From: Thermoanaerobaculia bacterium
GTDB lineage: Bacteria; Acidobacteriota; Thermoanaerobaculia; Gp7-AA8
Direction: 5' to 3'
Length of the DNA stretch: 64,000 nucleotides
NCBI GenBank assembly: GCA_035627015.1
Contig: DASPMO010000039.1
Location: 11,470 to 75,469, forward strand
The notes beneath the pieces are model-generated. The model saw only the letters and a list, made by a program, of their open reading frames with translations. It made no database searches and had not been told where the DNA came from. A program made the position numbers and the translations under genes. Positions 1-64,000 of this stretch are shown one piece after another. Within the stretch, counting starts at the first letter, position 1. Each line of letters opens with the position of its first letter.

Positions 1-1
1 C

Positions 2-358
2 GCCCCCATCAGCGGCATCGTCGACGTGCTGGCCGCCCGCGCGGGGGAGTTCGTCGAGGCCGGCCAGCCGGTGGTCACGCTCATCGATCCCGACGACCTC
101 TGGGTGCGCGCCGACGTCGAGGAAACGTACATCGACCGCGTGCGCATCGGCGACAAGCGCACCGTGCGACTCCCCTCGGGCGAGGAGCGCCTGGGCACCG
201 TCTTCTACCGCGGCGTGAACGCGGCCTTCGCCACGCAGCGCGACGTCAGCCGCACCAAGCGCGACATCAAGACCTTCGAGATCCGCCTGCGCGTCGACAA
301 CGCCGACCGCCGGCTGGCCGTCGGGATGACCGCGTACGTGCTGCTCCCGGTGCAATGA
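2..358 (+). CDS. HlyD-family efflux membrane-fusion protein, C-terminal part (5'-truncated by window)
   Basis: Open frame from window edge; GEFVEAGQPVVTL..DDLWVRADVEE..RVRIG..LAVGMTA pattern; stop overlaps ATG of next gene (ATGA). Confidence 0.85.
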   Translation, partial: APISGIVDVLAARAGEFVEAGQPVVTLIDPDDLWVRADVEETYIDRVRIGDKRTVRLPSGEERLGTVFYRGVNAAFATQRDVSRTKRDIKTFEIRLRVDNADRRLAVGMTAYVLLPVQ

Positions 359-1344
359 ACGCCATCGAGGTGCGGAGCATCGTCAAGCGGTTCGGGCAAT
401 TCACTGCCGTCAACGGCGTGAGCTTCGACGTGGCGGCGGGCGAGTTCTTCGGCCTCCTCGGCCCCAACGGCGCGGGGAAGTCGACGCTGATCCGCATCCT
501 CACCACCCTCCTCCCCCCCACCGGGGGGAGCGCGAAGGTCGGCGGCTTCGACATCGTCACCGAGTCGCACGCCGTGCGCGGCGCCATCGGCGTCATCCCG
601 CAGGCCATGACCAGTGACCTCGACCTCAGCGTCGAGGAGAACCTGATCATCTTCTCCAAGCTGTACGGCGTGCCGCGCGCCAGGCGCACGCGCCTCATCC
701 ACGAGCTGCTGGAGGCGGTCGACCTGCTGCAGTGGGCCGGCAAGCCGGTCAAGTTCCTCTCCGGCGGCATGCGCCGGCGCGTGGAGATCGCCCGCGGCCT
801 CGTCTCCGAGCCGCGCGTCCTCTTCCTGGACGAGCCGACCACCGGGCTCGATCCGGCCTCGCGCGTGGCCGTGTGGGAGATGCTGCGGCGCATCAAGTCG
901 GAGCGCGACCTGACCATCCTCCTGACCACGCACTACATGGACGAGGCGGACCAGCTCTGCGACCGCATCGCCATCGTCGACCACGGCGAGCTGAAGGCGC
1001 TCGACTCGCCGCTGAAGCTCAAGGCTTCGGTGCCGGGGAAGAACGTCATCGAGGTGAGCTTCGCCACGCCGCCGCAGACGTGGGCGCAGACGCTGCGCGC
1101 GCTGCCGAATGTCGACGACGTGGAAGGCGACGACGGCGTGTTCCGGGTCCGCTCGCAGGACGGACCGGGGACGACCATGCGCATCATGGAGGCGGCCGGA
1201 CGCGCGGGGGTTCCGGTGCTGTCGCTGGCCGTGCACAGCACCTCGCTCGACGATGTGTTCATGCACTGCACCGGCCGCGCCCTGCGCGACGAGCTGCAGA
1301 AACCGAGCGTGATGGAGAGCCCGTTCCTGGTGCGGAGAGCCTGA
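355..1344 (+). CDS. ABC-2 type exporter ATP-binding subunit (DrrA-like)
   Basis: Walker A GPNGAGKST, signature LSGGMRRR, Walker B LFLDEPT, H-loop TTHYM. Confidence 0.95.
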   Translation: MNAIEVRSIVKRFGQFTAVNGVSFDVAAGEFFGLLGPNGAGKSTLIRILTTLLPPTGGSAKVGGFDIVTESHAVRGAIGVIPQAMTSDLDLSVEENLIIFSKLYGVPRARRTRLIHELLEAVDLLQWAGKPVKFLSGGMRRRVEIARGLVSEPRVLFLDEPTTGLDPASRVAVWEMLRRIKSERDLTILLTTHYMDEADQLCDRIAIVDHGELKALDSPLKLKASVPGKNVIEVSFATPPQTWAQTLRALPNVDDVEGDDGVFRVRSQDGPGTTMRIMEAAGRAGVPVLSLAVHSTSLDDVFMHCTGRALRDELQKPSVMESPFLVRRA

Positions 1345-1345
1345 G

Positions 1346-2458
1346 ATGCATCGGACCTGGGCCATCATCGAACGCGAGCTGCGCCGCTTCCGGCGCAATC
1401 CGACGATGATCGTCCTGTCGATGCTGCTGCCGGTCATCCAGCTCTGCATCCTCGGCCACGCCATCGGCGGCAACGTCAAGCATCTCAAGGTCGGCATCGT
1501 CGACCAGGATCACGGCCTGCCGGCGGTGAGGCTCCGCGAGCTGGCCGGCGCGGTGACCTCCGGCGCCCGGACGTTCGACACGATCGAATACTCCGATTCC
1601 GGCCGGGCCCTGGAGGACCTCCGCGACGGGCGGCTGCACGCGGTGCTGATCATCCCCCCCGATTTCTCGCGCCGCGTGCACCAGGGCAACCAGCCGCGCA
1701 TCGCACTGGTCGAGGACAACACCGACAACTTCGTCTCGGCCGCGCTGGTGGCGCAGATGAACGGTCTGCTGGCCGCGTTCAACACTCCCGCGGCGCCGCC
1801 GCGCGTCGTCGACGAGGCCACGCTGCAGGTGGTCGAGGTCTATCCCTATATCCCCTACGTGCAGTACCTGCTGCCCGGCTCGATCGTGATGTCGATCTTC
1901 ACCATGGTCATGATCGGCGGCGGCATCAACTTCGTCGACGACAAGGCGCACGGGCTGCACGAGGGCTACCTGGTCACGCCGATCACGAAGCTGGAACTGA
2001 TCGCCGGCTTCAACATCGCCGGCACGCTGAAGGCCGTCATTGCCGGCACGGCGCTGATCCTGGTGGGGACGGTCATCGCCGGCATCCCCAACGCCCTCGA
2101 GCCGGTGCGGCTGCTGAAGCTCGGCGTGGTGGTGGTCATCACCGCCTTCGCCCTCATCAGCCTGATGTTCCTGCTGATGGTGCGCATGTCGAACCCGATG
2201 GTGCCGCGGGCGATGTTCGGGGTGCTGAGCACCGTGCTCTATTTCCCCAGCGGCGCGGTCTATCCGCAGGAGGGCTTTCCGGCCTGGCTGCGCGCGATCG
2301 CGATCGTCGACCCGTTCACGTACGCCGTGCACGCGCTCCGCAGCCTGCTGCTCAAGGACAGCGGCCTGGCCGCCATCAGCGGCGACCTGCTGTTCCTGCT
2401 CGCCTTCTCGGCCATCGCCATGACCGCGGCGACCCTGCTGTTCCGGCGGACGCTTTGA
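1346..2458 (+). CDS. ABC-2 type exporter permease
   Basis: N-terminal TM helix, extracytoplasmic loop, five C-terminal TM helices, YFPSGAVYP and [11 protein letters not shown] motifs; directly follows ATPase. Confidence 0.92.
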
Positions 2459-2546
2459 GGAGTCCGGCTTGTCCGCTCCTGCGAAGGGCAGTACCATCCT
2501 TCCTGCCGTCCAACAGGATCTCCGTCGGAAAATCGTGAGCAGCCGC

Positions 2547-12445
<9,899 letters not shown>

Positions 12446-12473
<28 letters not shown>

Positions 12474-14647
12474 GAGCTCTCCGCGAGACAACTCTCCAAA
12501 AACGCCAGCGCTCCCGGGAGCGCGGCGCTCACGTAGTCCCACGTGTGCCCGCCGCGCAGCTCGCGGTAGTCGTGGCGGACGCCGAAACCGGTCAGGAGCC
12601 CGTGGAAGTCGCGCACCGTCTCCACCACGCGCGGGTAGTCGCCCGCACCGACGTCGAGGTGGAGGCGCGGCGCCGGCTGTCCGCCGGCGGCGAACCGTTC
12701 CACGACGGAAAGCGGATCGTACTCCGCGCGCGTCCTGCTGCCGGGCGGGCCCCACACCGCCTCGTGCGCCGCCACGTCGGGCATGAGCAGGTCGCGCGAG
12801 CCGCGCTCCGCCGCGTACGGATCGCCCTCGCGGCGCGCGGCGTAAAAGGCGCCCGCGTGCGCGAAGGCGGCGCCGAAGAGGTCCGGGCGCCGCAGCGCGT
12901 GGAAGACTGCGGCCGCGCCTCCCATCGAGAAGCCGCCGATGAAGCGCGTGGCCCGCGTCGTGGCCGGCGCGAATTCCGCCTCGATCGCGGGCAGCAGCTC
13001 GTCGAGGAGATAGCTCCCGTAGCGGCGTCCCTCCTCGTCGTCGATGAACCAGCGCCGCCCGCTCTCCGGCATCACGAACAGCAGCGGCAGATGGGACGCC
13101 AGGAACGCCAGCGGCGTACGCTCCGACCACGCCTTGAAATTGCCGGCGTAGCCGTGCAGGAGGTAGCAGACGCCCTCGATCCTGCCGTCGCGCGGCATGA
13201 GCAGGCGGACGTACTTGTCGCGGCCGAGGAGCGCGCTGCGGGACGAGCGGTCCGTGCTGTCGAGGGACTGCAGCGCCTTGCGGTCGATCTTGCCGCGGTC
13301 GTTGCGGGGCATCGCCTCCACGTGAATCCAGACCGAGGGCGTCATGTACGCCGGCAGCGCGCGGCGGCATTCCGCGTTGAGCTGCGATGTCGGCACGTCG
13401 CCGATGACGAAGGCGGCCAGCGACGTTTCGCCGGCCATCGTGTACGGCACCACCGCCACTTCCTGCACGCCCGGGAGCCCCGCCACGACGGTCTCGATCT
13501 CCCCCGGCTCGACGCGGTAGCCGCCGACCTTGACCATGGCGTCGGTGCGGCCGACGAAACGGAGGGTGCCGTCCGCCTCGGCCTGCACCGAGTCGTTCGT
13601 GCGGTAGAACGTCTGCCCCTCCTCTTCGACGAGACACTCCCGCGTGCGCTCGGGATCGCCCCAGTAGCCGGACATCAGGCTCCCGCCTCCGGCGTAGAGC
13701 ACGCCGTCGCGGATGAACAGCGACGCGTACGGACAGGCCCGCCCGATCGGCACCGACCCCTCGGGCGGATCGGAGGGCTGCACCTCGTGCGCCGTGACCA
13801 CGTTCGTCTCCGTCGGCCCGTACCAGTTGTGGATGCGCGCCGCGGGGAAGGACTTGCGGATCACCGGCAGCGCGCCGCCGCGGAAGGCCTCCCCCGCCAC
13901 GATGAGCTGGCGCACGGAGGTCAGCTGGCGCCCGTCGCGCGCGCAGACCTCGGCCATCTTGGTCACGATGGAGGGGACGGAGTACCAGACCGTGATGCCC
14001 TGGCTCTCGACGAGATGCGCCAGGAACGGGGCCATCCCGCGCTGCAGTTCCGGCACGAGCACGATCGTCGCGCCACTCACGAGCGACGAGTAGATGTCGA
14101 AGATGGAGAGGTCAAAGGCGAACGAGGCGTGGCTGGAAACGCGGTCGTGCTCCGTCAGCCCCGTGTACTCCGCGGCCCAGTCGACGAACGCCGCCGTGGC
14201 GCCGAGGCTGATGGCCACGCCCTTCGGCTTCCCCGTGGAGCCCGACGTATAGAGGATGTTGAGGAGGTCCGTCGAGGCCACGTTTGCCAGCGGGACGTCG
14301 GCGCCGGCGGACAGGTTGGCGAGGTCGCCGGTCCTGAAGAAGGCGGCCGGCTCGCAGTCGCGCAGCATCAGCTCCAGGCGCGGTCCCGGGGTGACGGGGT
14401 CGATCGGCACGCACGCCGCGCCCGCCCACTGCGTCCCGAGGAGCGCCGCCACCGCGTCGGCCGACTTTTCGATGTCGATGGCCACGCGGCTTCCCGGCCC
14501 GATGCCCCCGCCGTGGAGAAAGGCGGCCACGCTGCAGGCGCGCTGCAGCAGCTCCCCGTACGTGACCGTCGTGCTCCCGTCGATCAAAGCGACGCGCTCC
14601 GGCTGCCTGCCGGCGACGTCGGCGAATCTGGCGGCAAGGCTCTTCAT
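12446..14647 (-). CDS. Stand-alone adenylation enzyme (prolyl-AMP ligase/DltA-like) fused to C-terminal alpha/beta-hydrolase esterase
   Basis: Start MKSLAARF overlaps upstream stop; [37 protein letters not shown]; by-eye pocket DLFYIAWVVK; C-terminal LLHGYAG...MPESG...GFSMGG...GGHTW esterase. Confidence 0.88.
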
Positions 14648-15765
14648 AGTCCCAGCTCGTGCGCGATCATGACCCGCTGCACCTCCGCCGTCCCGGAGTA
14701 GATCAGTCCTCCGATGGCCCCGCGCAGCTCGCTCTCGATTCCCGCCTCGGCCATGTACCCGTAGCCGCCGTGCACGCGCAGCGCGTCCATGTGCTGCTGC
14801 ACGCCCGCCTCGGCGAGCATCAGCTTCGCGGCCGAGATGCGGGCCACGGTCAGCTCCTCGGAATCGCGCATCAGCGCGTTCTCGCGCAGGAAGGCGCGCA
14901 CCGTGATGTAGCGGACGTACATGTCGGCGATGCGCGACGAGACCATCTGCAGCTTGCCGATGGGACGCCCGTTCACGCGGCGCTCGCGGGCGTACTCGAC
15001 GGCGCGCTGCGTCTGCCGCTTCATCGCGCCGAGGAGCGGGGCCAGGATGAACAGCCGCTCCCACTGCATCGCGCAGGTGAAGACGTCCCGCCCGCCGTCC
15101 CTCGCGCCGAGCATCCGGTCGCGCGGCACGACCGCGTCCCGCAGCGCCACCGACGACAGCATCGAGCCGTCCAGGCCGAGCTTCCGCTCGTCCGGGCCCG
15201 TGGTGATCCCCGTATCGCCCGCCTCGATGAGAAAGGCGCTCGCGCCGCGGGAGCCGAGGAGCGGATCGCGCGTGGCGAAGAGGAGGAACAGGTCCGCGGC
15301 CGGGGCGTTCGTGATGAACAGCTTCAGCCCGTCGATCGTGTAGCCCTTCCCCGTCTCCGCGTAGCGCGTCGAGGCCGCGCCGGAGTTGTTCTCCGACTCC
15401 GTCATGGCGTGCGCGCCGATCCACTGGCCGTTCATCAGCGGCGGGAGGTAGCGCTGGCGCTGCTCCGGGGTGGCGAAGTGCACGATCGGCTGGATCACGG
15501 CCCAGAGATGCGCGCCGAGGGCGAAGAGGAGGCCGTCATTCGAGCAACCCTCGCCGAGACCTTCGAGCACCTCGAGGATCTCGACGTTGGTGAAGCCGTC
15601 GCCGCCGAGCTCGCGCGGCACGGCCATGCTGAACAGGCCGAACTCCGCGCAGAGCTTCCACGCTTCGCGGAGACGGCGCTGTTTCTCGTGCGGATCGGCG
15701 GCCGGTGCAGGAGCCGCCGGAAGCTTCCTGGCGAACTCTCGAGCGGACTCCTGCAACGGCGACAT
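14644..15765 (-). CDS. Acyl-CoA dehydrogenase family, prolyl-S-carrier dehydrogenase-like (PltE/RedW/AnaB type)
   Basis: EGLGEGCSNDGLLFALGAHLW, IGAHAMTE, KLFITNAP, QWERLFI, HGGYGYM, IYSGTAEVQR; next to Pro-type ligase and carrier. Confidence 0.85.
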   Translation of the reverse strand: MSPLQESAREFARKLPAAPAPAADPHEKQRRLREAWKLCAEFGLFSMAVPRELGGDGFTNVEILEVLEGLGEGCSNDGLLFALGAHLWAVIQPIVHFATPEQRQRYLPPLMNGQWIGAHAMTESENNSGAASTRYAETGKGYTIDGLKLFITNAPAADLFLLFATRDPLLGSRGASAFLIEAGDTGITTGPDERKLGLDGSMLSSVALRDAVVPRDRMLGARDGGRDVFTCAMQWERLFILAPLLGAMKRQTQRAVEYARERRVNGRPIGKLQMVSSRIADMYVRYITVRAFLRENALMRDSEELTVARISAAKLMLAEAGVQQHMDALRVHGGYGYMAEAGIESELRGAIGGLIYSGTAEVQRVMIAHELGL

Positions 15766-15782
15766 GGCGGGCCAGGCCGCGG

Positions 15783-17138
15783 TCAGATCGCCTCCTCCAG
15801 CTGTTCGTTCCGCTGGCGGAGCAGCGTGAGGCTGCGGGCGATGTTCGCTTCGTCGGGGAGACCGTCGTCGATCTCCGAGTTGAGGTACGCGTCGTACGAC
15901 GAGAGGTCGAGCAGGCCGTGGCCGCTGACGTTGGCCAGGACGGAGATGGGCGTGGTCGCCTCGCGCGCGGCGTCCGCCGCCGCGGCCAGGGCGTGCGCCG
16001 ACTCCGGCGCCACGATCATCCCCGTGCTGCGCGCGAACAGGACGGCCGTCTCGAAGACCTTGCGCTGCGGGAACGAGCGCGCCTCGAAGAGACCGTCCTG
16101 GTACATCGCGCTGAGCAGCGGCGAGGTGCCGTGATAGCGCAGGCCGCCGGCGTGAATTCCCGGCACGCTGACGTCGCGGCCGAGGGTCATCATGCGCACG
16201 TACGGCGTCGTGCTGGAGGCATCGCTCATGTCGTACGCGTAGAGGCCGCGCGTGAGCTTCGGGCAGGCCACCGGCTCCGCGGCGATGATGCGCACGTTCC
16301 GCCCCGACTTGCGGCTGTTGCGGATGAAGGGGAAGGAGATGCCGGCGAAGTTGCTCCCCGCGCCGACGCAGGCCGTGACGACATTCGGATAGTCGCCGAT
16401 CTCCTCCATCTGGTTGACCGCCTCCTGCCCGATGATCGTCTGGTGCAGGAGGACATGGTTCTCGCCGCTGCCGACGGCGAAGCGCGCGCCGGCGACGCTG
16501 CGGGCGATCTCGATCGCCTCGCCGTTGGCGATGGAGAGGCTGCCGATGCGCTGCGGGTCCTTGATCCGTCCCGCGCGCCCGACCTCGGTCACCTCGCTGG
16601 GGCTCTCGTGCACCTCGCCGCCGTAGACACGCATCATCACGGGGCGCAGCGGCTTCTGGCGATAGCTGACGCCGACCATGAACACGGTCGCGCCGAGGCC
16701 CGCGCGGCCGCAGGCCCACGAGATCGCGGCGCCCCACTGGCCGGCGCCGGTGCCGGTGACGATCCGTTCGACGCCGGCCTTCTTGAAGTAGTAGGCCTGG
16801 GCGATGGCGCTGTTCAGCTTGTGGCTGCCGGCGGCGTTCTGCCCTTCGAACTTCACGTAGATGCGCGACTTCGTGCCGAGGGCCTGCTCGAACGCCTTGG
16901 CGCGGATGAGCGGCGTCGGGCGGTACATCGAGTAGAGCTCGAGCACGTCGTCGGGAATGGGGACCTCGGCGCGGTCGGCCGAATTGGCCTGGCGGAACAG
17001 CTCCAGCGTCAGCTGCGGGCGGACGTCGGTGGTGCGGCCGCCGGCCGCGATCTCCAGGCGCCGCGGCGCGGGATCGCGCCGCGCGTACGCCGGAAAGTCG
17101 TGGAGGATGTTGCACCAGGTCTCGACGCGCGAGGTCAT
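15783..17138 (-). CDS. TrpB-like (TrpB2) PLP-dependent beta-substitution enzyme with Glu-to-Gly change
   Basis: YRPTPLIRA, KFEG...GSHKLN (PLP Lys), TGTGAGQWG (canonical TETGAGQWG), CVGAGSNFAG, HAGGLRYHG, APESAHA, NVSGHG. Confidence 0.9.
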   Translation of the reverse strand: MTSRVETWCNILHDFPAYARRDPAPRRLEIAAGGRTTDVRPQLTLELFRQANSADRAEVPIPDDVLELYSMYRPTPLIRAKAFEQALGTKSRIYVKFEGQNAAGSHKLNSAIAQAYYFKKAGVERIVTGTGAGQWGAAISWACGRAGLGATVFMVGVSYRQKPLRPVMMRVYGGEVHESPSEVTEVGRAGRIKDPQRIGSLSIANGEAIEIARSVAGARFAVGSGENHVLLHQTIIGQEAVNQMEEIGDYPNVVTACVGAGSNFAGISFPFIRNSRKSGRNVRIIAAEPVACPKLTRGLYAYDMSDASSTTPYVRMMTLGRDVSVPGIHAGGLRYHGTSPLLSAMYQDGLFEARSFPQRKVFETAVLFARSTGMIVAPESAHALAAAADAAREATTPISVLANVSGHGLLDLSSYDAYLNSEIDDGLPDEANIARSLTLLRQRNEQLEEAI

Positions 17139-17455
17139 TCCATCTCCTCGGCACGGCAGACAGCGAGGGTGCGGTTCACGACGTCGCCCACCGTCCGGAT
17201 GTCCCCCAGGAGGTCTTCGTCATCGAAGCGGCAGCCGAGGCGCGACTCGATCGACGTCCACAGCTCGAGATACTCCAGCGAGTTGAGGCCCAGCTCGACG
17301 AAGAGCGTTTCGCAGTCGGAGATCGTCTCCGGATCCCGCCCCTGCGGCATCAGCTCGCAGAGAGCGGTGCGCACGGCGTCTCCCACCCTCTGGACGTCGG
17401 CGGTCTGAGCGACATCGGCGATTTGCAGCACATTCGTTCCGTGGCTGTATTGCAT
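17135..17455 (-). CDS. Stand-alone carrier protein (ACP/PCP)
   Basis: LFVELGLNSLEYLELWTSIESRLGCRF...IRTVGDVV carrier fold with Ppant Ser in NSL motif. Confidence 0.8.
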   Translation of the reverse strand: MQYSHGTNVLQIADVAQTADVQRVGDAVRTALCELMPQGRDPETISDCETLFVELGLNSLEYLELWTSIESRLGCRFDDEDLLGDIRTVGDVVNRTLAVCRAEEME

Positions 17456-17472
17456 GACAATCCCCTTCCCCT

Positions 17473-18741
17473 CTACGTCGAGTAAATGTATTGATCGACT
17501 CCCGGCTCGCGCGCCACGCCCGCCCGCTTCTCGGTCTGTTCGACCACTTCCGCGAGCACGGCGTCCGAGACCGGGTAAAACGTCGGGAACAGCAGTTCGT
17601 CGGGAGAGTCGGTGATGACTCCCTGTTTGACGGCGATGCGCGCGAGCTCCGTGCGCGGATAGATGCGCACGCGCTCGGTGACGTCAACGGCGTCGAAGCC
17701 CATGACGTCGCAGGCCTCGAACGAGCGGCGCACCGTGTCGACGGTCTCGCTCGGATGGCCGAACAGCAGGCTGCAGGAGACGGGAGCGCCGCGCTCGTGG
17801 CACATGTCGACGGCGCGCTGCACGTCCGCCACCGTGTAGCCCTTGTGGATGGCGAACAGCACCGGGTCGGCCAGGCTGTCCACGCCGAAGTGGAAGCGCT
17901 TCCGCCCGGAGGCCATGGCCACGTCGATGAACTCGGGGGTGAAGGCATTCGGGTGCGGGTTGAAGAAGCCGTCCCACTCGATCTCGACGCCGCTGTTGAT
18001 GATCTCGCGCAGCAGCGCCGTCGCCGCCTTGACCGGTACGTTGAAGACCGAGTCGCAGAAGAAGACGCGCTTCACGCCCTGGCGCTTGAGGTTGCGGATC
18101 TCGGCCACGACGTCGGCCGGCGAGCGGTGCGTGATGCGGAACCCCTCCACCGCCGGGTAGTTGCAGTACTGACAGCGGAACGGGCAGCCGAAGTGCGTGG
18201 CGATGCCGATAGGGTGGTCCCGGTATTTGCTCTTCTCGACGTACGGCCGCTCGTACACGCCGTTGATCGTGTCCGAGTAGTCCTCGAAGACCGGCGCCGC
18301 CGCGGCCTCGCCGTTCAGGACGTGGCGCACGAGCATGCGCGCCGCGTTGTGGCCCTTGCTGGCGATGGCGTAGTCGGCGCCGAGGTAGCGGCGCATCGGG
18401 TCGGGCACGGCGTTGATGGCGGCGCCGGCGATGGCGATCGGCACCAGCGGATAGCGCTCGCGCAGCTCGGAGACGAGACGTCTGGTCTGCGGCAGGGCCG
18501 AATCCACGTTGCCCGGGCCGATGTCGAGGTTGCGCACCACGACGAAGATCAGGTCGATCCCATAGCCGTCCGGATACGGTGCCGCCGCACCGTCGGCCAG
18601 GTTGGCCAGGTCGACGATCTCGATGTCGTGGCCATCCCGCACCAGCGCCTCGGCGTTGTATTCGAGGCCCACGGGAAATACGGGCGGCAGCATGAACGCC
18701 GGGTTGACGATCAGGATGCGCGCGCTCTGGCGAACGGTCAT
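17473..18741 (-). CDS. Cobalamin-binding radical SAM enzyme (TsrM-like N-terminus)
   Basis: GCPFRCQYC CxxxCxxC motif, FFCDSVFN, HFGVDS; N-terminal NP..PP..P.GL...RNLD B12-binding-like domain; ATG overlaps upstream stop. Confidence 0.85.
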   Translation of the reverse strand: MTVRQSARILIVNPAFMLPPVFPVGLEYNAEALVRDGHDIEIVDLANLADGAAAPYPDGYGIDLIFVVVRNLDIGPGNVDSALPQTRRLVSELRERYPLVPIAIAGAAINAVPDPMRRYLGADYAIASKGHNAARMLVRHVLNGEAAAAPVFEDYSDTINGVYERPYVEKSKYRDHPIGIATHFGCPFRCQYCNYPAVEGFRITHRSPADVVAEIRNLKRQGVKRVFFCDSVFNVPVKAATALLREIINSGVEIEWDGFFNPHPNAFTPEFIDVAMASGRKRFHFGVDSLADPVLFAIHKGYTVADVQRAVDMCHERGAPVSCSLLFGHPSETVDTVRRSFEACDVMGFDAVDVTERVRIYPRTELARIAVKQGVITDSPDELLFPTFYPVSDAVLAEVVEQTEKRAGVAREPGVDQYIYST

Positions 18742-19409
18742 GCGGAAGGACCTCCAGTCCTGCACAGCTCGAGGCAATCGGTCAGGGTGGCTTGAACTCT
18801 CTCCCGCGGCACGCCCTCGATGCCCCAACTGAAGGCCAGGACCGCCGTGGTGGTGGGCACGATCATGGTGTGCGCGGAGTCGCGTACGCCGACGATGGAG
18901 ATGACGCGCTCCCGGTCGCGGAGCACCGGGAACCCTTTGGGGACGGCTTCGCTCTTGGTCTTGCCGAGGGGGACGATCTGCTCATCGCCATTCGCGATGT
19001 CGAGCGTGAGGTCGCCATCGATCGCATGAAGGTCGAAGAGGCCGACCGGAATCAGGTTGCGCAGCGAGGCCACGTTCGCGGCGTCGACGAGGGAGTTGAT
19101 GCGGGGGAACTTCCCCTTCATCACGTAGCGGGTGACCACATTCTCCACGGCGGGGACCGCGGCGCCGAATTGCTCGGAGAAGCGGCGACTCAGTTCGCGG
19201 TAGAGGGGGATCTCCGGTGCGCCGGCGACGTCGGCGGCCGTGCGCCCGCTCCAGCGGGCCAGGAGGTCGCGGACCGCATCATCGAGCCAGGGAGAGTCCT
19301 TTGACGCCGAAACGCCGTCCGCCGTGACGCTTTCGACGAACAGCCCGGGGACACGGACACGCACGTCCTGCGCGATGACGATGATCGGGTTTAGGGCGAT
19401 GGTGTTCAT
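18738..19409 (-). CDS. Stand-alone B3/4 (PheRS beta editing-like) domain protein
   Basis: PAVENVVTRY..GKFPRINSLVDAANVASLRNLIPVGLFDLHAIDGDLTL..A.GDE....LG....VLRD motif typical of B3/4 domains. Confidence 0.88.
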   Translation of the reverse strand: MNTIALNPIIVIAQDVRVRVPGLFVESVTADGVSASKDSPWLDDAVRDLLARWSGRTAADVAGAPEIPLYRELSRRFSEQFGAAVPAVENVVTRYVMKGKFPRINSLVDAANVASLRNLIPVGLFDLHAIDGDLTLDIANGDEQIVPLGKTKSEAVPKGFPVLRDRERVISIVGVRDSAHTMIVPTTTAVLAFSWGIEGVPRERVQATLTDCLELCRTGGPSA

Positions 19410-19545
19410 GGTGTTACGTCGTGCGCTCCCCCGCACAGAGTGCTGATTCCACACGTCTCCCGTGACGAGCAGGCACACATCTGCCCCTCGTCTGCCGTGG
19501 CACTTATAGTGAAAATAGCTGTCTACTATTGAACCTTGACTGTGC

Positions 19546-19574
19546 AGTATAGGTCGATACGCACACTAACACAA
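19546..19574 (-). promoter_or_regulatory. Candidate sigma70 promoter for the leftward B3/4-to-ligase operon
   Basis: Minus strand TTGTGT (19574-19569), 17-bp spacer, TATACT (19551-19546) in a conspicuously AT-rich intergenic stretch. Confidence 0.5.
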
Positions 19575-19716
19575 GGCCATAACTATATGTTTCCTTCTGC
19601 TTCGCGTTGATGGATCATTCACGGCGCGTCTGCGGACCGCAACGTACGGTCGGAAGGCGTGTCTCCCCCGATGACGTTCTCCGGACTTCCATCCATCCCA
19701 CCAAAAACGGAGACCC

Positions 19717-20023
19717 ATGCAGACGGCCACCGGCAAGCACGTGCTGCTCCGGCAGACCGACGAGAGCAACTGGGACCGTGATCAACTCCGCCGACACGCG
19801 CGAGGAAGGGATGTGGCTCCGCGGCGCGTGGTACACGGCCGCCAACGGTGGATCCGACGGACGCTGGGTCCAGCTCTTCGACGACCGCCCCGCGTACGAG
19901 GCCTCGCCCCCGCCGGTGGTCTGCTCCTCGACCACCCAGCAGCAGTGTGAGATCAAGGGCGGCACGTGGAACCCGACCACGTGCTCCTGCAGGGCTCTCT
20001 GCTCCGGCTGTCAGATTTCCTGA
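19717..20023 (+). pseudogene. Probable frameshifted small gene or gene remnant with Cys-rich C-terminus
   Basis: MQTATGKHVLLRQTDESNWD joins other-frame VINSADTREEGMWL...CSSTTQQQCEIKGGTWNPTTCSCRALCSGCQIS at about 19776; ends just before a strong hairpin. Confidence 0.4.
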
Positions 20024-20036
20024 GGCATTCCGAGTG

Positions 20037-20068
20037 GGCGTTGTTGGCGGGAAACCGTCAACAACGCC
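20037..20068. terminator. Stem-loop between convergent genes (putative bidirectional terminator)
   Basis: GGCGTTGTTGGCGG-GAAA-CCGTCAACAACGCC, 14-bp stem with one G-U pair. Confidence 0.65.
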
Positions 20069-20105
20069 ATTCACCTTACGGTTCAAGAAGAGCGCCGGCC
20101 GCACC

Positions 20106-20546
20106 CTACCGGTCCGGCCGTCCCATCAGGCACATCACCGTCTCGGTCCCGATCGCGCACACCGTTTCGGCGCCGTCCTTCGTCACCGTCACACGGAACT
20201 CGCAGACGGTGAGGGTGCGGCCGGAGCGCACCACCTGGCCGGTGGCGCGGAGGCGGTCGCCGTCGGCGGGAGCGACCATGTTGATCTTGTACTCGACGCT
20301 GAGGACTGAGCTGTCCGTGGGCATCATCGAGTAGCCGGCGTAGCCGGCCGCGCTGTCGGCGATGATGGCCACGACGCCTCCGTGAAAGTAGCCGTGCTGC
20401 TGCGTGAGCTCGGGGCGGAACGGGAGCTCGATCTCGACGAGGCCCGGCTCGACGCGCGTCATCGTCGCGCCGAGGTAGTCCATCACGGCCTGGCGCGCGA
20501 AGCTCTCGCGCACGCGGGCTTCGAAGCCGGGATCGCGGGGCGTCAT
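20106..20546 (-). CDS. PaaI-family hotdog thioesterase
   Basis: QQHGYFHGGVVAIIADSAAGYA, SVEYKINMVAPA.GDRLRATGQVVRSGRT; ATG overlaps FAAL stop. Confidence 0.92.
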   Translation of the reverse strand: MTPRDPGFEARVRESFARQAVMDYLGATMTRVEPGLVEIELPFRPELTQQHGYFHGGVVAIIADSAAGYAGYSMMPTDSSVLSVEYKINMVAPADGDRLRATGQVVRSGRTLTVCEFRVTVTKDGAETVCAIGTETVMCLMGRPDR

Positions 20547-22135
20547 CGCGCCGACTCTACCCATTCGCGGCAGCGGTAGCGCTGGATTTTTCCGCTGGTG
20601 GTCCGGGCGATGGAGCCGCGGGGCAGCCAGTGGATGGTCACGCCGGAGATCCCGTAGGCCTCGGCCAGCACCGCGCGCGCGTGCTCCTCGACCGCGGCCG
20701 CGTCGGCGCGCGGCACCGATTCCGATTCGACCAGTACGTGGAGCATCTCCGTCTGCGAGTGTGGGTCCGGCACGCCGCACGCCGCCACGCCGCCGGCGAT
20801 CCCTCCTCCGACGATCGGCTCCACGAGAGCCTCAACCTGCACGGGACTGATGTTGCGCCCTCCGATGATGATGATGTCCTTGATCCGGCCGGTGACGTAC
20901 AGCTCCCCGCCGGAGAGATACCCGAGGTCGCCGGTGCGGAGAAAGCCATCCTCCCGTTTCAGCTCGCCGTCGCCCTCGCCCCAGTAGCCGTCGATCACGC
21001 TCGGTCCGCGCACCTCGATCTCGCCGACCTGCCGCTCGGGCAGCGGCCGGGCCTCGCGGTCGACGATCCGTACTTCATGTCCCGGAACCGCGCTGCCGAC
21101 CGAGACCACCCCCTCGTTCTCATCGACGCCGTACAGCGCATCGGGATCGGGGATCGTCACCGCCAGCGTGGCCTCGGCCAGCCCATACACCGGCAGCATG
21201 GTCTCGGGGCGGAACCCGTGACGGCCGAAGGCCTCGATGAAGCGCGCCAGCGTCGACCGGCGCACCGGCTCCGCGCCGCACAACGCCACCCGCCACGACG
21301 AGAGGTCGAGGTCTTCGACCGCGCGCCGCGCCGCGACGCGCGCGCAGACCTCGTAGGCCGAATTCGGCGCGGGCGACAAGGTGCCGCGGTGGCGGCTGAT
21401 CGTGCGCAGCCACGAGAGCTGATTGCGCACGAACGTCGCGGGATCGCTGGCCACGAGCGGACACTGCCAGCCGAGGGCGTAGGAGATGCCGATGATGCCC
21501 ATGTCGTGAAAGAACGGCAGCCACGTGACCAGGACGTCGCCGTCGCGATGGCGGATTGCCCGTCCGATCGCGTCCACGTTCGCGGCGATGTTGCGGTGCC
21601 GGACGATCGCCAGCCGCGGCGTGCGCGTCGAGCCGGACGTCGCTTGGAGATGCGCGATGGCGTGCGGATCGGCGGTGAGTGGGAGCGGCGCACCGTCGCT
21701 CTCGCAAAGCTCGTGTGCCGTCACGCACTGCAGCACTGAGAACTGCGGCGCCGGCGGCCACGACTTGCCGACGATCCACCGTGCGCCCGCGACCTGCGCG
21801 AGCTGGTCGAGTGGCGGCGCGTACGGCACGGAGGGGCGATTCGGCCGCTCGGGGCGCGGAGCGGCGACGACGATCGGCACCACGCCCGAGAAGAGCGCCC
21901 CGAAGTAGACGGCGAAGAACTCGCGCGACGTCGGCAGGGCGCCAAGGAAGCGGTCGCCGCGGCGGAGTCCGCGCGCGGCGAGCCCCGCCGCGGCGCGCGA
22001 GGCCTCGCGGTAGAGCGCCTCGTACGAGAGCGCCTCTTCCTCCCCCGCTCCGGCCACGATGCGGATCGCGGTCTGCTCCGGCGCACGCGCCAGGCTGTCC
22101 GCGAACGCATCGAGCACCGTGGCGTGGCGCATCAT
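20543..22135 (-). CDS. Fatty acyl-AMP ligase (FAAL)
   Basis: LQATSGST, WLPFFHDMGII, LCGAEPV, VYGLAEATLAV, LRTGDLGY, RTTSGKIQR. Confidence 0.9.
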   Translation of the reverse strand: MMRHATVLDAFADSLARAPEQTAIRIVAGAGEEEALSYEALYREASRAAAGLAARGLRRGDRFLGALPTSREFFAVYFGALFSGVVPIVVAAPRPERPNRPSVPYAPPLDQLAQVAGARWIVGKSWPPAPQFSVLQCVTAHELCESDGAPLPLTADPHAIAHLQATSGSTRTPRLAIVRHRNIAANVDAIGRAIRHRDGDVLVTWLPFFHDMGIIGISYALGWQCPLVASDPATFVRNQLSWLRTISRHRGTLSPAPNSAYEVCARVAARRAVEDLDLSSWRVALCGAEPVRRSTLARFIEAFGRHGFRPETMLPVYGLAEATLAVTIPDPDALYGVDENEGVVSVGSAVPGHEVRIVDREARPLPERQVGEIEVRGPSVIDGYWGEGDGELKREDGFLRTGDLGYLSGGELYVTGRIKDIIIIGGRNISPVQVEALVEPIVGGGIAGGVAACGVPDPHSQTEMLHVLVESESVPRADAAAVEEHARAVLAEAYGISGVTIHWLPRGSIARTTSGKIQRYRCREWVESAR

Positions 22136-23720
22136 GCCGGGGCCATCGCCAGCGCGGCGCGGCCGGCGCCGCGGCGGTTGCGCGAGCGCTCCAGCCAATC
22201 GGCGATGTGCCCGTACTTGCCGTCGAAATCGGCCTTGAGCAGCTCCTCCTTCAACTCGCCCGCGGCCGTGTAGTACGGCGCTTCCAGCTTCTCCAGGAAC
22301 GCGGTGTGGCGCTCGACCTCCTGCTTCTCGGCCGCCTTCAGCCGGGCCACGGCCTTGAGCCGCACCAGGCGCTTGGGCCGTTTCTCGATCTCGAAGGCGC
22401 GGACGAAGAAATCGTCCGAGCATTTGGCCAGGATGCGCTGCAGCTCGCTCGGGCGCATGTTGCGCGGGAAGATGCCGACGAACGAGAAGTGCTGATAGTT
22501 GATGTGCTCCATGATGATGCGGTGGTCCTCGACGTCCTGCCGCGCGCCGTGGAGGACGCCCTGGAACGGGTAGTCGGTGATGCAGTAGAAGTTCGGGTGG
22601 ATCATGCGCGCCTCGGCGCACCACTGCGCGGTCCGTTCGACGGCGCCGCGGTCCTGCGCGTCCGTGCCGAAGATCAGGCCGCCGTGGATGAAGATGTCGT
22701 GCTCCGCCATCTTCAGCAGCCGCGTCCTCTGCTCCCCCGCCTCGACGTTCTTGTTGAAGGCGCGGAGCACGTCCGGGTCCTCCGACTCCACGCCGAAGTA
22801 GTAGTCCTCGAACCCGGCGGCCCTGAGGTCTTCCACCAGCTCGTCGTCATCGGCGATGCTCACGCGGGTGAGGCCGATGAACTTGTACGGCGCGCCGCGG
22901 AAGGCGCGGGCAACCTCCTGGCAGAAGTCCCGGGACGTCCCGAAGTTCAGGTCGGTGACGAGGAAGCGCGTGACGCCGTTGGCCGCGTGCAGCGCATCGA
23001 CCTCGGCGCGAATGGCGGCCACGTCCTTCGGCCGGAACTGCCGCCCGAGGAGCCGCACGGCATAGCAGAACGAACAATTGAACGGACAGCCGCGCGACAT
23101 CGACACGGGCGCCCACGGCAGCGTCGGCGCGTTGCGGAGGAGCGCTGGCTGGATGGCCACGTCGAGATTGCCGTAGCGGTGCAGGTCGGTGGTGACCAGG
23201 AGCCCTTCGTCGTCGACGTAGCCGAGGTTGTGCACCGTGGAGAGATCGCCGCCGCTCTCCAGCGTCTCGATGAGCTGCAGCGCCGGGACCTCTCCCTCAT
23301 TGAAGATCACGAAGTCGACGTACTTCAGCGCCTCGTACGGCGCGAACGTGGCGTGCGGCCCTCCCATGATGGCCTTCGCGTCACGGCGCTTGCGCTTCTT
23401 CACCACCCGCATCGCGGCGAGGTTCGACCAGAAATGCGTCCCCAGGCCGGACACGAGGATGTAGTCGTACGACTCGATCGGATACTCCGCCGGGTCTTCG
23501 CCCCAGAGCATCTGCAGACGTCGAATTGCGCGTCCGGCAGGTGCTGCATGAGGAACGAGCCGACGTAATACAGCCCGTCGCTGTACGTGCCCGGCTCGTA
23601 CGAGACGTACGCCCACGACATCGAGTCGCGGGTGCGGAAGCCGCGGTGCGTGAGCTCGCTCTTGTCGCGGCGCGAGTGATGGTTGCCGAGCTGCAGCAGC
23701 AGGATCTTCAGTGGCCGCAT
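22132..23720 (-). pseudogene. Cobalamin-binding radical SAM enzyme with single-base frameshift near 23517
   Basis: MRPLKILLLQLG...LPDAQFDV in one frame continues as LQMLWGEDP...RGCPFNCSFC in another; span 1589 nt, so one added base gives 530 codons. Real mutation or sequencing error. Confidence 0.8.
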
Positions 23721-25063
23721 GATCCGTCTCCTTGTTCGAGGGTGGGCTGCAGCAGCGGGCCGGCGCCGGGCGGGCCTCCGCGTGCGGCCATCTTCCGCCG
23801 CATCACGTCCTTCATCTCGTTCTTGATGCGGCGCTGGATCCGCTCCGGATCGTTGACGTGGCGCTGCGCCCACGCCAGCACGTCCCGCGCCTCGGAGGCG
23901 GACATGTGCGGGTGGTCCCAGACGAGGTGATAGAGATCGAATTTGCTCAGGTCCGTCTCATTGATCAGCGGGGCCATGTCCCGCCACAGCTTCGTGCCGT
24001 GGAACGGCGTGAGCAGCGTGAGCTGGCAGGCGAAGAGCCCCTCGTTCGCGAGCTGGCGCACGTCGAACTGCATGTCTTCGATCGTGTCGCGCTCGAAGCC
24101 GACCATGAACGTGCCGAGGGCGCGGCGGCCGTATTGATTGAGCTCGCGGACCGTGTCGCGCACGCGATAGACGTCGTCGCGCTTGTGCACGTCGGCGTGG
24201 TTCGCGTCCTTGTACGACTCGATCCCGATGATGGCGCCGTCCATGGCCCGGTCGGTCAGCTCGCCGATGCGGCCACGGATCAGGTCCGCACGCGTGAGGC
24301 AGATCCAGGGGAGGCTGCGCTCGGCCAGCGCGTCGACCACCTTCTCCGCCAGCGGGTTGTCGAGGAAAAAGCTCTCGTCGTAGATGATCACGTGCGCCAC
24401 GCGCGCCTCGCGGTACGCGTCCAGCGCGTCGGTGATGTTCTCCATGGCGATCGCTTCTTCGCGCGGGTTGAAGATCGGGGTCGAGCAGAACGTGCAGCCG
24501 ACGTTGCAGCCGCGCTTCGAGTAGAGGTAGCCGACCGGCGAGCTCACGCCGCGGAAGCCGCTCCGCCCGAGCATGGCCGGGTGACGCACGAACGGCAGCG
24601 GACGGCCGTAGACGTACTGATGGACCGCGGCCTCGCCCGGGCCTTTGATCAGGCGGGTGAAGTGCTTCTCCAGTCCCGGGCCGATCGAGCCGTAGTTGCC
24701 GCCCCAGATCTCCTGCACGCCGGCCTCGCGCGCGGCGGTGGCCATCTCGATGGCCACGGGCGTGGACCAGGTGTAGAAGCTGATGCCGACCATGTCCCAG
24801 CGCTCGGAGTGCAGCTTGTCGAGGTACTCCTGCCAGGTCGGATACTCGAGCATCTCCACGTCGGGGACGTTGTGCTTGATGAAGCGCAGTCCCGTGGGGG
24901 GGCAGGTGACGGAGAGGCGGTCATCGACGTCGACCGCGCACGTCCAGGCCATGTACGTATCGGTCTTGTCGTACCAGTGCCCGCCGACGCCGTCCGGCTC
25001 GATGAGCGCCTCCTTTGGCGCCGTCGACAGCAGGACGCGGCGGGGAACGTTCGAAGCACTCAT
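23708..25063 (-). CDS. Cobalamin-binding radical SAM enzyme
   Basis: DMVGISFYTW...IWGGNYG B12-like domain, KRGCNVGCTFC, IYDESF, IGIES, TFMVGF, LTPFHGT. Confidence 0.88.
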   Translation of the reverse strand: MSASNVPRRVLLSTAPKEALIEPDGVGGHWYDKTDTYMAWTCAVDVDDRLSVTCPPTGLRFIKHNVPDVEMLEYPTWQEYLDKLHSERWDMVGISFYTWSTPVAIEMATAAREAGVQEIWGGNYGSIGPGLEKHFTRLIKGPGEAAVHQYVYGRPLPFVRHPAMLGRSGFRGVSSPVGYLYSKRGCNVGCTFCSTPIFNPREEAIAMENITDALDAYREARVAHVIIYDESFFLDNPLAEKVVDALAERSLPWICLTRADLIRGRIGELTDRAMDGAIIGIESYKDANHADVHKRDDVYRVRDTVRELNQYGRRALGTFMVGFERDTIEDMQFDVRQLANEGLFACQLTLLTPFHGTKLWRDMAPLINETDLSKFDLYHLVWDHPHMSASEARDVLAWAQRHVNDPERIQRRIKNEMKDVMRRKMAARGGPPGAGPLLQPTLEQGDGSCGH

Positions 25064-25081
25064 GCGCGGACTCCTTTCCGG

Positions 25082-26305
25082 TCACGATGCGCGTGACACG
25101 ATCAGGCTCGAGTTGATGCCGCCGAAGCCGACGGCGTTGATGAGGACGTTGCGCAACGCGCGCGGACGTGCCTCGGAGGCGACGTCGAAGCCGTCGCACT
25201 CCGTCCGCGGCGTGCGCAGGTTCAGCACGGGAGAGACGGTCTGGTGCTGCAGCGCCGCGATCGCGGCGGCGAGATTGAGGGGGCCGCTGGCCCCGAAGGT
25301 GTGGCCGACGTGGCCCTTGATGGAGGTGAGCGTCGGCGCGTGGCCGTTGCCGCCGAACACGGTGCGCACGGCCTCGAGCTCGCACGCGTCGCCGCGCGGG
25401 ACTCCCGAGGCGTGGGAGTAGAGACAGTCGATGTCGTGCGGGTCCATGCGGGCGTCTCGGAGCGCGCCGGCCATCGACGAGACGATGCCCGCCACGGACT
25501 GCAGCGCGATCTGCTCGCCGCCGGTGGTGGTGGCGAAGCCGGTGAGCTCGCCGAGGATGGTGGCGCCGCGTGCCAGCGCGTGCTCCCGCTTCTCGAGCAC
25601 GAACGCCGCCGCCCCTTCCCCGACGATCATCCCTTCCGCGCCGGCATCGAACGGCCGCGGAGAGGGGGGCCCGTTGGTGGCCGTGCTGAGGACACGCAGC
25701 GCCTCGAAGCCCGAGAAGGCGATCGGCGTCACCACTCCCTCGGTGCCGCCGGCGACGGCCCAGGACAACATCCCCGCCCGGATGTGCGCCACGGCCACCC
25801 CGATGGCCTGCAGCCCGCTCGCGCAGGCGCCGGCCACCGTGTATTGCGGGCCGTGCAGACCGTACGTGAGCGCGGTCATGCTCGCGGCCATGTTCGGGAT
25901 CAGGGAGGGGATGAGGTACGGCGTGATCTTGCGCGGCCCGCGTGAGTCCTGGCGGACCACGCCCGCCTCCATGTTCGGCAGGCCTCCCATGCCGACGCCC
26001 ATGAACACGCCGCCGCCGTCGTGACCGGCGATGCCGCTCTGCTCGAGCGCACCGCCCGCGGCCGCGACGGCGTAGCGGACGAAGCGATCCATCCGCTTCA
26101 GCTCGTGCGCGTAGGGGCCGGTGGCCGCCGGCAGGGCGTCGTCGTCGATCTGCGCCGCGCGGCGGCAGGCAAAGCGCTCGCTCGGAAAGCGGGTCAGCGG
26201 CCCGATCCCCGAGACGCCGTTCAGGAGCTGCTCCCAGAACGCGCCGGGCGACGCGCCGAGAGGAGTGAGCAGACCGAGACCGGTGATGACGACGCGGCAG
26301 GACAC
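25082..26305 (-). CDS. Discrete beta-ketoacyl-ACP synthase (FabF-like)
   Basis: RVVITGLG, catalytic GACASG (Cys), SHASG (His), KGHVGH (His), GEGAAAFVLE, NAVGFGGINSS. Confidence 0.92.
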   Translation of the reverse strand: MSCRVVITGLGLLTPLGASPGAFWEQLLNGVSGIGPLTRFPSERFACRRAAQIDDDALPAATGPYAHELKRMDRFVRYAVAAAGGALEQSGIAGHDGGGVFMGVGMGGLPNMEAGVVRQDSRGPRKITPYLIPSLIPNMAASMTALTYGLHGPQYTVAGACASGLQAIGVAVAHIRAGMLSWAVAGGTEGVVTPIAFSGFEALRVLSTATNGPPSPRPFDAGAEGMIVGEGAAAFVLEKREHALARGATILGELTGFATTTGGEQIALQSVAGIVSSMAGALRDARMDPHDIDCLYSHASGVPRGDACELEAVRTVFGGNGHAPTLTSIKGHVGHTFGASGPLNLAAAIAALQHQTVSPVLNLRTPRTECDGFDVASEARPRALRNVLINAVGFGGINSSLIVSRAS

Positions 26306-26311
26306 GGAGCG

Positions 26312-26575
26312 TCAGGTCGTTTCTGCCACGCCGGAAGTGCGCGTGGCGACGTAATCCACGAGGTCCTGCATCGTCTCGATGTGCTCCATGACCGTCTCGT
26401 CGAACTCCACGCCCAGGCGGTCCTCGAGATAGAGCGTCATCTCGAACAGCTTGATGGAGTCGAGGCCCGGGATCGCCGTCGCCACGCGCGATTCGGGGCG
26501 AAGGTGCGACACGTCCTGTTCGAGGTACTCCCCGATATAGCGAACGACGTCCTGAAAGAGCGAGGCATGCTCCAT
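26312..26575 (-). CDS. Acyl carrier protein
   Basis: GLDSIKLFEMTLYLEDRLGVEFD...IETMQDLVDYV; AGGAGG RBS upstream of ATG 26575. Confidence 0.88.
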   Translation of the reverse strand: MEHASLFQDVVRYIGEYLEQDVSHLRPESRVATAIPGLDSIKLFEMTLYLEDRLGVEFDETVMEHIETMQDLVDYVATRTSGVAETT

Positions 26576-26811
26576 AGGGTCCTCCTGCGCCGGATTTTCC
26601 GAGATTAACTCCATACAACGTGCGGTCCGGACTTCCTGAAGTCAAGGGGGCGGGTGCGGGGCGTGCCGGGGCAAATGCCGCCGCCTCCATGAATTTCCAC
26701 AAGACCCCAACATCTGTCCGCGCGGTCGAGTGCACTTTGATCATCAAGTGCACTGGCTTACACCACGTGGTCGACACGGACCGATTCCACGACTCTCACA
26801 GGAGGTTTTCC

Positions 26812-28074
26812 ATGCAACGGCTCTATGTCTTTGTTCTCGTACTGTTCGCCGCGCTTCCAGGATTTGCACAGTCACAGCGGCACGAACGCTTCACTGCACC
26901 GGGTCTGGACGGGCGATGGATCGAGCTCACTCGCCAGGTGCCGGGTTTCGGTGGGTATTTCTTCGATCAGAACGGGGATCTGAATGTCTACCTGACAGAT
27001 CTTCTCCATGAACCGGCCGCTCGTGCCGCACTCGCCGAAGTGGCGCGTACGCGGCCGGAGCGCTCGCACCAGCTGTGGAGTCGTCCGGCCGAAATCATCG
27101 TCCGCCACGGCCAGTTCGATTTCGCGCAACTCGACAGATGGCGAGGTCGTCTCACTGCCGCCCTCGCGGTCAATGGTGTGCATCTGCTCGACTCCGACGA
27201 AGCGGCCAACCGGATCTTTATCGCCGTGGCGGACGAGGACACCAGGCAGCGCGTGCTGACGAGAATCGGCACGCTGGGTGTGCCACGAGACGCGGTGCTC
27301 GTCGAGATTGCCCCGGCCCCATCCCTCATCGCTACCCTGCGCGATTCCATCCGGCCGCTGGTGGGAGGCCTGGAGATCGGGTTCAGCGCCGGCGTGTGTA
27401 CGCTCGGGGTGAACGTCTGGTACACGAACTGGTCGCAGGGCATCGGCGTCGGCACCCCCGGCTTCTACACGTGCTCCCACTGCAGTTCGACGTATGGCGG
27501 CACCGACGGCACCGTGTTCTCGCAAGGCGGGGCCCGGATCGGATACGAGCGATGGGATCCTCCATTCTTCACGAATGCGACGAATACACGCTGCCCGGCC
27601 GGATGGAACTGCCGCTGGAGCGACGTGGCCTTCGCGCAATACGACGCCGGAGTGAACCGCCACCAGGGGTACATCGCCCACACGTACTATGCAGGTTCCG
27701 GCGTCTGGAACCCGGGCTCGATCGACATCCATCCGAACCAGCCGGAACGGGTGTTGAACCAGACGTCCCTCCCGGTCGTGGGCAACTACCTGGAGAAGGT
27801 CGGCCGCACGACGGGACGAACCACGGGACGGGTCTCCCGCACATGCGCCGACTACTTCATCGCGGGCGGTTACGGCTTGCTCTGCCAGGATCAGGTCGAA
27901 GCGTATGCAGACGGCGGTGACAGCGGATCGCCGGTTTACCAGTGGACGGGACAGACAACCGGCGCGTTCGCAGGCATCGTCTGGGGCAAAACCGGTACAG
28001 GCGGGTTGATCCTCAGCAACCTCGATCGCATCCAGGCAGACATGGGCAACGGTGTCACGTACGGGCCAAATTAA
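26812..28074 (+). CDS. Secreted trypsin-like (S1) serine protease with prodomain
   Basis: AGGAGG RBS; signal peptide MQRLYVFVLVLFAALPGFA; CTLG, TCSHC (His), SDVAF (Asp), GGDSGSP (Ser). Confidence 0.85.
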   Translation: MQRLYVFVLVLFAALPGFAQSQRHERFTAPGLDGRWIELTRQVPGFGGYFFDQNGDLNVYLTDLLHEPAARAALAEVARTRPERSHQLWSRPAEIIVRHGQFDFAQLDRWRGRLTAALAVNGVHLLDSDEAANRIFIAVADEDTRQRVLTRIGTLGVPRDAVLVEIAPAPSLIATLRDSIRPLVGGLEIGFSAGVCTLGVNVWYTNWSQGIGVGTPGFYTCSHCSSTYGGTDGTVFSQGGARIGYERWDPPFFTNATNTRCPAGWNCRWSDVAFAQYDAGVNRHQGYIAHTYYAGSGVWNPGSIDIHPNQPERVLNQTSLPVVGNYLEKVGRTTGRTTGRVSRTCADYFIAGGYGLLCQDQVEAYADGGDSGSPVYQWTGQTTGAFAGIVWGKTGTGGLILSNLDRIQADMGNGVTYGPN

Positions 28075-28094
28075 TGGCCGGACGCATGCTCAAC

Positions 28095-28120
28095 GCAGGG
28101 CGGGCTTCAGCCCGCCCTGC
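28095..28120. repeat. Single REP-like hairpin / terminator
   Basis: GCAGGGCGGGCT-TC-AGCCCGCCCTGC perfect 12-bp stem; shares GGGCGGGCTTCAGCCCGCC with the 5872 element. Confidence 0.75.
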
Positions 28121-28168
28121 ACGTCCGCTCATCGGAAATACCCCCCGATCCACGTATGCTGTCCGCGC

Positions 28169-29617
28169 GTGAACGATCTCGATCTGCTCAGGGCAACGGC
28201 ACTGATCGACGGGGCGGCGGTCGAGGGGGGCGCCGCGATTCCGCGCCTGTCGCCCGTGGACGAGGAGCCGCTCGGGGTCCTCAGTACGAGCGACGCCACG
28301 ATCGTCGGCCAGGCGCTCGAGTCGGCGCAGCGGGCGCAGCGTGGATGGGCGCGCAGGAGCAGCATCGAGCGCGGGATGGTGCTGCGCAAATGGGCAGCCG
28401 CGCTTTCCGCCGAACGGCAACGCCTGGCGCGGCTCCTCAGCCGGGAGATCGGCAAGCCGATCCTGGAGGCCTACGGGGAAATCGACTTCGCGGCGGCGAC
28501 CCTCCAGTACTCGGCCGAGTTCGACCGCCGCCTCGACGGTGTGCTGCTGCAGCCGGAACGGCGGGACGAGCAGATGTGGATCGCCCCGGAACCGGTCGGC
28601 GTGGTGGCGGCGATCATCACCTGGAACGCGCCGATCGCGCTGGCCATGCGGAAGCTCGCCCCGGCGCTCATCGCCGGGAACGCCGTGGTGCTGAAGCCGC
28701 ACGAACTGGCCTCGTTCGCCGTACTGGACGTGGTCCGGCTCGGCCTGGGCAGCGGGATTCCCAAGGGCGTCGTCAACGTCGTCGTGGGGCCGGGTGCGCC
28801 GGCGGGAGTCGCGCTCGTGTCGAGTCCCATCCCCGGCCTGGTGACCTTCACCGGCGGCCGCAACGCCGGAAAGGCGATCGCCGCGCAGGCAGCCGAGCAT
28901 CTGCCGGCGCTGTCGCTGGAGATGGGAGGCAAGGCGCCGTTCCTCATCCTCGACGACTGCAATCTCGACGAAGCCGCGGCGGCCACGGTCGCGGCGAAGA
29001 TCCGCAATTGCGGGCAGACCTGCGTCGCCAACGAGCGTGTCCTCGTCCACCGCTCCGTCGCGGCGGAATTCCTCCAGCGGCTCACCGACCGCTTCGCGGC
29101 CTTGAAGGTCGGCGACCCGCTCGAGCGCGCGGTGCAGGTGGGGCCGAAAGTCAGCAAGGCCGAGCTGGCACGGATCGAGGGGCTCGTCGACCGCGCGCGC
29201 GCGGCCGGCGGCCAGGTCGTGTGCGGAGGCAGCCGGTTGCGCGGCGGCGCCTTCGATCGCGGGTACTGGTACGCCCCGACGCTGCTCACCGGCGTCACGG
29301 CGCGGATGGAGATCATGCAGGAGGAGATCTTCGGTCCGGTCCTGCCGGTGATGGAGGTCGAGAGCTTCGATGAAGCGCTGGCCGTGGCGAATGACTCCCC
29401 CTATGGGCTGGCCGCGTGCGTGTTCACCAGCGACGTGCGCCGGGTCATGCGCGCCTTACGCGAGCTCGAGTGCGGCGAGGTCTACGTCAACCGCCCTCCC
29501 GGCGAATCGGTGCACGGCTTTCACAGCGGGTGGAAGCAGAGCGGCGTCGGCGGCGACGACGGGATGCTCGGCCTCCGCCACTACCTGCGCCACAAGACCG
29601 TCTACCTGCGCGCGTGA
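28169..29617 (+). CDS. NAD(P)-dependent aldehyde dehydrogenase (GTG start inferred)
   Basis: IITWNAP, VLKPHE, FTGG, LEMGGKAP (Glu), NCGQTCVA (Cys), EEIFGPV. Confidence 0.93.
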   Translation: MNDLDLLRATALIDGAAVEGGAAIPRLSPVDEEPLGVLSTSDATIVGQALESAQRAQRGWARRSSIERGMVLRKWAAALSAERQRLARLLSREIGKPILEAYGEIDFAAATLQYSAEFDRRLDGVLLQPERRDEQMWIAPEPVGVVAAIITWNAPIALAMRKLAPALIAGNAVVLKPHELASFAVLDVVRLGLGSGIPKGVVNVVVGPGAPAGVALVSSPIPGLVTFTGGRNAGKAIAAQAAEHLPALSLEMGGKAPFLILDDCNLDEAAAATVAAKIRNCGQTCVANERVLVHRSVAAEFLQRLTDRFAALKVGDPLERAVQVGPKVSKAELARIEGLVDRARAAGGQVVCGGSRLRGGAFDRGYWYAPTLLTGVTARMEIMQEEIFGPVLPVMEVESFDEALAVANDSPYGLAACVFTSDVRRVMRALRELECGEVYVNRPPGESVHGFHSGWKQSGVGGDDGMLGLRHYLRHKTVYLRA

Positions 29618-29618
29618 C

Positions 29619-30434
29619 TCACGCCTTGCGGCCCGAGGTGATGTAGCCGCCGATCGAACAGAAGAAGCGGCCGGCGCCGGCGGCGGCGTGGAGCGATTCG
29701 AGCCAGCGGGCGGCGCGCTCCGCCTCGAGCAGGCCGCGGTCCACGGCCAGTTTCACCGAGGCGGTGAGATCGAACGCGCTCTCGACCAGCGGCAGATCGG
29801 TGAGGTTTCGGATGAGCGGAGTCGACTCCACGTCCGTGACGCCCCCCTCGTGGAACATGCCGTAGAGATGGTGACCGATCGCGCCGTTGTGAAAGTGATC
29901 GCAGATCAGGCGCTGCATGATGCGGCTGGTGTCGTAGTCGGGCGCGTCGATGACGAAGAGATCGAGGTCGCCTTCCCAGATCACGATCCGCCCTCCCGGC
30001 CTGGCGATGCGGATCATCTCGCGAAGCCCCGCGCCGGCATCGGGCGTGTGCTGCAGCAGGCGCTCCGCGCGGACGCCGTCGAACGAGGCGTCGGCGAACG
30101 GCAGGCGATGCACAGCCCCGAGGACGAAGCGCGCCTGCGACTGCTGGGCGCGCGACCTCTCGGAGGCGGAGGCGATCATGGTCGCGCTGAGGTCGACGCC
30201 GACGGCACGTCCCTCCGGCCCGACGCGCGACTCCATCGCGCGGACGTCCTCCCCGGTCCCGCAGCCGACGTCGACCACCGCCTGGCCGGGCTGCGGGTCC
30301 ATCAGGGCGAGGGTGCGGCGCTTGATCTCCTGGAAGAAATCGGTCGTACGAATGGTGTCGAGATATTGAACGAAATCGCTCGGGTCGGTCGTGTTGTCGA
30401 CGGAGCCGAACTCGCGCCGAAAAGACTTGGTCAT
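29619..30434 (-). CDS. Class I SAM-dependent methyltransferase (UbiE-like)
   Basis: VDVGCGTGED, GVDLSATMI, LPFADASFD, RAERLLQH, RIARPGG. Confidence 0.9.
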   Translation of the reverse strand: MTKSFRREFGSVDNTTDPSDFVQYLDTIRTTDFFQEIKRRTLALMDPQPGQAVVDVGCGTGEDVRAMESRVGPEGRAVGVDLSATMIASASERSRAQQSQARFVLGAVHRLPFADASFDGVRAERLLQHTPDAGAGLREMIRIARPGGRIVIWEGDLDLFVIDAPDYDTSRIMQRLICDHFHNGAIGHHLYGMFHEGGVTDVESTPLIRNLTDLPLVESAFDLTASVKLAVDRGLLEAERAARWLESLHAAAGAGRFFCSIGGYITSGRKA

Positions 30435-30469
30435 GAGGTGGATTCGTAGTATACGCGGTCGACGGGCGC

Positions 30470-31234
30470 ATGTTCAGCGAGGACTACCGCAACCGTGTCC
30501 GTGACGAAGCGCTGCGGCTCGCGGAATCGGATCCGCGCATCGTGGCCGGGGCCGTCGTCGGCTCGCTGGCCCACGGCGACGGCGACCGCTGGTCGGACCT
30601 CGATCTCACCTTCGCCGTGGCCGACGCCATCCCCCTCCGCGCCGTGCTCGACGACTGGACCCGGCATTTCCGCGAGCTCGGAGCCGTGCATCTGTTCGAC
30701 GTGGGCAGCGGCGCCGCGATCTACCGCGTGTTCCTGCTCCCGGACTGCCTGCAGTTCGACCTTTCGTTCGCCCCCGCGTCCGACTTCGCCGCCGCCGGTC
30801 CGAAGTTCCGGCTGCTCTTCGGCAGCTCCGTGGAGAAACCGTATCCGAGCCCTCCCTCGGCCCACGACCTGCTCGGCTACGCGGTCCATCACGCGTTACG
30901 CGCGCGCTTCTGCATCGAGCGCGGCCGCGTCTTTCACGCCGAGTACTGGATCAGCGGCGTACGGCATTACGGTCTCAGTCTCGCCTGCCGCCTGCGCGAC
31001 CTTCCCGCGCATTACGGCCGAGGCTACGACGATCTCCCGCGCGAGGTGAGCGCGCCGTTCGCGCGGGCGCTCGCCGCGTCGCTGGATCGCGAGGAGCTGA
31101 TGCGCGCCTTGCGCGGCGCCATCAAGGCCTTGTGGAGCGTCGTGGAGCATGCTCCCGACGTCGACGGCATGGCCGGTCTCGCGGCGCAAGTGGAGCCGGC
31201 GCTCCGGAATCTCACGCGGCGCTGGGACGAATGA
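30470..31234 (+). CDS. Pol-beta superfamily nucleotidyltransferase (antibiotic adenylyltransferase-like)
   Basis: VVGSLAHGDGDRWSDLDL = GS...DxD motif, third Asp in QFDLSF, helical C-terminal domain. Confidence 0.75.
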   Translation: MFSEDYRNRVRDEALRLAESDPRIVAGAVVGSLAHGDGDRWSDLDLTFAVADAIPLRAVLDDWTRHFRELGAVHLFDVGSGAAIYRVFLLPDCLQFDLSFAPASDFAAAGPKFRLLFGSSVEKPYPSPPSAHDLLGYAVHHALRARFCIERGRVFHAEYWISGVRHYGLSLACRLRDLPAHYGRGYDDLPREVSAPFARALAASLDREELMRALRGAIKALWSVVEHAPDVDGMAGLAAQVEPALRNLTRRWDE

Positions 31235-31238
31235 CCGC

Positions 31239-31799
31239 TCAGTAGCGGATGCCGTTGATCTCGGGCGTGCGGTTGTCGAAACACGCCGAGGCGTACTTGC
31301 CGCGGCTGCGCACGTAATGAAGCGTCACCTGGCGATGGAACTGCCCGGGGAACTCCTCGCGCCAGTGCGTGACGTCGCACCCGAGGTAGAGGACTGCCTG
31401 TCCGGGACGCAGATAGACTTCGGCGGTGCCGGTGAGCGGATGACCGAAGTAGATCGGCCAGGGGTGGTCGCCCTCCAGATGGACGCTCACGCTGATCTCC
31501 CCCGACGGCCGGTCGCAGTGCGGTGCGAGCCGCTCGCCGTGCGTGTACGAGCGCGCATAGCAGAACGTGGGGAGCAGCGACGTCCCGGCCCGTTCGGAGA
31601 CCTGCGGCAGTTTCTCGACGAGCAGTTCGACCACCGGAAGGAAGTTGTAGACCGCCGGCGAGCTGGGGCACTGCCCATCGGTGAAGAGCGGGACGGAATC
31701 GAAATAGGTGCACAGCTCGCGAGTCACCCGCTGCACGCGCTCGGGCGGGAGAAAGTCGTCCAGAATCATCACCCGTTTCTTCTGGAGCTCGGGATTCAT
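31239..31799 (-). CDS. 2OG-Fe(II) oxygenase
   Basis: YARSY..GERLAPHCDRP (HxD)...EISVSVHL...THWRE (His)...LHYV. Confidence 0.8.
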   Translation of the reverse strand: MNPELQKKRVMILDDFLPPERVQRVTRELCTYFDSVPLFTDGQCPSSPAVYNFLPVVELLVEKLPQVSERAGTSLLPTFCYARSYTHGERLAPHCDRPSGEISVSVHLEGDHPWPIYFGHPLTGTAEVYLRPGQAVLYLGCDVTHWREEFPGQFHRQVTLHYVRSRGKYASACFDNRTPEINGIRY

Positions 31800-31838
31800 G
31801 CCTGCCCTCCATCTGTCATTATTCCACACGCGGAATCC

Positions 31839-33209
31839 ATGATCGACGACGCGGACGTGATCATCGTCGGCTCCGGCATGGCCGGTGCGGCCGTGTTCCG
31901 GAGCCTCGAGGCCAGCGGCCTCCGGGTCGTGGTCCTGGAGGCCGGACCGGCCCTCGCCGCCGGCCAGACGCACCTGCGCAACCTCCTGCCCGACGATGCG
32001 CAATGGCGCGCGCTCCTCTCGGCCATGCTCGTCCCGCCGGTGCGCGCCGGTGCGGAACCGCTGCAGGGAGTGCCGGCGGCGGGCACGGCGGACCGGGTCC
32101 GTCCCGACCAGCACGCCGACGAAGTGCTGCCCGCCCTCGGCAACTGCAGCGCGACCGGCGGCAACGCGCTCGTCTGGAGCGGCATCGTGTTGCCGCCCGA
32201 GCCGCCGAGCGGCACCGTCTCAACCGCTTCGATGGAGGAGCTCGACGAGGCATCGGCCTGGCTGGCGGCGCGGGTCGTGACCGGCTCCCCGCGACAGGAT
32301 TGGCTGCAGGAGGCCCACGGGCTGGCGCCGGTGCCGCTGGCGTGGTCGCCCGAGCGCGGCTGGCACGGGGCGGGAGAGCTCGCCGGACCGCGATTCGCTC
32401 CGTGGCCGATGCACGCCGCGCGACGCATCGTGCATCGCGGCGGCCGGGCCACCGGGGTCGAGACGGGCGACCGGCTGATCGCCGCGCGGCACGTCGTCGT
32501 CTGCGCCGGCGTGGTCGGCACCATCCGCCTGTTGTGGGCATCGGGACTCGATCGCGACCTCCCCGCCCTCGGGCGCGGCATCGCGCATCATCCCGTGGCG
32601 CTCGCGCAAGTGGCCATGCCGGCGGAGGCTTGGTCGCGCATGTCGCAGGACCCGTGGATCGGACGTCCGGCGGCGGTCCGCGAGCTTCCCGCGCCGGAGG
32701 GGGGACACACGCTGGTCGTGGCCGAGGCGCCCTGGATGGCGGACGCCCGGGTCGATGCGCGTGCCGTGCTTTCGGTCTACGCGTACGCCACGCTCGAAGA
32801 CGATTCCGAGCGCCGGCTGACATTCGACCCCGAAATGCCCGGGCCGGACGGGCTGCCGCTGCCGCGATTCATCGTCCCGCGCACGCCGGCGGTGCGCGCC
32901 TGTGACGCGCGCGTGCTCGAGCGCGCGAAGACGTGGGCGGCTCGGCTCGGGACGATCCTGCCGTCCGGCCGGCCACGCGTCCTGCCGGCGGGAGCGGACC
33001 AGCACCTCTCGGGCGGCGCGCGCATCGGCAGCGCGGACGACCCGCTCGCCGTCGCCGATCCATCCGGACGGCTGCACGGGCTCGAGAATGTCTGGATCGC
33101 GGGCGCGGCCGCGCTGCCGGAGCCGGTCTCGACGCATCCTTCACAGACCATCGTGGCCCTGGCCGCGCGCGCCGGACGGGCAGTCACCGCGTCGTTGCTC
33201 CGCTGCTGA
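31839..33209 (+). CDS. GMC-family FAD oxidoreductase
   Basis: DVIIVGSGMAG...VVVLEAG Rossmann, TGGNALVWSG, QHLSGGARIG, DPSGRLHGLENVWIAG, HPSQT. Confidence 0.82.
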   Translation: MIDDADVIIVGSGMAGAAVFRSLEASGLRVVVLEAGPALAAGQTHLRNLLPDDAQWRALLSAMLVPPVRAGAEPLQGVPAAGTADRVRPDQHADEVLPALGNCSATGGNALVWSGIVLPPEPPSGTVSTASMEELDEASAWLAARVVTGSPRQDWLQEAHGLAPVPLAWSPERGWHGAGELAGPRFAPWPMHAARRIVHRGGRATGVETGDRLIAARHVVVCAGVVGTIRLLWASGLDRDLPALGRGIAHHPVALAQVAMPAEAWSRMSQDPWIGRPAAVRELPAPEGGHTLVVAEAPWMADARVDARAVLSVYAYATLEDDSERRLTFDPEMPGPDGLPLPRFIVPRTPAVRACDARVLERAKTWAARLGTILPSGRPRVLPAGADQHLSGGARIGSADDPLAVADPSGRLHGLENVWIAGAAALPEPVSTHPSQTIVALAARAGRAVTASLLRC

Positions 33210-33245
33210 ACGCGGTTTATCATCGGGCCGGAACTCCTGACTTCT

Positions 33246-34085
33246 ATGTGTCCTTACGTGCCGAGTTGGCCAACCGCCGGCGACGTTGCGCATTTCCACC
33301 AGCACGGCTGGGTCACGTCGCCCCCGATCGTGCCGGAAGACCTCCTGGACGAGGCTGCCGAGACAGTCGAGGCCTACTACCTCGGCGAGCGCGATCACCA
33401 TCTGCCGGTGCAGGGGTTTCTCGACTGGCATCCCGAGCACGGCGAAGGGCTGCGCCTCAACGACTACGTCTCCCTACAGTCCGACACCCTGCGCAGGCTG
33501 GTCTGCCTGCCGGAGATTGCACGGGCGGCGGCCATGCTGATCGGCGTGGAGCGCGTGCGCCTCTTCCACGATCAGCTCATCACCAAACCACCCGCCGCCG
33601 GCGTGGACACCCGGGTCGGCTGGCACACCGACAAGTCATACTGGAAGACCTGCTCGTCCGAGAAGATGCTGACCGCCTGGATCCCGTTCCAGGATTGCTC
33701 GGAGGAGGCCGGCCCGCTGGCCGTCGTCGACGGGAGCCACAAATGGCAGGACACGGACTGGATGTCGACGTTCGTCGTCCAGGATTTCGCCTCCATCGAG
33801 GAGCGGCTGGAGCGTCCCATCCGGCCGCGCCCGCTGCTGCTGAAACGGGGGCAGGTCAGCTTCCATCACGCCCGGACGATCCACGGCAGTTTCGCCAATC
33901 GCAGCAACGGCTTCCGCACCGCGCTGGCCGTGCATCTTCAGGATGAGGACAACGTCTATACGCGGCCCGAGGCGGTCGACGGACGCGTGCCCGTGCACAT
34001 CAACGATCTTCTTTGCCGGCGGCGACCGGACGGCAGTCCGGATTACAGCGACCCGGACATCTGCCCGACGCTCTGGCCCGTGTGA
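33246..34085 (+). CDS. PhyH-family Fe(II)/2OG dioxygenase (copy 1)
   Basis: LFHDQLITKPP, WHTD (HxD), LTAWIPFQD, GPL.VVDGSH, FHHARTIHGS..N. Confidence 0.9.
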   Translation: MCPYVPSWPTAGDVAHFHQHGWVTSPPIVPEDLLDEAAETVEAYYLGERDHHLPVQGFLDWHPEHGEGLRLNDYVSLQSDTLRRLVCLPEIARAAAMLIGVERVRLFHDQLITKPPAAGVDTRVGWHTDKSYWKTCSSEKMLTAWIPFQDCSEEAGPLAVVDGSHKWQDTDWMSTFVVQDFASIEERLERPIRPRPLLLKRGQVSFHHARTIHGSFANRSNGFRTALAVHLQDEDNVYTRPEAVDGRVPVHINDLLCRRRPDGSPDYSDPDICPTLWPV

Positions 34086-34093
34086 CCACGAAC

Positions 34094-37000
34094 ATGACCA
34101 CGATGGCCATCGCGCATCCGAATCGAGGGCTGCCCCTGTCACGGCAGCGGTCGGGCGTCTTCTCCCCGCGCCGCGAGCGCACAGCCATCCACATGACCGC
34201 GACGCCGCCGCAGCTCGCGGCGGCCGTGGCTGTGGTGCTCTTCCGCTATCACGGCCACGCCCCGGTCCCGGTCGGCCTCGGAACGTCCGCTCCCCAGCTG
34301 GTCGAGGTGGAGATCGATCCCTCCGCGACCATCGGCGCGCTGCGCGCGCGCATGGCCGGCGCCTTCGAAGCCTTGCGCGGAGCCGCGCCGGCGCAGGAAG
34401 GAAACCGCAATCCGGAATTCGATGTGAGCGTGCTCGCGTCGGAGCCCGCGGGAGACTGGCGCGAGGACGTGGTCCTCTACCCGCTCGAGGAGCGCGTGGA
34501 AGCGCTGTGGCGCGCGCGCCTGCTCGACGTGAAGATGGTCGAGCGCTTCCTGACGCACGTCCGCGCCGTGCTCGCGGCGGATGACGGGCAGCCGGCCGAC
34601 GGCATCGACATCGTTTCCGGCGACGAGAAGGAGTTCCTGCGACAGTTCGAAGTCGGACCGCCGGCCGAGGCGATGCCGCCCGTGCACGCCGCCTTCGTGG
34701 CGCAGGCGCGGCGCACGCCGGAGCAGCCGGCCCTGCAGATCGGCGCGGTCACGATCTCCTACGCGGAGATGGAGCGGCGGTCGGCGGTCATCGCCGGCGC
34801 CCTCACCTCGCGCGGGGTGGCCGCCGGCGAGGCGGTGGCGCTCTGCGTCTCGGCGGCCGAGGGGGTCACGGCGCTGGTGGGTATCCTTCGCGCGGGCGCC
34901 GCGGCCGTACCGCTCGACGGCACGCTCCCGCCGGCGCGTCTCCGGTCGCACGTCGAGCAGGCGAACGTGCAGTGGGCGGTCGTCGACGAGCGCCACCGCC
35001 CTCTCGTGCCGGTCGAGCAGGTGGTCACGCTCGACGCTCTCGACTGGAACGCCGAGGCCGGCCTCATCGACCCGCCGGTGACGGACGAGTCGCCCGCCTA
35101 CATTCTTTATACCTCCGGCTCGACCGGGACGCCGAAAGGTATCCGCATGCCGCACCGGGGGCTGAGCAACGTCACCAGCTGGCAGATGGCCCGCAGCGCG
35201 CCCGCGCCGCGCACGCTGCACCGCACCTCGCTCGCCTTCGACGTCTCGATGCAGGAGATCTTCTCCACGTTGTGCGCGGGCGGCTGTCTCGTGGTCGCCG
35301 ACGACGAGGTCCGCGGCGATCCTTCCCGGCTGCCCGATTTCATCGCCGAGCACCGCATCGAGCGTGCGTTCGTGCCGCCGGTGTCGCTGTACCAGATCGC
35401 GGCCGCGCTCGATGCGCGTCCGCAGCCGCTGCCGTCGCTGCGCGAGGTCTACGTCGCCGGCGAGGCGCTGAAGCTCGAGCCGGCGGTGGTGCGGATGTTC
35501 CGGAGCGTCGACGCGATCCTGGAGAACCACTACGGTCCGACCGAGACGCACGTCGCCACGACGTACCGCCTCGAAGAGTCGCCGCTGCGCTGGAGCACGC
35601 GCCCCCCGATCGGGCGTCCCGTTCCCGGCCTCGAGGTGCGCATCCTCGACGGACGCGCCAGGCGCGCCCCCCTCGGTATTGCCGGCGAGATCATCGTCCG
35701 CGGCCGACAGGTCGCGGACGGCTATCTCCTCGGCGTTCCGTTCATCGCGGAGGACGGCACGCCCGCCTACGCCACCGGCGACCTGGGACGCTGGACCGCC
35801 ACGGGCGATCTCGAGTTCCTCGGCCGCAAAGACCGCCAGGTGAAAGTGCGCGGGTATCGCATCGAGCCGGGCGAGATCGAGCTCGCGCTGCAGGCGCAGC
35901 CGGGCGTCCGCGCCGCCGTCGCCGCGGCGCTCGACGACGGCGGCTCGACGCGCCTCGTCGCCTGGATCGTGCCCGACACCATGTTCCCCGGCGTGGCCGC
36001 CATCCGCAAACGGCTGCTGGACGTCCTGCCCGAGTACATGGTCCCGGCGCTGAGCGGCTTCGCGGTCATCGATCGGTTGCCGCTGACGCGGACAGGGAAA
36101 GTCGATCTCTCCGCGCTCAAGCCGCCCGGACAGGGCGAGACCGATCCGGCCCTCCACTACGCTCCCTCGCGGAACGACGTGGAGGCGGCCGTCGCGGAGA
36201 TCTGGCGCCGCGAGCTGGGGCTCGAGCGCGTCGGCATTCACGACGACTTCGTGGAGATCGGCGGCCATTCGCTGGTCGCCATCCGCATCGTGTCGCAACT
36301 GAACGAGCGCTTCGGCGTCAACCTCCCCCTGCGCCTGCTGCTGCGCGGCGGAACCGTGGCCACGGTGGCCAGCCGTCTCGTCGACAACAGCGCGGCGCAA
36401 CCGGAGAACGGGGCGCTCGTGCGCTGCCCGCTGCCCGACGGCAAGATCGTCATCGCACCGTCCGCGGGCGAGGCGCAGTATCTCTGGCAGGACGTCTTCG
36501 CGCTCGACAGCTACGGCGCGCCGGTCGTGTACGACCGCGACGCGGTCGTCGTCGACGTCGGCGCGCACGTCGGCCTCTTCTCGCTGTACGCCCTCGCCGC
36601 CGCGCCGGAGGGACGCGTCGTGGCCATCGAGCCGGTGCCGGTGCTGGTCGAGGCGCTCAAGCGGAACACCGAAAGCCACGGCAGCCGCATCGCCTATTAC
36701 TCCACTGCCGTCGGGGACCACGACGCGAGCGCGTCGATGACGTACTACCCGAAGCTGTCGGGGATGAGCTCCCTGCGCGCCAGTCCGGCGGCCGACGCCT
36801 CGCTGCTGCGCCGCATCATGCACAATCTCCTGGAGCGGCGGCCCGAGGCCGATACGCTCCTCGGCGAGCTGGACGAGCTCGTCGCCGAGCGGCTCGAGGC
36901 GCAGACGTTCGAGTGCACCGTGCGCCGGCTGGAGAGCATCCTGGACGAGGCCGCGCCGGAGCGGATCGACGTCCTCAAGATCGACGTGCAGCGCTACGAA

Positions 37001-37189
37001 GAGCCGGTGCTCCACGGCGTGGGCAACGCCTGGGACCGCGTCCGGCAGGTGGTCGTGGAAGTCCACGACGAGGACGGCGCGTTCGATCGCATCGACGGAT
37101 TCCTGCGCCGGAAGGGCTTCTCGACGTCGGCCAAGGATCTGCCGATCCACGCCGGGACGCCCGTGCGCTTCCTGGTCGGAACCAAGTGA
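34094..37189 (+). CDS. NRPS-like protein: degenerate C fragment - A (Pro-like) - T - FkbM methyltransferase
   Basis: YTSGSTGTPKG, FDVSMQEI, HYGPTETHV (by-eye pocket DVQFYAHVAK), FVEIGGHSL, VDVGAHVGLFS...IEPVP, IDVLKIDVQ. Confidence 0.9.
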   Translation: MTTMAIAHPNRGLPLSRQRSGVFSPRRERTAIHMTATPPQLAAAVAVVLFRYHGHAPVPVGLGTSAPQLVEVEIDPSATIGALRARMAGAFEALRGAAPAQEGNRNPEFDVSVLASEPAGDWREDVVLYPLEERVEALWRARLLDVKMVERFLTHVRAVLAADDGQPADGIDIVSGDEKEFLRQFEVGPPAEAMPPVHAAFVAQARRTPEQPALQIGAVTISYAEMERRSAVIAGALTSRGVAAGEAVALCVSAAEGVTALVGILRAGAAAVPLDGTLPPARLRSHVEQANVQWAVVDERHRPLVPVEQVVTLDALDWNAEAGLIDPPVTDESPAYILYTSGSTGTPKGIRMPHRGLSNVTSWQMARSAPAPRTLHRTSLAFDVSMQEIFSTLCAGGCLVVADDEVRGDPSRLPDFIAEHRIERAFVPPVSLYQIAAALDARPQPLPSLREVYVAGEALKLEPAVVRMFRSVDAILENHYGPTETHVATTYRLEESPLRWSTRPPIGRPVPGLEVRILDGRARRAPLGIAGEIIVRGRQVADGYLLGVPFIAEDGTPAYATGDLGRWTATGDLEFLGRKDRQVKVRGYRIEPGEIELALQAQPGVRAAVAAALDDGGSTRLVAWIVPDTMFPGVAAIRKRLLDVLPEYMVPALSGFAVIDRLPLTRTGKVDLSALKPPGQGETDPALHYAPSRNDVEAAVAEIWRRELGLERVGIHDDFVEIGGHSLVAIRIVSQLNERFGVNLPLRLLLRGGTVATVASRLVDNSAAQPENGALVRCPLPDGKIVIAPSAGEAQYLWQDVFALDSYGAPVVYDRDAVVVDVGAHVGLFSLYALAAAPEGRVVAIEPVPVLVEALKRNTESHGSRIAYYSTAVGDHDASASMTYYPKLSGMSSLRASPAADASLLRRIMHNLLERRPEADTLLGELDELVAERLEAQTFECTVRRLESILDEAAPERIDVLKIDVQRYEEPVLHGVGNAWDRVRQVVVEVHDEDGAFDRIDGFLRRKGFSTSAKDLPIHAGTPVRFLVGTK

Positions 37190-38511
37190 ACACGAGCTCC
37201 GCCGCCGCCCTGGGCCGCCTGGCTGATTCGCTCCCGCGCTGCGACGTGATGAATCTCGGCTATGCGCTGCTGGTGGAAGGGCCGTTGACCGCCGCGGCCA
37301 TGCAGCGTGCCGTCAGCGAGGTCCTGGCCGCGGATCCACTGCTCGCCGGCCCGTGGCTGTGGCGTGACGGCGCCGCCGCACGCGAGGACTTTGCCTTCCT
37401 GGCCGCCCGGCATCTCGCGACGCCGCTCGATCCCGAGGCCCCGTTCAGCGCCGCGTTGTGGTCCGGCGGACCGGACAGCCACCTGTTCCTGCTGGCCATC
37501 CACCATCTCGTCGCCGACGGCGTGGTGCTCGACCGGCTGGCCGCCGACCTCACGCGGCGACTGCAGGGGAAAGAGCTGCCGCCGGTCGAGTTCGCACCGC
37601 AACGGGCGCTCTCCGCGCCCGCGCCGTATACGGCGCCGCGGCTGCCCCTCGCGCCGGCTCCCCCCAGCGTGCGGGCGAGCTGCCGCGCGACCACGCTTCC
37701 GGCCGAGCTGGCGGAGCAGTTCCGCGGCACGATGCGCGGCTGGCGCACCACCCCGTTCGCGGGGGCGATCGCCTGCGTCGTGGCCGCGGTCGCAGGATGG
37801 ACCGGCCAGACCGAAGTCGGCGTCACCATCCAGGTCGCCGGCCGCAACTCGAACGCCGCCCTGCGCGCACCGGGCCCGTGGTACGACCACGCCAACCTCA
37901 CCTTCCCCGTTACGCCGGGCGAGCCGTTGCGCGCGCTCCTGCTCGACGTCGGCAAACGGGTCGTGACGAGCCTCACCACGGAGGGCTTGTGGGCCGCCGC
38001 GCGCCACGAGGAGCCGTGTCCCGAGCTGCTCGTGGTCTACGACCGCTTTCCGCTGTCGAGCATGGCCATCCCCGGCTGCCGCGTCACGCCGGTGGCGGTG
38101 CAGCGGCAGCCGGAGCGGGCGGACGGTCCGCGCGAGTACCTCGTGGCCACGGAAGCGGACATCGTCGTGTTCTTCCGCGAACAGGCGGGGACGCTCGGCA
38201 TGTCGCTGTTCACCAAGACGGCGCGCGTTCCCGAGCAGACCGCGGCGCTGCTGTTCGATTCGATTCTCGACACGCTGCACGTGCTGAGCGCGGACGATCA
38301 GCAACCGGTCGAGCGCCTCGACTTCCCGCCCGACGGCGCGACCTCGCCGGCGCCGGTGGCCTGGCCCGAGCCTGCCTTGTGCGAGGCGCCGCTGGTGGAC
38401 GCGGTGTCGCCCGTGTTCCGCGTCCGCGACGACACGCTACGCGCATTCGCGCGCGATGCCGAACGAACACTGCACGAATGGGGGGTGCCGCCATGGCAGC
38501 GAGCGTCATGA
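37186..38511 (+). CDS. Stand-alone condensation-domain protein (GTG start overlapping upstream stop)
   Basis: MNLGYALLVEGPL, LLLAIHHLVADG (HHxxxDG), EVGVTIQVAGR. Confidence 0.78.
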   Translation: MNTSSAAALGRLADSLPRCDVMNLGYALLVEGPLTAAAMQRAVSEVLAADPLLAGPWLWRDGAAAREDFAFLAARHLATPLDPEAPFSAALWSGGPDSHLFLLAIHHLVADGVVLDRLAADLTRRLQGKELPPVEFAPQRALSAPAPYTAPRLPLAPAPPSVRASCRATTLPAELAEQFRGTMRGWRTTPFAGAIACVVAAVAGWTGQTEVGVTIQVAGRNSNAALRAPGPWYDHANLTFPVTPGEPLRALLLDVGKRVVTSLTTEGLWAAARHEEPCPELLVVYDRFPLSSMAIPGCRVTPVAVQRQPERADGPREYLVATEADIVVFFREQAGTLGMSLFTKTARVPEQTAALLFDSILDTLHVLSADDQQPVERLDFPPDGATSPAPVAWPEPALCEAPLVDAVSPVFRVRDDTLRAFARDAERTLHEWGVPPWQRAS

Positions 38512-39383
38512 GCGCCGGGGAGCGCGCGCTGCTGCCAACGCCGGAGCAGGTCGCGGAGTACGAGGCACACGGCTGGTGGATCTCCCCGCCGTGCATCGGC
38601 GAGGAGGCGCTGGAGGAGCTGCGGTTCGGCATCGAGCGCTATTACTCCGGCGAGCGCGATTGGCGCCTGCCCATCGTTTCCGCCTCGGACTGGACGCCCG
38701 CCGACGGCGACGTCGTGCGGCAGAACGACTTCGCCTCGCTGCAACTGGAGGAGTTCCGCGCCTTTCTGCTGCGCCAGCCCGTCATCGCGGCCATGGCCGC
38801 GCGGCTCGCGCGCAGCCCGTCGGTCCGCCTGTTCCACGACCAGATCGTCTACAAACCCGCCGGCCGTTCGCTGCAGGAGACGGGCGTCGGCTGGCACACG
38901 GACCGTTCGTACTGGAGGACCTGCACGTCGGCGCGCATGCTCACCGCCTGGATTCCGCTGGCCGATGTCGACGAGCGCTCCGGCACGATGACGGTCATCG
39001 ACGGGAGCCATCTCTGGCCGGACGCCGAGAAGCTGCGCCGCTTCCACGAGCGCGACGTCGACGCCGTGCAGCGCGAGATCACCCCCTCCGGTGCCTGGAT
39101 CGAGGTACCGTACCGCATGCGCGCCGGACAGGTCGCGTTCCACCACTGCAGGACGATCCACGGCAGCCGGCAGAACATGTCGGACGTGCCGCGCATCGCC
39201 TGGGCGGTCCATTTCCAGGACGAAGACAACCGGTGGCAGCCCGCGACCAACCCCGACGGCACGATGACGCCGCACATGAATGACCTGCTGTGCCGGAAGA
39301 CCCCGGACGGCACACCCGACTACCGCGACCCCGACGTCTGTCCCGAATTGTGGCGAGAGGAGCCGTATGAACCGTTCATCTGA
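38508..39383 (+). CDS. PhyH-family Fe(II)/2OG dioxygenase (copy 2)
   Basis: LFHDQIVYKP, WHTDRSYW, LTAWIPLAD, IDGSH, FHHCRTIHGS; ATGA overlap. Confidence 0.9.
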   Translation: MSAGERALLPTPEQVAEYEAHGWWISPPCIGEEALEELRFGIERYYSGERDWRLPIVSASDWTPADGDVVRQNDFASLQLEEFRAFLLRQPVIAAMAARLARSPSVRLFHDQIVYKPAGRSLQETGVGWHTDRSYWRTCTSARMLTAWIPLADVDERSGTMTVIDGSHLWPDAEKLRRFHERDVDAVQREITPSGAWIEVPYRMRAGQVAFHHCRTIHGSRQNMSDVPRIAWAVHFQDEDNRWQPATNPDGTMTPHMNDLLCRKTPDGTPDYRDPDVCPELWREEPYEPFI

Positions 39384-39594
39384 GGCTGCAGTGGCAGCCC
39401 TCTACACAGCCGTCGCCGAGATCCTGCAGATCGACTCCGCGCGGCCGCAGGACAACTTCATCGAGCTCGGAGGGAACTCGCTGCTCGCGGTCATTCTCGC
39501 CAACCGCATGGAAGACGAGTTCGGGACGCGGCTCGATGTGATGGACATCTTCAATCTCGAGCTCGGCCAGCTCGAGCCTCTGCTCGGTCCATGA
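39367..39594 (+). CDS. Stand-alone peptidyl carrier protein
   Basis: AEILQIDSARPQDNFIELGGNSLLAVILANRMEDEFG...DIF. Confidence 0.88.
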   Translation: MNRSSEAAVAALYTAVAEILQIDSARPQDNFIELGGNSLLAVILANRMEDEFGTRLDVMDIFNLELGQLEPLLGP

Positions 39595-40327
39595 CCATGA
39601 TCGCGAATGCATCCGGCGGGACTTCACGCAGGCGGCGCGCGGCCACGACCGCGACGCGCCATCCCTCTGGAACCGCGGCCACGATCTGCGGGATGGACGG
39701 CAACCGCGGGAAGGGGAACGCCGGATCGTGCGCGAAGCGCACAGGAAGCGCGTCGCCGAGGATGGTGATCAGCGCGCGGCTGCCGGCGGCGGAATGGCCG
39801 CTCAGCTCCGCCACCAGGCGCTCCCAAGCACGCCCGGGCAGGTACTCCAGCAGCCCCTCGGCAATCCACAACGTCGCGCGCTCGGGATCGAATGACGCCC
39901 TGCGCAACCCCTCGGCCAGTCCGCCGGGGAGGCGCGCGTCGATGCGCTCTCCCCTGCCGTCGGCCGGGAGCAGCGTCCGGGCCAGCGCATTGACGGCGGC
40001 CGAGTCGACGGCGATCGCGCGTGCGCCCGGCGGCAGCGGCACGCGCCGGAAGCGCGTGTCGAGTCCCGCGCCGAGGACCACGACTTGGTCGATCCCCGCG
40101 GCCAGCGCGGCCGCGGTCTCCTCGTCCAGTTGCAGCGTCCGCAGCGCCACGATGTCGGCGAAGAGCGGCGACTCCGCGCTGCCCGGCCACGGCGGCAACC
40201 GCGCCGCCGCTTCTTCCGCCGCGGGGTCGGCGAACAACCGGTCGTTCCGCCGCGACTCCGCCGCTCGCCAGGACAGCGTCATGGCCGCGGAGCGCTCGAC
40301 GGGATCGAGATGGGACCAGTCCGGCAT
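39551..40327 (-). CDS. LCM-family (leucine carboxyl methyltransferase-like) SAM-dependent methyltransferase
   Basis: RAAESRRNDRLFADP, LRTLQLDE, QVVVLGAGLDTR, TLWIAEGLLEYL. Confidence 0.85.
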   Translation of the reverse strand: MPDWSHLDPVERSAAMTLSWRAAESRRNDRLFADPAAEEAAARLPPWPGSAESPLFADIVALRTLQLDEETAAALAAGIDQVVVLGAGLDTRFRRVPLPPGARAIAVDSAAVNALARTLLPADGRGERIDARLPGGLAEGLRRASFDPERATLWIAEGLLEYLPGRAWERLVAELSGHSAAGSRALITILGDALPVRFAHDPAFPFPRLPSIPQIVAAVPEGWRVAVVAARRLREVPPDAFAIMVMDRAEARAGRARD

Positions 40328-40363
40328 CAATCGTTCGGAACCGAAGGATACGCGGGTGCGGCC

Positions 40364-42220
40364 ATGATGAACATTCAGCTCGTGGACATTCAGGTGTACG
40401 AACGTCTGACGCCGCTCGCCTCGGGACTGATGGCGGCGGCGGTGCTCGGCGATTCCGCGCGCGCGGCCTCGTGCCGCATCGCCCTGCGGACGTGGAACGT
40501 CGCCGCGAGCGCGGAGACGATCGCCGCCGCGCTGCTCGCGGAGCCCTGCGATCTCGTCGGCTTCAGCACGTACGTCTGGAACGCCGGCCTGGTCCGGCGC
40601 GTGGCCGCGCTGCTCGCCCGCGAGCGGCCGCAGCTGCCGATCCTGCTCGGCGGGCCGCACGTCGTGCACGGCGCGGAGCGCTGGCGCGGCGTCGCCCCGA
40701 ACCTGCTCATCGCCGACGGCGAGGGAGAGCCGATCCTCGTCGACCTCGCCGAGCGCTTCCTCGGCGGCCGGCCGCTGGCCGAGAGTGTGGGCGTGTCCGG
40801 CTTCTGGGAAGGCGCGGCGCTGCCGCCGTCGGGGCACATGCCGGTCGCGGACCTCGAGCAGATCCCCTCGCCGTTCCTCATGGGACTCTTTCCTCCGGGC
40901 GTCTACACGCAGGCCATCCTCGAGACGAACCGCGGCTGCCCCTTCGCCTGCAGCTTCTGTTTCTGGGGCCTCGGGTCCAAACGCGTGCGCAGGTTCTCCG
41001 ACGACCGTACCCGCGCCGAGCTTGAATGGATCTTCCGCGAGAAGATCCTCTCCGTCTTCGTGGCGGACGCGAACTTCGGCATGTACCCCCGCGACATCGA
41101 CATCGCCAACGCGCTGGCCGGCAACCGCCGGCAGCACGGGACGCCGCTGGTCGTGTCGTTCAACACCATGAAGAACCGGCCGGAGACGATGTCCCGCATC
41201 AGCCGGATCGTCGGGGAGGCGGGGCTGGTGGCCACGCAGTCGATGGCCATCCAGTCGATGGATGAAGTCACGCTGCGCGAGAGCGGCCGCGGCACGATCC
41301 GCACCTCCGCCTACACGGCCGCGCTGGACGAGCTCAATCGCGACGGGTTCACGACCTACGTCGAGTTGATCTGGCCCTTGCCGGGAGAGACGGTCCAGTC
41401 GTTCGCGGCGGGGATCGACTCGCTCTGTGCCATCGGCGCGCAGAGCTTCGTCGTCTACCCGTTGCTCGCGCTGCCCAACACCCGGATCACCGAGCAGCGC
41501 GAGGCTCTCGGCCTGACCATCACCCCCAGCGCCGACCAGGGCGCCGGCGACTACATGTACGTCACGGCCACGCGCGAGGTCTCCGCGGAGGAGTATCGCG
41601 AAGGGTTATGGCTGACCCTGGCCGTGAACCTCCTGTACAACACGCGCGTGCTGGCCGGCACGTTCGACGTGCTCCGGCAGCGCGGCATCCGCCACATCGA
41701 CGTGCTCGCGCCGTTCGCGCAATGGGCGAAGGAGCAGGACCTGCCGCTGTTCGCGCGCCACGCCAGCGCGTCCGCCAGCGTCGAGCACGCGTCGTGGGCG
41801 TACTGGGGCTCGATCGCGTTCGAGGCACTGCACGCGGAGCGCGAGCGGTTCGTGGCGATCGTCGAAGAGTTCTGCCGGCAGCAGCCGTGGTGGGACGAAG
41901 AGACGCGCGCCAGCATCGAAGTGGACCGCCTGCTGCTCCCCTACCTCTTCTCCAATACGCGGCTCGCGCCGTGGCACGGCAGCGACATCTCGGTCCAGCC
42001 GGAACAGCGGCGTCTCCACGCGCGCGTTTCCGACCGCGCGCGGAAGCTGCTGCACGCCCGCTGGCACGACCTTCCCGAGACCATCGAGCTGAATCCGTGG
42101 AACGGCCAGATGCCCCATTTTGCGAGTCAGCCGGTCAGCGCCGCGCACGATTACGCGTACGGCCAACTGCAACGCATGGCGCACTTCATTCCGAGACTGG
42201 TGGGCGCGCCCGCACCTTGA
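40364..42220 (+). CDS. Class B (cobalamin-dependent) radical SAM methyltransferase
   Basis: DLVGFSTYVWN, LGGPHV, DGEGE, IPSPFL, ETNRGCPFACSFCFWG, DANFG, ELIWPLPGET. Confidence 0.92.
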   Translation: MMNIQLVDIQVYERLTPLASGLMAAAVLGDSARAASCRIALRTWNVAASAETIAAALLAEPCDLVGFSTYVWNAGLVRRVAALLARERPQLPILLGGPHVVHGAERWRGVAPNLLIADGEGEPILVDLAERFLGGRPLAESVGVSGFWEGAALPPSGHMPVADLEQIPSPFLMGLFPPGVYTQAILETNRGCPFACSFCFWGLGSKRVRRFSDDRTRAELEWIFREKILSVFVADANFGMYPRDIDIANALAGNRRQHGTPLVVSFNTMKNRPETMSRISRIVGEAGLVATQSMAIQSMDEVTLRESGRGTIRTSAYTAALDELNRDGFTTYVELIWPLPGETVQSFAAGIDSLCAIGAQSFVVYPLLALPNTRITEQREALGLTITPSADQGAGDYMYVTATREVSAEEYREGLWLTLAVNLLYNTRVLAGTFDVLRQRGIRHIDVLAPFAQWAKEQDLPLFARHASASASVEHASWAYWGSIAFEALHAERERFVAIVEEFCRQQPWWDEETRASIEVDRLLLPYLFSNTRLAPWHGSDISVQPEQRRLHARVSDRARKLLHARWHDLPETIELNPWNGQMPHFASQPVSAAHDYAYGQLQRMAHFIPRLVGAPAP

Positions 42221-42232
42221 AGTCGCTCCGTT

Positions 42233-43603
42233 TTGATGGCAGTATTCCTTCCTTCGAGGACACGATTGACCGCCCTGAGTACGCCAGCGCGAGTTCCCGA
42301 TAGCGGACGGGCGGCTGAAGAGCCGTTTCCACTGCGCTGGAGCGCGACGCAGACACGGTTGCTGCGCGAGCGCGCGGAAGGATCCGGGCCGGCGCCCCTC
42401 GTGACCGCGATCGAGCTCGACGGACCGGTCGATGCCGCGCGTCTCGACCAGGCTTGGCAGGAGCTCCAGTGGCGGCACCCGTTCCTCCGCGTGCGTCTCG
42501 GCCCCGACGGCCCGTTCGCAGCGCCGGAAGTGCGTCCGCTGCTGCGCGCGAACATTCCGGGGAGCAGCCCGGGCTTCCGCACGGACGCGGCGCAAGTGCT
42601 CGCGGCGGCGGCGCGGCCCCGCGACCTGGCCACGGAAGGTCCGGCGGACGCGGCGTGGATCCGCACCGGCCCCGAGGCGGGACTGCTGATCTGCAGCGTC
42701 GACCATCTCGCCACCGATGGCTGGTCGTTCGGCCTCATGGCGCGGCAGTGGGGCGAGCTCTATCGCACGCCGGGCGCGGGCGCCGTCGTGGACCCGAGCA
42801 GCGTCATCGCCCGATACGACGAGCCTGAGCGCGTTCGCGCCCACGGCATCGCCGTCCGGAACCTTGCCGAGGAGCTCGCGGGCGCACAGCCGTTTCCGCT
42901 GCCTCCATCGCAGAGCGGATGGGCGCTCCTGCACGTCGACCTGCCGCTCGACATCGCCGGCGGTCTCCGCGCCCGCGCCACCCGCGACCGCTCGACGCCG
43001 TTCGCTCTCGCGCTGGCCGCCCTCGGCCGCGCGCTGGCGGCCGAGCATGGGGTGACCGACCTGGTCGTCTCCACGCATGTCGCCAACCGCTCCGTCCCGC
43101 AGAGCGAGCAGGTCGTCTGCGCGCTCTACAACACCGTCCCTCTGCGCATCTCCGCCAGGAGCGGCGACGATCTCGAAGGATGGGTTGCCTCGGCGAAGCA
43201 GGCCTCGCTGCGCGCACTGCAGCGGCAGTCGCTGCCGTTCGCCACGGCGCGGCAGGTGCTGGCCGGGACGCTCCCCTCCGACGCGTTCCTCCGCGTCATG
43301 ATCAACTTCGATCAGCACCCGTTCCTCGGGCTCTCTCTCCCCGGCGTCGAGATCCACGAATCGGCGGCATGGAGCCCGCAGCGGCTCGGGACGGGCCTGA
43401 ACGCCCCCTGGTATTCCACTTCCGACCGGCCGTGGCCGGCCGGCATCACCGTATCGTTCCGCGAGACCTGGGATTGCCTGCAACTCTACATTCATTACGG
43501 AGCGGAGCTGGGCGATCGCGCTGCATTGATGCTGCTGGGCCGGGTGACCGAAGGCCTGGCACTGCTTACAGACTCCCGACAGGAGGAAAACGGCCATGGC
43601 TGA
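42233..43603 (+). CDS. Stand-alone condensation-domain protein (variant DHxxxDG)
   Basis: PLRWSATQ, RHPFLR, CSVDHLATDGWSF, STPFALALAA, STHVANR...LYNTVPLR, QSLPF. Confidence 0.8.
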   Translation: MMAVFLPSRTRLTALSTPARVPDSGRAAEEPFPLRWSATQTRLLRERAEGSGPAPLVTAIELDGPVDAARLDQAWQELQWRHPFLRVRLGPDGPFAAPEVRPLLRANIPGSSPGFRTDAAQVLAAAARPRDLATEGPADAAWIRTGPEAGLLICSVDHLATDGWSFGLMARQWGELYRTPGAGAVVDPSSVIARYDEPERVRAHGIAVRNLAEELAGAQPFPLPPSQSGWALLHVDLPLDIAGGLRARATRDRSTPFALALAALGRALAAEHGVTDLVVSTHVANRSVPQSEQVVCALYNTVPLRISARSGDDLEGWVASAKQASLRALQRQSLPFATARQVLAGTLPSDAFLRVMINFDQHPFLGLSLPGVEIHESAAWSPQRLGTGLNAPWYSTSDRPWPAGITVSFRETWDCLQLYIHYGAELGDRAALMLLGRVTEGLALLTDSRQEENGHG

Positions 43604-44576
43604 CTCGAGAGCTCAAATCATCGCCCAGGCACTGATCCAGATCGCGCAGACCCTGACCCCCGAAGGAGGACAGGACGAGGCCAAGGAGCGCGGTGGTCGC
43701 GGCGGCGGTGCGGCCGCGGCCGCGACGCGCGATCCGGAGAGCGTGGCCTCCCTGATCCGCGCACTCTGCCCCGCCACGTCCACGGCCACGCGCCCGACCG
43801 ACGTCGCGGAGCTGATCCGCGCGCTCTGCCCGGTGGGCGACACCCGCGCCAATCCGACCGCCACCGCGCGCCTGATTCAGGCGCTCTCGCCGGCGGTCGA
43901 GACGGGAGGACGCGAGCGCATGCAGCAGCTCATCGCCGCGCTCTGCCCGATCGAGCCGGGCTCGAACGTCTCGCGATTCGCCGAACAGTTCGCAGCCGGC
44001 GACACCGCGGCGATGGCGGAGGCCGTCCAGAGCGGCGCCGAGGCTGATGCCACCGTTTCCGCCGCAACGCTCACCCCGCAGCAGCGCCTGGCGGCCGACG
44101 TCTTCCGCGTACTCTCGCCGGTCGACCAGCAGCCGCGGACCGACGTCAAAACCGCGGTCGACTTCCTGCGTGCGCTCTGCCCGGCGGACCGTCCGCCGGA
44201 CGAAGTGGCGGGCCTCATCGCCGCGCTCTCGCCGGCCGCCGACAAGACCGCCGGCTCTCCCGACGAGGCGGTCGCGTTCATTCGCGCGCTCTGCCCCGCC
44301 GGGGACGTACCGGCCACCGACGTCGCGCAGATTGTCCGCGCACTCTCCCCCGCCGCCGATCTGGAGGCGAGGCGCACCGACAACGTCGCGCAGCTCGTGC
44401 GGGCGCTCTGTCCCGCGGCACCGACCGAGTGGGGCGGGCTGGTTCGCGCGCTCTCGCCGGCGCACGATCCGGCGACGCGGCCAACCGACGTTGCGGAGCT
44501 CATTCGCCAGCTCTCTCCCGCGATCGGGCCGGTGGAAGTCATCCGCACGCTGTCGCCTGCGGGTCCGGGGCAATGA
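43596..44576 (+). CDS. Unknown protein with 13 tandem [LFIV][IVLF]xxL[C/S]P repeats
   Basis: GGAGG RBS, start overlaps upstream stop; motif LIRALCP/LIAALSP recurs 13 times with variable P/A/T/D-rich linkers; repeat visible at DNA level (gcgctctgcccg / gcgctctcgccg). Confidence 0.85.
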   Translation: MADSRAQIIAQALIQIAQTLTPEGGQDEAKERGGRGGGAAAAATRDPESVASLIRALCPATSTATRPTDVAELIRALCPVGDTRANPTATARLIQALSPAVETGGRERMQQLIAALCPIEPGSNVSRFAEQFAAGDTAAMAEAVQSGAEADATVSAATLTPQQRLAADVFRVLSPVDQQPRTDVKTAVDFLRALCPADRPPDEVAGLIAALSPAADKTAGSPDEAVAFIRALCPAGDVPATDVAQIVRALSPAADLEARRTDNVAQLVRALCPAAPTEWGGLVRALSPAHDPATRPTDVAELIRQLSPAIGPVEVIRTLSPAGPGQ

Positions 44577-44597
44577 CGGGCCGGCGATCACCCGTTC

Positions 44598-46286
44598 ATG
44601 CCGAAAGTCAGTGACTACGTAGCCGATTTCCTGGCCATCAACGGAATTCATCTCGCCTTCGAGCTGTCGGGCGGGATGATTTCCCATTTGCTCGACTCGT
44701 TCGCGGCGCATCCGGACATCCGCGTGATCTCCATGCACCACGAGCAGTCGGCGTCGTTTGCCGCCGAGGCGGTGGGACGGCTGACCGGCCGCCCCGCCGT
44801 CGCCCTCGGGACGTCCGGACCGGGCGCGCTGAACCTCGTCAGCGGCATCGCCAGCTGCTACTACGATTCCGTCCCCGCCCTCTTCATCACCGGCGACGTG
44901 CAGACCTACATGGAAGCGGGACAGAAGCCGCTGCGCCAGTTCGGGCTGCAGGAATGCCCATTCCCCGCCGTCGCCGCGCCGATCGCCAAATCCGCGGTCT
45001 CGGTCAAGCGTGCGGCCGACGTCCCCGCCGCCTTCGAGCAGGCGCTCCTCACGGCCGTCAGCGGCCGTCCCGGCCCGGTGGTCATCGAGCTTCCCTTCGA
45101 CGTGCAGGGACAACCGCTGAATGCGCAGGCGGCGGCGGTGGCGCTGCCTCCCCCGCAGCCTCCCGCCGATGACGCGGTGACGGTGGCCAACGAGATCCTC
45201 GCCTCCGCGCAGCGTCCGCTGATCCTCGCCGGTGGCGGCGTGCGCTCTCCCGCGGCCAGCGACGCGCTGCGGCGCTTCGCCGAGAAGACAGGAGTGCCGC
45301 TGGCGACGTCCATTGCCGCGCTGGACGTCGTGCCGGCCGGTCACCCGCTGCGCGTCGGACTGGTGGGGATGTACGGCACGCGCGCGGGAAACCTGGTCAT
45401 GGCCGAAAGCGACGCCATCCTGGTCGTCGGCAGCCGCCTCGACGCGGGACTGATCGGGGCCGACACGAGCGCGTGGGAGCGTCACAAAACGATCGTGCGC
45501 GTGGACTGCGACGCGGGCGAGCTGTCGGCCCGCCTGCGCAATGCGAAGCAGTTCCACGCCGACGCCGGAGCGTTCCTCGCCGCGGCGCTCGCGAGCGCGC
45601 CGAACGGGGTCCACGCCGAGTGGCGCGCGCGCGTCCAGCAGTTGAAAAGCGAGCACCCCGACACCGCCGAGCATGCGACCGGAGCAGACATCAATCCGAA
45701 CCTGTTCATGCATCAGTTGTCCGCGGGGTCCGGCGACGCCGTCGCCTACGTCGTGGATGCCGGGCAACACACCTGGTGGTCCGCGCAGTCGCTGCAGCTC
45801 ACCGGGTCGCAGCGGTACCTCGGCGCCACGGGCTTGTGGGCCATGGGATCGTCGCTCCCGGCCGCGATCGGCGTCGCCCTGCACACGGGCCGCCCCGTCG
45901 TCGCCATCGCGGGCGACGCCGGCATCCAGCTCAACCTCCAGGAGCTCCACGCCCTCATCCGCTACCAGCTGCCGGTCAAGATCGTGGTGATCAACAACCA
46001 CTGCCACGGCATGGTGCGCCAGTTCCAGGACGAGTTCTTCGACCGCCGGCGCCCGTCGACCGTCTGGGGCTATAGCCCTCCCGACTTCACCGCCGTCGCC
46101 GCCGCCTACGGAATCCGCTCCGCGGCCGTCGACCGCCAGGACGACGTCCCGGCCGCGGTCGCGCGGATGTGGGCCGATCCCGCCGCCCCCTTCCTGCTGA
46201 ACGCGACGATTCCGCTCGACATCAACGTCTCCCCCTACGTCCCCCTCGGGCGCCCACTCAGCGGGATGGTTCCGCCGCGCCCCTGA
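44598..46286 (+). CDS. ThDP-dependent enzyme, acetolactate synthase large-subunit-like
   Basis: MHHEQSASFAAEA, TSGPGALN, GRPGPVVIELP, PLILAGGG, GDAG...VINN ThDP motif, GMVRQFQ. Confidence 0.92.
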   Translation: MPKVSDYVADFLAINGIHLAFELSGGMISHLLDSFAAHPDIRVISMHHEQSASFAAEAVGRLTGRPAVALGTSGPGALNLVSGIASCYYDSVPALFITGDVQTYMEAGQKPLRQFGLQECPFPAVAAPIAKSAVSVKRAADVPAAFEQALLTAVSGRPGPVVIELPFDVQGQPLNAQAAAVALPPPQPPADDAVTVANEILASAQRPLILAGGGVRSPAASDALRRFAEKTGVPLATSIAALDVVPAGHPLRVGLVGMYGTRAGNLVMAESDAILVVGSRLDAGLIGADTSAWERHKTIVRVDCDAGELSARLRNAKQFHADAGAFLAAALASAPNGVHAEWRARVQQLKSEHPDTAEHATGADINPNLFMHQLSAGSGDAVAYVVDAGQHTWWSAQSLQLTGSQRYLGATGLWAMGSSLPAAIGVALHTGRPVVAIAGDAGIQLNLQELHALIRYQLPVKIVVINNHCHGMVRQFQDEFFDRRRPSTVWGYSPPDFTAVAAAYGIRSAAVDRQDDVPAAVARMWADPAAPFLLNATIPLDINVSPYVPLGRPLSGMVPPRP

Positions 46287-46351
46287 AGCCGCGCGTCCTG
46301 CTTGCGACAGGAAACGCACGACGGCAGAATACGCGCTCGAAAGGACCCATC

Positions 46352-47068
46352 GTGGCAAACAGCAAGCTTGCGGCACCCCAGCTCGTCCTGCACAGCCGGA
46401 TGATCTATACCAGTTGGATCCCCGAGGATCCGGACGCCTGCGCGCGCCTCCTTCCGCCCGCCCTGCGGCCGGCGGCCAACCGGGCCGTCTACATGAATCA
46501 GTACGTAGTGGACCGGGCGGAGCAGACCACCGGCTTCGGGGCGTACTCGCTCACCTACCTGGGACTCGACCTGGCGGACCTGTTCGCGCCCGACGGGGTG
46601 ACCCCGGCGCGCTTCTTCACGCACTACTTCAACTCGTCGGAGACCGTGCGGGAGTACGTGACGGAGCGCGGCGTCCCGGCGTCCCCCGGCTCGACCGTGC
46701 TGGAGGTGGAAGGCGGAATCGCCACGGCGACCACCAGCGTGGACGGCACCCCCATCATCCGCACCCGGGCCCGGGTGGGCGAGACGGCCGACCTCGTGCT
46801 GGCCGGCCACCTCCGCTACGTGACCCGGGTCGGCAACCGGCTGATCGCCGGGAACTACCCCTACATCGGCGAGCTGGCAGGCACGTTCGAGGTGCAGTCC
46901 ATCGAGTTCCTCGCCCCCGACCACCCGGTATACGCCCTCCGCCCGGCCAGCCCGCTCCAGGTGATCGCCGGCTCGTCCTTCTACGCCCCGCGCGACTCGT
47001 TCGTGTACCCCGGCGGCGAGGAGGACCTCGGTCCGGCAGAGGGCGGTGGCCAGGGGCACCGGCCGTAG
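46352..47068 (+). CDS. Acetoacetate decarboxylase (ADC) superfamily-like protein (GTG start inferred)
   Basis: Size, D..ACARLLPPALRP N-terminus, FGAYS..YLG, beta-rich pattern; canonical Schiff-base Lys not confirmed. Confidence 0.55.
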   Translation: MANSKLAAPQLVLHSRMIYTSWIPEDPDACARLLPPALRPAANRAVYMNQYVVDRAEQTTGFGAYSLTYLGLDLADLFAPDGVTPARFFTHYFNSSETVREYVTERGVPASPGSTVLEVEGGIATATTSVDGTPIIRTRARVGETADLVLAGHLRYVTRVGNRLIAGNYPYIGELAGTFEVQSIEFLAPDHPVYALRPASPLQVIAGSSFYAPRDSFVYPGGEEDLGPAEGGGQGHRP

Positions 47069-47133
47069 CCACATCAACGACCAGCGGTGGCGGAAGCTCG
47101 AAGCCCCGCCCCCGCGCGGTCCGCGATGGTGTG

Positions 47134-47215
47134 GGGCCACCTTGAGGATGTGATCGTGGGCGCGGGCGGAGAGGCCGAGGCGCTCGATGGCGGTGAGGAG
47201 CAGGCGCTTCGAGGA
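47134..47215 (-). repeat. Displaced duplicate of the comM/yifB 3' segment (att-like direct repeat of 49557-49638)
   Basis: 78/82 nt identical to 49557-49638; encodes SSKRLLLTAIERLGLSARAHDHILKVA; degenerate similarity continues to about 47110. Confidence 0.9.
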
Positions 47216-47228
47216 CGCCGCGCCGTGT

Positions 47229-48080
47229 TCAGAAGCTGCCGGCGAACTTCTCCGCCGCGACGCTCGCCGTTTCAGGGAAGTATTTCCGCAGTGCGACAGC
47301 GACCCCGTTTTCGGTATTCGAGAGAGTGACCTCGCGCGCGACGTCCAACGCAGCGTCCGAGGCATTCGTCGGGACTACGCTGTGGCCGACGGAGCGCAAC
47401 AGGTCCAGATCGTTGTCGGAGTCTCCAAAGGCCAAGACGCGATGCGCTGCGATGCCGAGGCGGCTCAGGACACAGTCCACTCCTGCCCATTTACCCGCAG
47501 CCACACTCACGAGCTCGATCGCCGTTGGACGGCCACAGGACAGCCGCACGTCGGTTCCGTAGCGCTCGTACAACGCATCCCGGACCGGGTCCAGCTCGTC
47601 TTTTTCTCCACGGATCATGATTTTGTGCGCGGCGAGGCCGGCCCCGGCCCAGCTCTCGAGATGGCGGAGCGGTGAGCCGACCGTGGGCCATACCTTATTA
47701 CCCCGGATCTCGCGACGCGCCCAGTAGTCGATCCGGTTCACTACCCATTCGTCTTCTCGAAAGATCCCGACGTGCGCTCCGGCGGCCAAAGCGAGATGCA
47801 CGATCCCGGAACTGGTTTCGCAGGACAGACACTGGTCGACCAATGTGGCATCACCGTCGAGTACCAGCGCGCCGTCGAGCGCCACGATGGTGTTCAGACA
47901 CCCGAGTTGCTTCTGAAGCGGTCGAATGGCACAGGGCATCCGGGAGGAGGCCAGCAGCACATCCACCCCGAAGTCACACCTGACGCGTCGGATCGTTTCG
48001 ATCGTTACTTCCGACAGCTCCTTCTCATCGTTCAGGAGCGTACCATCGATATCAGCCACGATCAGGTCGAAAGCCATCAT
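47229..48080 (-). CDS. Cof-type HAD-IIB phosphatase
   Basis: ADIDGTLL (DxD), LASSR, LDGALV, AAGK, FGDSDNDLDLL, PTNA, NTENGVA. Confidence 0.92.
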   Translation of the reverse strand: MMAFDLIVADIDGTLLNDEKELSEVTIETIRRVRCDFGVDVLLASSRMPCAIRPLQKQLGCLNTIVALDGALVLDGDATLVDQCLSCETSSGIVHLALAAGAHVGIFREDEWVVNRIDYWARREIRGNKVWPTVGSPLRHLESWAGAGLAAHKIMIRGEKDELDPVRDALYERYGTDVRLSCGRPTAIELVSVAAGKWAGVDCVLSRLGIAAHRVLAFGDSDNDLDLLRSVGHSVVPTNASDAALDVAREVTLSNTENGVAVALRKYFPETASVAAEKFAGSF

Positions 48081-48086
48081 GAGTCC

Positions 48087-49418
48087 TCACACGACTACCA
48101 GCCTGCTGGGCGTGTCGGAAAGCATATTTCTAACCAAGTCCAGAATCGGCTTGGAGGCGGGTCCAGCGGTTAGAATTTCCAGCCTCTCGGAAAACCGGGC
48201 AAAGAGCACCTTCTGCTGCACCTCGAACTTGGAAGGGTCGACGAGAAAGACCTTTCGTTCAGCGGCTTCCAGCAGAGCACGTTTCGCCGGCACTTCGTGG
48301 TCGTGCGTGATGGCGAAGCCTTCACGTTCATACAGCCCATTTGTACCGAGAAACGAAATATCGAGCCGCCCGGGGGGAGGAGAGATCACCGATACATCCG
48401 ATTCTCTCCAGGGAATCACCGTCAAGGACCTGGGTCTGCACCAGCCGCCCATCAGAATGACTCGGCAACGAACGCTGCTGCCGCCGGCTTCGAGTTCGCT
48501 CAAGGTCTCCAGAAGGTGGTACGCGACCGGAACCGAGTTGGTGAAGATCTCCAGATCATTGATGGATCCGGCACGGATCTCGTCGCTGAGATACGCCGCA
48601 AGCGCGAGCGTCGTCGAGCCGCCGTCGATCCCGATGCGATGTCCGGATCGTACAAGCCGTGCCGCCGCTTTGGCGATCGCCCGTTTTTCACGCGCGAAGA
48701 GCGTCCGCTTGTAGAAATTGCTCTCCTTTGCGAGATACACATGCTCGGCATCGAAGTAGATGCCGCCGAGCACGTGACTGCTCCGCAGCCGCTGCAGCAG
48801 ATCGAGCGTGGCCGCAGCATCGATCCAGGCGAGCTCCGGATACTGCCGCAGTTCCGTTGCGAGTTGCTCGATCGTGAGCGGGTTCTCGAGCCTGTGCGAG
48901 TGAACGACAGTCCGCACGTGTTCGGCCATCGAGACGGCGAGTGCCGTCGCGGCATCGAACGCGGCAAACCGCGATCGCGATGTAGGGCTGCGAAAGCCGT
49001 CGCGAGCGAGCAACCCGAAGAGCTCCATCGTCAGTTCGTCAACGAAGCCTTTGACCGCTGTGTCATGGAACTTGTAGCAGGAAAGATACTTACGGTCCGG
49101 CAACATCTCGTCGATGAGTTTTTTGCCCGCTGGCTCGACGACGATCGGAAGGAGATAGGGACGCGCGAGCGTCTTTTCCTGCTGCAGCGCCCAGGAGACC
49201 TCCTTGCGCACCCAATCCGACTTGGCCGCGCTGCGGTCGACGATCAGCATGACGAGATCGCAGCCGCTCTTGATTGCTTCCTCAAGCCGCGCTTCGACTG
49301 AGTCGCCGATGCGCAGTTCGTGGTCGTCGAGCCGTAACTCGACGAACGGCGGCAGCCTTTGCCGAATCTGCTCAATGAAGGACTTCCGTCCTCCACTATG
49401 GCTGACGAAGATCCTCAT
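48087..49418 (-). CDS. TIR domain - winged helix-like - DeoR C-terminal sugar-phosphate sensor fusion
   Basis: N-term IFVSHS...SDWVRKEV (TIR with catalytic-position Glu); C-term EKRAIAKAAARLV..GHRIGIDGGSTT, IFTNS, LMGG, DISFLGTNG, KRALLEAAERKVFLVDPSKF (DeoRC). Confidence 0.88.
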   Translation of the reverse strand: MRIFVSHSGGRKSFIEQIRQRLPPFVELRLDDHELRIGDSVEARLEEAIKSGCDLVMLIVDRSAAKSDWVRKEVSWALQQEKTLARPYLLPIVVEPAGKKLIDEMLPDRKYLSCYKFHDTAVKGFVDELTMELFGLLARDGFRSPTSRSRFAAFDAATALAVSMAEHVRTVVHSHRLENPLTIEQLATELRQYPELAWIDAAATLDLLQRLRSSHVLGGIYFDAEHVYLAKESNFYKRTLFAREKRAIAKAAARLVRSGHRIGIDGGSTTLALAAYLSDEIRAGSINDLEIFTNSVPVAYHLLETLSELEAGGSSVRCRVILMGGWCRPRSLTVIPWRESDVSVISPPPGRLDISFLGTNGLYEREGFAITHDHEVPAKRALLEAAERKVFLVDPSKFEVQQKVLFARFSERLEILTAGPASKPILDLVRNMLSDTPSRLVVV

Positions 49419-49458
49419 CTCTGGTCCCTCGAAAGATTATCACGCAGCACCCCGCCCC

Positions 49459-50973
49459 TCATCGGAAGTACCCCCGATCCAGCGCCCGGTACTGTACCGC
49501 CTCGGCGAGGTGCGCCGACTCGATGCGCTCGCACCCGGCCAGGTCGGCGATCGTGCGGGCCACCTTGAGGATGCGGTCGTGGGCGCGGGCGGAGAGGCCG
49601 AGGCGCTCGATGGCGGTGAGGAGGAGGCGTTTCGAGGAAGGGTCGAGCTCGCAGTGCTTGCGGAGCTGGCGCGTGGTCATGTCCGCGTTGGCTTTGCGGA
49701 AGCGCTCGCGCTGGATCTGCCGCGCCGCTTCGACGCGCGCGCGGATGGCCGCGGACGGCTCGCCCGGCTCGACGGACGCAATTTCGTCGGTGCTGAGTGC
49801 GGCGACCTCCACCTGCAGGTCGACGCGGTCGAGGAGCGGGCCGGAGATCTTGGCCAGATAGCGCGCGATCCGCGTCGGAGTGCAGATGCACTCGCGGCGG
49901 GCGTCGTTGAAGAAGCCGCAGGGGCAGGGATTCAGCGCGGCGGCGAGCGTGAAACGCGCCGGGAAGGTGAGCGTGCGCGCGGCGCGGGCGATGGTCACGT
50001 GGCCGTCTTCCAGCGGCTGGCGCATCGCTTCCAGCGTCTCGCGGCGGAACTCGGGGAGCTCGTCGAGGAAGAGCACACCGTGGTGCGCGAGGCTCACCTC
50101 CCCCGGCCGCAGCGGCGTGCCGCCGCCGGCCATGCCGGCGGTGGAGATGGTGTGGTGCGGCGCCCGGAAGGGGCGCCGCGCGAGGAGTCCCGCGCCCGTG
50201 GGGAGCACGCCGGCGACGGAGTGGATCTTCGTCGTGACGATGGCCTCCTCCGGCGAGAGCCTCGGCAGGATGGTGGGGAGACGCCGCGCGAGCATCGTCT
50301 TCCCCGATCCCGGCGGGCCGATCATCATCACGTTGTGGCCGCCCGCCGCGGCCACCTCCAGGGCGCGCTTGGCCTGGGCCTGGCCGCGCACTTCCGCGAA
50401 GTCGGCGTCGTCGGTATGCTCCGCGCCGGCGGTGGAGATCGTCGGGGCGATGATCGTCTCGCCGCGCAGGTGCCGCAGCAAGGCCGGCAGGTGCGGTACG
50501 CCGATCACACGCACGCTGTGCACGGCCGCGGCTTCGTTCGCATTGGCCGCCGGGACGATCAGCTCGCGGATGCCCGGCTCGGTGGCCAGAGCGGCGGAGA
50601 TGGCGAGCGTGCCGCGGATCGGGGTCAGGGTGCCGTCGAGCGAGAGCTCGCCGACGAACACGCGCCCGGCGCTGTCGGCCTCGTGCAGCATCTCGAACGC
50701 CTGGAGCATCCCCACGGCGATCGGGAGGTCGAAGCCGGAGCCCTCTTTCCGCACGTCGGCCGGAGAGAGGTTGACGGTGACCGAGCGCCTCGGCGGGTAG
50801 AACCCGCAATTGACCATGGCCGAGCGCACGCGCGAGTACGACTCGCGCACGGCCGGGTCGGGCAGGCCGACCAGCGTGAACCCCGGCTGCTGCGCCTGCC
50901 GGGCGTCCACCTCGATGATGATGCGTACTGCTTCGATTCCGAGCGTCGCCGCGCTCCATACTTTGGATAGCAT
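49459..50973 (-). CDS. comM: YifB/ComM Mg-chelatase-like AAA+ ATPase
   Basis: VGLPD.AVRES, KEGSGFDLPIA, GELSLDG, GPPGSGKTMLARR, RAPHHT, LFLDELPEF, ALNPCPCG, SGPLLDRVD, LSARAHDRILKVARTIADL. Confidence 0.95.
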   Translation of the reverse strand: MLSKVWSAATLGIEAVRIIIEVDARQAQQPGFTLVGLPDPAVRESYSRVRSAMVNCGFYPPRRSVTVNLSPADVRKEGSGFDLPIAVGMLQAFEMLHEADSAGRVFVGELSLDGTLTPIRGTLAISAALATEPGIRELIVPAANANEAAAVHSVRVIGVPHLPALLRHLRGETIIAPTISTAGAEHTDDADFAEVRGQAQAKRALEVAAAGGHNVMMIGPPGSGKTMLARRLPTILPRLSPEEAIVTTKIHSVAGVLPTGAGLLARRPFRAPHHTISTAGMAGGGTPLRPGEVSLAHHGVLFLDELPEFRRETLEAMRQPLEDGHVTIARAARTLTFPARFTLAAALNPCPCGFFNDARRECICTPTRIARYLAKISGPLLDRVDLQVEVAALSTDEIASVEPGEPSAAIRARVEAARQIQRERFRKANADMTTRQLRKHCELDPSSKRLLLTAIERLGLSARAHDRILKVARTIADLAGCERIESAHLAEAVQYRALDRGYFR

Positions 50974-51065
50974 GGTGTGCGACCCGCCACGGAAATCCTT
51001 CCCCGGCGGGGAGTATCCCTCGGAGGCAAGAGAGTCGCAAGACTTCTCCATGGAGGAGAGCTTTC

Positions 51066-51365
51066 ATGCGTATCGCGGTACCGCACAACACGACCAAAGA
51101 GAACGCCCGCCAGAAGGTGGAGCAACGGCTGGGGCAGCTTCTGTCGCAGTTCGGCGGCCACGCCAACGACGTTTCCCATGAGTGGGTGGGCGACACGCTG
51201 CAGTTCAAGGGGAAGGCGAAGGGGCTGGCGCTGCAGGGGACGGCCGAGGTCACGGACGCGGCCATCATCATCGACGCGAAGCTGCCGCTGCTGGCGATGC
51301 CGTTCGAGGGGCGTATCCGGGAAGCAGTCCAGCGGGAAGCGGACTCGATGTTCCGGACAGCCTAG
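51066..51365 (+). CDS. Polyhydroxyalkanoate-system (PHA granule region) protein
   Basis: I.VPH....A...WVGDTLQF...GTAEV...LPLLAMPFEGRIREA pattern, 99 aa. Confidence 0.75.
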   Translation: MRIAVPHNTTKENARQKVEQRLGQLLSQFGGHANDVSHEWVGDTLQFKGKAKGLALQGTAEVTDAAIIIDAKLPLLAMPFEGRIREAVQREADSMFRTA

Positions 51366-51376
51366 GGATCGGGGCA

Positions 51377-51399
51377 AGCGGCGGGCGAAGCCCGCCGCT
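51377..51399. terminator. Hairpin between convergent genes
   Basis: AGCGGCGGGC-GAA-GCCCGCCGCT perfect 10-bp stem. Confidence 0.6.
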
Positions 51400-51406
51400 C
51401 CACTCT

Positions 51407-51625
51407 TTAGTTCACGTTGAAGATTTTCTTCAGCGCGTCGACATTCGGATCGACGAACAGGCGCCCATCGACTTCGAGCGCGGGGTCGGACCCGGCGTGG
51501 TGCGTGTACGACTTCTTGTTCTCGTCGACGCGTACGAGCTCGTGCTCGACGCGGAACTGCCGGAGAAACCCTTGGATCAAACTGGATTTATGTCTCTGTG
51601 TCCCGGGGAAGAACCTTACGGTCAT
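51407..51625 (-). CDS. Small Cys-free glutaredoxin-like hypothetical protein
   Basis: Strong RBS AAGGGAGGGG; PALEVDGRLF resembles the glutaredoxin cis-Pro loop; no CxxC. Confidence 0.6.
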   Translation of the reverse strand: MTVRFFPGTQRHKSSLIQGFLRQFRVEHELVRVDENKKSYTHHAGSDPALEVDGRLFVDPNVDALKKIFNVN

Positions 51626-51711
51626 CGCCTCCCCTCCCTTCACGTAGTAAAACGGCCCGATTGAACGGATTTGCAGACCTTAGGCCTGTTTTGTCCGCCT
51701 GTCAAATACGG

Positions 51712-51854
51712 GGTTGCTGGTTGTTGGTTGCTGGTTGGGGGTGGTTGGCGGGGAGGTGACACTTTTTGTTGTCGGTTATCGGTTGTCGGTTGCCTGCGAT
51801 GCCTGGAGTTCAGGCCATGCGGTGCAGACAACTGACAACTGACAACCGACAACC
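51712..51854. repeat. Heptamer-armed inverted-repeat element A
   Basis: (GGTTGYT)n at 51712-51737; (GGTTRTC)n at 51767-51792 facing (GACAACY)x4 at 51827-51854 around a 34-nt spacer. Confidence 0.85.
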
Positions 51855-51865
51855 ACCCGGCAACC

Positions 51866-53716
51866 TCACGCCACGACCGCTTCCCGGTACTGGATCTCGT
51901 ACAGCCGCCGATACAGCCCGCCGAGGGCCATCAGCTCCTCGTGCGTTCCCCGCTCCCGGATCTCCCCGTGGTGGAAGACGAGGATGGTGTCGGCGGAGCG
52001 GATGGTGGAGAGGCGGTGGGCGATGACGATGGAGGTGCGCCCCTGGAGGAGGGTCTGGATGGCGTCCTGGATGAGCAGCTCCGTCTCGGTGTCGATCGAC
52101 GAGGTGGCCTCGTCGAGGATGAGCACCGGCGGGTCGAAGGCAAGCGCCCGCGCAAACGAGAGGAGCTGCTTCTCCCCCACCGACAGCCCCGCCCCCCGCT
52201 CCTTGACCGCCGATGCATACCCCTCGGGCAGCCGGGCGATGAAGCGGTCGGCCTGCACGCGCACGGCGGCGGTGCGGATCCGCTCCTCGCCGAGGTCCGG
52301 GTCGCCGAGGGAGATGTTGTCGGCGATCGTGCCGGTGAAGAGGAAAAAGTCCTGCTGGACGATGGCGAAGAGGCGCCGCAGCGACTGGAGCGAGTACTCC
52401 CGCAGCGGGACGCCGTTGAGCAGGATCTCGCCGCGCTGGATCTCGTAGAAGCGCAGCAGCAGCGCGGTCACGGTGGTCTTCCCCGCGCCGGTGTGCCCGA
52501 CCAGCGCCACGCGCGCCCCCCGCTCGACGCGGAAGGAGACGTTCTTCAGCACCCAGTCCGGCTCGTTATAGGCGAACCAGACGTTGCGGAACTCGATCGA
52601 CTGCAGCTCGCGGATCTCGCGCTTCCCCGAATCGGGGATCTGCACCGGTGTGTCGAGCAGCTTGAACACGCGCTCGCTCGCGGCCATGGCCGCCTGGAGG
52701 ATGTTGTACTTTTCCGAAAGGTCGGAGATCGGCTGGTAGAAACGCTGCGAGTACTGGAAGAAGGCGATCAGTGCGCCGATGGAGAGCGTCCCCTGGATGA
52801 CCTTCCCGCCGCCGTACCAGACGATGAGTGCCAGTCCCACGGTCTCGATCAGCTCGATCATCGGGTAGAAGACGGCGTAGTAGAAGATCGAGTCGATGTT
52901 CGCGTCGCGGTGGCGCTTGTTCAACTGGTCGAACTTCTCCCCCTCCTGCTCTTCCCGGTTGAAGAGCTGCACCGTGGACATGCCGGAGATGTGCTCCTGC
53001 AGGAAGGCGTTGATGGCGGCGATGCGCGCCCGCACCTGCCGGTAGGTGACGCGCGCGCCGCGGCGGAACCAGATGGAGACGAGGATGATGAACGGGGTGA
53101 TGGAGAAGAGCACCAGCGCCATGCGCCAGTTCATCCAGAACAGCACGCCGACGATGCCCGCCAGCACGAAGAGATCGCCGAAGATGGCCACGAAGCCGGC
53201 CGTGAACATCTCGTTCAGCGCGTCGACGTCGGTGGTGACGCGGGTCATCAGGCGCCCGACCGGGTTGCGGTCGAAGAACTGCACGTCGAGCTTCTGCAGG
53301 TGCGCGAAGATCTGCTTGCGCAGGTCGTACATGATGTACTGGCCCATGAGGTTCATCAGGACCATCTGCGTGTAGAGCACGACGAAGCCGCCGCAGAGCG
53401 CGAAGAGATAGAGCCCGGCCGCGATGTTGATGCCGGTGACGGGGTCGAGGACGATCCCGTTCGCCGCCAGCCATTCCGCGACGCGCGCGCTCACGCCGAT
53501 CGGCGCGTTCCCCTGCGGCCTGACGAAGAGGTCGATGCCGATGGCGGTGATGGCCGGCCCGGCCAGCTCGAGGATCGACGAGATGATGACCAGGAAGACC
53601 GAGAACGCGGCGCGGACGCGGTACGGCCGGAGGTACCGCAGCAGCCGCCGCGTGAGATGCGCGTCGAAGGCCTTGGCGCCTTCGTCTTCGTGCTTTTCGA
53701 TGACCGTGTCACTCAT
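51866..53716 (-). CDS. ABC transporter permease/ATPase (MdlB-like half transporter)
   Basis: TMD, FFDRNPVGRLMTR, GHTGAGKTT, LSVGEKQ, LILDEATS, IAHRLST. Confidence 0.93.
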   Translation of the reverse strand: MSDTVIEKHEDEGAKAFDAHLTRRLLRYLRPYRVRAAFSVFLVIISSILELAGPAITAIGIDLFVRPQGNAPIGVSARVAEWLAANGIVLDPVTGINIAAGLYLFALCGGFVVLYTQMVLMNLMGQYIMYDLRKQIFAHLQKLDVQFFDRNPVGRLMTRVTTDVDALNEMFTAGFVAIFGDLFVLAGIVGVLFWMNWRMALVLFSITPFIILVSIWFRRGARVTYRQVRARIAAINAFLQEHISGMSTVQLFNREEQEGEKFDQLNKRHRDANIDSIFYYAVFYPMIELIETVGLALIVWYGGGKVIQGTLSIGALIAFFQYSQRFYQPISDLSEKYNILQAAMAASERVFKLLDTPVQIPDSGKREIRELQSIEFRNVWFAYNEPDWVLKNVSFRVERGARVALVGHTGAGKTTVTALLLRFYEIQRGEILLNGVPLREYSLQSLRRLFAIVQQDFFLFTGTIADNISLGDPDLGEERIRTAAVRVQADRFIARLPEGYASAVKERGAGLSVGEKQLLSFARALAFDPPVLILDEATSSIDTETELLIQDAIQTLLQGRTSIVIAHRLSTIRSADTILVFHHGEIRERGTHEELMALGGLYRRLYEIQYREAVVA

Positions 53717-53728
53717 GGTTCATTCGGT

Positions 53729-53814
53729 GTTGCTGGTTGCTGGTTCCTGGTTCGTTGCGGTGCTGCGCCTGAAACCCAGGCATCGCAATGAACCAGCAAC
53801 CAGTAACCAGCAAC
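53729..53814. repeat. Heptamer-armed inverted-repeat element B
   Basis: (GTTGCTG)n 53729-53753 facing (CAGYAAC)n 53790-53814; spacer hairpin GCCTGAAACCCAGGC. Confidence 0.85.
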
Positions 53815-53829
53815 GAGCGCCGCGGGCGC

Positions 53830-55563
53830 TCACGCGATGTCCTCCAGCTCATCCTCGATGGTCTGCCGCCGGTACAGGTCGGCGTAGTAGCCGCCGCGCT
53901 CCACGAGGGTGTCGTGCGTGCCGCGCTCGACGATGCGTCCTTCGTCCAGCACGACGATGTGATCGGCGTCTTTCACCGAGGAGACGCGATGCGAGACGAT
54001 CAGCACGGTCCTCCCCTTCCGGATGCTCCGCAGCGCCTGCAGGATCTTCTCCTCGGTGTGGGTATCGACGGCGCTCAGCGAGTCGTCGAGGATCAGGATC
54101 AGCGGATCGCGGACGAGGGCGCGGGCGATGGCGGTGCGCTGCTTCTGCCCTCCCGACAGGGTGATACCGCGCTCGCCGATGACGGTCTTGATCCCCTGCG
54201 GGAAGCCGGCCACGTCGGTCGAGAGGCCGGCCTGCTGCGCCGACTGCTCGACTGCCTCATCGTCCGCCGCGGCGTTGCCGAAGCGGATGTTCTCGGCGAT
54301 CGACTCGGAGAAGAGGAAGGTCTCCTGCGGCACCATGCCGATCCACTCGCGCAACTGTTTGACCGGGATGGCCTCGATGGGGCGCCCGTTGAGAAAGATC
54401 GTCCCGGGCGGCGGCTCGAACGAATGCGTGAGCAGCGAGAGCAGCGTCGACTTGCCGCTGCCGGTGCGGCCGACGATGCCCACTGTCTCGCCGTGGCGGA
54501 TGCTCAGGTTGATGTCGCGCAGCACGGGACGCGTGTCGTACGCGAACGTGAGGTCGCGGATCTCGAGGTTCCCCTCCGGCACCATCTCCACCCGCCCGGC
54601 GACGTCGGCCGCCGGCGCGACGCTCCACACTTCGTGCAGCCGGGCCATGGCGGCCATGCCGCGCTGGAAGAGGTTGATCACCCAGCCGAGGGCGATGAGC
54701 GGCCAGATCATCCGGCCGAGGTAGAACTGAAAGGCCACGAAGGCGCCGAGGGACATCGTGCCGGCCAGGATCTTCCGGCTGCCGAGGAAGAAGACGAAGA
54801 CGAACATCAGCCCGATGAGCACGTGCAGGGCGGGATAGAACGTGGCGGTGAGGCGGATCAGCGAGCGGTTGCGCTCCACGTAGTCGCGGTTCATCCGCTT
54901 GAAGAGGTCGATCTCGTTCTCCTCGCGCGTGAACGCGCGCACGACGCGCACGCCGGAGAGGTTCTCCTGCACGCGCGCGGAGATCTCGCCGAAGGCGTCC
55001 TGCACCGCGCGGGTGCGGTTGTGGATGCGCCGCCCGAAGATGGTGACCATCCCCGCCACGAGCGGCACGGCCGCGAGCGACAGCAGCGCCATGGAGGCCT
55101 CGGTGCGCAGCATCATCGCGAACGCGCCGGCGACCACGAGCAGCGACGACAGCGAGTGCATGACCGCCGGGCCGATGAGCATGCGCACGTTGGCCAAGTC
55201 GTTCGTAGCCCGCGACATCAGGTCGCCCGTGCGCTGCTCCTGGTAGAACCGCAGCGGAAGCTTCTGCAGGTGCCTGTAGAAGTCGTTCCGCATGTCGTAT
55301 TCCATGTGGCGCGACACGCCGATGATGATCGAGCGCTGCAGGTAGAGGAACACCCCCTCCATGATCGAGGCGCCGATGAGCAGCAGCCCGTAGCGCAGCA
55401 GCGTCGCCCGCGTGAACCCGCTCCCCAGCTCGTTCACCGCGCTCCCGACGATGTACGGCTTGGCCAGCGAGAAGGCGGCCGAGCCGATCACACACACCGC
55501 GCCGATGGTCAGTCGTGCTTTGTAGGTGCCGAAGTAGTGGAGGAGGCGGCGGAGCGGGGTCAT
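53830..55563 (-). CDS. ABC transporter permease/ATPase (MdlA-like half transporter)
   Basis: GDLMSRATND, GRTGSGKST, LSGGQKQR, LILDDSLSAVD, VSHR. Confidence 0.93.
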   Translation of the reverse strand: MTPLRRLLHYFGTYKARLTIGAVCVIGSAAFSLAKPYIVGSAVNELGSGFTRATLLRYGLLLIGASIMEGVFLYLQRSIIIGVSRHMEYDMRNDFYRHLQKLPLRFYQEQRTGDLMSRATNDLANVRMLIGPAVMHSLSSLLVVAGAFAMMLRTEASMALLSLAAVPLVAGMVTIFGRRIHNRTRAVQDAFGEISARVQENLSGVRVVRAFTREENEIDLFKRMNRDYVERNRSLIRLTATFYPALHVLIGLMFVFVFFLGSRKILAGTMSLGAFVAFQFYLGRMIWPLIALGWVINLFQRGMAAMARLHEVWSVAPAADVAGRVEMVPEGNLEIRDLTFAYDTRPVLRDINLSIRHGETVGIVGRTGSGKSTLLSLLTHSFEPPPGTIFLNGRPIEAIPVKQLREWIGMVPQETFLFSESIAENIRFGNAAADDEAVEQSAQQAGLSTDVAGFPQGIKTVIGERGITLSGGQKQRTAIARALVRDPLILILDDSLSAVDTHTEEKILQALRSIRKGRTVLIVSHRVSSVKDADHIVVLDEGRIVERGTHDTLVERGGYYADLYRRQTIEDELEDIA

Positions 55564-55580
55564 ACGTGGCGCATTCTATC

Positions 55581-55690
55581 GAGCGATGAGCGATGAGAGA
55601 TGAGCGATGAGCAGAGGGCGCCGGTTCATCGCTCATCGTTCATCGCTCATCGTTCATCGCTCATCGCTCATCGTTCATCGTTCATCGCTC
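55581..55690. repeat. Heptamer-armed inverted-repeat element C
   Basis: (GAGCGAT)x4.5 at 55581-55612 facing (YTCATCG)x9 at 55625-55687, 12-nt spacer. Confidence 0.9.
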
Positions 55691-56059
55691 CAACGCCTCC
55701 TTCAGCGGCAGCCTCTTCATCTCCTGCAGCGTGATCCGCAGCACCGATCCAAGCGTGAAGCCGGTCGGAAAGCAGTGCGGGATGCGCAGGCCGGCGCCCG
55801 AGAGCTCGAGGAAATCGAGGGGCGGCTTGCGGCGCGCGAGCACGTACACGAGCTTGCGCGGGAGGTCTTCCCGGTCGTCGACGTTGAGGTGCAGCGGCTG
55901 GAGGTAGTAGCCGAAGTGCATGTCGCGCAGCGCGGGCATTCCTCCCGCGAACTCGGGGAGCGTGACGCTGAGGCTGAGCGAGCCGAAGATCCAGTTCTCC
56001 TGCGCGAACTCGCCGCGCCAGAAATCCTCTTCTTCCCCGGTCAGGTGCTCCAGCCGCAT
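55682..56059 (-). CDS. Hypothetical protein
   Basis: ATG overlaps thioredoxin stop (TGATG); 125 aa of globular-looking sequence; stop lies in heptamer arm. Confidence 0.6.
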   Translation of the reverse strand: MRLEHLTGEEEDFWRGEFAQENWIFGSLSLSVTLPEFAGGMPALRDMHFGYYLQPLHLNVDDREDLPRKLVYVLARRKPPLDFLELSGAGLRIPHCFPTGFTLGSVLRITLQEMKRLPLKEALER

Positions 56060-56532
56060 CAGCGGGCGCGCTCCATGATCCGCTCGAACTCGGCGCGCCC
56101 GCGAAAACCTTCCATCCGCTGGCGCTCCGCCCCGGCGCTGGCTGCGAAGACGACGGTCGGGAAGCCGCGCACGTTGTAAGTCCGCTGCAGCTCCGCGACC
56201 TCCGGCGGATTGCTCCCCTCCTCCCGCTGCCGGTCGACGACCCGCACGGGGATGAAGCGCTCGTTGATGGCCCTGGCGATGGCGGGGTCCTGGAAGACTT
56301 CGCCGTCCAGCATGTGACACGGCCCGCACCAGTCGGCGGTGAAGTCGAAGAGGAGCGGCCTGCCGGTCGCGGCGGCGAGGCGCAGCCCTTCCTTCGGCGT
56401 GTGCCAGCGCACGAGGGAGCTCTTCGCCGGCGCGTCACTCTTCGTCGTCTGATGGAGGACGCGCGCGCCGAGGAGGAGCGCGGCCAGGATGAACAGCGCG
56501 ATTGGGACATAGCGCTGGCTAGTCCGCACCAT
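56059..56532 (-). CDS. Membrane-anchored thioredoxin-family protein
   Basis: N-terminal TM/signal, LFDFTADWCGPC, VRGFPTVVF. Confidence 0.92.
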   Translation of the reverse strand: MVRTSQRYVPIALFILAALLLGARVLHQTTKSDAPAKSSLVRWHTPKEGLRLAAATGRPLLFDFTADWCGPCHMLDGEVFQDPAIARAINERFIPVRVVDRQREEGSNPPEVAELQRTYNVRGFPTVVFAASAGAERQRMEGFRGRAEFERIMERAR

Positions 56533-57250
56533 ACGGCACCTCCCTGCGGCGGAACGCGAGACACGCCAGCAGCAGCGCGATCGCGGCGTTGGACAGCACC
56601 ATCAGCGTCCAGCCGGTGTCGAAGCGCGGCGGCACCGGCAGGTCGGGGTAGAGATTGCGGTCGATGACCATCAGCCCGCGCTCGATCCCGGTGTGCGCCT
56701 TGAGGAAGCGGCCGACGGCGTTGTCCGTCTGGCGGATGAACGCGAAGACGACGCTGCTCAGGCCCAGCCCGATCAACCCCACGAGGTAAATGCCGATGTT
56801 GAAGTACGCGCGCGTGAGACTGCCGAGGAGCGCCAGGAACGAGACCGTGAGGATCGTGTCCGTCGCGCAGTTGAGGAGCGCCGTGCCGATGGCGCGCGCC
56901 TGCAGTCCGCTGTCGCCCCACAGCGCGCGGCCGGCCAGCTCACACAGCGCGGCCACGATTCCCGCGAGCCAGACCACGAGCACCACGCCGGTCACGCGCG
57001 ACACGAGATAAACGGCGCGGTTCACCGGCTTGACGAGGATGAGCTGCAGCGTCCCCGACGAGAACTCCGGACCGACCACGCCACAGCCGGTGACGAACGC
57101 GAGCAGCACCAGCAGCCCGGGCCACGCTGCTGCGGGCCTGTCGAATACCGAGGTAGCGAACGCCGCCAGGACGAGCAACGCCAGGAACGTGAGGTAGCCG
57201 ATGTGCGTCACGTGCCGCCGCACGGTCTCCAGGATCACGACCGGACTCAC
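56519..57250 (-). CDS. ABC-2 transporter permease (GTG start)
   Basis: EFSSGTLQLILVKPVNR..YLVSR EAA-like motif, multiple TM helices. Confidence 0.85.
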   Translation of the reverse strand: MSPVVILETVRRHVTHIGYLTFLALLVLAAFATSVFDRPAAAWPGLLVLLAFVTGCGVVGPEFSSGTLQLILVKPVNRAVYLVSRVTGVVLVVWLAGIVAALCELAGRALWGDSGLQARAIGTALLNCATDTILTVSFLALLGSLTRAYFNIGIYLVGLIGLGLSSVVFAFIRQTDNAVGRFLKAHTGIERGLMVIDRNLYPDLPVPPRFDTGWTLMVLSNAAIALLLACLAFRRREVPYGAD

Positions 57251-58107
57251 GCCGCACCTCGGAAGATGCTCTCGAGATCGGTGGTGTGCTTTCTCACGTC
57301 GACGATTCCGGCGCCGCCGTCCACCAGCTCTTTCACCAGCCGAGCGATGTCCTGCTCGCTCTCCACGGTGGCGATGAGGACGTTGTCGCGCAGCTGAGCG
57401 TTGGGGATGTGCTGGACGTCGAAGCCCGGCAGCATGGTGATGGCCACGACGATGCGGTCCACCTGGCGGAGCGTTTCCGCGCGCTCGATGACGCCGCGGT
57501 GGAGGAAGAGCACGCGGTCGCAGACTTTCTCGATCTCCGCGAGCTGGTGGGAGTTGAGGAGCACCGCCGCGCCGCGCGCCTTCTGCTCGGCGATCAGGTC
57601 GCGCACGAGCAGCACGCCGTTCGGGTCGAGCCCCGAGGTCGGCTCGTCGAGGAAGAGATAGTCGGGCTCGTGGATCAGCGCCTGGCTCATGCCGATGCGC
57701 TGGAGCATGCCGCGCGAGTACTGCGAGAGCCGCTTGTCCGCCGCGCCGGCCAGGCCGATGCGCTCGAGCATGGCCCGGCTCTTGGCGTCGGCGTCTTTGA
57801 CCTCGGCCAGGCGGGCCATGTAGCGGAGGAAGTTCCACCCTGTGGCGCCGCGGTCGAAGTTCATCCGCTCCGGCACGAACCCGGTGCGGCGCCGGACGTC
57901 GAGATCGTCGTTCGGCCGGCCGGCGATGGCGATCTCCCCCGCGTTCGGCCGCAGGAAGCCGAGGAGACACGACATGAGGGTCGTCTTCCCGGCCCCGTTC
58001 GGCCCGATGAGGCCGACCACCTCGCCCGGGGCGATGTCGAGATCGATGCCCCGCAGCACTTCGTGAGCACCAAACGCCTTGCGCAGCGCACGGACCCGGA
58101 CGCTCAT
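57247..58107 (-). CDS. ABC transporter ATP-binding protein
   Basis: GPNGAGKTT, YSRGMLQR, LFLDEPTSGLDP, NSHQL. Confidence 0.95.
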   Translation of the reverse strand: MSVRVRALRKAFGAHEVLRGIDLDIAPGEVVGLIGPNGAGKTTLMSCLLGFLRPNAGEIAIAGRPNDDLDVRRRTGFVPERMNFDRGATGWNFLRYMARLAEVKDADAKSRAMLERIGLAGAADKRLSQYSRGMLQRIGMSQALIHEPDYLFLDEPTSGLDPNGVLLVRDLIAEQKARGAAVLLNSHQLAEIEKVCDRVLFLHRGVIERAETLRQVDRIVVAITMLPGFDVQHIPNAQLRDNVLIATVESEQDIARLVKELVDGGAGIVDVRKHTTDLESIFRGAA

Positions 58108-58346
58108 GCCTTGCGCGCGCGCAGCCCCTCGACGATCTCGTCGAACTTCGCCTGATGGAAGGCGTCGATCCGCCCCTGCACCCCCGCCTCGTCGGTCACT
58201 TCTTCGGTGTACACCTTTTTCAACGCCCCCCCGAGATAGACCTTCGTCTCGATGCGCGGATGCGGCCGCGGGAAAAACTCGGTCTGGATGGTGAGCTTCT
58301 TGGCGCCGACGTCGATGGCGTCGAGGCGGCCCATGGGGTCTTGCAT
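58104..58346 (-). CDS. Small hypothetical protein
   Basis: 80 aa, stop overlaps next ATG, IQTE....PHPRIETKVYLGGA...H...V pattern. Confidence 0.6.
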   Translation of the reverse strand: MQDPMGRLDAIDVGAKKLTIQTEFFPRPHPRIETKVYLGGALKKVYTEEVTDEAGVQGRIDAFHQAKFDEIVEGLRARKA

Positions 58347-58363
58347 GCGGGTGTCAGTCTAAC

Positions 58364-58903
58364 GTTGTTGCTGGTTGCTGTGTTGCTGGTTCGTGGTGGT
58401 GTTTCGTAGAATAGACACTCCACACCGTCCGCACGATTCGTTCGCGCGTTGATGCTCCCTCCGCACTGCAACGATGCTATGCCGAAAAAGACATTCGAGG
58501 ATCTTCGTGCGTTTCAGCGTGCGCTCGATCTCATGGTCGACGTGTACACCGCGACCGAGCGGTTTCCGAAGACGGAGCTGTATGGATTGACATCGCAGCT
58601 CCGCCGGGCAGCATGCTCGGTCGTGAGCAACATCGCCGAGGGTCAGGGGCGGCTGACGTACGGCGAATGGCGACAGCGTCTCAGCGACGCACGCGGGTCG
58701 CTCTACGAAGTACAAGCCCAAGTCATCGCTGCGCACAAACTCCAGTTTCTGGGAAGTGGGGCCGTAGAACATCTGAAGAAACGGGCCCGACTGGCCGCGG
58801 TGGAACTGCAAGGCCTCATCACCTGGGTTCAAAAGCGTGAGCTCGCCGCGAAACGCCCCTCAGGCGTAACACCGCCACGAACCAGCCACCAACAACCAGC
58901 AAC
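58364..58903. mobile_element. Heptamer-armed inverted-repeat element D enclosing a four-helix-bundle gene
   Basis: Left arm GTTGTTGCTGGTTGCTG-TGTTGCTGGTTCGTGGTGGTGT; right arm ACACCGCCACGAACCAGC-CACC-AACAACCAGCAAC; same heptamer as element B. Mobility is inferred, not shown. Confidence 0.6.
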
Positions 58904-58916
58904 ATCCCCGGGGTAG
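58479..58916 (+). CDS. Four-helix-bundle protein (23S rRNA intervening-sequence protein family)
   Basis: [11 protein letters not shown]...VY..[31 protein letters not shown]......ARGS..E..AQ. Confidence 0.93.
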   Translation: [145 protein letters not shown]

Positions 58917-58970
58917 AATGGCCGCTCCACACCGCGTTCCTCACGCGTCTCCTCGCACCATGAAACATTC

Positions 58971-59353
58971 ATGGCCAAGACATTCGAGGATCTTCGTGCG
59001 TTCAGTGTGCACTCGATCTGATGGTGGACGTGTATACGGTGACGGACCGTTTTCCGAAGACGGAGCTGCAGGGACTCACCGCCCAGCTTCGCCGTGCATC
59101 CTGTGTGGTGGTCAGCAAGATCGCGGAGGGACAAGGGCGGCTGACGTACGGCGAGTGGCGGCAACAGCTCAGCGAAGCGCGGGGGTCGCTGCACGAAGTG
59201 CGGGCCCAGGTCATCGCCGCGCACAAGCTGCAGTTTCTGGAGCTGAGCGTCGCCGACTATCTGCAGAAGCGCGCACGTCTGGTGGCCGTGGAGTTGCACG
59301 GCCTGATCGAGTGTGTCCGCCGGCGGATTGCGGATCGCCGGCCGGACCCGTAG
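58971..59353 (+). pseudogene. Second four-helix-bundle gene, frameshifted near codon 11
   Basis: gcgttcagtgtgcactc versus gcgtttcagcgtgcgctc in copy 1 (1-nt deletion); downstream frame is highly similar to copy 1. Confidence 0.85.
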
Positions 59354-59362
59354 TGTATTCCG

Positions 59363-62110
59363 ATGCCGAAAGCGTATGTCTCCTCCACGTTCGACGATCT
59401 GCGCGAGCATCGGGCGATCGTGCAGGTCGTGCTGAGGCGGTTCGGGTACGAGGTCGAGGCGATGGAGTCTTACGTGGCCGCGGACGAGCGTCCGCTGGAC
59501 CGCTGTCTGGCCGACGTCTCCGCGTGCGATCTCTACGTCGGGATCTTCGCCTGGCGCTATGGGTTCGTTCCGGACGGCGAGACGCGCTCGATCACCGAGT
59601 TGGAATACCAGCGCGCGGTGGAGACGAAGAAGCCGCGGATTCTGTTTGTCGTCGACGAGGACGCCGCCTGGTCGCCGAAGCTGATTGATCGCGACCGGTC
59701 GCGCATCGAGGCGTTTCACGAGCGCGTGAAGCAGGACCGGATGGTCAGCAAGTTCTCCACGCACGACACGTTGGAAGCACGGCTGTCGGCCGCGCTGGAG
59801 CAACGGGGGGCGAAGCTGCTGGAGGCACCGGGCATCGACATGGAAGCGTACGCGCGCTTCCTGCGGCGCCAATACAACGTGCTCGATCTCGATGCGCTGA
59901 TGGACCCGGAGCGCGACGAGCTCCTGGCGTTGCGCGTCCAGTCCGTGTTCGTCGAGCAGAACGCGAAGGAAGACTCGCCTCCGCTCGAGCTGCCGAAGGA
60001 GACGTGGGAGCGCCTCGTCTCACGCGCCGACGTGCACTCCGACGACCTGCCGCAAGGAATCACGGCGGAGATGCTGGCCGAGCTCAAAAGCTCCTATGGC
60101 AGCAAGCCCTCGCGGCCGGTGATGAAGATCCTCGCCAACCCCAACCATCGCTGCGCGATCATCGTCGGCGATCCGGGGGCCGGGAAATCGACCCTACTCC
60201 GGTACATCGCGCTGTCGCTCTTGGAAGCTACTCCCAATCCCCGGCTGCAGCCGGCACTCGCCGGACGGGTGCCGTTTCTCGTCGACCTGAAGAGCTACAC
60301 CGGTCTTCGGACACAAAACCGCTGCGACACGTTCTTCAGCTACTTCGACGTGCTGGCGAAGCAGGAGGGGTGTCCCGTGACCGGCGACACACTGCGGGAG
60401 CATCTCCGATCCGGCAGGCCCGCGGTGGTCATGTTCGACGGCATCGACGAGATCTTCGATCCGGCCGAGCAGGAGGCAGTGACGAGGCAGATCATCGCGC
60501 TGGCCGATGCATATTCGGAGACGAGAATCATCGTCACCAGCCGCATCATCGGCTATCGCCGGACGCTGCTCACGAACGCGGGGTTCCGCCATTTCACCCT
60601 GCAGGACCTGAACGAGCGACAGGTCACCGCGTTCGTGCGGCAGTGGTACACGCTCACCCTCGGCGAGCGGGCCGGGGAAACGGAAGCTCGCATCGCGCGG
60701 CTCCGCCAATCGTTCGCGGCCTCGCCGTCCATCCGCCAGCTGGCCGGGAACCCGATGCTGCTGACCATCATGGTCATCATCGGCAAGCATCAGGAGCTCC
60801 CCCGCGAGCGCTGGAGGCTCTACAACCGCGCCGCGAGTGTGCTCGTGCAGCACTGGGACGTGAGAAAGCATCTCGCCGAGAAGCAGCTCGGCAACGACCT
60901 GATGGACGAGGAGGACAAGAAGGAGTTGCTGCGCCGCCTCGCCTACGCCATGCAGGCCGGCGATGGTGGCCTGACCGGCAACTACATCCACGCCGAGGAG
61001 CTACAGGCGATGTTCGAAGGTTACCTCCGCGAGCGCTACAGCTTCGATCCGGCACGCGCCAAGATCACCGCGCGGGAGATCATCACGCAGTTCCGCACGC
61101 GCAACTTCATCCTCTCCTCCTACGGCGCGAATCTGTACGGGTTCGTGCACAGGGCGTTCCTCGAATTCTTCTGCGCCGACTCGATCCGGATGCGGTTCGA
61201 GAAGACGAAGGAGCTTCCACTCGACGCACTAAGAACGATTTTCGATACCTGTTGGAAGAAAGAAGAGTGGCACGAAGTGCTGCGCCTTGTTTGCGGAATG
61301 ATCGGGGAGGAATTCGCCGGAGAGATGATCGATCACCTGCGGTCGCTTGGCCGGAAAGAAAACATCCAACTGGCAGTGGAGTGCCTGCAGGAGGTGCGTC
61401 GGCCTGAACGGCTGCAGGCAATAGGACGCGATCTGCTCGTGGCCCTCCTCGACGGAGTATGGGAGGGTGCGTGGTGGGTAATGTGGTCGGCCCTTGACAC
61501 TGCCGCGCAAATCGGAGTGCGGTGGCCGGGACGCGAAGTGCTCGTGGAGTGGTTGTCGCGCGTCACGGACGCGCCAGGAAACGGATCTCTTGAGTTCGAT
61601 CTCGGGCGCACTGTAGCCGCTCTGGGGCATGACCTGCCTGATGTGCGAGAAAGTATCCTTCGTCGGCTCGATAGTCGCGGCGGTCTGTTAGAAGTAACGC
61701 TCACTGCACTCGCGGTGGGTTGGCCAGACCCGACCACCGCAACCATTCTGATCGACCCCGGGCGGCGTCGAGATCCTGAATTCAGGGTTCGCGCACTGCC
61801 CTTGGCCGCGCGCCATCTCAAAGCGATACCCGGAGTGATCGACCAACTGTTTTCACAACCAGATCTGCCCGATTGGGTGGTCGTACATACCTTCCCGGAA
61901 GACTCCCGAGCGTTGCCGCACCTCCTGCGCGAGGTCAACGACAGTTCATCAACTTCGCGAGCAATGGCAGTACATGGGTTGCAGCATCACCTTACCGCGC
62001 CAGAAGTTCAGCGCACGCTGCTGCGTATCGCGCAGAACGGCCGGGAACCGCTGATTGGAAAAATAGCGGCTGACATCCTCGAGGAGGCCCGCCCTACCGC
62101 TCCCGCCTGA
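59363..62110 (+). CDS. DUF4062 - NACHT NTPase - helical repeat protein (bacterial STAND/NLR-like)
   Basis: YVSSTFDDLREHR...CLADVSACDLYVGIFAWRYG (DUF4062); VGDPGAGKSTLL, VMFDGIDE, IIVTSR, NPMLLT, FVHRAFLEFF. Confidence 0.9.
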   Translation: MPKAYVSSTFDDLREHRAIVQVVLRRFGYEVEAMESYVAADERPLDRCLADVSACDLYVGIFAWRYGFVPDGETRSITELEYQRAVETKKPRILFVVDEDAAWSPKLIDRDRSRIEAFHERVKQDRMVSKFSTHDTLEARLSAALEQRGAKLLEAPGIDMEAYARFLRRQYNVLDLDALMDPERDELLALRVQSVFVEQNAKEDSPPLELPKETWERLVSRADVHSDDLPQGITAEMLAELKSSYGSKPSRPVMKILANPNHRCAIIVGDPGAGKSTLLRYIALSLLEATPNPRLQPALAGRVPFLVDLKSYTGLRTQNRCDTFFSYFDVLAKQEGCPVTGDTLREHLRSGRPAVVMFDGIDEIFDPAEQEAVTRQIIALADAYSETRIIVTSRIIGYRRTLLTNAGFRHFTLQDLNERQVTAFVRQWYTLTLGERAGETEARIARLRQSFAASPSIRQLAGNPMLLTIMVIIGKHQELPRERWRLYNRAASVLVQHWDVRKHLAEKQLGNDLMDEEDKKELLRRLAYAMQAGDGGLTGNYIHAEELQAMFEGYLRERYSFDPARAKITAREIITQFRTRNFILSSYGANLYGFVHRAFLEFFCADSIRMRFEKTKELPLDALRTIFDTCWKKEEWHEVLRLVCGMIGEEFAGEMIDHLRSLGRKENIQLAVECLQEVRRPERLQAIGRDLLVALLDGVWEGAWWVMWSALDTAAQIGVRWPGREVLVEWLSRVTDAPGNGSLEFDLGRTVAALGHDLPDVRESILRRLDSRGGLLEVTLTALAVGWPDPTTATILIDPGRRRDPEFRVRALPLAARHLKAIPGVIDQLFSQPDLPDWVVVHTFPEDSRALPHLLREVNDSSSTSRAMAVHGLQHHLTAPEVQRTLLRIAQNGREPLIGKIAADILEEARPTAPA

Positions 62111-63269
62111 CGCTCCTCCTGCACTTCGCCTCCGCCCTCGACTCGATCTGCCGCACCCTCTCCCGCGACAGCCCGAGGATTTCCCCGATATCCCGCAGGG
62201 TCAGCTCATCATCCTGCAGCACGCCGTAGCGGAGCTTGAGGATCGTCTTCTCCTCTAAAGTCAGCTCGTCCACGGCGGTCTGCACGGAGCCTTGCTGGCG
62301 GATGGTCTGGAGGTACGGGAGGCGGTCGTCGGCGAGTTGGGGGCTGGTGCCTTCGACGCGGTCGTCGAGCTCGTACCAGTAGCGGAACGAGGCCTTGGGG
62401 TTCGGGTTGGTATACAGGAGCAGCACGGCCAGCTCGCTCTCGTTGATGGTGAGCTTCTCGCAGATCTTGCGTTTGGCGCTGTCGAGCACTCCGCGCACGT
62501 TCTCGACCTCGCGGTTGAGGAACGAGGCCAGCTCGCGGATGCTCTTGGGGATGTTGTCGGAGACGCCGTGGCGCAGGGTGAGCACGAGGCGCTCTTTCGG
62601 GGAGAGCTCGGACATGTGCGCCAGGAGCTCGGCGCGGCGCGACTGCTCCTGCATCTCGTTCTCGGCCGACGGCATCATGGTCTGCTCGACCACGTCCGCC
62701 AGCTCGGTGTGCGACTCGTCGTCCAGCTCGGCGTTGAGCGAGTAGTTGTCGGCGCTGGCCTGCAGGAGGGTCTGGATCTCCTTCACGCTCACGCCGAGGT
62801 TCTGCGCCAGTTCGTCCGGCGTGGGGATGTGGTTCCCCTCGGTCATGGCCGTGGCGATGGCCTTCTCCAGCCGGTACATCAGGTTGGCGCGCTTGGGGGG
62901 CAGGCGGAACGCGCCGGCCTGTTCGGACAGCGCGTGCAGGATGGCCTGGCGGATCCACCACACCGCGTAGGTGATGAACTTGACGTTCTTGTCGGGGTCG
63001 TACTTTTTCGCGGCGTGAATGAGACCGATGTTGCCTTCGTTGATCAGGTCGAGAAAGAGGACGTGGGCATTGCGGTACCGCTTCGCGTACGAGACGACGA
63101 AGCGCAGGTTGGCCTTGACCAGCTCCTCCAGCGCTTCCTTGTCGTTTTCCTGAATCCGGCGCGCGAGCTCACGCTCCCGTTCGGGAGTCAGCCGGGGAAC
63201 CTTGGCGATTTCCTGCAGGTATTGATTGAGGAGATCGTATGAGTCGTCTCGTTCTTCGTACCGGGCCAT
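62094..63269 (-). CDS. Sigma70-family (group 1/2-like) RNA polymerase sigma factor with duplicated region 4
   Basis: YLQEIAKVPRL, LVKANLRFVVSYAKRY, DLINEGNIGL, KFITYAVWWIRQAI; two region-4-like segments, last ...TLRDIGEILGLSRERVRQIE. Confidence 0.93.
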   Translation of the reverse strand: MARYEERDDSYDLLNQYLQEIAKVPRLTPERERELARRIQENDKEALEELVKANLRFVVSYAKRYRNAHVLFLDLINEGNIGLIHAAKKYDPDKNVKFITYAVWWIRQAILHALSEQAGAFRLPPKRANLMYRLEKAIATAMTEGNHIPTPDELAQNLGVSVKEIQTLLQASADNYSLNAELDDESHTELADVVEQTMMPSAENEMQEQSRRAELLAHMSELSPKERLVLTLRHGVSDNIPKSIRELASFLNREVENVRGVLDSAKRKICEKLTINESELAVLLLYTNPNPKASFRYWYELDDRVEGTSPQLADDRLPYLQTIRQQGSVQTAVDELTLEEKTILKLRYGVLQDDELTLRDIGEILGLSRERVRQIESRAEAKCRRSVRRER

Positions 63270-63293
63270 GTTGCGGAACGGTCATTCTACACC

Positions 63294-63767
63294 TCAGCGG
63301 CGGGCGACGCGGGAGACGTGACGCGGACGATCCTTCAGCTCTCGCGCGATCATGTCGGCATCGACGTCCACCCGCACCAGCACCGTGTCGGCGCCGTCGT
63401 GCGCGAGGACCATCAGCTCCAGGCGGTCGGCCTGTTTCGACGGCCGCGCGTAGATGAAGCTCCAGTCGTTCGAGCGCCGCGACCACACCTGCACGAGCGG
63501 CTGGAACCCGGGACCGGCCTGCGTGCGGATGATGTCGCCGAGCTTCTTCGGGTCGACGTCCTGCGCCCCTTCGAACGTGGCCAGCTGGAAGTCGTGCACT
63601 CCCTCGGGAGCCACGACCCGGACGACGAAGCGCGCCAGGCCGAGGAACGGGATCCAGATCCGCTTCACCCCGTGCTGCGAGTCGATGGCCCGGGCCACGG
63701 AGGCGAAGTCGGCGTGGAGCGGGAGCGTGAGGACGAGTGCGAGTACGGCCGCGATTCTCTTAGTCAT
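63294..63767 (-). CDS. Secreted hypothetical protein (DUF4252-like neighbour)
   Basis: Signal peptide MTKRIAAVLALVLTLPLHA; stop/start overlap with upstream gene. Confidence 0.7.
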   Translation of the reverse strand: MTKRIAAVLALVLTLPLHADFASVARAIDSQHGVKRIWIPFLGLARFVVRVVAPEGVHDFQLATFEGAQDVDPKKLGDIIRTQAGPGFQPLVQVWSRRSNDWSFIYARPSKQADRLELMVLAHDGADTVLVRVDVDADMIARELKDRPRHVSRVARR

Positions 63768-63999
63768 GGTCGCCGTCCTTCTTGGTGATGCGGGGGATGC
63801 CGAACTCCCCTTCGAGCTTGGAGAGGCGGTCGATGTCGATGTCGCCGACGATGTTCACCACCGTGAACTCGCGCGGCTCGGCGGAGATGATGACCAGGCC
63901 GTCGATCTTGTCGCCGCGCATGTCGGCCATGATGTTCACGTTCTCTTTGTGCTTGCTGCGCACGGTGACCAGCGGCTTCCAGTTGGCGCCGAGCTGCGA
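63760..63999 (-). CDS. DUF4252-family protein, C-terminal part (5'-truncated by window)
   Basis: WKPLVTVRSK..ENVNI....GDKIDGLVIISAEPREFTVVNIVGDIDIDRLSKL. Confidence 0.75.
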   Translation of the reverse strand, partial: SQLGANWKPLVTVRSKHKENVNIMADMRGDKIDGLVIISAEPREFTVVNIVGDIDIDRLSKLEGEFGIPRITKKDGDHD

Positions 64000-64000
64000 C

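Follow-up and report, generated by a model that had tools for sequence, protein, structure and literature searches.

A biosynthetic island from an uncultured soil bacterium that probably holds three neighbouring gene sets rather than one pathway

Pyrrole-2-carboxyl-carrier cassettes are known from pyoluteorin (PltF/PltE/PltL), the prodiginines (RedM/RedW/RedO and PigI/PigA/PigG) and clorobiocin (CloN4/N3/N5/N6), and share a stand-alone Pro-type adenylation enzyme, a dehydrogenase and a free carrier. CloN6 is a pyrrole C-methylase. In laboratory-evolved TrpB, taking away the catalytic glutamate redirects the enzyme to non-indole nucleophiles. Lipopeptide and polyketide pathways also use FAAL-ACP starter modules. 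In cystobactamid biosynthesis, CysS is accompanied by the methyltransferase CysF, and the stand-alone module CysH by CysJ, CysQ and CysB (PMC7966384, PMC12846815).

Here we describe a biosynthetic island from an uncultured soil bacterium, occupying positions 1-47068 of the window (the whole 64,000-nucleotide stretch of DNA analysed). Genes were called by third-position GC and domains assigned with Pfam and NCBIfam; the 47-kb stretch is dense in natural-product genes, and nearly every item of the gene content listed in an earlier note is present. We consider it likely that three gene sets lie side by side here rather than a single pathway, sets that are evolutionarily separable and functionally probably so. 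Unit 1 (1-19409) consists of exporter genes, an NRPS of three modules and a cassette that encodes a Pro-ligase/esterase fusion, a prolyl-carrier dehydrogenase, a TrpB-like enzyme, a carrier, a B12 radical SAM and a B3/4 protein. Unit 2 (20106-26614) comprises an ACP, a KS, two radical SAMs, a FAAL and a thioesterase. In Unit 3 (about 29619-47068), an A-T-methyltransferase of Pro-like code is accompanied by a pair of PhyH oxygenases, two C-like proteins that stand free, a carrier and a ThDP enzyme; the unit further contains a CysS homologue with a partner methyltransferase, and a repeat protein that is very rare. In related contigs each of the three is also found apart. Most of these contigs are short, and L003 and L012, which are long, were read in part, so that the evidence for a unit being missing from the rest of such a contig is indirect.

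The same layout recurs with zero differences in an independent ENA contig and a 21.8-kb Logan contig, and is therefore no assembly artefact. On the left the island extends about 690 bp past the window start; the genes beyond its boundary, seen in contig L175, are unrelated. Among named organisms, the closest are MAGs of Acidobacteriota/Thermoanaerobaculia and others binned as Longimicrobium, an inconsistency in MAG taxonomy that counts against the three-set reading. No unit matched a characterised cluster among the profile families, solved structures and related contigs compared, and everything found is consistent with the earlier statement to that effect; among the distinctive enzymes the nearest solved relative is CysS, with a full-length alignment (E 5e-92).

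Unit 1 opens on the forward strand with the exporter (2-2458): an HlyD-type membrane-fusion protein, of which only the 3' part lies inside the window edge (the full gene is in L175), a DrrA-like ABC ATPase (355-1344) and an ABC-2 permease (1346-2458). The NRPS follows on the same strand (2547-12473, 3308 aa), with three C-A-T modules and a TE. Its C-domain motifs are HHTLCDG, HHSIADG and HHSIADG, module identities are 63-79%, and all three A domains carry near-identical specificity codes, DTWTVAGV(C/G)K, which are the same in L012 and are kept across relatives.

The cassette lies on the reverse strand. Its adenylation enzyme (12446-14647, code DLFYIAWVVK) is fused to a C-terminal PF00756 esterase with a GFSMG motif; of the solved structures, the L-proline-carrier ligase 6O6E is its best stand-alone match, and the fusion is kept in L011-L014, L171 and alphaproteobacterial MAGs. 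The neighbouring prolyl-carrier-protein dehydrogenase (14644-15765, start set from the independent contig's gene call) has the acyl-CoA dehydrogenase fold, and its best NCBIfam matches, ProlPCPDhRedW (289 bits against a cut-off of 650) and PigA (261 bits), both fall under the equivalog cut-offs. The TrpB2-family PLP enzyme (15783-17138; PRK12391, 540 bits, cut-off 366) matches the solved TrpB2 6HUL at E 8e-106 and keeps the GAGQWG loop and the catalytic Lys107, but has Gly129 where the catalytic Glu is expected and where the solved TrpB2 has it; this Gly is present in 12 of 12 cassette-linked homologues, and an engineered tyrosine synthase is among the structure matches. Next come the stand-alone carrier PCP1 (17135-17455, motif GLNSL), one of three such carriers in the region, each with its serine motif, and radical SAM no. 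1 (17473-18765, CPFRCQYC). The latter matches TsrM at E 3e-28 and the NCBIfam families ladder_B12 (206 bits), BzaD (129) and Trp 2-C-methyltransferase (105); its closest relatives are methylases of aromatic sp2 carbons. The B3/4-domain gene (18738-19409) is the final Unit 1 gene in L011 and L012 as well, followed there by housekeeping genes, either methionyl-tRNA synthetase or thiolase and Zn-alcohol dehydrogenase; the cassette proteins of these two contigs are 69-89% identical. A cassette core (TrpB-like enzyme, dehydrogenase and A-esterase, with a carrier-like ORF ahead) also occurs at 35-55% identity in alphaproteobacterial MAGs, where it sits with a PPTase and, in the 22-kb loci read, beside no NRPS.

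The A-esterase fusion would charge PCP1 with proline and, by family resemblance to PltF/PltE/PltL, RedM/RedW/RedO and CloN4/N3/N5, the dehydrogenase would oxidise the bound proline towards pyrrole-2-carboxyl-S-PCP1. Radical SAM no. 1 may methylate an aromatic carbon. Because the indole-activating glutamate is lost, we propose that the TrpB2 enzyme couples serine-derived aminoacrylate to the pyrrole unit, and the esterase domain would release the resulting heteroaromatic amino acid. The three NRPS A domains, with their Phe-like but altered code, could build a tripeptide from this amino acid for export through the membrane-fusion/ABC system. Unit 1 is probably a complete NRPS pathway. Every substrate assignment in the region is one that we infer, which counts against the three-set reading.

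Unit 2, on the reverse strand, consists of an ACP (26312-26614), a FabF-like KS (25082-26305), radical SAM no. 3 (23708-25063), B12 radical SAM no. 2 (22132-23511), a FAAL (20543-22135) and a 4HBT thioesterase (20106-20546). The region had been credited with four cobalamin radical SAMs. Four radical SAMs with CxxxCxxC are indeed present, but only two (22132-23511 and 40364-42220) have a Pfam B12-binding domain above cut-off; it is sub-threshold in no. 1 and was not detected by Pfam in no. 3, although the NCBIfam matches of no. 3 are all B12 radical SAM families and its 70-79% identical homologues have the B12 domain. Those homologues are from Tistrella, Bradyrhizobium, Arenibaculum, Telmatospirillum and Gemmatimonadota, and the whole radical SAM-radical SAM-FAAL core is conserved at 70-79% identity in Proteobacteria and Gemmatimonadota. 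Elsewhere (contexts L008-L010 and L092) the triad adjoins type I PKSs of 2500 aa, or an ACP, and the other units are absent near it in Tistrella, a JGI contig and a Gemmatimonadota MAG. The FAAL would put an acid onto the ACP, the two radical SAMs would alter it, the KS would extend it once and the thioesterase would release it. We favour, with reasonable confidence, the view that Unit 2 is a portable cassette that supplies type I PKSs in other phyla. Our literature search found no described function for the triad.

A forward-strand gene between Units 2 and 3 (26812-28074) was ruled out as biosynthetic: it encodes a secreted S1 serine protease with a signal peptide and GDSGSPV, has lower GC and is annotated in L174 as a gene of 420 aa. 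The adjoining aldehyde dehydrogenase gene (28169-29617, forward) belongs to Unit 3 only uncertainly; tblastn maps of the parts read of three related Unit 3 loci (L003, L004 and L173) contain no match to it.

Unit 3 begins with a class I methyltransferase (29619-30434, reverse), a 254-aa protein (30470-31234, forward), a 186-aa possible small 2OG oxygenase (31239-31799, reverse) and a GMC oxidoreductase (31839-33209, forward), a block that travels with the unit in L003, L004 and L173. Two of the three 2OG oxygenases noted earlier were recovered as PhyH proteins; the third candidate, the 186-aa protein, has an invariant HxD...H and only non-significant matches to the prolyl hydroxylase PHD2. There follow, all forward except the LCM gene, a PhyH oxygenase (33246-34085), an A-T-FkbM methyltransferase (34094-37189, code DVQFYAHV-K), a free C-like protein (37186-38511, HHLVADG), the second PhyH oxygenase (38508-39383), carrier PCP2 (39367-39594), an LCM-type methyltransferase (39551-40327, reverse), the CysS-like B12 radical SAM divergent from it (40364-42220), a second C-like protein (42266-43603, DHLATDG), a 326-aa protein of about 14 [LIV]xxAL(C/S)P repeats defined by repeat alignment (43596-44576), an acetolactate-synthase-like ThDP enzyme (44598-46286) and a 238-aa protein (46352-47068). 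The CysS-like protein aligns over residues 4-610 with CysS (9N1B), and its pairing with the LCM methyltransferase is kept in every Unit 3 locus.

The Unit 3 core is retained in five contexts: the window; L171-L173; L003, where IS elements follow; L004, with permuted gene order; and L006/L176-L178, where DUF1843 and a radical SAM-SPASM gene follow. A proline-like acid tethered on the A-T-methyltransferase would be hydroxylated and O-methylated, the CysS homologue may lengthen a heteroatom-bound methyl group by analogy with cystobactamid biosynthesis, and the two C-like proteins would pass the product on. Pfam finds no thioesterase or reductase in Unit 3, and in L171-L173 it directly adjoins the Unit 1 cassette on the same strand; the unit may therefore be dependent, a point against the three-set reading. 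The units are thus not wholly independent, and we see an even chance that Unit 3 supplies Unit 1 in the present lineage.

The earlier note had weighed two readings, a single lipopeptide with heavy C-methylation and a juxtaposition of two to three clusters, and had proposed sub-operon co-occurrence as a check. In a single 47-kb pathway, Unit 2 would give the first NRPS C domain a methyl-branched fatty acyl-ACP starter and Unit 3 would add a modified proline, yielding one heavily C-methylated, oxidised lipopeptide. The NRPS does open with a C domain, which might take acyl-ACP from Unit 2 and to that extent counts against the three-set reading, and FAAL, ACP and KS are the usual lipo-initiation parts; however, the Unit 2 core is common to PKS loci of other phyla, and Unit 2 is not beside Unit 1 in L011 and L012. 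The missing release domain of Unit 3 would also suit one pathway, but at the junction of Unit 3 with the Unit 1 cassette in L171-L173 the FAAL cassette is absent, as are the protease and aldehyde dehydrogenase. Contiguity of all three units, with short gaps within each, again counts against the three-set reading, yet a 696-bp gap parts Unit 2 from the Unit 1 cassette and the protease gene breaks up the region. In a soil metatranscriptome, a sparse data set that may include DNA (a further point against the three-set reading), exact fragments map to Unit 1, Unit 3, the protease and the aldehyde dehydrogenase but to no part of the 6.7 kb of Unit 2, a difference in transcription that speaks against the single pathway. 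We consider the single pathway unlikely and favour juxtaposed clusters because the sub-operons turn up separately in other contigs, with the adjacency of Unit 3 and the Unit 1 cassette as the exception.

The deepest fragments in the region fall on the (C/S)P repeat protein, which might itself serve Unit 3 as substrate or scaffold: the LCM enzyme would methylate Ser/Cys side chains, the CysS homologue would extend the methyls and the DHxxxDG C-like protein might acylate side chains. If so, Unit 3 would be a hybrid ribosomal/non-ribosomal system and a thioesterase would be unneeded, in keeping with its lack of a release domain. To our knowledge, known substrates of CysS-type iterative methylation bear O- or S-bound methyl groups. 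In all Unit 3 loci read, the repeat protein's gene lies beside that of the C-like protein, and its family is almost restricted to this cluster type (5 matches in 5.8 billion proteins; 3 strong representatives in 1.84 billion). Pro does not vary in most repeat units, and nearly all have Cys or Ser just before it, the two swapping between homologues. The alternating Cys/Ser pattern, however, suits a two-helix structural repeat, and the structure model, all short helices ending at (C/S)P, suits a plain helical-repeat scaffold as well. Leader, protease and other RiPP hallmarks were looked for and none found, and a C-like enzyme acting on protein side chains lacks precedent. We regard this role for the repeat protein as very improbable, and retain the three-set reading.

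Unit 3 resembles the cystobactamid system in several respects: its CysS homologue aligns over the full length (E 4.8e-92) and is partnered by a SAM methyltransferase, its A-T module stands alone and has a tailoring domain built in, a hydroxylase would act in trans, and further proteins could shuttle the product. It differs in its Pro-like rather than Asn A code, its LCM-type methyltransferase partner, its C-like proteins where CysB stands, a ThDP enzyme and repeat protein without counterpart, the absence of p-aminobenzoate NRPS modules and an AMDH domain, and a CysS homologue under the KedN5-family cut-off (270 against 700 bits). Unit 2 shares FAAL, ACP, FabF-like KS and hot-dog thioesterase with FAAL-ACP starter modules, and in other phyla its triad stands directly before a type I PKS, but two radical SAMs, one clearly B12-type, are constant in the cassette. 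The Unit 1 cassette shares the three common proteins of the Plt/Red/Pig/Clo cassettes, and its adjacent B12 radical SAM recalls CloN6. Unlike them, it lacks the halogenase and acyl-transfer proteins of the known pathways, its dehydrogenase is sub-equivalog, its A enzyme carries the esterase fusion, a B3/4-domain protein is attached and a Glu-less TrpB2-type enzyme is a constant partner. All cassette-linked copies have Gly in place of the Glu of the TrpB2 (E)TGAGQ(H/W)G motif, and in contrast to the engineered Glu-less TrpB this change is natural and tied to a proline/pyrrole cassette.

The biosynthetic part of the window represents a variant of known NRPS-type biosynthesis in which several enzymes stand in contexts of putative function, and its best-supported reading, which we regard as probable, is a mosaic of three separable units. 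Genes were called in the window (GC content ~70%) by codon bias and annotated with Pfam and NCBIfam. Unit 1 comprises a HlyD-type membrane-fusion protein, an ABC ATPase and an ABC-2 exporter (2-2458), an NRPS of three C-A-T modules with a TE (2547-12473), and a minus-strand cassette (12446-19409) encoding an A-esterase fusion, a prolyl-carrier dehydrogenase, a TrpB-like PLP enzyme, a carrier, a radical SAM enzyme and a B3/4-domain protein. Unit 2 (20106-26614, minus strand) consists of an ACP, a KS, two radical SAM enzymes, a FAAL and a 4HBT thioesterase. The remainder (28169-47068), which includes Unit 3 from ~29619 onward, encodes an ALDH, three methyltransferases, a GMC oxidoreductase, two PhyH proteins, an A-T-FkbM protein, two free C-like proteins, a third carrier, a fourth radical SAM enzyme and a ThDP enzyme. 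Between the FAAL cassette and the ALDH is a non-biosynthetic gene of lower GC content (26812-28074, plus strand), coding for a secreted S1 protease of the alpha-lytic/streptogrisin-like type with a signal peptide.

These calls uphold the inventory of NRPS, proline cassette, KS/ACP/FAAL, oxygenases, methyltransferases and exporter in the earlier note, with some corrections. The four radical SAM enzymes that it counted as B12-dependent all resemble B12-type families, but a Pfam B12 domain scores above the cut-off in only two of them. Two of its three 2OG oxygenases are demonstrable (PhyH), while the third is a candidate, a 186-aa protein (31239-31799) with an invariant HxD...H, for which a profile search of solved structures reached PHD2 at only E ~0.4 and a single-sequence structure model (pLDDT 34) was unusable.

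The layout is not an assembly chimera, because genes identical to those of the window occur on a 61.5-kb ENA soil-metagenome contig and on Logan contigs, one of which (21.8 kb, from one run) matches 17000-32000 without differences, and because soil metagenomes of ~15 studies contain fragments of the region. The closest relatives that have a name are MAGs carrying the labels Acidobacteriota, Thermoanaerobaculia and Longimicrobium. In a soil metatranscriptome, sparse exact fragments that may include DNA fall within Unit 1 (exporter, NRPS and cassette) and Unit 3 as well as on the protease and the ALDH, and none of these sparse fragments falls across 20004-26673. The organism is real and apparently active, with apparent transcription of Units 1 and 3 in soil. 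A promoter and terminator scan of 12000-31900 gave counts no higher than background and was uninformative. Unrelated genes upstream of the membrane-fusion gene place the left boundary just outside the window, and the biosynthetic genes end on the right at 47068.

That right-hand end lies just left of the first copy of an 82-nt direct repeat (47134-47215 and 49557-49638, 95% identical), a duplicated 3' piece of a comM-like Mg-chelatase gene (49459-50973, minus strand). The copies bracket a 2.4-kb segment of lower GC content that carries genes for a HAD hydrolase and for a TIR-DeoR fusion and looks like an insertion scar. Further right, a minus-strand operon (51866-58346) encodes two ABC exporters with fused transmembrane domains together with an ABC-2 permease and an ABC ATPase; it also contains genes for a 125-aa and a thioredoxin-like protein, and an 80-aa ORF. 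Beyond it, a DUF4062-NACHT STAND NTPase (59363-62110, plus strand) and a gene whose product hits the PADLOC MzaA model (E 1e-30; 62094-63269, minus strand) are possible defence genes.

The earlier note had left a choice between one heavily C-methylated and oxidised lipopeptide-like product and two to three juxtaposed clusters, and the synteny of related loci favours separable units. A single lipopeptide pathway over 1-47068 would have the sub-operons recur as one set, but elsewhere Unit 2 is met without Units 1 and 3, and Unit 1 is met without Units 2 and 3 alongside; the only pairing seen is that of Unit 3 with the Unit 1 cassette. We therefore consider a single-product cluster unlikely. The pairing occurs in three related loci (L171-L173, 65-87% amino acid identity), where Unit 3 directly meets the Unit 1 cassette at its B3/4 end, both lying on one strand, and where Unit 2, the protease, the ALDH and a 238-aa protein are all missing from the junction. 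The layout in the window can be derived from these loci by inversion of Unit 3 and insertion of Unit 2 and its neighbouring genes. Unit 2 looks like an insertion, and the persistence of Units 1 and 3 as neighbours through rearrangement hints at coupling between them, a question that we leave undecided. The searches made returned no characterised cluster matching any part of the region; MIBiG lay outside that comparison.

In Unit 2, radical SAM enzyme no. 3 (23708-25063) shares 70-79% identity with proteins from Gemmatimonadota and from Arenibaculum, Bradyrhizobium, Telmatospirillum and Tistrella. In Tistrella and a JGI contig, a radical SAM-B12 radical SAM-FAAL triad is followed by a 2500-aa type I PKS, and in a Gemmatimonadota MAG it comes after an ACP; none of these triad loci contains genes of Unit 1 or Unit 3. 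Loci L008, L009, L010 and L092 show the triad kept, at that identity of radical SAM no. 3, among Alphaproteobacteria, Gemmatimonadota and the organism of the window, and it usually stands ahead of a type I PKS. Literature searches returned nothing on the function of the triad. The combination of FAAL, ACP and hot-dog thioesterase might be read as an isonitrile-lipopeptide pathway, but no TauD-type oxygenase is among the Pfam results. No repeats beyond chance flank Unit 2, and a FAAL-based metagenome scan found just two close loci, both too short to cover the junctions. Unit 2 is separated from the B3/4 gene by a 696-bp gap that holds a 70-aa ORF (19811-20023, plus strand) with a Cys-rich C-terminus, VVCSSTTQQQCEIKGGTWNPTTCSCRALCSGCQIS, which is a gene call in the ENA contig and is conserved in no fetched locus. 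In run X4, from a different soil study, a contig leaves the ACP end at 26646, continues with 876 unmatched bases and then matches 62 nt at 19716-19777, which implies that a related strain has Unit 2 placed or oriented differently with respect to that spacer.

Unit 3 is found in five contexts: that of the window, that of L171-L173, one with IS elements after it (L003), one in permuted order (L004), and one shared by L006 and L176-L178. Every locus keeps the pair formed by a CysS-like gene and its invariably divergent LCM-type methyltransferase partner, together with a C-like protein, a repeat protein and the ThDP enzyme. In L006 and L176-L178, which are more distant relatives, DUF1843 peptides and a radical SAM-SPASM gene come after the unit, with an extra P450 in L176 and L177. 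Each of these loci carries one or two small DUF1843 proteins beside the SPASM gene as a RiPP-like pair (9122-11191 in L006; 12744-14423 in L176; also L177 and L178).

The fourth radical SAM protein (40364-42220) aligns with CysS along its full length (residues 4-610, E 4.8e-92) and has an N-terminal B12-binding domain (PF02310, 44 bits) and the radical SAM motif CPFACSFC. It scores 269.6 bits against NCBIfam NF033712, for which the cut-off is 700, and by this threshold is a distant relative of CysS/KedN5 that falls outside the family. The steps that we propose for Unit 3 are modelled on the CysF/CysS and CysH/CysJ/CysQ logic (PMC7966384). By this analogy, a tethered proline-like acid would be hydroxylated and O-methylated, and the methyl group radically extended; the LCM neighbour and the carriers are the context in which the enzyme may repeatedly methylate a heteroatom-bound methyl on a carrier-bound substrate. 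The A-T-FkbM code is Pro-like (DVQFYAHV-K in the window, DVQFYAQVVK in L003), and Unit 3 contains no thioesterase or reductase. A cystobactamid/albicidin-type cluster was rejected: the Pfam and NCBIfam results include no p-aminobenzoate NRPS, AMDH domain or pentapeptide-repeat resistance protein, and the A codes are Phe-like and Pro-like instead.

The repeat protein (43596-44576, plus strand) has 326 aa in ~14 units with the core [LIV]xxAL(C/S)P. The proline is invariant in most units, and the preceding residue is Cys or Ser in nearly all, swapping between homologues. Such homologues are scarce, with five among 5.8 billion proteins and three strong representatives among 1.84 billion, and the family hardly occurs outside this type of cluster. 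In the structure model (pLDDT 58), helices of 11 residues follow one another and (C/S)P closes each of them; a Foldseek search with this model returned only generic helical repeats and nothing at E <= 0.001. The deepest metatranscriptome fragments of the region lie on this gene, the product of which could be a scaffold or a substrate.

Unit 1 is self-contained in L011 and L012, since housekeeping genes directly follow B3/4 there (methionyl-tRNA synthetase, or thiolase and alcohol dehydrogenase). The cassette proteins of these loci (B3/4, radical SAM, carrier, TrpB-like, dehydrogenase and A-esterase) are 69-89% identical to those of the window, with a convergent NRPS. Alphaproteobacterial MAGs retain carrier, TrpB-like enzyme, dehydrogenase and A-esterase as a core at 35-55% identity, with a PPTase and a PaaK-like ligase and with no NRPS within the 22-kb loci read around it, which points to a small free product. 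Four of them (L015, L036, L038 and L045) have a minimal cassette of ketopantoate-reductase-like protein, PaaK-like ligase, carrier-like ORF, TrpB with the glycine variant, prolyl-carrier dehydrogenase, A-esterase and PPTase.

Among solved structures, the A domain of the A-esterase has its top stand-alone match in 6O6E/7THN, an L-proline-carrier ligase of the PltF type (226 bits), and the code of this A domain (DLFYIAWVVK in the window, DLFYLALVVK in L171) presumably agrees with the pyrrole-type proline code. The dehydrogenase finds its top NCBIfam matches in RedW (289 bits, against a curated cut-off of 650) and PigA (261 bits, cut-off 500). Oxidation to a pyrrole requires four electrons; anatoxin AnaB carries out a two-electron oxidation to pyrroline. 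The free carrier (17135-17455) matches PF00550 with the phosphopantetheine-serine motif GLNSL, and the neighbouring radical SAM enzyme (17473-18765) is closest to TsrM and BzaD, which methylate aromatic carbons. The code DTWTVAGV(C/G)K is common to all three NRPS A domains and to those of L012; we take it to be nearest to Phe codes, from which it differs by a smaller residue at position 322. A prodiginine (MBC) bipyrrole pathway was rejected: the KS is FabF-like (360 bits, versus just 59 bits to PigJ), and the fold of the PLP enzyme is that of TrpB rather than the alpha-oxoamine-synthase fold of PigH.

That PLP enzyme passes the TrpB2 model PRK12391 (540 bits; cut-off 366) and retains the PLP-binding Lys107 within AGSHKLN. 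The catalytic glutamate is absent, the motif reading VTGTGAGQWG in the window versus VTETGAGQWG in 6HUL, and all 12 cassette-linked homologues have Gly in place of the ETGAGQ(H/W)G glutamate. The simplest alternative, that the enzyme supplies plain tryptophan for a TsrM-type methylation by the neighbouring radical SAM enzyme, is unlikely given this fixed change, and also since the linkage to the proline cassette is invariant, even where the locus read has no NRPS. We propose instead that proline would be oxidised on the carrier and methylated, that the altered TrpB could couple the carrier-bound unit to a serine-derived aminoacrylate, and that the product, freed by the esterase domain, might be built in three times by the NRPS. 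A wider reading, which would be new chemistry on two counts, has this glutamate-less natural TrpB2 combine serine with a proline derivative held on the carrier into an amino acid that bears a pyrrole, for threefold use by the three-module NRPS, and has the CysS-like methylase, the methyltransferase and the C-like enzyme modify the dedicated (C/S)P repeat protein. We think it decidedly improbable that both halves hold; if the second were true, the region would encode a ribosomal/non-ribosomal hybrid in which protein Ser/Cys side chains are alkylated or acylated. Literature searches on the A-domain code, on TrpB plus pyrrole and on acidobacterial pyrrole clusters found nothing relevant.

A pile-up of rare enzymes can be a mosaic of portable units, for which product prediction from one contig would mislead, and the region shows the worth of synteny checks. 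Each unit is an uncharacterised, recurring building block that is directly testable. The cassette of TrpB2 (Glu to Gly), prolyl dehydrogenase and A-esterase reaches from Acidobacteriota into Alphaproteobacteria, the starter triad of two radical SAM enzymes and a FAAL is kept at 70-79% identity across phyla, and the CysS-like unit brings a protein family seen almost nowhere else. Among known systems, Unit 1 resembles the Plt, Red, Pig and CloN cassettes, as it likewise has a stand-alone proline-specific adenylation enzyme and a dedicated free carrier. Its PLP enzyme shares the PLP lysine with the TrpB2 tryptophan synthase beta subunit but lacks the glutamate that activates indole.

What the first reader, a model, noticed from the sequence alone, without database searches (positions are those of the whole stretch)
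12446..19409. Candidate new pathway to a free non-proteinogenic aromatic amino acid (e.g. a pyrrolyl-alanine) with tRNA-editing self-protection
Seen: a tightly overlapping six-gene operon behind its own promoter, B3/4 > B12 radical SAM > carrier > TrpB-like (Glu to Gly) > PltE-like dehydrogenase > Pro-type ligase fused to an esterase. Established: ligase + carrier + dehydrogenase make pyrrolyl-2-carboxyl-S-carrier (PltF/L/E); TrpB enzymes couple a nucleophile to Ser-derived aminoacrylate; stand-alone B3/4 proteins can deacylate mischarged tRNA. Inference: proline is oxidised (and possibly methylated), released by the fused esterase and coupled by the TrpB variant. The product would be a Phe/Trp mimic that the neighbouring NRPS polymerises and that B3/4 keeps out of proteins.
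Basis: inference. Interest (0 to 1): 0.87.

Follow-up and report, generated by a model that had tools for sequence, protein, structure and literature searches.

The report
Proline-plus-TrpB-like amino acid operon
A real, conserved six-gene operon in an uncultured Acidobacteriota genome probably builds a new ring-bearing amino acid from proline and serine, feeds it to a neighbouring peptide synthetase, and carries a likely tRNA-proofreading protein; none of this chemistry has been shown experimentally.

Summary
Six co-directional, overlapping minus-strand genes (12446-19409) encode a B3/4 protein, a class-B-like radical SAM enzyme, a carrier protein, a TrpB-like PLP enzyme, a prolyl-carrier-dehydrogenase-like ACAD and a Pro-type adenylation enzyme fused to an esterase.

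- **Conservation:** the same operon, same order, recurs on at least six further Acidobacteriota contigs, plus a seventh lacking B3/4.
- **Core cassette:** carrier, TrpB-like, ACAD, Pro-ligase and usually esterase recur in Streptomyces, Actinomadura, Myxococcus and an alphaproteobacterial-type contig. The carrier gene always sits directly upstream of the TrpB-like gene.
- **Glu-to-Gly:** this is one of three coupled changes (E129G; V225G/L226E; G260A) that define the cassette-linked clade. Ordinary TrpB2 relatives keep Glu.
- **NRPS:** every adjacent adenylation domain has the Phe-like code DTWT(V/I)AGVG, in one to four modules.
- **B3/4:** its model matches the canavanyl-tRNA deacylase CtdA over its full length (TM 0.77).

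Best reading: a carrier-templated route from Pro and Ser to a heteroaryl-alanine, then released, oligomerised and proofread. Product identity, pyrrole versus pyrroline, order of steps and B3/4 function remain inferences. I found no prior description.

The parts
18738..19409 (-). Stand-alone B3/4-domain protein (223 aa; alternative GTG start at 19478), CtdA-like fold
   Evidence: Pfam B3_4 scores 74.8 bits. About 70 close homologues are known, all Acidobacteriota/Thermoanaerobaculia, and at least 15 appear to share a contig with the TrpB-like clade, judged by matching contig lengths in the two hit tables. The AF2 model has pLDDT 90. Foldseek's top hits are CtdA 9f7e/9mkl, TM 0.77-0.78 over the full length. 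N112 and G123 align with the CtdA residues N105 and G116, which are reported as functionally important.
17473..18741 (-). Radical SAM enzyme with an N-terminal B12-binding-like domain (422 aa), CxxxCxxC = CPFRCQYC
   Evidence: Pfam Radical_SAM scores 77.6 bits; B12-binding scores 21.1 bits, below threshold. The best NCBIfam hits are all B12-rSAM families, led by TIGR04072 at 205.8 bits, and none reaches its cut-off. The best solved relative is the Trp C2-methyltransferase TsrM, 6wte, at 102 bits. The gene is 82-88% conserved in every Acidobacteriota copy, including L002.
17135..17455 (-). Stand-alone carrier protein (106 aa), attachment Ser in GLNSL
   Evidence: Pfam PP-binding scores 38.3 bits. 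The gene lies directly upstream of the TrpB-like gene in every arrangement seen.
15783..17138 (-). TrpB-like PLP enzyme (451 aa): Lys107 in GSHK; Gly129 in place of the catalytic Glu; new Glu226 (GSGEN); Ala260 (GAGSNF)
   Evidence: NF009057 scores 540 bits against a cut-off of 366. The best solved relatives are TrpB2 6hul/4qys/6hte. The clade signature is documented, and its monophyly.
14644..15765 (-). FAD-dependent acyl-CoA-dehydrogenase-family enzyme (373 aa), prolyl-carrier dehydrogenase-like
   Evidence: Three ACAD Pfam domains. The best NCBIfam hits are RedW at 308.8 bits and PigA at 280 bits, both below their cut-offs. The best solved relatives are AnaB 4irn (272 bits), then 6cxt, then PigA 5zw0.
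13259..14647 (-). Adenylation domain of the fusion protein, proline-type specificity code DLFYIAWV-V
   Evidence: AMP-binding scores 222.9 bits. In the pocket region the best solved matches are the L-proline-[carrier protein] ligases 6o6e and 7thn. Codes are extracted.
12446..13258 (-). C-terminal PF00756 esterase domain of the fusion (GFSMGG serine, GGH histidine)
   Evidence: Pfam Esterase scores 72.1 bits. Solved relatives are generic carboxyl and feruloyl esterases. It is a separate gene directly after the ligase in Streptomyces, Myxococcus and L008, at 41-48% identity.
2469..12473 (+). Convergent NRPS, (C-A-T)x3-TE, with all three adenylation codes DTWTVAGV(C/G)
   Evidence: Pfam domains are and codes. 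C1 is 70% identical to the sole C domain of the L002 NRPS. C2 and C3 are 74% identical to each other but only 43% to C1, so the modules were duplicated.
355..2458 (+). ABC-2 exporter pair upstream of the NRPS
   Evidence: Pfam ABC_tran and ABC2_membrane. The same pair sits beside the L002 NRPS at 77-79% identity.
19410..20105 (.). Upstream intergenic region; boundary to the preceding operon
   Evidence: No sigma-70 consensus site was found. A terminator-like hairpin lies at 20112-20095 on the minus strand. GC drops to 0.655 in this region.

Best explanation
The operon is a carrier-protein-templated pathway to a non-proteinogenic amino acid built from proline and a three-carbon aminoacrylate unit.

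1. **Loading.** The ligase loads L-Pro on the stand-alone carrier. This rests on the specificity code.
2. **Oxidation.** The ACAD oxidises the prolyl thioester to a dehydroprolyl (enamine/imine) or pyrrolyl thioester. This rests on family membership; the extent of oxidation is unknown.
3. **Coupling.** The TrpB-like enzyme forms PLP-aminoacrylate from L-Ser or O-phospho-L-Ser and alkylates the proline-derived ring. The ring's N-C=C unit mimics indole N1-C2=C3. The usual Glu is removed and a Glu is placed on the opposite active-site loop. This step is inferred. On-carrier coupling is favoured by the invariant carrier-then-TrpB-like gene pair.
4. **Modification.** In Acidobacteriota the B12-type radical SAM enzyme modifies the ring, probably by methylation (inferred).
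5. **Release.** The fused esterase hydrolyses the thioester and frees the amino acid (inferred).
6. **Oligomerisation.** The neighbouring NRPS has adenylation domains that all carry one Phe-like, enlarged-pocket code. It oligomerises this residue (1-4 modules in different genomes) and an ABC pump exports the product (inferred).
7. **Proofreading.** The CtdA-like B3/4 protein hydrolyses tRNA mischarged with the free analogue (inferred from fold and linkage only).
For: - **Operon reality and conservation:**
- **Pro code:** 8 of the 9 pocket residues compared match the solved L-Pro ligase 7thn, and the PltF pattern is similar. The code is conserved across cassette ligases from four phyla.
- **ACAD:** it is closest to the prolyl-carrier dehydrogenases AnaB, 6cxt and PigA and to the RedW and PigA models.
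- **Cassette spread:** carrier, TrpB-like, ACAD, ligase and esterase occur in Acidobacteriota, Streptomyces, Actinomadura, Actinophytocola, Catenulispora, Myxococcus and an alphaproteobacterial-type contig. Several of these have no NRPS, so the cassette is self-contained and ends in a hydrolase.
- **Distinct TrpB-like clade:** cassette-linked TrpB-likes are monophyletic among 85 sequences.
- **Clade signature:** they carry E129G, V225G/L226E and G260A in 17/17. E-type solo relatives have E/VL/G in 66/68. Of the 120 closest database homologues, 109 show the full signature.
- **Engineering precedent:** laboratory TrpBs that switch to phenol nucleophiles carry the same Glu-to-Gly change, E105G.
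- **Carrier pairing:** the carrier gene stays directly upstream of TrpB-like in five different gene arrangements.
- **NRPS codes:** all are DTWT(V/I)AGVG in the window, L002, L092, L094 and L095.
- **No starter C needed:** the L092 NRPS starts with an adenylation domain, so no carrier-bound starter is required there.
- **B3/4:** tight linkage, a CtdA-like fold and conserved N/G residues.
- **Concept established elsewhere:** BGC-encoded tRNA deacylases are described for the AlaX family and for CtdA.
Against: - No product is known, and nothing here tests chemistry.
- The closest solved ACAD, AnaB, performs only a two-electron oxidation to pyrroline-5-carboxyl-carrier. A pyrrole is therefore not assured.
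- On-carrier coupling followed by hydrolysis leaves a ring carboxylate. The NRPS pocket (DTWTVAGVG) has no basic residue to bind it.
- The window and L002 NRPSs begin with a C domain that needs a donor. That donor could be the cassette carrier.
- L002 keeps the five-gene operon and the NRPS without B3/4, so B3/4 is dispensable in at least one lineage.
- The ACAD and rSAM do not reach any curated equivalog cut-off.
- The placement of Glu226 at the active site rests on motif mapping to TrpB engineering positions. No measured structure supports it.
Confidence: 0.45

Rival explanations
1. Type II NRPS initiation. The modified proline-derived acyl group is never released as a free amino acid. It passes from the stand-alone carrier to the first condensation domain of the NRPS, capping a chain of ordinary Phe-like residues. 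The esterase only clears stalled or mis-acylated carrier.
For: - The window and L002 NRPSs begin with orthologous C domains (70% identity) that differ from the internal C domains. L002 has a single C-A-T-TE module and no lipid operon within 10 kb, so its C domain needs some donor.
- A stand-alone carrier beside an NRPS is the classical pyrrolyl-starter layout.
- The NRPS code is close to Phe codes.
Against: - The L092 NRPS (3899 aa) starts with an adenylation domain, not a C domain, yet sits beside the same operon with the same codes.
- The esterase is retained in almost every cassette, including NRPS-free loci (Myxococcus, L008). In Streptomyces it is kept alongside a separate type II thioesterase.
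- TrpB chemistry creates a new alpha-amino acid end. That end is what an adenylation domain with Asp235 needs.
Confidence: 0.2
2. Same pathway logic, but a non-aromatic product. The ACAD stops at the two-electron stage, as AnaB does. The TrpB-like enzyme alkylates the enamine carbon, or the ring nitrogen, of dehydroprolyl- or prolyl-S-carrier. The product is a substituted (dehydro)proline, a diamino-dicarboxylic acid or bicyclic lactam, and not a pyrrolyl-alanine.
For: - AnaB is the best solved match (272 bits against 194 for PigA), and it yields pyrroline-5-carboxyl-carrier.
- A related Streptomyces variant (L032) adds an Orn/DAP-type decarboxylase, an enzyme class that acts on diamino diacids.
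- The enamine N-C=C unit is the closest analogue of indole N1-C2=C3 (established TrpB chemistry).
Against: - The curated NCBIfam models that match best are the pyrrole-forming RedW and PigA.
- The NRPS pocket looks hydrophobic and aromatic.
- A precedent exists for B12-rSAM methylation of pyrrole-2-carboxyl units (CloN6; from my own knowledge, not tested here).
Confidence: 0.2
3. The B3/4 protein is not a tRNA deacylase. It acts in biosynthesis or quality control on an aminoacyl ester or thioester, for example aminoacyl-S-carrier or aminoacyl-AMP, or it has a binding or regulatory role.
For: - It is translationally coupled to the rSAM gene by an ATGA overlap and is restricted to the clade that also has the rSAM.
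- L002 lacks it yet keeps the pathway.
- Identity to CtdA is only 18-21%.
- The CtdA specificity residue C166 could not be aligned.
- CtdA-2 clade proteins are themselves suspected of having other functions.
Against: - The full-length fold matches CtdA better than it matches the PheRS editing domain (TM 0.77-0.78 against 0.5-0.6).
- The Asn and Gly residues important for CtdA activity are conserved.
- Every B3/B4 protein characterised so far hydrolyses aminoacyl-tRNA.
- BGC-linked deacylases are an established resistance device.
Confidence: 0.3
4. The genes are functionally unlinked. The TrpB-like enzyme is an ordinary, or merely spare, tryptophan synthase supplying Trp to the NRPS, and the proline genes make a separate pyrrole unit.
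For: Sources annotate homologues as 'tryptophan synthase beta chain'. The solved relatives are Trp-forming TrpB2 enzymes.
Against: - The catalytic Glu is absent from the whole clade.
- The trpB equivalog model scores 130 bits against a cut-off of 392, and TIGR01415 is also below its cut-off.
- The gene is locked between the carrier and ACAD genes across phyla, including loci without any NRPS.
Confidence: 0.05

Closest known systems
Type II NRPS proline-oxidation triads: PltF/PltL/PltE, PigI/PigG/PigA, RedM/RedO/RedW (pyrrolyl-2-carboxyl-S-carrier) and AnaC/AnaD/AnaB (pyrroline-5-carboxyl-S-carrier)
   Same: All have a stand-alone Pro-specific ligase, a stand-alone carrier and an ACAD-family dehydrogenase. 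The specificity code and the best solved matches agree.
   Different: A TrpB-like PLP enzyme is inserted between the carrier and dehydrogenase genes. The ligase is fused to, or followed by, a PF00756 esterase. No halogenase or PKS partner is present. The ACAD is below the curated RedW and PigA cut-offs.
Tryptophan synthase beta subunits, especially TrpB2 (PDB 6hul, 4qys, 6hte), and laboratory 'tyrosine synthases' derived from TmTrpB (E105G)
   Same: The fold and the PLP lysine motif GSHK are shared, at roughly 45% identity to TrpB2. The Glu-to-Gly change sits at the same position as in engineered enzymes that accept phenols.
   Different: This is a natural clade carrying Gly129, a new Glu226 and Ala260. 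It is always paired with a carrier protein gene. The nucleophile is presumably not indole. It falls below the trpB and trpB_rel equivalog cut-offs.
CtdA canavanyl-tRNA(Arg) deacylase (stand-alone B3/B4 protein), and BesG and other AlaX-family deacylases used as BGC markers (Nat Chem 2026, PMC13149037)
   Same: It has the stand-alone B3/B4 fold over its full length (TM 0.77-0.78) and conserved Asn and Gly residues. It sits beside amino-acid biosynthesis genes, as BesG does.
   Different: Identity to CtdA is only 18-21%. CtdA protects consumers of a plant toxin, not producers. The published BGC-mining study covered the AlaX family, not B3/B4. Activity and tRNA target here are unknown.
Clorobiocin/coumermycin CloN3-CloN7 set (ACAD, Pro ligase, carrier, B12-radical SAM methylase CloN6, alpha/beta-hydrolase CloN7) making 5-methylpyrrole-2-carboxyl. 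This is recalled from the literature and was not tested here.
   Same: Five of the six enzyme types coincide. It provides a precedent for a B12-rSAM methylating a proline-derived pyrrole.
   Different: It has no TrpB-like enzyme and no B3/4. The unit is transferred to a sugar and is not released as an amino acid.
Carrier-templated amino-acid tailoring with dedicated hydrolytic release, for example beta-hydroxytyrosine (A-PCP, P450, hydrolase) in glycopeptide clusters and coronamic acid. This is from my own knowledge.
   Same: The logic is the same: load on a free-standing carrier, modify, hydrolyse, then re-activate by NRPS adenylation domains.
   Different: Here the modification is a PLP-dependent C-C (or C-N) coupling that adds a second amino-acid end. 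To my knowledge this has not been described for a carrier-bound substrate.

Membership tests
Type II NRPS prolyl-carrier oxidation system (PltF/L/E, PigI/G/A, AnaC/D/B) | Stand-alone adenylation enzyme specific for L-proline | tested here: met
   Pocket residues DLFYIAWV-V compare with DLFYIAWVC in the solved L-Pro ligase 7thn and DLLYLALVC in PltF 6o6e. In the pocket region these two are the best solved matches.
Type II NRPS prolyl-carrier oxidation system (PltF/L/E, PigI/G/A, AnaC/D/B) | Free-standing carrier protein with a phosphopantetheine serine | tested here: met
   PF00550 scores 38.3 bits against a cut-off of 20.8, with Ser in GLNSL.
Type II NRPS prolyl-carrier oxidation system (PltF/L/E, PigI/G/A, AnaC/D/B) | ACAD-family L-prolyl-carrier dehydrogenase | tested here: inconclusive
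   The best solved relatives are AnaB (E 9e-80), 6cxt and PigA. The best NCBIfam models are RedW at 308.8 bits (cut-off 650) and PigA at 280.3 bits (cut-off 500), so neither cut-off is reached.
Type II NRPS prolyl-carrier oxidation system (PltF/L/E, PigI/G/A, AnaC/D/B) | Four-electron oxidation to pyrrolyl-2-carboxyl-S-carrier (as opposed to two-electron, AnaB-type) | not testable with these tools
   This needs mass spectrometry of the loaded carrier.
Tryptophan synthase beta (TrpB / TrpB2) | PLP-binding lysine and fold type II PLP fold | tested here: met
   GSHK107 is present. PALP scores 139 bits, and TrpB2 6hul scores 358 bits.
Tryptophan synthase beta (TrpB / TrpB2) | Catalytic Glu (E109 in Salmonella, E104/E105 in Pf/Tm) in the T-E-T-G-A-G-Q motif | tested here: not met
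   The query reads TGTGAGQWG. Gly is present in 17/17 cassette-linked sequences, against Glu in 66/68 solo relatives.
Tryptophan synthase beta (TrpB / TrpB2) | Reaches the curated trpB (TIGR00263) or trpB_rel (TIGR01415) score | tested here: not met
   It scores 130.1 against 392.45 and 471.8 against 518.85. Only the broad NF009057 'TrpB-like' model is passed, at 540 against 366.
Stand-alone B3/B4 aminoacyl-tRNA deacylase (CtdA-like) | B3/B4 fold as a free-standing protein of about 220-230 aa | tested here: met
   PF03483 scores 74.8 bits. The AF2 model has pLDDT 90.3. The best Foldseek hits are CtdA 9f7e/9mkl, TM 0.77-0.78 over 223-227 columns.
Stand-alone B3/B4 aminoacyl-tRNA deacylase (CtdA-like) | Residues equivalent to CtdA N105 and G116, shown to matter for activity | tested here: met
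   N112 and G123 in VDAANVASLRNLIPVG align with the CtdA segment VDLYNAISIEYAIPVG. N112 is invariant, and G123 is conserved in all but the two most distant of 17 homologues. Their importance is stated in PMC12449066.
Stand-alone B3/B4 aminoacyl-tRNA deacylase (CtdA-like) | CtdA specificity residue C166 and canavanyl specificity | tested here: inconclusive
   The sequence alignment to CtdA covers only residues 73-148. No residue-level structural alignment was available.
Stand-alone B3/B4 aminoacyl-tRNA deacylase (CtdA-like) | Hydrolysis of a mischarged aminoacyl-tRNA | not testable with these tools
   This needs a biochemical assay.
Class B (cobalamin-dependent) radical SAM enzymes | CxxxCxxC radical SAM cluster motif | tested here: met
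   CPFRCQYC is present, and PF04055 scores 77.6 bits.
Class B (cobalamin-dependent) radical SAM enzymes | N-terminal cobalamin-binding domain | tested here: inconclusive
   PF02310 scores 21.1 bits against a cut-off of 32.1. The top NCBIfam hits are all B12-rSAM families but below their cut-offs. The best solved relative is TsrM.

The most novel reading that the evidence does not exclude
A natural TrpB-family 'heteroaryl-alanine synthase' whose catalytic Glu has moved from the canonical strand (position 129) to the opposite active-site loop (position 226). It would couple serine-derived aminoacrylate to a carrier-bound, proline-derived pyrrole or enamine. If attack were at the carboxyl-bearing carbon, CO2 could be lost, giving a neutral pyrrolyl-alanine. 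The result would be a new aromatic amino acid that a dedicated NRPS homo-oligomerises. The operon's B3/4 protein would then be the first B3/B4-type, producer-encoded tRNA deacylase marking an amino-acid BGC.
Probability: 0.3. Interest if true: 0.88.

Novelty: new variant of a known kind. Interest (0 to 1): 0.75.

Why it matters
If the inference holds, several things follow.

- **New natural TrpB chemistry.** Nature would already have made the active-site change (loss of the indole-activating Glu) that protein engineers use to turn TrpB into synthases for other aromatic amino acids. It would have coupled that enzyme to carrier-protein chemistry, a combination I found no description of.
- **A defined clade to mine.** The cassette occurs in at least four phyla. 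Its clade has at least 120 clusters at 90% identity but only a handful at 50% identity. It therefore defines a compact, experimentally tractable family, and a three-residue sequence signature makes it easy to find.
- **A second deacylase marker family.** The linked CtdA-like protein would extend the recently published idea of tRNA deacylases as markers of amino-acid BGCs from the AlaX family to the B3/B4 family.
- **A new peptide type.** The NRPS with identical modules points to a homo-oligopeptide of a new residue, from Acidobacteriota, a phylum with few characterised natural products.

Tried and rejected
1. **Glu-to-Gly wrongly thought widespread.** After the genome scan I concluded that Glu-to-Gly also occurs in cassette-free Bacteroidales and Clostridia proteins. 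That was wrong. The scan used a second pattern (GSHKLN...), and alignment showed those solo proteins are ordinary Glu-type TrpB2.
2. **Literature.** Searches for 'TrpB-like' with BGC terms, for pyrrolyl-alanine, and for TrpB combined with prolyl, carrier and ACAD terms found no description of this cassette.
3. **Promoter.** The sigma-70 scan gave no hit, so the 'own promoter' claim stays unverified. The consensus may not apply to Acidobacteriota.
4. **Streptomyces cluster identity.** I tried to match the Streptomyces version to a known cluster. It contains a terpene synthase, an SbnA/B-like pair, a TE, the cassette, ECH, TauD and an NRPS. No match could be made with these tools. Its first NRPS adenylation codes (DAPILAGVC, DALLFVAVA) differ from the Acidobacteriota code.
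5. **Paralogy with the lipid-type operon.** The cassette rSAM is only 24% identical over 161 residues to one rSAM of the neighbouring operon, so the idea was rejected.
6. **Metagenome scan.** It returned only 10 loci, two of them long enough to be useful.
7. **Carrier-TrpB-like fusion in L032.** The upstream in-frame stretch is not a carrier domain.
8. **C1 subtype.** A solved-structure search with the N-terminus of C1 did not classify it as starter or elongation type.

Full report
**What is there.** The window has about 70% GC. Third-position GC and ORF analysis resolve six co-directional minus-strand genes between 12446 and 19409. An independent gene call on the source contig agrees (ENA metagenome assembly, L001). 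Three junctions are four-base ATGA overlaps and two are 17-base gaps.

Pfam and NCBIfam identify, in order:
- a B3/4-domain protein;
- a radical SAM enzyme with CPFRCQYC and a weak N-terminal B12-binding match;
- a carrier protein;
- a TrpB-like PLP enzyme (NF009057, 540 bits);
- an acyl-CoA-dehydrogenase-family protein whose best curated models are the prolyl-carrier dehydrogenases RedW and PigA, though below cut-off;
- an adenylation enzyme fused to a PF00756 esterase.

A (C-A-T)x3-TE NRPS (2469-12473) converges on the operon and is preceded by an ABC-2 exporter. The sigma-70 scan found no promoter. A gap of about 0.7 kb and a terminator-like hairpin after the preceding operon mark a separate unit.

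**The proline half.** In the specificity-pocket region the best solved matches are two L-proline-[carrier protein] ligases, PltF 6o6e and 7thn. Reading the Stachelhaus positions gives DLFYIAWV-V here, against DLFYIAWVC for 7thn and DLLYLALVC for PltF. Cassette ligases from other phyla carry the same type of code.

The ACAD's best solved relatives are AnaB (272 bits), 6cxt and PigA. AnaB makes pyrroline-5-carboxyl-carrier, a two-electron product (PMC3252866). PigA, RedW and PltE make pyrrole. So loading and oxidation of proline on the carrier is well supported, but the oxidation level is open.

**The TrpB-like enzyme.** It keeps the PLP lysine (GSHK) and is about 45% identical to solved TrpB2 enzymes, but reads TGTGAGQWG where they read TETGAGQWG. 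All 120 closest database homologues, down to 50% identity, have Gly or, once, Ala at this position.

I first misread a genome scan as showing Gly in many cassette-free bacteria. Alignment corrected this. Of 85 sequences, the 17 linked to the cassette form one clade. They carry three coupled changes:
- E129G;
- V225G with L226E, turning GSVLx into GSGEN;
- G260A, turning GGGSNF into GAGSNF.

Of 68 solo relatives, 66 keep E/VL/G. The full signature is present in 109 of the 120 closest homologues. At 50% clustering the clade collapses to a handful of representatives among hundreds of Glu-type TrpB2s.

By motif mapping, positions 226 and 260 lie next to TrpB active-site positions used in engineering, Tm 183/184 and 227/228. 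Laboratory TrpBs converted to phenol-using 'tyrosine synthases' carry the same Glu-to-Gly change, E105G. My inference is that the nucleophile site is rebuilt for a non-indole partner, with the acid/base group moved to the other wall. I did not verify this on a structure.

**Conservation of the set.** In Acidobacteriota/Thermoanaerobaculia metagenomes the six-gene operon recurs in the same order on L003, L092, L093, L094 and L095, and partly on L096. L002 has five genes, without B3/4.

The core of carrier, TrpB-like, ACAD and Pro-ligase recurs widely, usually with the esterase as a separate gene:
- Streptomyces, Actinomadura, Actinophytocola and Catenulispora;
- Myxococcus;
- an alphaproteobacterial-type contig, L008; a close homologue of its TrpB-like protein is annotated Bauldia sp.;
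- a glycosyltransferase-rich locus, L009, which lacks the esterase.

Accessory genes differ between lineages:
- rSAM, with or without B3/4, in Acidobacteriota;
- a PaaK-like ligase fused to the carrier in Myxococcus and L008;
- a type II thioesterase, enoyl-CoA hydratase and TauD in Streptomyces.

Two related variants, L032 and L017, combine a Gly/Ala-type TrpB-like with ACAD, PPTase, a decarboxylase or glycosyltransferases.

In every arrangement the carrier gene lies directly upstream of the TrpB-like gene. This holds even in Actinomadura, where the ACAD, ligase and esterase are inverted. That speaks for the TrpB-like enzyme working on, or docked to, the loaded carrier.

Several loci have no NRPS at all. 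The cassette is therefore self-contained and ends with a hydrolase, which suggests a released small molecule.

**The NRPS.** All three adenylation domains in the window read DTWTVAGV(C/G). The same code appears in the NRPSs beside the operon in L002 (one module), L092 (about four modules, starting with an adenylation domain), L094 and L095. C1 of the window is orthologous to the single C domain of L002 (70% identity). C2 and C3 are recent duplicates (74% to each other, 43% to C1).

The assembly line is therefore a homo-oligomeriser of variable length. Its code is closest to Phe codes (GrsA DAWTIAAIC, from the literature), with Gly at two pocket-floor positions. That suggests a larger aromatic side chain.

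It does not prove it. The domains might load Phe, and the leading C domain could take the cassette carrier as donor (rival 1). The L092 architecture and the universal esterase argue against that rival.

**The B3/4 protein.** Close homologues (65-100% identity, about 70 clusters) all come from the same Acidobacteriota clade. At least 15 appear to share contigs with the TrpB-like clade, judged by matching contig lengths in the two hit tables. The next relatives are only 40% identical.

An AlphaFold model (pLDDT 90) matches the stand-alone canavanyl-tRNA deacylase CtdA over its full length. The TM-score is 0.77-0.78, against 0.5-0.6 for PheRS editing domains. The Asn and Gly residues reported as important in CtdA are conserved.

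Producer- or consumer-encoded tRNA deacylases that guard against amino-acid analogues are established for CtdA (PMC10018355, PMC12449066). They are also established as BGC markers for the AlaX family (PMC13149037). No B3/B4 example inside an NRPS cluster turned up.

Editing is thus a reasonable but untested reading. L002 shows the protein is dispensable in one lineage.

**The other two enzymes.** The rSAM's best solved relative is TsrM, which methylates the pyrrole-ring carbon C2 of tryptophan. CloN6-type methylation of pyrrole-2-carboxyl units is a literature precedent that I recall but could not test. The esterase has the GxSxG serine and a histidine, and resembles generic carboxylesterases.

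**Mechanism and its weak points.**
- Supported by sequence, code and fold matches, not by biochemistry: gene order, domain families, Pro specificity code, clade signature, co-occurrence, identical NRPS codes and the CtdA-like fold.
- Inferred: oxidation level; that the proline-derived ring is the TrpB-like nucleophile; Ser or O-phospho-Ser as donor (TrpB2 enzymes use the latter, from my knowledge); on-carrier coupling; release by the esterase; methylation by the rSAM; uptake of the product by the NRPS; tRNA editing.

One tension remains. On-carrier coupling followed by hydrolysis leaves a ring carboxylate, yet the NRPS pocket has no basic residue. Possible ways out are ipso-attack with loss of CO2 (speculative), coupling after release, or Thr-mediated binding.

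**Wider cluster.** The block 38853-46286 contains a PhyH, a small carrier, an LCM methyltransferase, a second B12-rSAM, a free C domain, an unknown protein and a TPP enzyme. It is syntenic, at 62-86% identity, with the block directly upstream of B3/4 in L093. The operon is therefore probably part of a larger BGC, and the final product may be more complex than a simple oligomer.

**Verdict.** This is a real, conserved and undescribed gene set. I rate it a new variant of known kinds (type II NRPS proline oxidation, TrpB beta-substitution, deacylase self-protection), of high interest to natural-product enzymology.

Noticed in passing
window 20106-26575 (minus strand): A separate operon encodes an ACP, a ketosynthase, two radical SAM enzymes (one with a clear B12-binding domain), an AMP-ligase and a 4HBT thioesterase. 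It is a lipid-type (ladderane-model-like) set, closed by a terminator-like hairpin at 20112-20095. It is absent beside the cassette in L002, L003 and L093.
   Followed up: partly
window 38853-46286, and L093 1-7527: This block contains a PhyH dioxygenase, a small carrier protein, an LCM methyltransferase, a 711-aa B12-radical SAM, a free-standing condensation domain, an unknown 326-aa protein and a TPP enzyme. It is syntenic (62-86% aa identity) with the genes directly upstream of B3/4 in L093. It probably belongs to the same BGC.
   Followed up: partly
window 33246-39383: A PhyH-family dioxygenase, an A-PCP-FkbM-methyltransferase tri-domain protein (1058 aa) and a second, longer PhyH protein lie here. 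They suggest further carrier-bound tailoring chemistry in the cluster.
   Followed up: no
window 48087-49418 (minus strand): A protein combines an N-terminal TIR domain with a DeoR C-terminal sensor domain. This is an unusual fusion, next to a ChlI/ComM-like Mg-chelatase family ATPase (49459-51051).
   Followed up: no
L004 8204-9961 (Myxococcus) and L008 8216-9984: In these cassettes the carrier is fused to, or preceded by, a PaaK/CapK-like adenylate-forming enzyme of about 400-500 aa with no Pfam hit (motif TSGSTG). It is a second ligase of unknown substrate.
   Followed up: partly
L006, L090, L091 (Streptomyces angustmyceticus, S. atroolivaceus, S. microflavus): The cassette is embedded in a conserved cluster. 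It includes a terpene synthase, a polyprenyl synthase, an SbnA/SbnB-like pair (a diaminopropionate-type route), a type II thioesterase, an enoyl-CoA hydratase, TauD and an NRPS. The NRPS is over 4700 aa in L006 and L091 and 2939 aa in L090. I could not match it to a known product.
   Followed up: partly
L032 3737-12302 (Streptomyces sp. cmx-4-9) and L017 1-5229 (Herpetosiphonaceae): Sister variants of the TrpB-like enzyme (TATG or TGTG with GSGES) occur here. Their neighbours include an AMP-ligase, an Orn/DAP-type decarboxylase, an ACAD, a PPTase and an EamA exporter in L032, or an ACAD, carrier, PPTase and glycosyltransferase in L017. No esterase or NRPS is present.
   Followed up: partly
Representative proteins P0204, P0209, P0212, P0220 and others: Other TrpB2-like representatives carry Asp, Ala or Ser at the catalytic Glu position. 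These are further natural variants of the nucleophile site, and I did not examine them.
   Followed up: no

Follow-up and report, generated by a model that had tools for sequence, protein, structure and literature searches.

Few biocatalysts for non-canonical amino acids have been engineered as heavily as TrpB, in which the residue that activates indole is a glutamate (E109 in Salmonella TrpB). In the laboratory-evolved variants E104G (Pyrococcus) and E105G (Thermotoga; the 'tyrosine synthase' TmTyrS, and Tm9D8 E105G) this residue is a glycine, and the enzymes take phenols and naphthols as non-indole aromatic nucleophiles. These variants are of the TrpB1 type, were obtained by directed evolution, and combine free nucleophiles with serine. 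The TrpB2 enzymes (S. solfataricus; 6hul, 4qys and 6hte) are stand-alone and O-phosphoserine-dependent, and carry an arginine that, according to the published account, binds the phosphate of O-phosphoserine.

An aminoacrylate-type electrophile also meets an unusual nucleophile in other PLP enzymes of beta- or gamma-substitution (SbnA, CysK-type synthases, LolC, CndF/Fub7), and BtrK, which acts on gamma-Glu-S-BtrI, is a precedent for a PLP enzyme whose substrate is anchored to a carrier through the side-chain carboxyl. These enzymes belong to other fold subfamilies or reaction types, and none is TrpB2-like. To our knowledge, no PLP enzyme of these kinds uses a carrier-tethered nucleophile. The cassettes that make pyrrole-2-carboxyl-S-carrier protein (PltF/PltL/PltE, RedM/RedO/RedW and PigI/PigG/PigA) and the dehydroprolyl system of anatoxin (AnaC/AnaD/AnaB) consist of a free-standing adenylation domain, a small carrier protein and an acyl-CoA-dehydrogenase-like prolyl-carrier dehydrogenase, and contain no PLP enzyme.

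The window analysed here (the whole stretch of 64,000 nucleotides from a Thermoanaerobaculia bacterium) contains a related enzyme set, with an adenylation code of the same pattern, DLFY(L/I)A(L/W)V(C/V)K, but here the carrier-protein gene and the dehydrogenase gene are separated by a TrpB-like gene, with an esterase further downstream. On the minus strand, a B12-binding radical SAM enzyme (17473..18828; Pfam Radical_SAM and B12-binding) lies directly upstream of a free-standing carrier protein (PCP/ACP; 17135..17455) of 106 aa, with its serine in GLNSL and weak ACP matches in PDB. The carrier-protein stop codon overlaps the start of the TrpB-like gene (15783..17138, 451 aa) in an ATGA, indicating translational coupling. 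An acyl-CoA-dehydrogenase-family flavoenzyme of 373 aa (14644..15765) is followed by a fusion protein (12446..14647; Pfam AMP-binding and PF00756), with an adenylation domain at about aa 1-470 and an alpha/beta-hydrolase 'Esterase' domain at about aa 471-733. GC content by codon position resolves the 992-aa ORF at 12446-15424 into these two genes, read in different frames, and the ORF was therefore rejected as a single gene. The radical SAM enzyme scored 205 bits against TIGR04072, which is under the cutoff; it has an equivalent at the same place in the two closest relatives, L003 and L126 (802-855 bits), and is probably a C-methyltransferase acting on a cassette intermediate.

The flavoenzyme was closest to prolyl-carrier-protein dehydrogenases. 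RedW (NF045652; 309 bits, cutoff 650) and PigA (NF053553; 280 bits, cutoff 500) were its two best families, with end-to-end alignment, while the next family scored 197 bits; the best PDB match was 4irn, 'Prolyl-ACP dehydrogenase' (272 bits, the next being 222). The adenylation code, DLFYIAWVVK, is identical at 7 of 10 positions to DLFYLALVCK, which we take to be the code for proline activation (PltF/RedM type), with two conservative changes and L322W. Trp at position 322, where the canonical residue is Leu, was found in most of the cassettes: the related codes were DLFYIAWVCK (17) and DLFYLALVCK (6), the Streptomyces cassettes having exactly the latter. The domain scored 226 bits against the PltF-type proline ligase 6o6e in PDB and 301 against a curated equivalog (cutoff 317). 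Since both the dehydrogenase and the adenylation domain fall under the equivalog cutoffs, proline is the closest model for the substrate and not a proven one. The product of the TrpB-like enzyme was rejected as the substrate loaded by this domain, since the codes in these cassettes match, exactly or nearly, those of ordinary proline activators. Reference adenylation domains next to prolyl-type dehydrogenases, on pSCL4 (S. clavuligerus) and pBRH01, have DLFYLALVCK and YLALVCK (the first three positions being dashes), respectively, and no TrpB-like gene of pSCL4 or pBRH01 appeared among the TrpB-like matches listed.

Convergent with the cassette, on the plus strand at 2469..12473, is an NRPS of 3334 aa with the organization (C-A-PCP)x3-TE (from Pfam domain counts). 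The code of all three of its adenylation domains, DTWTVAGV(C/G)K, is Phe-like, and in L003, a metagenomic contig, a single C-A-PCP-TE NRPS with the code DTWTIAGVGK adjoins the cassette. The NRPS of the window is the probable consumer of the cassette product. The Phe-like codes are consistent with an aromatic amino acid as the product, although they could simply mean Phe or Trp.

The TrpB-like enzyme matched Pfam PALP (139 bits) and passed NCBIfam NF009057, 'TrpB-like pyridoxal phosphate-dependent enzyme' (540.4 bits, cutoff 366), which is also the name given by NCBI to homologues in Myxococcus, Streptomyces and an Acidobacteriota MAG. It remained under the cutoff of TIGR01415, 'trpB_rel' (471.8 bits, cutoff 518.85), and far under that of TIGR00263 for TrpB1 (130 bits, cutoff 392). 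HMMER gave E values of 8e-106 to 6e-95 against the Sulfolobus TrpB2 chains 6hul_B, 4qys_B and 6hte_B, the best being 6hul_B at 8e-106, and 8egy, noted together with the laboratory E104G/E105G variants, was also among the PDB matches. The identity to TrpB2 was 40-42% with a common fold (TM 0.84-0.91); the AF2 model had a pLDDT of 86.8 and Foldseek TM values of 0.84/0.91 to 6hul_B. The N-terminal extension, the GSHK lysine, the GAGQWG loop with Trp where TrpB1 has His, the arginine of GGLRYHG and the serine of SGHG are all as in TrpB2. Both canonical TrpB1 features, the catalytic Glu of xETGAGQHG and Asp305, are missing, Arg334 (16137..16139, minus strand) taking the place of the Asp; this arginine is invariant in our homologue alignment (A1) and in the Gly and Glu groups.

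The one catalytic residue of TrpB2 that is absent is the indole-activating Glu of (T/A)ETGAGQWG. An earlier sequence-only reading had noticed the motif VTGTGAGQW here, and it is present as described: the plus strand at 16734-16760 reads ccactggccggcgccggtgccggtgac, and the nine codons of its reverse complement (gtc acc ggc acc ggc gcc ggc cag tgg) encode V127-T-G129-T-G-A-G-Q-W135, with the G129 codon at 16752-16754. The stretch 'vtgtgagqwg' pairs without gaps with 'vtetgagqwg' or 'ttetgagqwg' of the solved Sulfolobus TrpB2 chains, so that Gly129 sits in the catalytic-Glu column, which we take to be that of Salmonella E109. That reading had contrasted the motif with (A/T)ETGAGQ(H/W)G, and this form indeed holds in 77 Glu-type genomic loci, as xTETGAGQWG in TrpB2 and IAETGAGQHG in the adjoining TrpB1 genes. 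The rest of the catalytic apparatus was kept, including K107, the PLP Schiff-base lysine of the GSHK that the reading had called retained (16818..16820, minus strand), R334, G(A)GSN and S405 of SGHG. The PLP lysine, phosphate loop, N1 serine and substrate Arg were invariant in the alignment, and the first half-reaction, from O-phosphoserine to the aminoacrylate, is presumably that of TrpB2.

The glycine is not peculiar to this genome. Among the best 120 database homologues (100% to 49% identity), the Glu column held Gly in 119 and Ala in one, hence it is neither chance nor sequencing noise. In a tree rooted on TrpB1, 198 Gly-type sequences were monophyletic and sister to the ordinary Glu-type bacterial TrpB2; the clade covers several phyla, with named members in Myxococcus, Streptomyces and an Acidobacteriota MAG. 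Position 129 was Gly in 100% of the Gly-type and Glu in 100% of the Glu-type sequences (82/82 in the comparison set). The substitution is coupled to five others, so that the clade carries E129G, V225G, L226E, Y220F, G260A and E51S, and the window enzyme differs from TrpB2 at all of these positions. Of the main-clade sequences tabulated, 196 in all, 169 have the complete signature S51-G129-F220-G225-E226-A260, and the others deviate at one or two positions. G225-E226 (VGSGENHVLLHQT; 16461..16466, minus strand) is V-L in Glu-type TrpB2, and in the signatures tabulated every sequence of the main Gly clade has Glu or Asp at position 226; six sporadic Gly sequences within the Glu clade have Leu there. 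E226 is a candidate for a relocated acid/base residue, its place in the active site being suggested solely by alignment to Salmonella TrpB residues 189-192. The dN/dS of 0.15-0.29 indicated purifying selection. In remoter TrpB2-like clades, seen in a search of a 50%-identity representative library that yielded mainly fragments, the same column holds D, A, S and H. The long TrpB2-like matches were also searched for domain fusions, and yielded solely frameshifted or mis-called proteins.

These data bear directly on whether the gene could be a catalytically dead pseudoenzyme, a scaffold or a decayed allele: although it lacks a residue considered invariant across TrpB, this is scarcely credible, as Gly is fixed in about 200 sampled sequences of a multi-phylum clade that evolves under purifying selection and has kept its PLP and O-phosphoserine machinery, which excludes the singleton loss-of-function allele that had been raised as a concern.

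We further compared the gene context of the two types. The Glu-type control set came from a profile scan of genome contigs with alignment A1, in which most of the matches were Glu-type TrpB2, the pattern TGAGQWG being common to both types; an additional Gly-specific DNA pattern was applied to metagenome contigs. A carrier-protein ORF lay directly upstream in 58 of 68 main-clade Gly-type loci and in none of 76 Glu-type loci. When the comparison was limited to loci flanked by 2.5 kb or more on each side, the dehydrogenase and the adenylation domain were both within 6 kb in 14 of 17 loci of the two main Gly subclades, against 0 of 58 Glu-type loci. The order PCP, TrpB-like, ACAD, A and esterase was also seen in Myxococcus, Streptomyces and L003; the L003 enzyme shares 79% identity with that of the window. 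The constant core is the carrier protein and the TrpB-like gene, and the partners vary: an aryl/acyl ligase and an FAD protein are found on a plasmid of S. angustmyceticus, LpxL-like or BtrH-like acyltransferases elsewhere, and the small subclade C13 and some other loci are without the dehydrogenase. The Gly-type loci examined were not associated with genes for indole formation (trpA, tnaA) or with other trp genes, whereas trpB1 was often near the Glu-type loci; nor was any gene supplying a small nucleophile conserved alongside the TrpB-like gene in these loci. Neighbour families were defined by all-against-all clustering of stop-to-stop ORFs, which was noisy because of shadow ORFs in the high-GC DNA, and usable families were obtained only for the carrier protein and the LpxL-like proteins.

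The Gly-type genes thus lie in carrier-protein and NRPS-type clusters and the Glu-type genes do not, which makes a changed nucleophile the best reading of the sequences and their gene context. The clade mirrors in nature the laboratory mutation that unlocked non-indole nucleophiles, but it is TrpB2-type, with compensating substitutions of its own and an apparent carrier-protein partner. The sequence-only reading had proposed a changed nucleophile and asked whether such variants cluster in biosynthetic loci; the fixed Gly and the cluster association partly bear it out, while it had missed the cassette, Glu226 and the probable carrier-tethered ring.

We propose that the five genes act as one cassette. 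L-proline would be loaded onto the carrier protein by the adenylation domain and oxidized by the flavoenzyme to a pyrroline- or pyrrole-2-carboxyl thioester. The TrpB-like enzyme would convert O-phospho-L-serine (or serine) into the PLP-bound aminoacrylate in the TrpB2 fashion, and C4 or C5 of the electron-rich, carrier-tethered ring, which replaces indole, would attack it. A beta-(carboxypyrrolyl)alanine anchored through the ring carboxyl would result, to be released by the fused esterase, or transferred by a condensation domain or acyltransferase to the neighbouring NRPS. The change of Glu129 to Gly would remove the anchor for the indole N-H and give space for the tethered ring, and the conserved Glu226 may have an acid/base role.

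Different parts of this proposal merit different degrees of belief. That the enzyme is functional and uses a non-indole nucleophile is highly likely, and that it acts on or with the proline/carrier-protein system is reasonably likely; C-alkylation of a tethered pyrrol(in)e specifically is possible, though we would not call it probable. The whole cassette model, in which the window gene encodes a working enzyme of the TrpB2 branch that has acquired a new function, we put at slightly less than an even chance, its chemical steps, nucleophile and regiochemistry being read from the genes. Several points count against it: gene adjacency is not proof that the tethered ring is the nucleophile, and a 2-acyl-thioester pyrrole is a poor carbon nucleophile relative to indole. 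The sub-cutoff scores of the dehydrogenase and adenylation domain, the Trp at code position 322, the loci without the dehydrogenase and the ambiguity of the Phe-like NRPS codes weigh on the same side. The product is probably an undescribed pyrrole-type amino acid and not tryptophan. As the nucleophile is probably a carrier-tethered, proline-derived ring, a screen with free nucleophiles only could miss the activity.

A different division of labour can be drawn from the same genes. The enzyme might make a free non-canonical amino acid from O-phosphoserine and a small diffusible nucleophile (a thiol, amine, azole, phenol or similar), to be loaded by the NRPS adenylation domains, with the pyrrolyl-S-carrier protein supplying only an N-acyl cap, as in enterobactin, and the esterase acting as a Fes-like product esterase. 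The layout of L003 (A, PCP and ACAD with a single C-A-PCP-TE, MbtH and ABC exporters) does resemble EntE/EntB/EntF, the fused esterase has enterochelin esterase as its best match, albeit a weak one, the NRPS codes are unusual and identical across modules, and loss of the Glu fits N- or S-nucleophiles, as known from TrpB E109 mutants. However, the carrier-protein, adenylation and dehydrogenase partners persist in NRPS-free loci (e.g. in glycosyltransferase or LpxL-like contexts), most loci show translational coupling between the carrier-protein and TrpB-like genes, and no supply gene for a small nucleophile travels with the TrpB-like gene. We consider this explanation unlikely.

The gene context would equally suit a C-N bond, in which the ring nitrogen of the prolyl- or pyrrolyl-S-carrier protein attacks the aminoacrylate. 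The N-(2-amino-2-carboxyethyl) derivative could then cyclise onto the thioester to a pyrrolo[1,2-a]pyrazinone-type lactam. Without the Glu that anchors the N-H of indole, attack by nitrogen should be favoured over attack by carbon, given the TrpB E109 variants and the reactivity of indoline. Yet spontaneous release by six-membered lactamisation leaves the esterase, the LpxL-like and BtrH-like acyltransferases and the condensation domain without a role, because all of them need an acyl-S-carrier donor. Nor is a prolyl dehydrogenase of the canonical type likely to accept a prolyl thioester that is alkylated at nitrogen. It is decidedly unlikely that the enzyme works in this way.

The conserved Glu at 226 appears exactly where Glu129 has been lost, the remaining TrpB2 catalytic residues are all kept, and the NRPS codes resemble those for Phe/Trp; hence Glu226 might stand in for Glu129 in an enzyme that still acts on indole or a substituted indole, and makes Trp or an analogue for the NRPS. 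Against this, trpA, tnaA and other trp genes are not associated although trpB1 is often near Glu-type loci, the strict association is with proline/carrier-protein enzymes, and the score is under the TIGR01415 cutoff. Tryptophan synthesis by this clade is accordingly very improbable.

Returning to the tethered ring, we tentatively suggest a natural C-C bond former of the TrpB family that joins a PLP-aminoacrylate to a carrier-held nucleophile (a proline-derived pyrroline or pyrrole; in sister loci possibly an aminobenzoyl-type arene), by way of a Glu-to-Gly 'gateway' and a relocated Glu. No paper describing the Gly-type clade or a cassette of TrpB-like and prolyl-carrier genes was found in open-access full text, though such an absence is not proof. 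The clade corrects the automatic label 'tryptophan synthase beta chain' on these genes, provides ready-made starting points for new beta-substitution chemistry, and points to an undescribed amino-acid building block in NRPS and glycolipid-type clusters. If the proposal is true, the enzyme would have no known predecessor among beta-substitution PLP enzymes in its use of a carrier-tethered nucleophile and would define a new class of heteroaryl-alanine building blocks, and nature would have reached the same Glu-to-Gly change that was found by directed evolution, together with a relocated catalytic Glu.

The TrpB-like gene lies on the minus strand at 15783-17138 and encodes 451 amino acids (codon-third-position GC 0.92). 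The sequence-only reading had reported that this protein lacks the indole-activating glutamate of TrpB while retaining the PLP lysine. Both observations held: read on the minus strand, 16734-16760 gives gtc acc ggc acc ggc gcc ggc cag tgg, which encodes V127-T-G129-T-G-A-G-Q-W135, and the lysine of GSHK is present as K107. By score, the protein is a PALP-fold enzyme. With 540 bits it exceeds the cutoff of 366 bits for the NCBIfam family NF009057, 'TrpB-like PLP-dependent enzyme', and it falls short of the cutoffs of TIGR01415 (472 vs 519) and TIGR00263 trpB (130 vs 392). In HMMER alignments with Sulfolobus TrpB2 chains of known structure (6hul_B, 4qys_B and 6hte_B; E 8e-106 to 6e-95), 'vtgtgagqwg' matched 'vtetgagqwg' without gaps, so the catalytic Glu column is Gly in the window enzyme. 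The AlphaFold2 model (pLDDT 86.8) superposed on 6hul_B with TM 0.84/0.91. The enzyme descends from TrpB2 and would work like it. With neither the defining catalytic Glu nor a score above the TIGR01415 cutoff, it should not be classed among the tryptophan synthases.

The glutamate loss was not a singleton. We searched a 5.8-billion-protein collection, and in the best 120 matches (100% to 49% identity) the catalytic column was Gly in 119 and Ala in one, with GSHK in 120/120. Named sources among these were Myxococcus, Streptomyces, Bauldia, Thermoanaerobaculia, Streptosporangiaceae and an Acidobacteriota MAG, the last being the closest named relative (88% identity). A genome scan gave 77 loci whose TrpB2 has the ordinary xTETGAGQWG motif; in several of them trpB1 (IAETGAGQHG) lies close by. 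The same scan added three further Gly-type loci; 120 metagenomic stretches were retrieved with a Gly-specific DNA pattern. By neighbour-joining of 324 sequences rooted on TrpB1, 198 Gly-type sequences formed one clade, and the bacterial Glu-type TrpB2 enzymes were its sister group. Most Gly-type homologues (P0007-P0119) carry the JGI label 'tryptophan synthase beta chain', which is probably wrong as a name for this clade.

Five closely packed genes run in the same direction on the minus strand, and the TrpB-like gene is the third. It is preceded by a B12-radical-SAM enzyme (17473-18828) and by the gene for a carrier protein of 106 aa (17135-17455), the stop codon of which overlaps the start of the TrpB-like gene, and followed by an acyl-CoA-dehydrogenase-family gene (14644-15765) and an adenylation-esterase fusion (12446-14647). 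The top NCBIfam families of the dehydrogenase were RedW (309 bits) and PigA (280), both L-prolyl-carrier-protein dehydrogenases, with the third family at 197; its top PDB match was 4irn, 'Prolyl-ACP dehydrogenase' (272 bits), the AnaB enzyme of anatoxin biosynthesis. The specificity code of the cassette A domain is DLFYIAWVVK, and A domains beside other Gly-type genes gave DLFYIAWVCK (17), DLFYLALVCK (6) and close variants. DLFYLALVCK is the code of pyrrole-pathway proline activators; on S. clavuligerus pSCL4 the A domain adjoining a prolyl-type dehydrogenase has it too, and a Mycetohabitans pBRH01 fragment reads ---YLALVCK, neither replicon being among the TrpB-like matches listed. The PltF-type ligase 6o6e was among the best single-domain PDB matches of the cassette A domain.

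The order carrier protein, TrpB-like, dehydrogenase, A domain and esterase recurred in three loci: Myxococcus (L001), Streptomyces angustmyceticus (L004) and a metagenomic contig (L003). The TrpB-like enzyme of L003 shares 79% identity with the window enzyme, and its cassette additionally has a radical-SAM gene, a single C-A-PCP-TE NRPS, MbtH and ABC exporters. In a second arrangement (L005 6878-11398; L100, L108, L128, L154, L158, L165 and others), the order is dehydrogenase, A domain, carrier protein and TrpB-like, adjoining an LpxL/HtrB-like acyl-ACP acyltransferase; L005, for which gene calls were available, also has glycosyltransferases and an AsnB-like amidotransferase. This suggests that the same building block acylates a glycolipid or polysaccharide. 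A carrier-protein ORF lay directly upstream in 58/68 main-clade Gly loci vs 0/76 Glu-type loci, and, counting only loci with at least 2.5 kb flank on both sides, dehydrogenase and A domain were both within 6 kb in 14/17 loci of the two large Gly subclades vs 0/58 Glu-type. In variant loci the carrier protein and TrpB-like gene were retained and the partners exchanged. On S. angustmyceticus plasmid NZ_CP104318.1 (19008-24961), the order is LysE exporter, ACP, Gly-type TrpB-like, a 637-aa FAD-NAD(P)-binding protein and an acyl- or aryl-CoA-ligase-like enzyme, adjoining PabB, aminotransferase class IV, isochorismatase and DAHP-synthase genes, a hint that the tethered nucleophile here may be an aminobenzoate-type arene rather than pyrrole. 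The small subclade C13 has BtrH-like, DegT, KSIII or Lys/Orn N-oxygenase neighbours. The unchanging pair is the TrpB-like enzyme with its carrier protein.

We propose that the A domain charges proline and that the flavoenzyme would give a pyrroline- or pyrrole-2-carboxyl thioester. From O-phosphoserine the TrpB-like enzyme would form aminoacrylate, and the tethered, electron-rich ring would stand in for indole as nucleophile. That the nucleophile is instead a free small molecule, the pyrrolyl-carrier protein serving as an enterobactin-like cap, is the strongest rival, and we consider it unlikely. For the tethered ring, we favour attack through C4 or C5, since products linked through N1 or C3 would release themselves by lactam formation with the thioester, whereas the conserved esterase, condensation domain and LpxL-like or BtrH-like acyltransferase all require an acyl-S-carrier substrate. 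N-alkylation followed by lactam formation seems on these grounds less likely still. In the preferred route through a ring carbon, a dehydroprolyl thioester enamine would be a better nucleophile than an aromatic 2-acylpyrrole, so alkylation may come between the two oxidations. CloN6 C-methylates the pyrrole-2-carboxyl unit of clorobiocin, and the upstream B12-radical-SAM enzyme could likewise C-methylate the ring. The window's fused esterase would then liberate the amino acid, making it available to the convergent NRPS.

We also compared positions fixed within each group yet different between the Gly and Glu clades: these were S for E at 51, G for E at 129, F for Y at 220, G for V at 225, E for L at 226 and A for G at 260. 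Residues 223-226 align with G189-T190-A191-A192 of Salmonella TrpB, beside known active-site residues, and E226 may face into the pocket. The nucleophile side appears remodelled, with a newly acquired conserved Glu at 226. This Glu could alternatively be a substitute base in an enzyme that still uses indole, which we regard as improbable. R334 is common to both groups, its column being Asp305 in TrpB1; one published account has the equivalent TrpB2 Arg touching the O-phosphoserine phosphate. The retained K107 and R334, along with dN/dS values of 0.15 and 0.29 against two close relatives, argue that the electrophile-forming half is conserved and under selection; a dead enzyme is hardly credible.

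Other changes were seen at the same column. Six Gly-type sequences (L102, L185, L122, L170, L180, L197) fell inside the ordinary Glu-type clade and lacked E226. Where flanks allowed, these were the downstream members (VTGTGAGQWG) of tandem TrpB2 pairs with an upstream TTETGAGQWG or VTETGAGQWG copy: L102 (4344-5711 and 5785-7176, plus strand; 78% identical to each other) and L185 (9508-11118 and 7990-9426, minus strand). The carrier-protein cassette was not found near the sporadic copies, whose neighbours were a VWA protein, a cytochrome c/rhodanese protein and LigAB. The Glu-to-Gly replacement here looks recent, independent and subsequent to duplication. More distant TrpB2-like clades (P0127, P0132, P0135, P0143, P0147, P0156, P0167, P0171, P0174, P0185, P0187) have Asp, Ala, Ser or His here, with their own changes at 220-226, and the nucleophile pocket of the family may have diversified several times.

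The window NRPS (2469-12473, plus strand) is (C-A-PCP)x3-TE. The Phe-like code DTWTVAGV(C/G)K is common to its three A domains, and the single-module NRPS of L003 (14752-18687, minus) has DTWTIAGVGK, which suggests that the peptide is a homo-oligomer built from a single unusual aromatic residue. The cluster holds four radical-SAM genes (17473-18828, 22132-23616 and 23708-25063, minus; 39896-42220, plus), accompanied by a fatty-acyl-AMP ligase (20543-22624), a FabF-type ketosynthase (25082-26305) and an ACP (26312-26614). A B12-binding domain was detected in three, one of them below the Pfam cutoff, and none was seen in 23708-25063; for one of the four the closest family is TIGR04072, 'lipid biosynthesis B12/radical SAM'. 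These genes may indicate that a lipid tail, or the pyrrole, is heavily C-methylated. Between a radical-SAM gene and the fatty-acyl-AMP ligase, inside the biosynthetic cluster, lies a stand-alone B3/4 domain protein (18738-19478, minus), related to the editing/tRNA-binding domain of the PheRS beta-subunit. A three-domain A-PCP-FkbM-type methyltransferase protein (33947-37189, plus), adjoined by a PhyH dioxygenase (33210-34085), has the A code DVQFYAHVAK, similar to the classical in-line NRPS proline code, and may be a second proline-activating enzyme of the cluster.

In the open-access literature searched, we found no description of the Gly-type TrpB2 clade or its cassette. Directed evolution has shown that E104G/E105G lets TrpB accept phenols and naphthols, the same Glu-to-Gly change that the window enzyme carries naturally. 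The Gly-type enzyme and its cassette are of real interest for biocatalysis and natural-product enzymology.

Follow-up and report, generated by a model that had tools for sequence, protein, structure and literature searches.

The stretch of DNA analysed here (64,000 nucleotides, referred to as the window) carries an NRPS-type cassette of about 13 kb, the genes of which all lie on the plus strand. The upstream half of this cassette (33246..39594) consists of five genes, running from a PhyH hydroxylase (33246-34085) through an A-T-FkbM methyltransferase (34013-37189), a second C-like protein designated C' (37186-38511, with the motif HHLVADG) and a second PhyH hydroxylase (38508-39383) to a stand-alone PCP (39280-39594), which matches PP-binding with 49.6 bits and contains the motif GGNSL. 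A reading of the PhyH genes as halogenases was rejected because H-x-D is present in both proteins. Further downstream lie a B12-binding radical SAM enzyme (40364..42220), which is not of the SPASM class and falls into a KedN5-like C-methyltransferase subfamily at a score below the cut-off, and a free-standing condensation (C) enzyme of 445 aa (42266..43603) that keeps the catalytic His in its active-site motif DHLATDG. These are followed by the repeat protein (RP) that is the subject of this analysis and by an ALS-like thiamine-diphosphate (TPP) enzyme of 562 aa (44598..46286), which stays below all NCBIfam equivalog cut-offs. The pathway content thus comprises two hydroxylases, an O-methyltransferase, a B12 C-methyltransferase and an ALS-like carboligase.

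The gene order PhyH, A-T-FkbM, C', PhyH, PCP, C, RP is conserved, and all RP homologues found sit in such a cassette, usually together with the B12 radical SAM and ALS-like TPP genes. In every locus found, the C gene is located immediately 5' of RP, with either an 8-nt overlap or a gap of 10-12 nt and with a strong Shine-Dalgarno sequence. An earlier interpretation of the window from its letters (the sequence-only reading) had described the repeat protein as coupled to a stand-alone C domain within an operon and had proposed to look for co-occurrence of the neighbouring genes, and on both points the related loci agree with it. The TPP gene lies 3' of RP in most loci, the exceptions being L007 and L019. 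L017 has no radical SAM gene in the interval from PCP to C, while RP is retained in L007. One orthologue alone comes from a cassette that lacks the B12 radical SAM and TPP genes at their expected positions; it contains just one Cys, an observation that comes from one genome.

The RP gene (43596..44576, plus strand) begins with ATG and encodes a protein of 326 aa with 13 repeat units. It is a real gene under purifying selection. It shares its first 8 nt with the end of the upstream C gene, stop codon included, and direct reading of the sequence places a Shine-Dalgarno AGGAGG (43581..43586, plus strand) 9 nt 5' of the ATG, within the 3' end of the C gene. The reading frame has a GC3 of 0.85, and the N-terminal MA[DE]S is aligned across all orthologues. 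Strain-level variants with 4 and 8 nucleotide differences are synonymous at all 12 sites, which confirms that the gene is real. Overall dN/dS amounts to ~0.3-0.4, with 0.17-0.25 in the helix cores versus 0.46-0.73 in the linkers. Tandem-repeat and DNA-repeat scans found a DNA identity between repeats of just 60-75%, pointing to old duplications and to neither a recent expansion nor an assembly artefact. Compared with the two closest loci, RP is the fastest-evolving gene of the cassette, which is the usual pattern of non-catalytic partners.

The 13 units follow the pattern φφRAL[C/S]P and occupy residues 49-321 in the order CCSCSCSCSCSSS, and all 13 decapeptides that the sequence-only reading had listed for this 326-aa reading frame were located there. 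The unit consensus can be written as [AP]-[ET]-[DE]-V-A-x-L-I-R-A-L-[S/C]-P-A, in which seven of the eight helix positions and L-x-P are conserved; variation is found at position -6, the most exposed one, and in the linkers. The composition of the protein predicts ~0.16 L-[CS]-P motifs, versus the 13 seen. The residues preceding Pro read C C S C S C S C S C S S S from R1 to R13 (6 Cys and 7 Ser), with strict alternation from R2 to R11; an alternating run of at least 10 arises in 15 of 1716 random orders of 6 C and 7 S (0.9%). All six Cys of the protein are found within L-C-P. Units within one protein have diverged (for example VFRVLSP, LIAALSP and VIRTLSP), and between-unit scores lie far below within-unit scores across orthologues.

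The protein (all segments on the plus strand) opens with an amphipathic helix (residues 1-20, 43596..43655) of the conserved form MAxSxxHxIAQALLQLAE; a similar helix opens a divergent homologue from locus L014, and this element is possibly a docking site. It is followed by a variable Gly/Ala/Arg-rich linker (residues 21-46, 43656..43733) that is predicted to be disordered. Repeat block I with R1-R4 (residues 47-118, 43734..43949) has a spacing of 20/20/19 in eight of nine orthologues and is separated from block II by a variable insert of low model confidence (residues 119-160, 43950..44075), across which the R4-R5 length ranges from 54 to 73. Two segments other than block II tolerate orthologue-specific insertions and deletions, which reach 41 aa in the linker. 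Block II with R5-R13 (residues 161-321, 44076..44558) is spaced 21/17-18/21/18-19/21/15-17/20/13-14, constant within 2 aa in all orthologues at 43-63% identity. When units are clustered without the C/S residue, R6 and R8 group together as one unit type and R7, R9 and R11 as another, with a spacing that alternates between 21 and 17-18. The Cys/Ser alternation can be traced to tandem duplication of a two-helix module.

The position before Pro is less strict across the family. In 117 cells from nine orthologues it is filled by Ser (68), Cys (40), Trp (4), Ala (3) and Tyr (2). Cys is invariant at no position, although it is retained in at least seven of the nine orthologues at R1, R2, R8 and R10, and the main-family Cys count varies from 1 to 6. 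Ser is invariant at R3, R7 and R9. Wherever Cys does occur, it lies in L-C-P (all 41 in the family and all 18 in the L014 homologue) and is followed by A, V, I or P. Strict alternation is confined to the window protein and its closest relative, with alternating runs of 4-8 elsewhere. The sequence-only reading was right about 6 Cys and 7 Ser alternating from R2 to R11 in the protein before it, but this is no family trait, and the weight it placed on alternating nucleophiles is not sustained by a position with no invariant Cys and with one orthologue that has just one. The lack of conserved alternation in relatives makes RP resemble a structural adaptor more than a chemically modified substrate. 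A purely structural role explains the family-wide confinement of Cys to L-C-P, the Cys retention and the invariant Ser only loosely.

Public data contain about ten distinct RP loci, each of them in an Acidobacteriota MAG or a soil metagenome. Among 1.84 billion representatives, a profile search recovered the RP family and two weak HEAT-like STAND proteins only, and Pfam, NCBIfam and PDB sequence searches returned no curated family above threshold, as the sequence-only reading had anticipated in stating that no known family fits. The divergent L014 homologue, which retrieved no matches in a word-indexed search, is linked to the family by hhalign (probability 97%, E 3e-11). It has 18 L-C-P motifs with a 9-residue period and a motif spacing of 9-14 versus 13-21 in the main family. 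Repeat number varies as well: L016 has 14 units and L014 has ~30 motif sites. The packing of the L014 motif at a 9-residue period suggests that the motif, and not a fixed helix-loop unit, is the conserved element. Full-text literature searches turned up nothing relevant on the gene combination of the cassette, on Cys-Pro repeat scaffolds or on related TPP enzymes. The locus of P0021, the weakest C-domain homologue (28% identity), was considered as an analogue but encodes an ordinary multimodular NRPS without a repeat protein and is uninformative.

AlphaFold2 predicts a single helix of 11 residues in each unit, the last of them being the Leu that precedes [C/S]-Pro, in keeping with the helix-plus-(C/S)-Pro anatomy proposed in the sequence-only reading. 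The pTM and mean pLDDT are 0.45 and 58 for the whole protein and 0.60 and 64 for block II alone; the input alignment held six sequences and no residue reaches a pLDDT of 90. Low pLDDT is found in the linkers, and two long segments are predicted to be disordered. In Foldseek searches against the PDB, the top matches of both models are all alpha-solenoids (designed repeats, TPR, PPR and kinesin light chain), none of them significant (E at least 0.036, TM at most 0.43). A Pfam scan of the window protein and six aligned members gave HEAT_GCN1 as the top relevant match, with 17.3 bits against a cut-off of 27 and in two of the six members, and no TPR or ARM match.

Among the closest known systems are the TPR/HEAT/PPR alpha-solenoid adaptors, with which RP shares tandem short amphipathic helices, Ala at packing positions, Pro at helix ends and a two-helix module of ~39 residues. 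These families also supply the top structural neighbours, the sub-threshold HEAT_GCN1 match and the weak HEAT-like STAND matches. However, no profile reaches its cut-off (17.3 versus 27 bits), no Foldseek match has an E below 0.03 and TM does not exceed 0.43. RP further differs in that both module helices end in L-[S/C]-P, a feature that we know from no named repeat family, and in that its family occurs solely within one NRPS-type cassette. In the PDB, the sequence closest to RP is the de novo designed helical repeat DHR14 (5cwh/5h78), which has the same helix-loop periodicity (…ELVNEIVKQLAEVAKEATD…) with ~20 residues per helix unit; the E value is only 0.006-0.012 and the protein is artificial, so that the match reflects periodicity and not descent. 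Leucine-rich repeats, which are strand-turn-helix units with an LxxLxLxxN/C motif, carry an Asn/Cys/Ser ladder. They are analogous in that one solenoid position is filled by Cys, Ser or another small residue for structural reasons, whereas RP units are all-helical with the C/S residue before Pro. A functional analogy exists with MbtH-like proteins, ~70-residue globular partners of A domains (PF03621), in that both are non-enzymatic and encoded in an NRPS cluster beside the presumed client enzyme, but RP has no similarity to them and its linked enzyme is a free-standing C domain.

RP is best explained as a non-enzymatic helical-repeat protein of a sequence family not described before. Our preferred reading, put tentatively and at somewhat less than an even chance, is that it serves the C enzyme as an adaptor of a new helical-repeat type. 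In the prediction each unit is an amphipathic helix of two to three turns, with positions -8, -5, -4 and -1 as the hydrophobic face, Ala at -7 and -2 and Arg at -3, closed by a small Ser or Cys and then by Pro as helix stop. In block II, a module of ~39 residues consists of a unit that mostly ends in Cys-Pro, a short linker, a Ser-Pro unit and a long linker. Judged from the models, the helices may stack as a TPR/HEAT-like solenoid, with Cys and Ser forming two ladders at the helix ends, and the tolerance of the C/S position for Ala, Tyr and Trp counts in favour of such an adaptor. Being presumably co-translated with the free-standing C enzyme, RP is most likely its stoichiometric partner. From this arrangement we infer that the C enzyme is what RP binds and that RP acts as an adaptor or platform joining the trans-acting parts (the C enzyme, the stand-alone PCP and, where present, the TPP enzyme), probably without being a substrate itself. 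If so, RP would represent a new helical-repeat sequence family devoted to the free-standing condensation enzyme of a trans-acting NRPS cassette found in uncultured Acidobacteriota. It would offer a handle on how stand-alone NRPS parts meet, and its gene would mark a biosynthetic pathway that is rare and uncharacterised.

Several known site types were rejected. RP has no match to carrier proteins (PP-binding, PF00550), and its repeat Ser sits at the C-terminal end of a helix, ahead of Pro, not in (D/H/N)S(L/I) at the start of helix II. The sulfatase formylglycine site reads [C/S]-x-[P/A]-x-R, whereas in the L-[C/S]-P-A-x of RP the C/S residue is immediately followed by Pro, and the radical SAM of the cassette is not SPASM. 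A lipobox and a PPTase tag were likewise ruled out on sequence alone, the former because position -1 in RP is Leu. C-terminal scaffold-peptide (pearlin-like) chemistry was rejected because the C-terminus of RP is not conserved.

Among the alternatives, the one that survives best is that RP is a largely disordered multivalent scaffold of stickers and spacers, in which φφRAL[C/S]PA mini-helices bind an oligomeric partner (the TPP or C enzyme) and cluster the pathway enzymes; we consider this rather unlikely. ALS-family enzymes are usually dimers or tetramers, and CsoS2, EPYC1 and encapsulation peptides cluster enzymes for carboxysomes, pyrenoids and microcompartments. RP resembles these scaffolds in its arrays of short amphipathic helices, its fast-evolving linkers (dN/dS 0.46-0.73) and its lineage-variable copy number and spacing, the motif being kept at 13-21 in the main family and at 9-14 in L014; the low linker pLDDT and the two long disordered segments point the same way. 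Against this stand the block II linker lengths, which are fixed within the main family, a block II pTM that suggests a defined topology, and the loci L007 and L019, in which the TPP gene does not adjoin RP. Furthermore, no sequence similarity to these scaffolds was found, and neither the ~40 window proteins in a Pfam scan nor the gene tables of related loci include shell-protein genes (BMC-H or BMC-P); among the scanned window proteins there are no Rubisco or other compartment proteins either. Of the sequence-only proposal of a scaffold resembling encapsulation peptides, the general multivalent scaffold thus stands and the microcompartment link does not.

We regard it as improbable that RP is a multi-site acyl acceptor or carrier, onto whose repeat Ser and Cys the C enzyme would move a PCP-bound, hydroxylated and methylated aminoacyl group as a protein-bound ester or thioester, yielding an NRPS-to-protein hybrid. 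RP always lies 3' of a C gene with the catalytic His, nucleophiles fill 108 of the 117 motif positions as Ser or Cys and 2 more as Tyr, and all Cys are inside the motif. Yet Trp or Ala occupies 7 of the 117 cells, Cys is nowhere invariant, RP has no PP-binding or other carrier signature, and conservation is centred on the hydrophobic face and not around the nucleophile. It also counts against this reading that we are aware of no case in which a C domain acylates the side chain of a protein. What supported the idea in its original form comes down to adjacency, although the invariant Ser at R3, R7 and R9 speaks for it. An acyl acceptor, or a condensate-forming scaffold, would amount to a new principle of natural-product assembly. 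Quite improbable, too, is an extension in which RP would be a multi-site covalent platform, loaded by the C enzyme with tailored aminoacyl units from the PCP at the motif Ser and Cys (Tyr in one lineage), the units being held, further tailored by the B12 radical SAM and TPP enzymes, or joined while bound. This would constitute a carrier principle without phosphopantetheine, bridging NRPS and protein chemistry.

Very unlikely, in our view, is a role as thiol ligand or sponge, in which Cys-Pro would act like a heme-regulatory motif or as a binding site for cobalamin, metal or an electrophilic product, in the service of cofactor supply to the B12 radical SAM, sensing or self-protection. Heme-regulatory proteins have multiple Cys-Pro, each followed by a hydrophobic residue, and the six Cys-Pro of the window protein share this context; moreover, every Cys in the window protein, the family and L014 lies in L-C-P, and the only orthologue with neither the B12 radical SAM nor the TPP gene in the usual position contains one Cys. 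In contrast to heme-regulatory proteins, however, RP does not conserve its Cys, and half of its units carry Ser-Pro. These units, unable to ligate heme or metal, form the better-conserved half, and the correlation of gene loss with Cys loss comes from one genome.

The sequence-only reading first proposed a multicore RiPP-like precursor as the target of the radical SAM and dioxygenases; in the version considered here, the modified repeats would then be excised. In its favour are the repeated units and the occurrence of B12 radical SAM methyltransferases and Fe/2OG hydroxylases among known tailoring enzymes of RiPPs, but it is scarcely credible given the diverged units, the unconserved C-terminus, the lack of conserved flanking cleavage sites, a protease or a recognition protein in the gene set shared by related loci, the radical SAM missing at its usual place in a locus that keeps RP, and the two PhyH genes adjoining the A-T and PCP genes, as expected with carrier-tethered substrates. 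Among the related loci, a peptidase gene is present in L003 only.

The repeat protein (RP) is a 326-amino acid product encoded at window positions 43596-44576 on the + strand. The window has a G+C content of ~70%, so that long spurious ORFs arise in every frame. The codon-position G+C of the RP gene (0.75/0.58/0.85) has the profile of a real gene, an AGGAGG stands at the Shine-Dalgarno position 9 nt 5' of its ATG, and the gene overlaps the stop of the upstream gene by 8 nt. Among the RP orthologues are two pairs of near-identical strain variants, one with 4 nucleotide differences and the other with 8, and 12/12 of these are synonymous; dN/dS among the orthologues is ~0.3-0.4. The RP gene is genuine, and purifying selection acts on it. 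All 13 units listed in the sequence-only reading were found in RP (R1-R13, each ending L-[C/S]-P); the residue preceding Pro reads CCSCSCSCSCSSS from R1 to R13, and 6/6 Cys lie within L-C-P. The units share only 60-75% DNA identity and Tandem Repeats Finder detected no array in the gene, which indicates that the duplications are old.

RP homologues are scarce. A search of 5.8 billion proteins returned five (43-63% identity). Beyond these, the only gain from a profile run against 1.84 billion cluster representatives was two weak HEAT-like repeat proteins. A few further loci emerged when genome and metagenome contigs were scanned and when homologues of the C enzyme, the free-standing condensation-domain protein encoded just upstream of RP (42266-43603, +), served as starting points for walks. 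Where a source is named, it is an Acidobacteriota or Thermoanaerobaculia MAG, and the window's own RP is present in two metagenome assemblies. The earlier statement that no known family fits RP holds, with no Pfam or NCBIfam family matched. The finding is real, and the RP family is undescribed and extremely rare.

Gene order at the RP loci is PhyH, A-T-FkbM methyltransferase, second C-like protein, PhyH, stand-alone PCP, (P450), (LCM-type methyltransferase, opposite strand), B12 radical SAM, C, RP and an ALS-like TPP enzyme. The neighbourhood comparison proposed in the sequence-only reading thus recovered the same C/PhyH-containing cassette at every locus, with looser links to the B12 radical SAM and TPP genes. 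The C gene lies immediately 5' of the RP gene at all loci found. The TPP gene is not downstream of RP at two related loci, L019 and L007, the latter carrying a PPTase gene there instead, and at a third, L017, the PCP-C interval contains neither the radical SAM nor the LCM gene. The linkage of C to RP is therefore the tightest in the cassette. The best-supported reading, still a tentative one, is that RP is a new adaptor built of helical repeats, produced jointly with the free-standing C enzyme and serving it.

L017 and L007 belong to the same Thermoanaerobaculia MAG (contigs JBAVBF010000154 and JBAVBF010000803). At the usual places its cassette has no gene for a B12 radical SAM, an LCM methyltransferase or a TPP enzyme, and its RP has a single Cys, a correlation drawn from one genome. 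In the branch formed by loci L003 and L004, the TPP enzyme is only 39-40% identical to that of the window, compared to 59-72% for the C and radical SAM enzymes, and may be a replaced or fast-diverging paralogue.

AlphaFold2, run on a six-sequence alignment of RP, predicts each unit as one 11-residue helix whose last residue is the Leu before [C/S]-Pro, together with a conserved N-terminal helix (residues 2-20) and low-confidence segments at 17-43 and 119-157. The whole-protein model has a mean pLDDT of 58 and a pTM of 0.45; block II (R5-R13) modelled alone reaches 64 and 0.60. Foldseek neighbours of both models are all alpha-solenoids (designed repeats, TPR, PPR/THA8, kinesin light chain), none of them significant (E ≥0.036, TM ≤0.43), and at sequence level the top PDB hit is a designed helical repeat protein (E 0.006). 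These predictions are consistent with, although not proof of, a TPR/HEAT-like stack.

The unit consensus over 91 units from 7 orthologues is [AP]-[ET]-[DE]-V-A-x-L-I-R-A-L-[S/C]-P-A. Counted from the C/S residue, Leu(-1) is conserved in 85/91 units, Pro(+1) in 90/91, Arg(-3) in 66/91 and Ala(-2) in 61/91. On a helical wheel, positions -8, -5, -4 and -1 form a single hydrophobic face flanked by two Ala and the C/S residue, leaving only position -6 free. The sequence-only reading had stressed alternating Cys/Ser nucleophiles, and an alternating run of at least 10 occurs in just 0.9% of random orders of 6 Cys and 7 Ser. This emphasis finds no backing in the orthologues. Over nine of them the C/S position holds S68, C40, W4, A3 and Y2, and one from Thermoanaerobaculia reads Y S S S W A S Y S C S S S from R1 to R13. 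Ser occupies the position in all nine at R3, R7 and R9; Cys does so at no unit, but is present in at least 7/9 orthologues at R1, R2, R8 and R10. The run reaches 10 only in the window RP and its closest relative, and is 4-8 in the others. With the C/S residue omitted, R6 clusters with R8, and R7 with R9 and R11. Spacing in block II alternates 21/17-18/21/18-19/21/15-17, constant within 2 residues across all orthologues, while the R4-R5 insert has lengths of 54-73. Given this clustering and spacing, the alternation is best explained as the relic of a duplicated ~39-residue two-unit module with one Cys-preferring and one Ser end; it does not have the appearance of nucleophiles alternating under selection.

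In L014, whose cassette is the most distant (C enzyme 43% identical), the place of RP between C and TPP is taken by an Ala/Leu/Pro-rich protein of 494 amino acids (L014:11296-12780), homologous to RP with an hhalign probability of 97% (E 3e-11). Its motif recurs at a dominant period of 9 residues (CPADVVRALCP), so the element conserved across the family is a mini-helix plus [C/S]-Pro rather than a fixed helix-linker unit. Cys is clearly kept, 18/18 in L-C-P. Near-identical internal blocks of ~52 and ~65 residues suggest recent internal duplication.

This packing and Cys retention keep models centred on the motif alive beside the adaptor. A disordered multivalent scaffold of the sticker-spacer kind is the foremost of these, although unlikely; a multi-site acyl acceptor is improbable, and a thiol-based ligand or sponge more so. 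A RiPP-like precursor is the most improbable of the four. Weighing against the adaptor are the presence of Cys in the motif only, the invariant Ser of three units and the 9-residue period seen in L014. The rest of the probability goes to an explanation outside the adaptor and its four rivals.

The C enzyme carries the motif DHLATDG with the catalytic His retained, and its nearest solved relatives are C domains of Txo2/Txo1, AmbB and TycC (E 1e-14 or weaker). The second C-like protein (37186-38511) has a canonical HHLVADG motif yet a weak Pfam score (35 bits), lower than that of the C enzyme. Both PhyH proteins (33246-34085 and 38508-39383) contain GWHTD, the H-x-D iron ligand set of hydroxylases, as distinct from the H-x-A/G of carrier-dependent halogenases. 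Among cobalamin C-methyltransferases, the B12 radical SAM enzyme comes nearest to the KedN5 subfamily, with a score below cut-off, and the ALS-like TPP enzyme falls under every equivalog cut-off. Judged from family membership only, the cassette resembles a pathway that makes a building block from a carrier-tethered amino acid: the substrate would be hydroxylated, O-methylated and C-methylated, then condensed and passed to a ThDP-dependent step.

The cassette is part of a larger BGC that also has a three-module NRPS, KS/ACP and more radical SAM genes. A second sub-cluster (12446-26641, -) encodes an A-domain-esterase fusion, a PLP enzyme (PALP), a B12 radical SAM, a B3_4-domain protein, a 4HBT thioesterase, two more radical SAM proteins, a KS and an ACP. 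Much of this content lies on the + strand downstream of the TPP gene at loci L001 and L002, so the BGC halves have been rearranged between genomes. Directly beyond the TPP gene in L003 (9122-11191), L004 (12744-14423), L005 and L006, small DUF1843 proteins adjoin a radical SAM/SPASM gene in what looks like a RiPP-type precursor and maturase, a pair absent from the window. After the window's TPP gene, a 238-amino acid protein (46352-47068, +) shows only a faint acetoacetate-decarboxylase-like Pfam match (E 0.0096) and has no counterpart in the related loci. Just outside the BGC, adjoining a HAD hydrolase, a 443-amino acid fusion (48087-49418, -) joins TIR_2 to a DeoR C-terminal sensor domain, which is unusual among TIR proteins. 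A 918-amino acid DUF4062 and NACHT STAND NTPase (59354-62110, +) is a possible defence or signalling gene.
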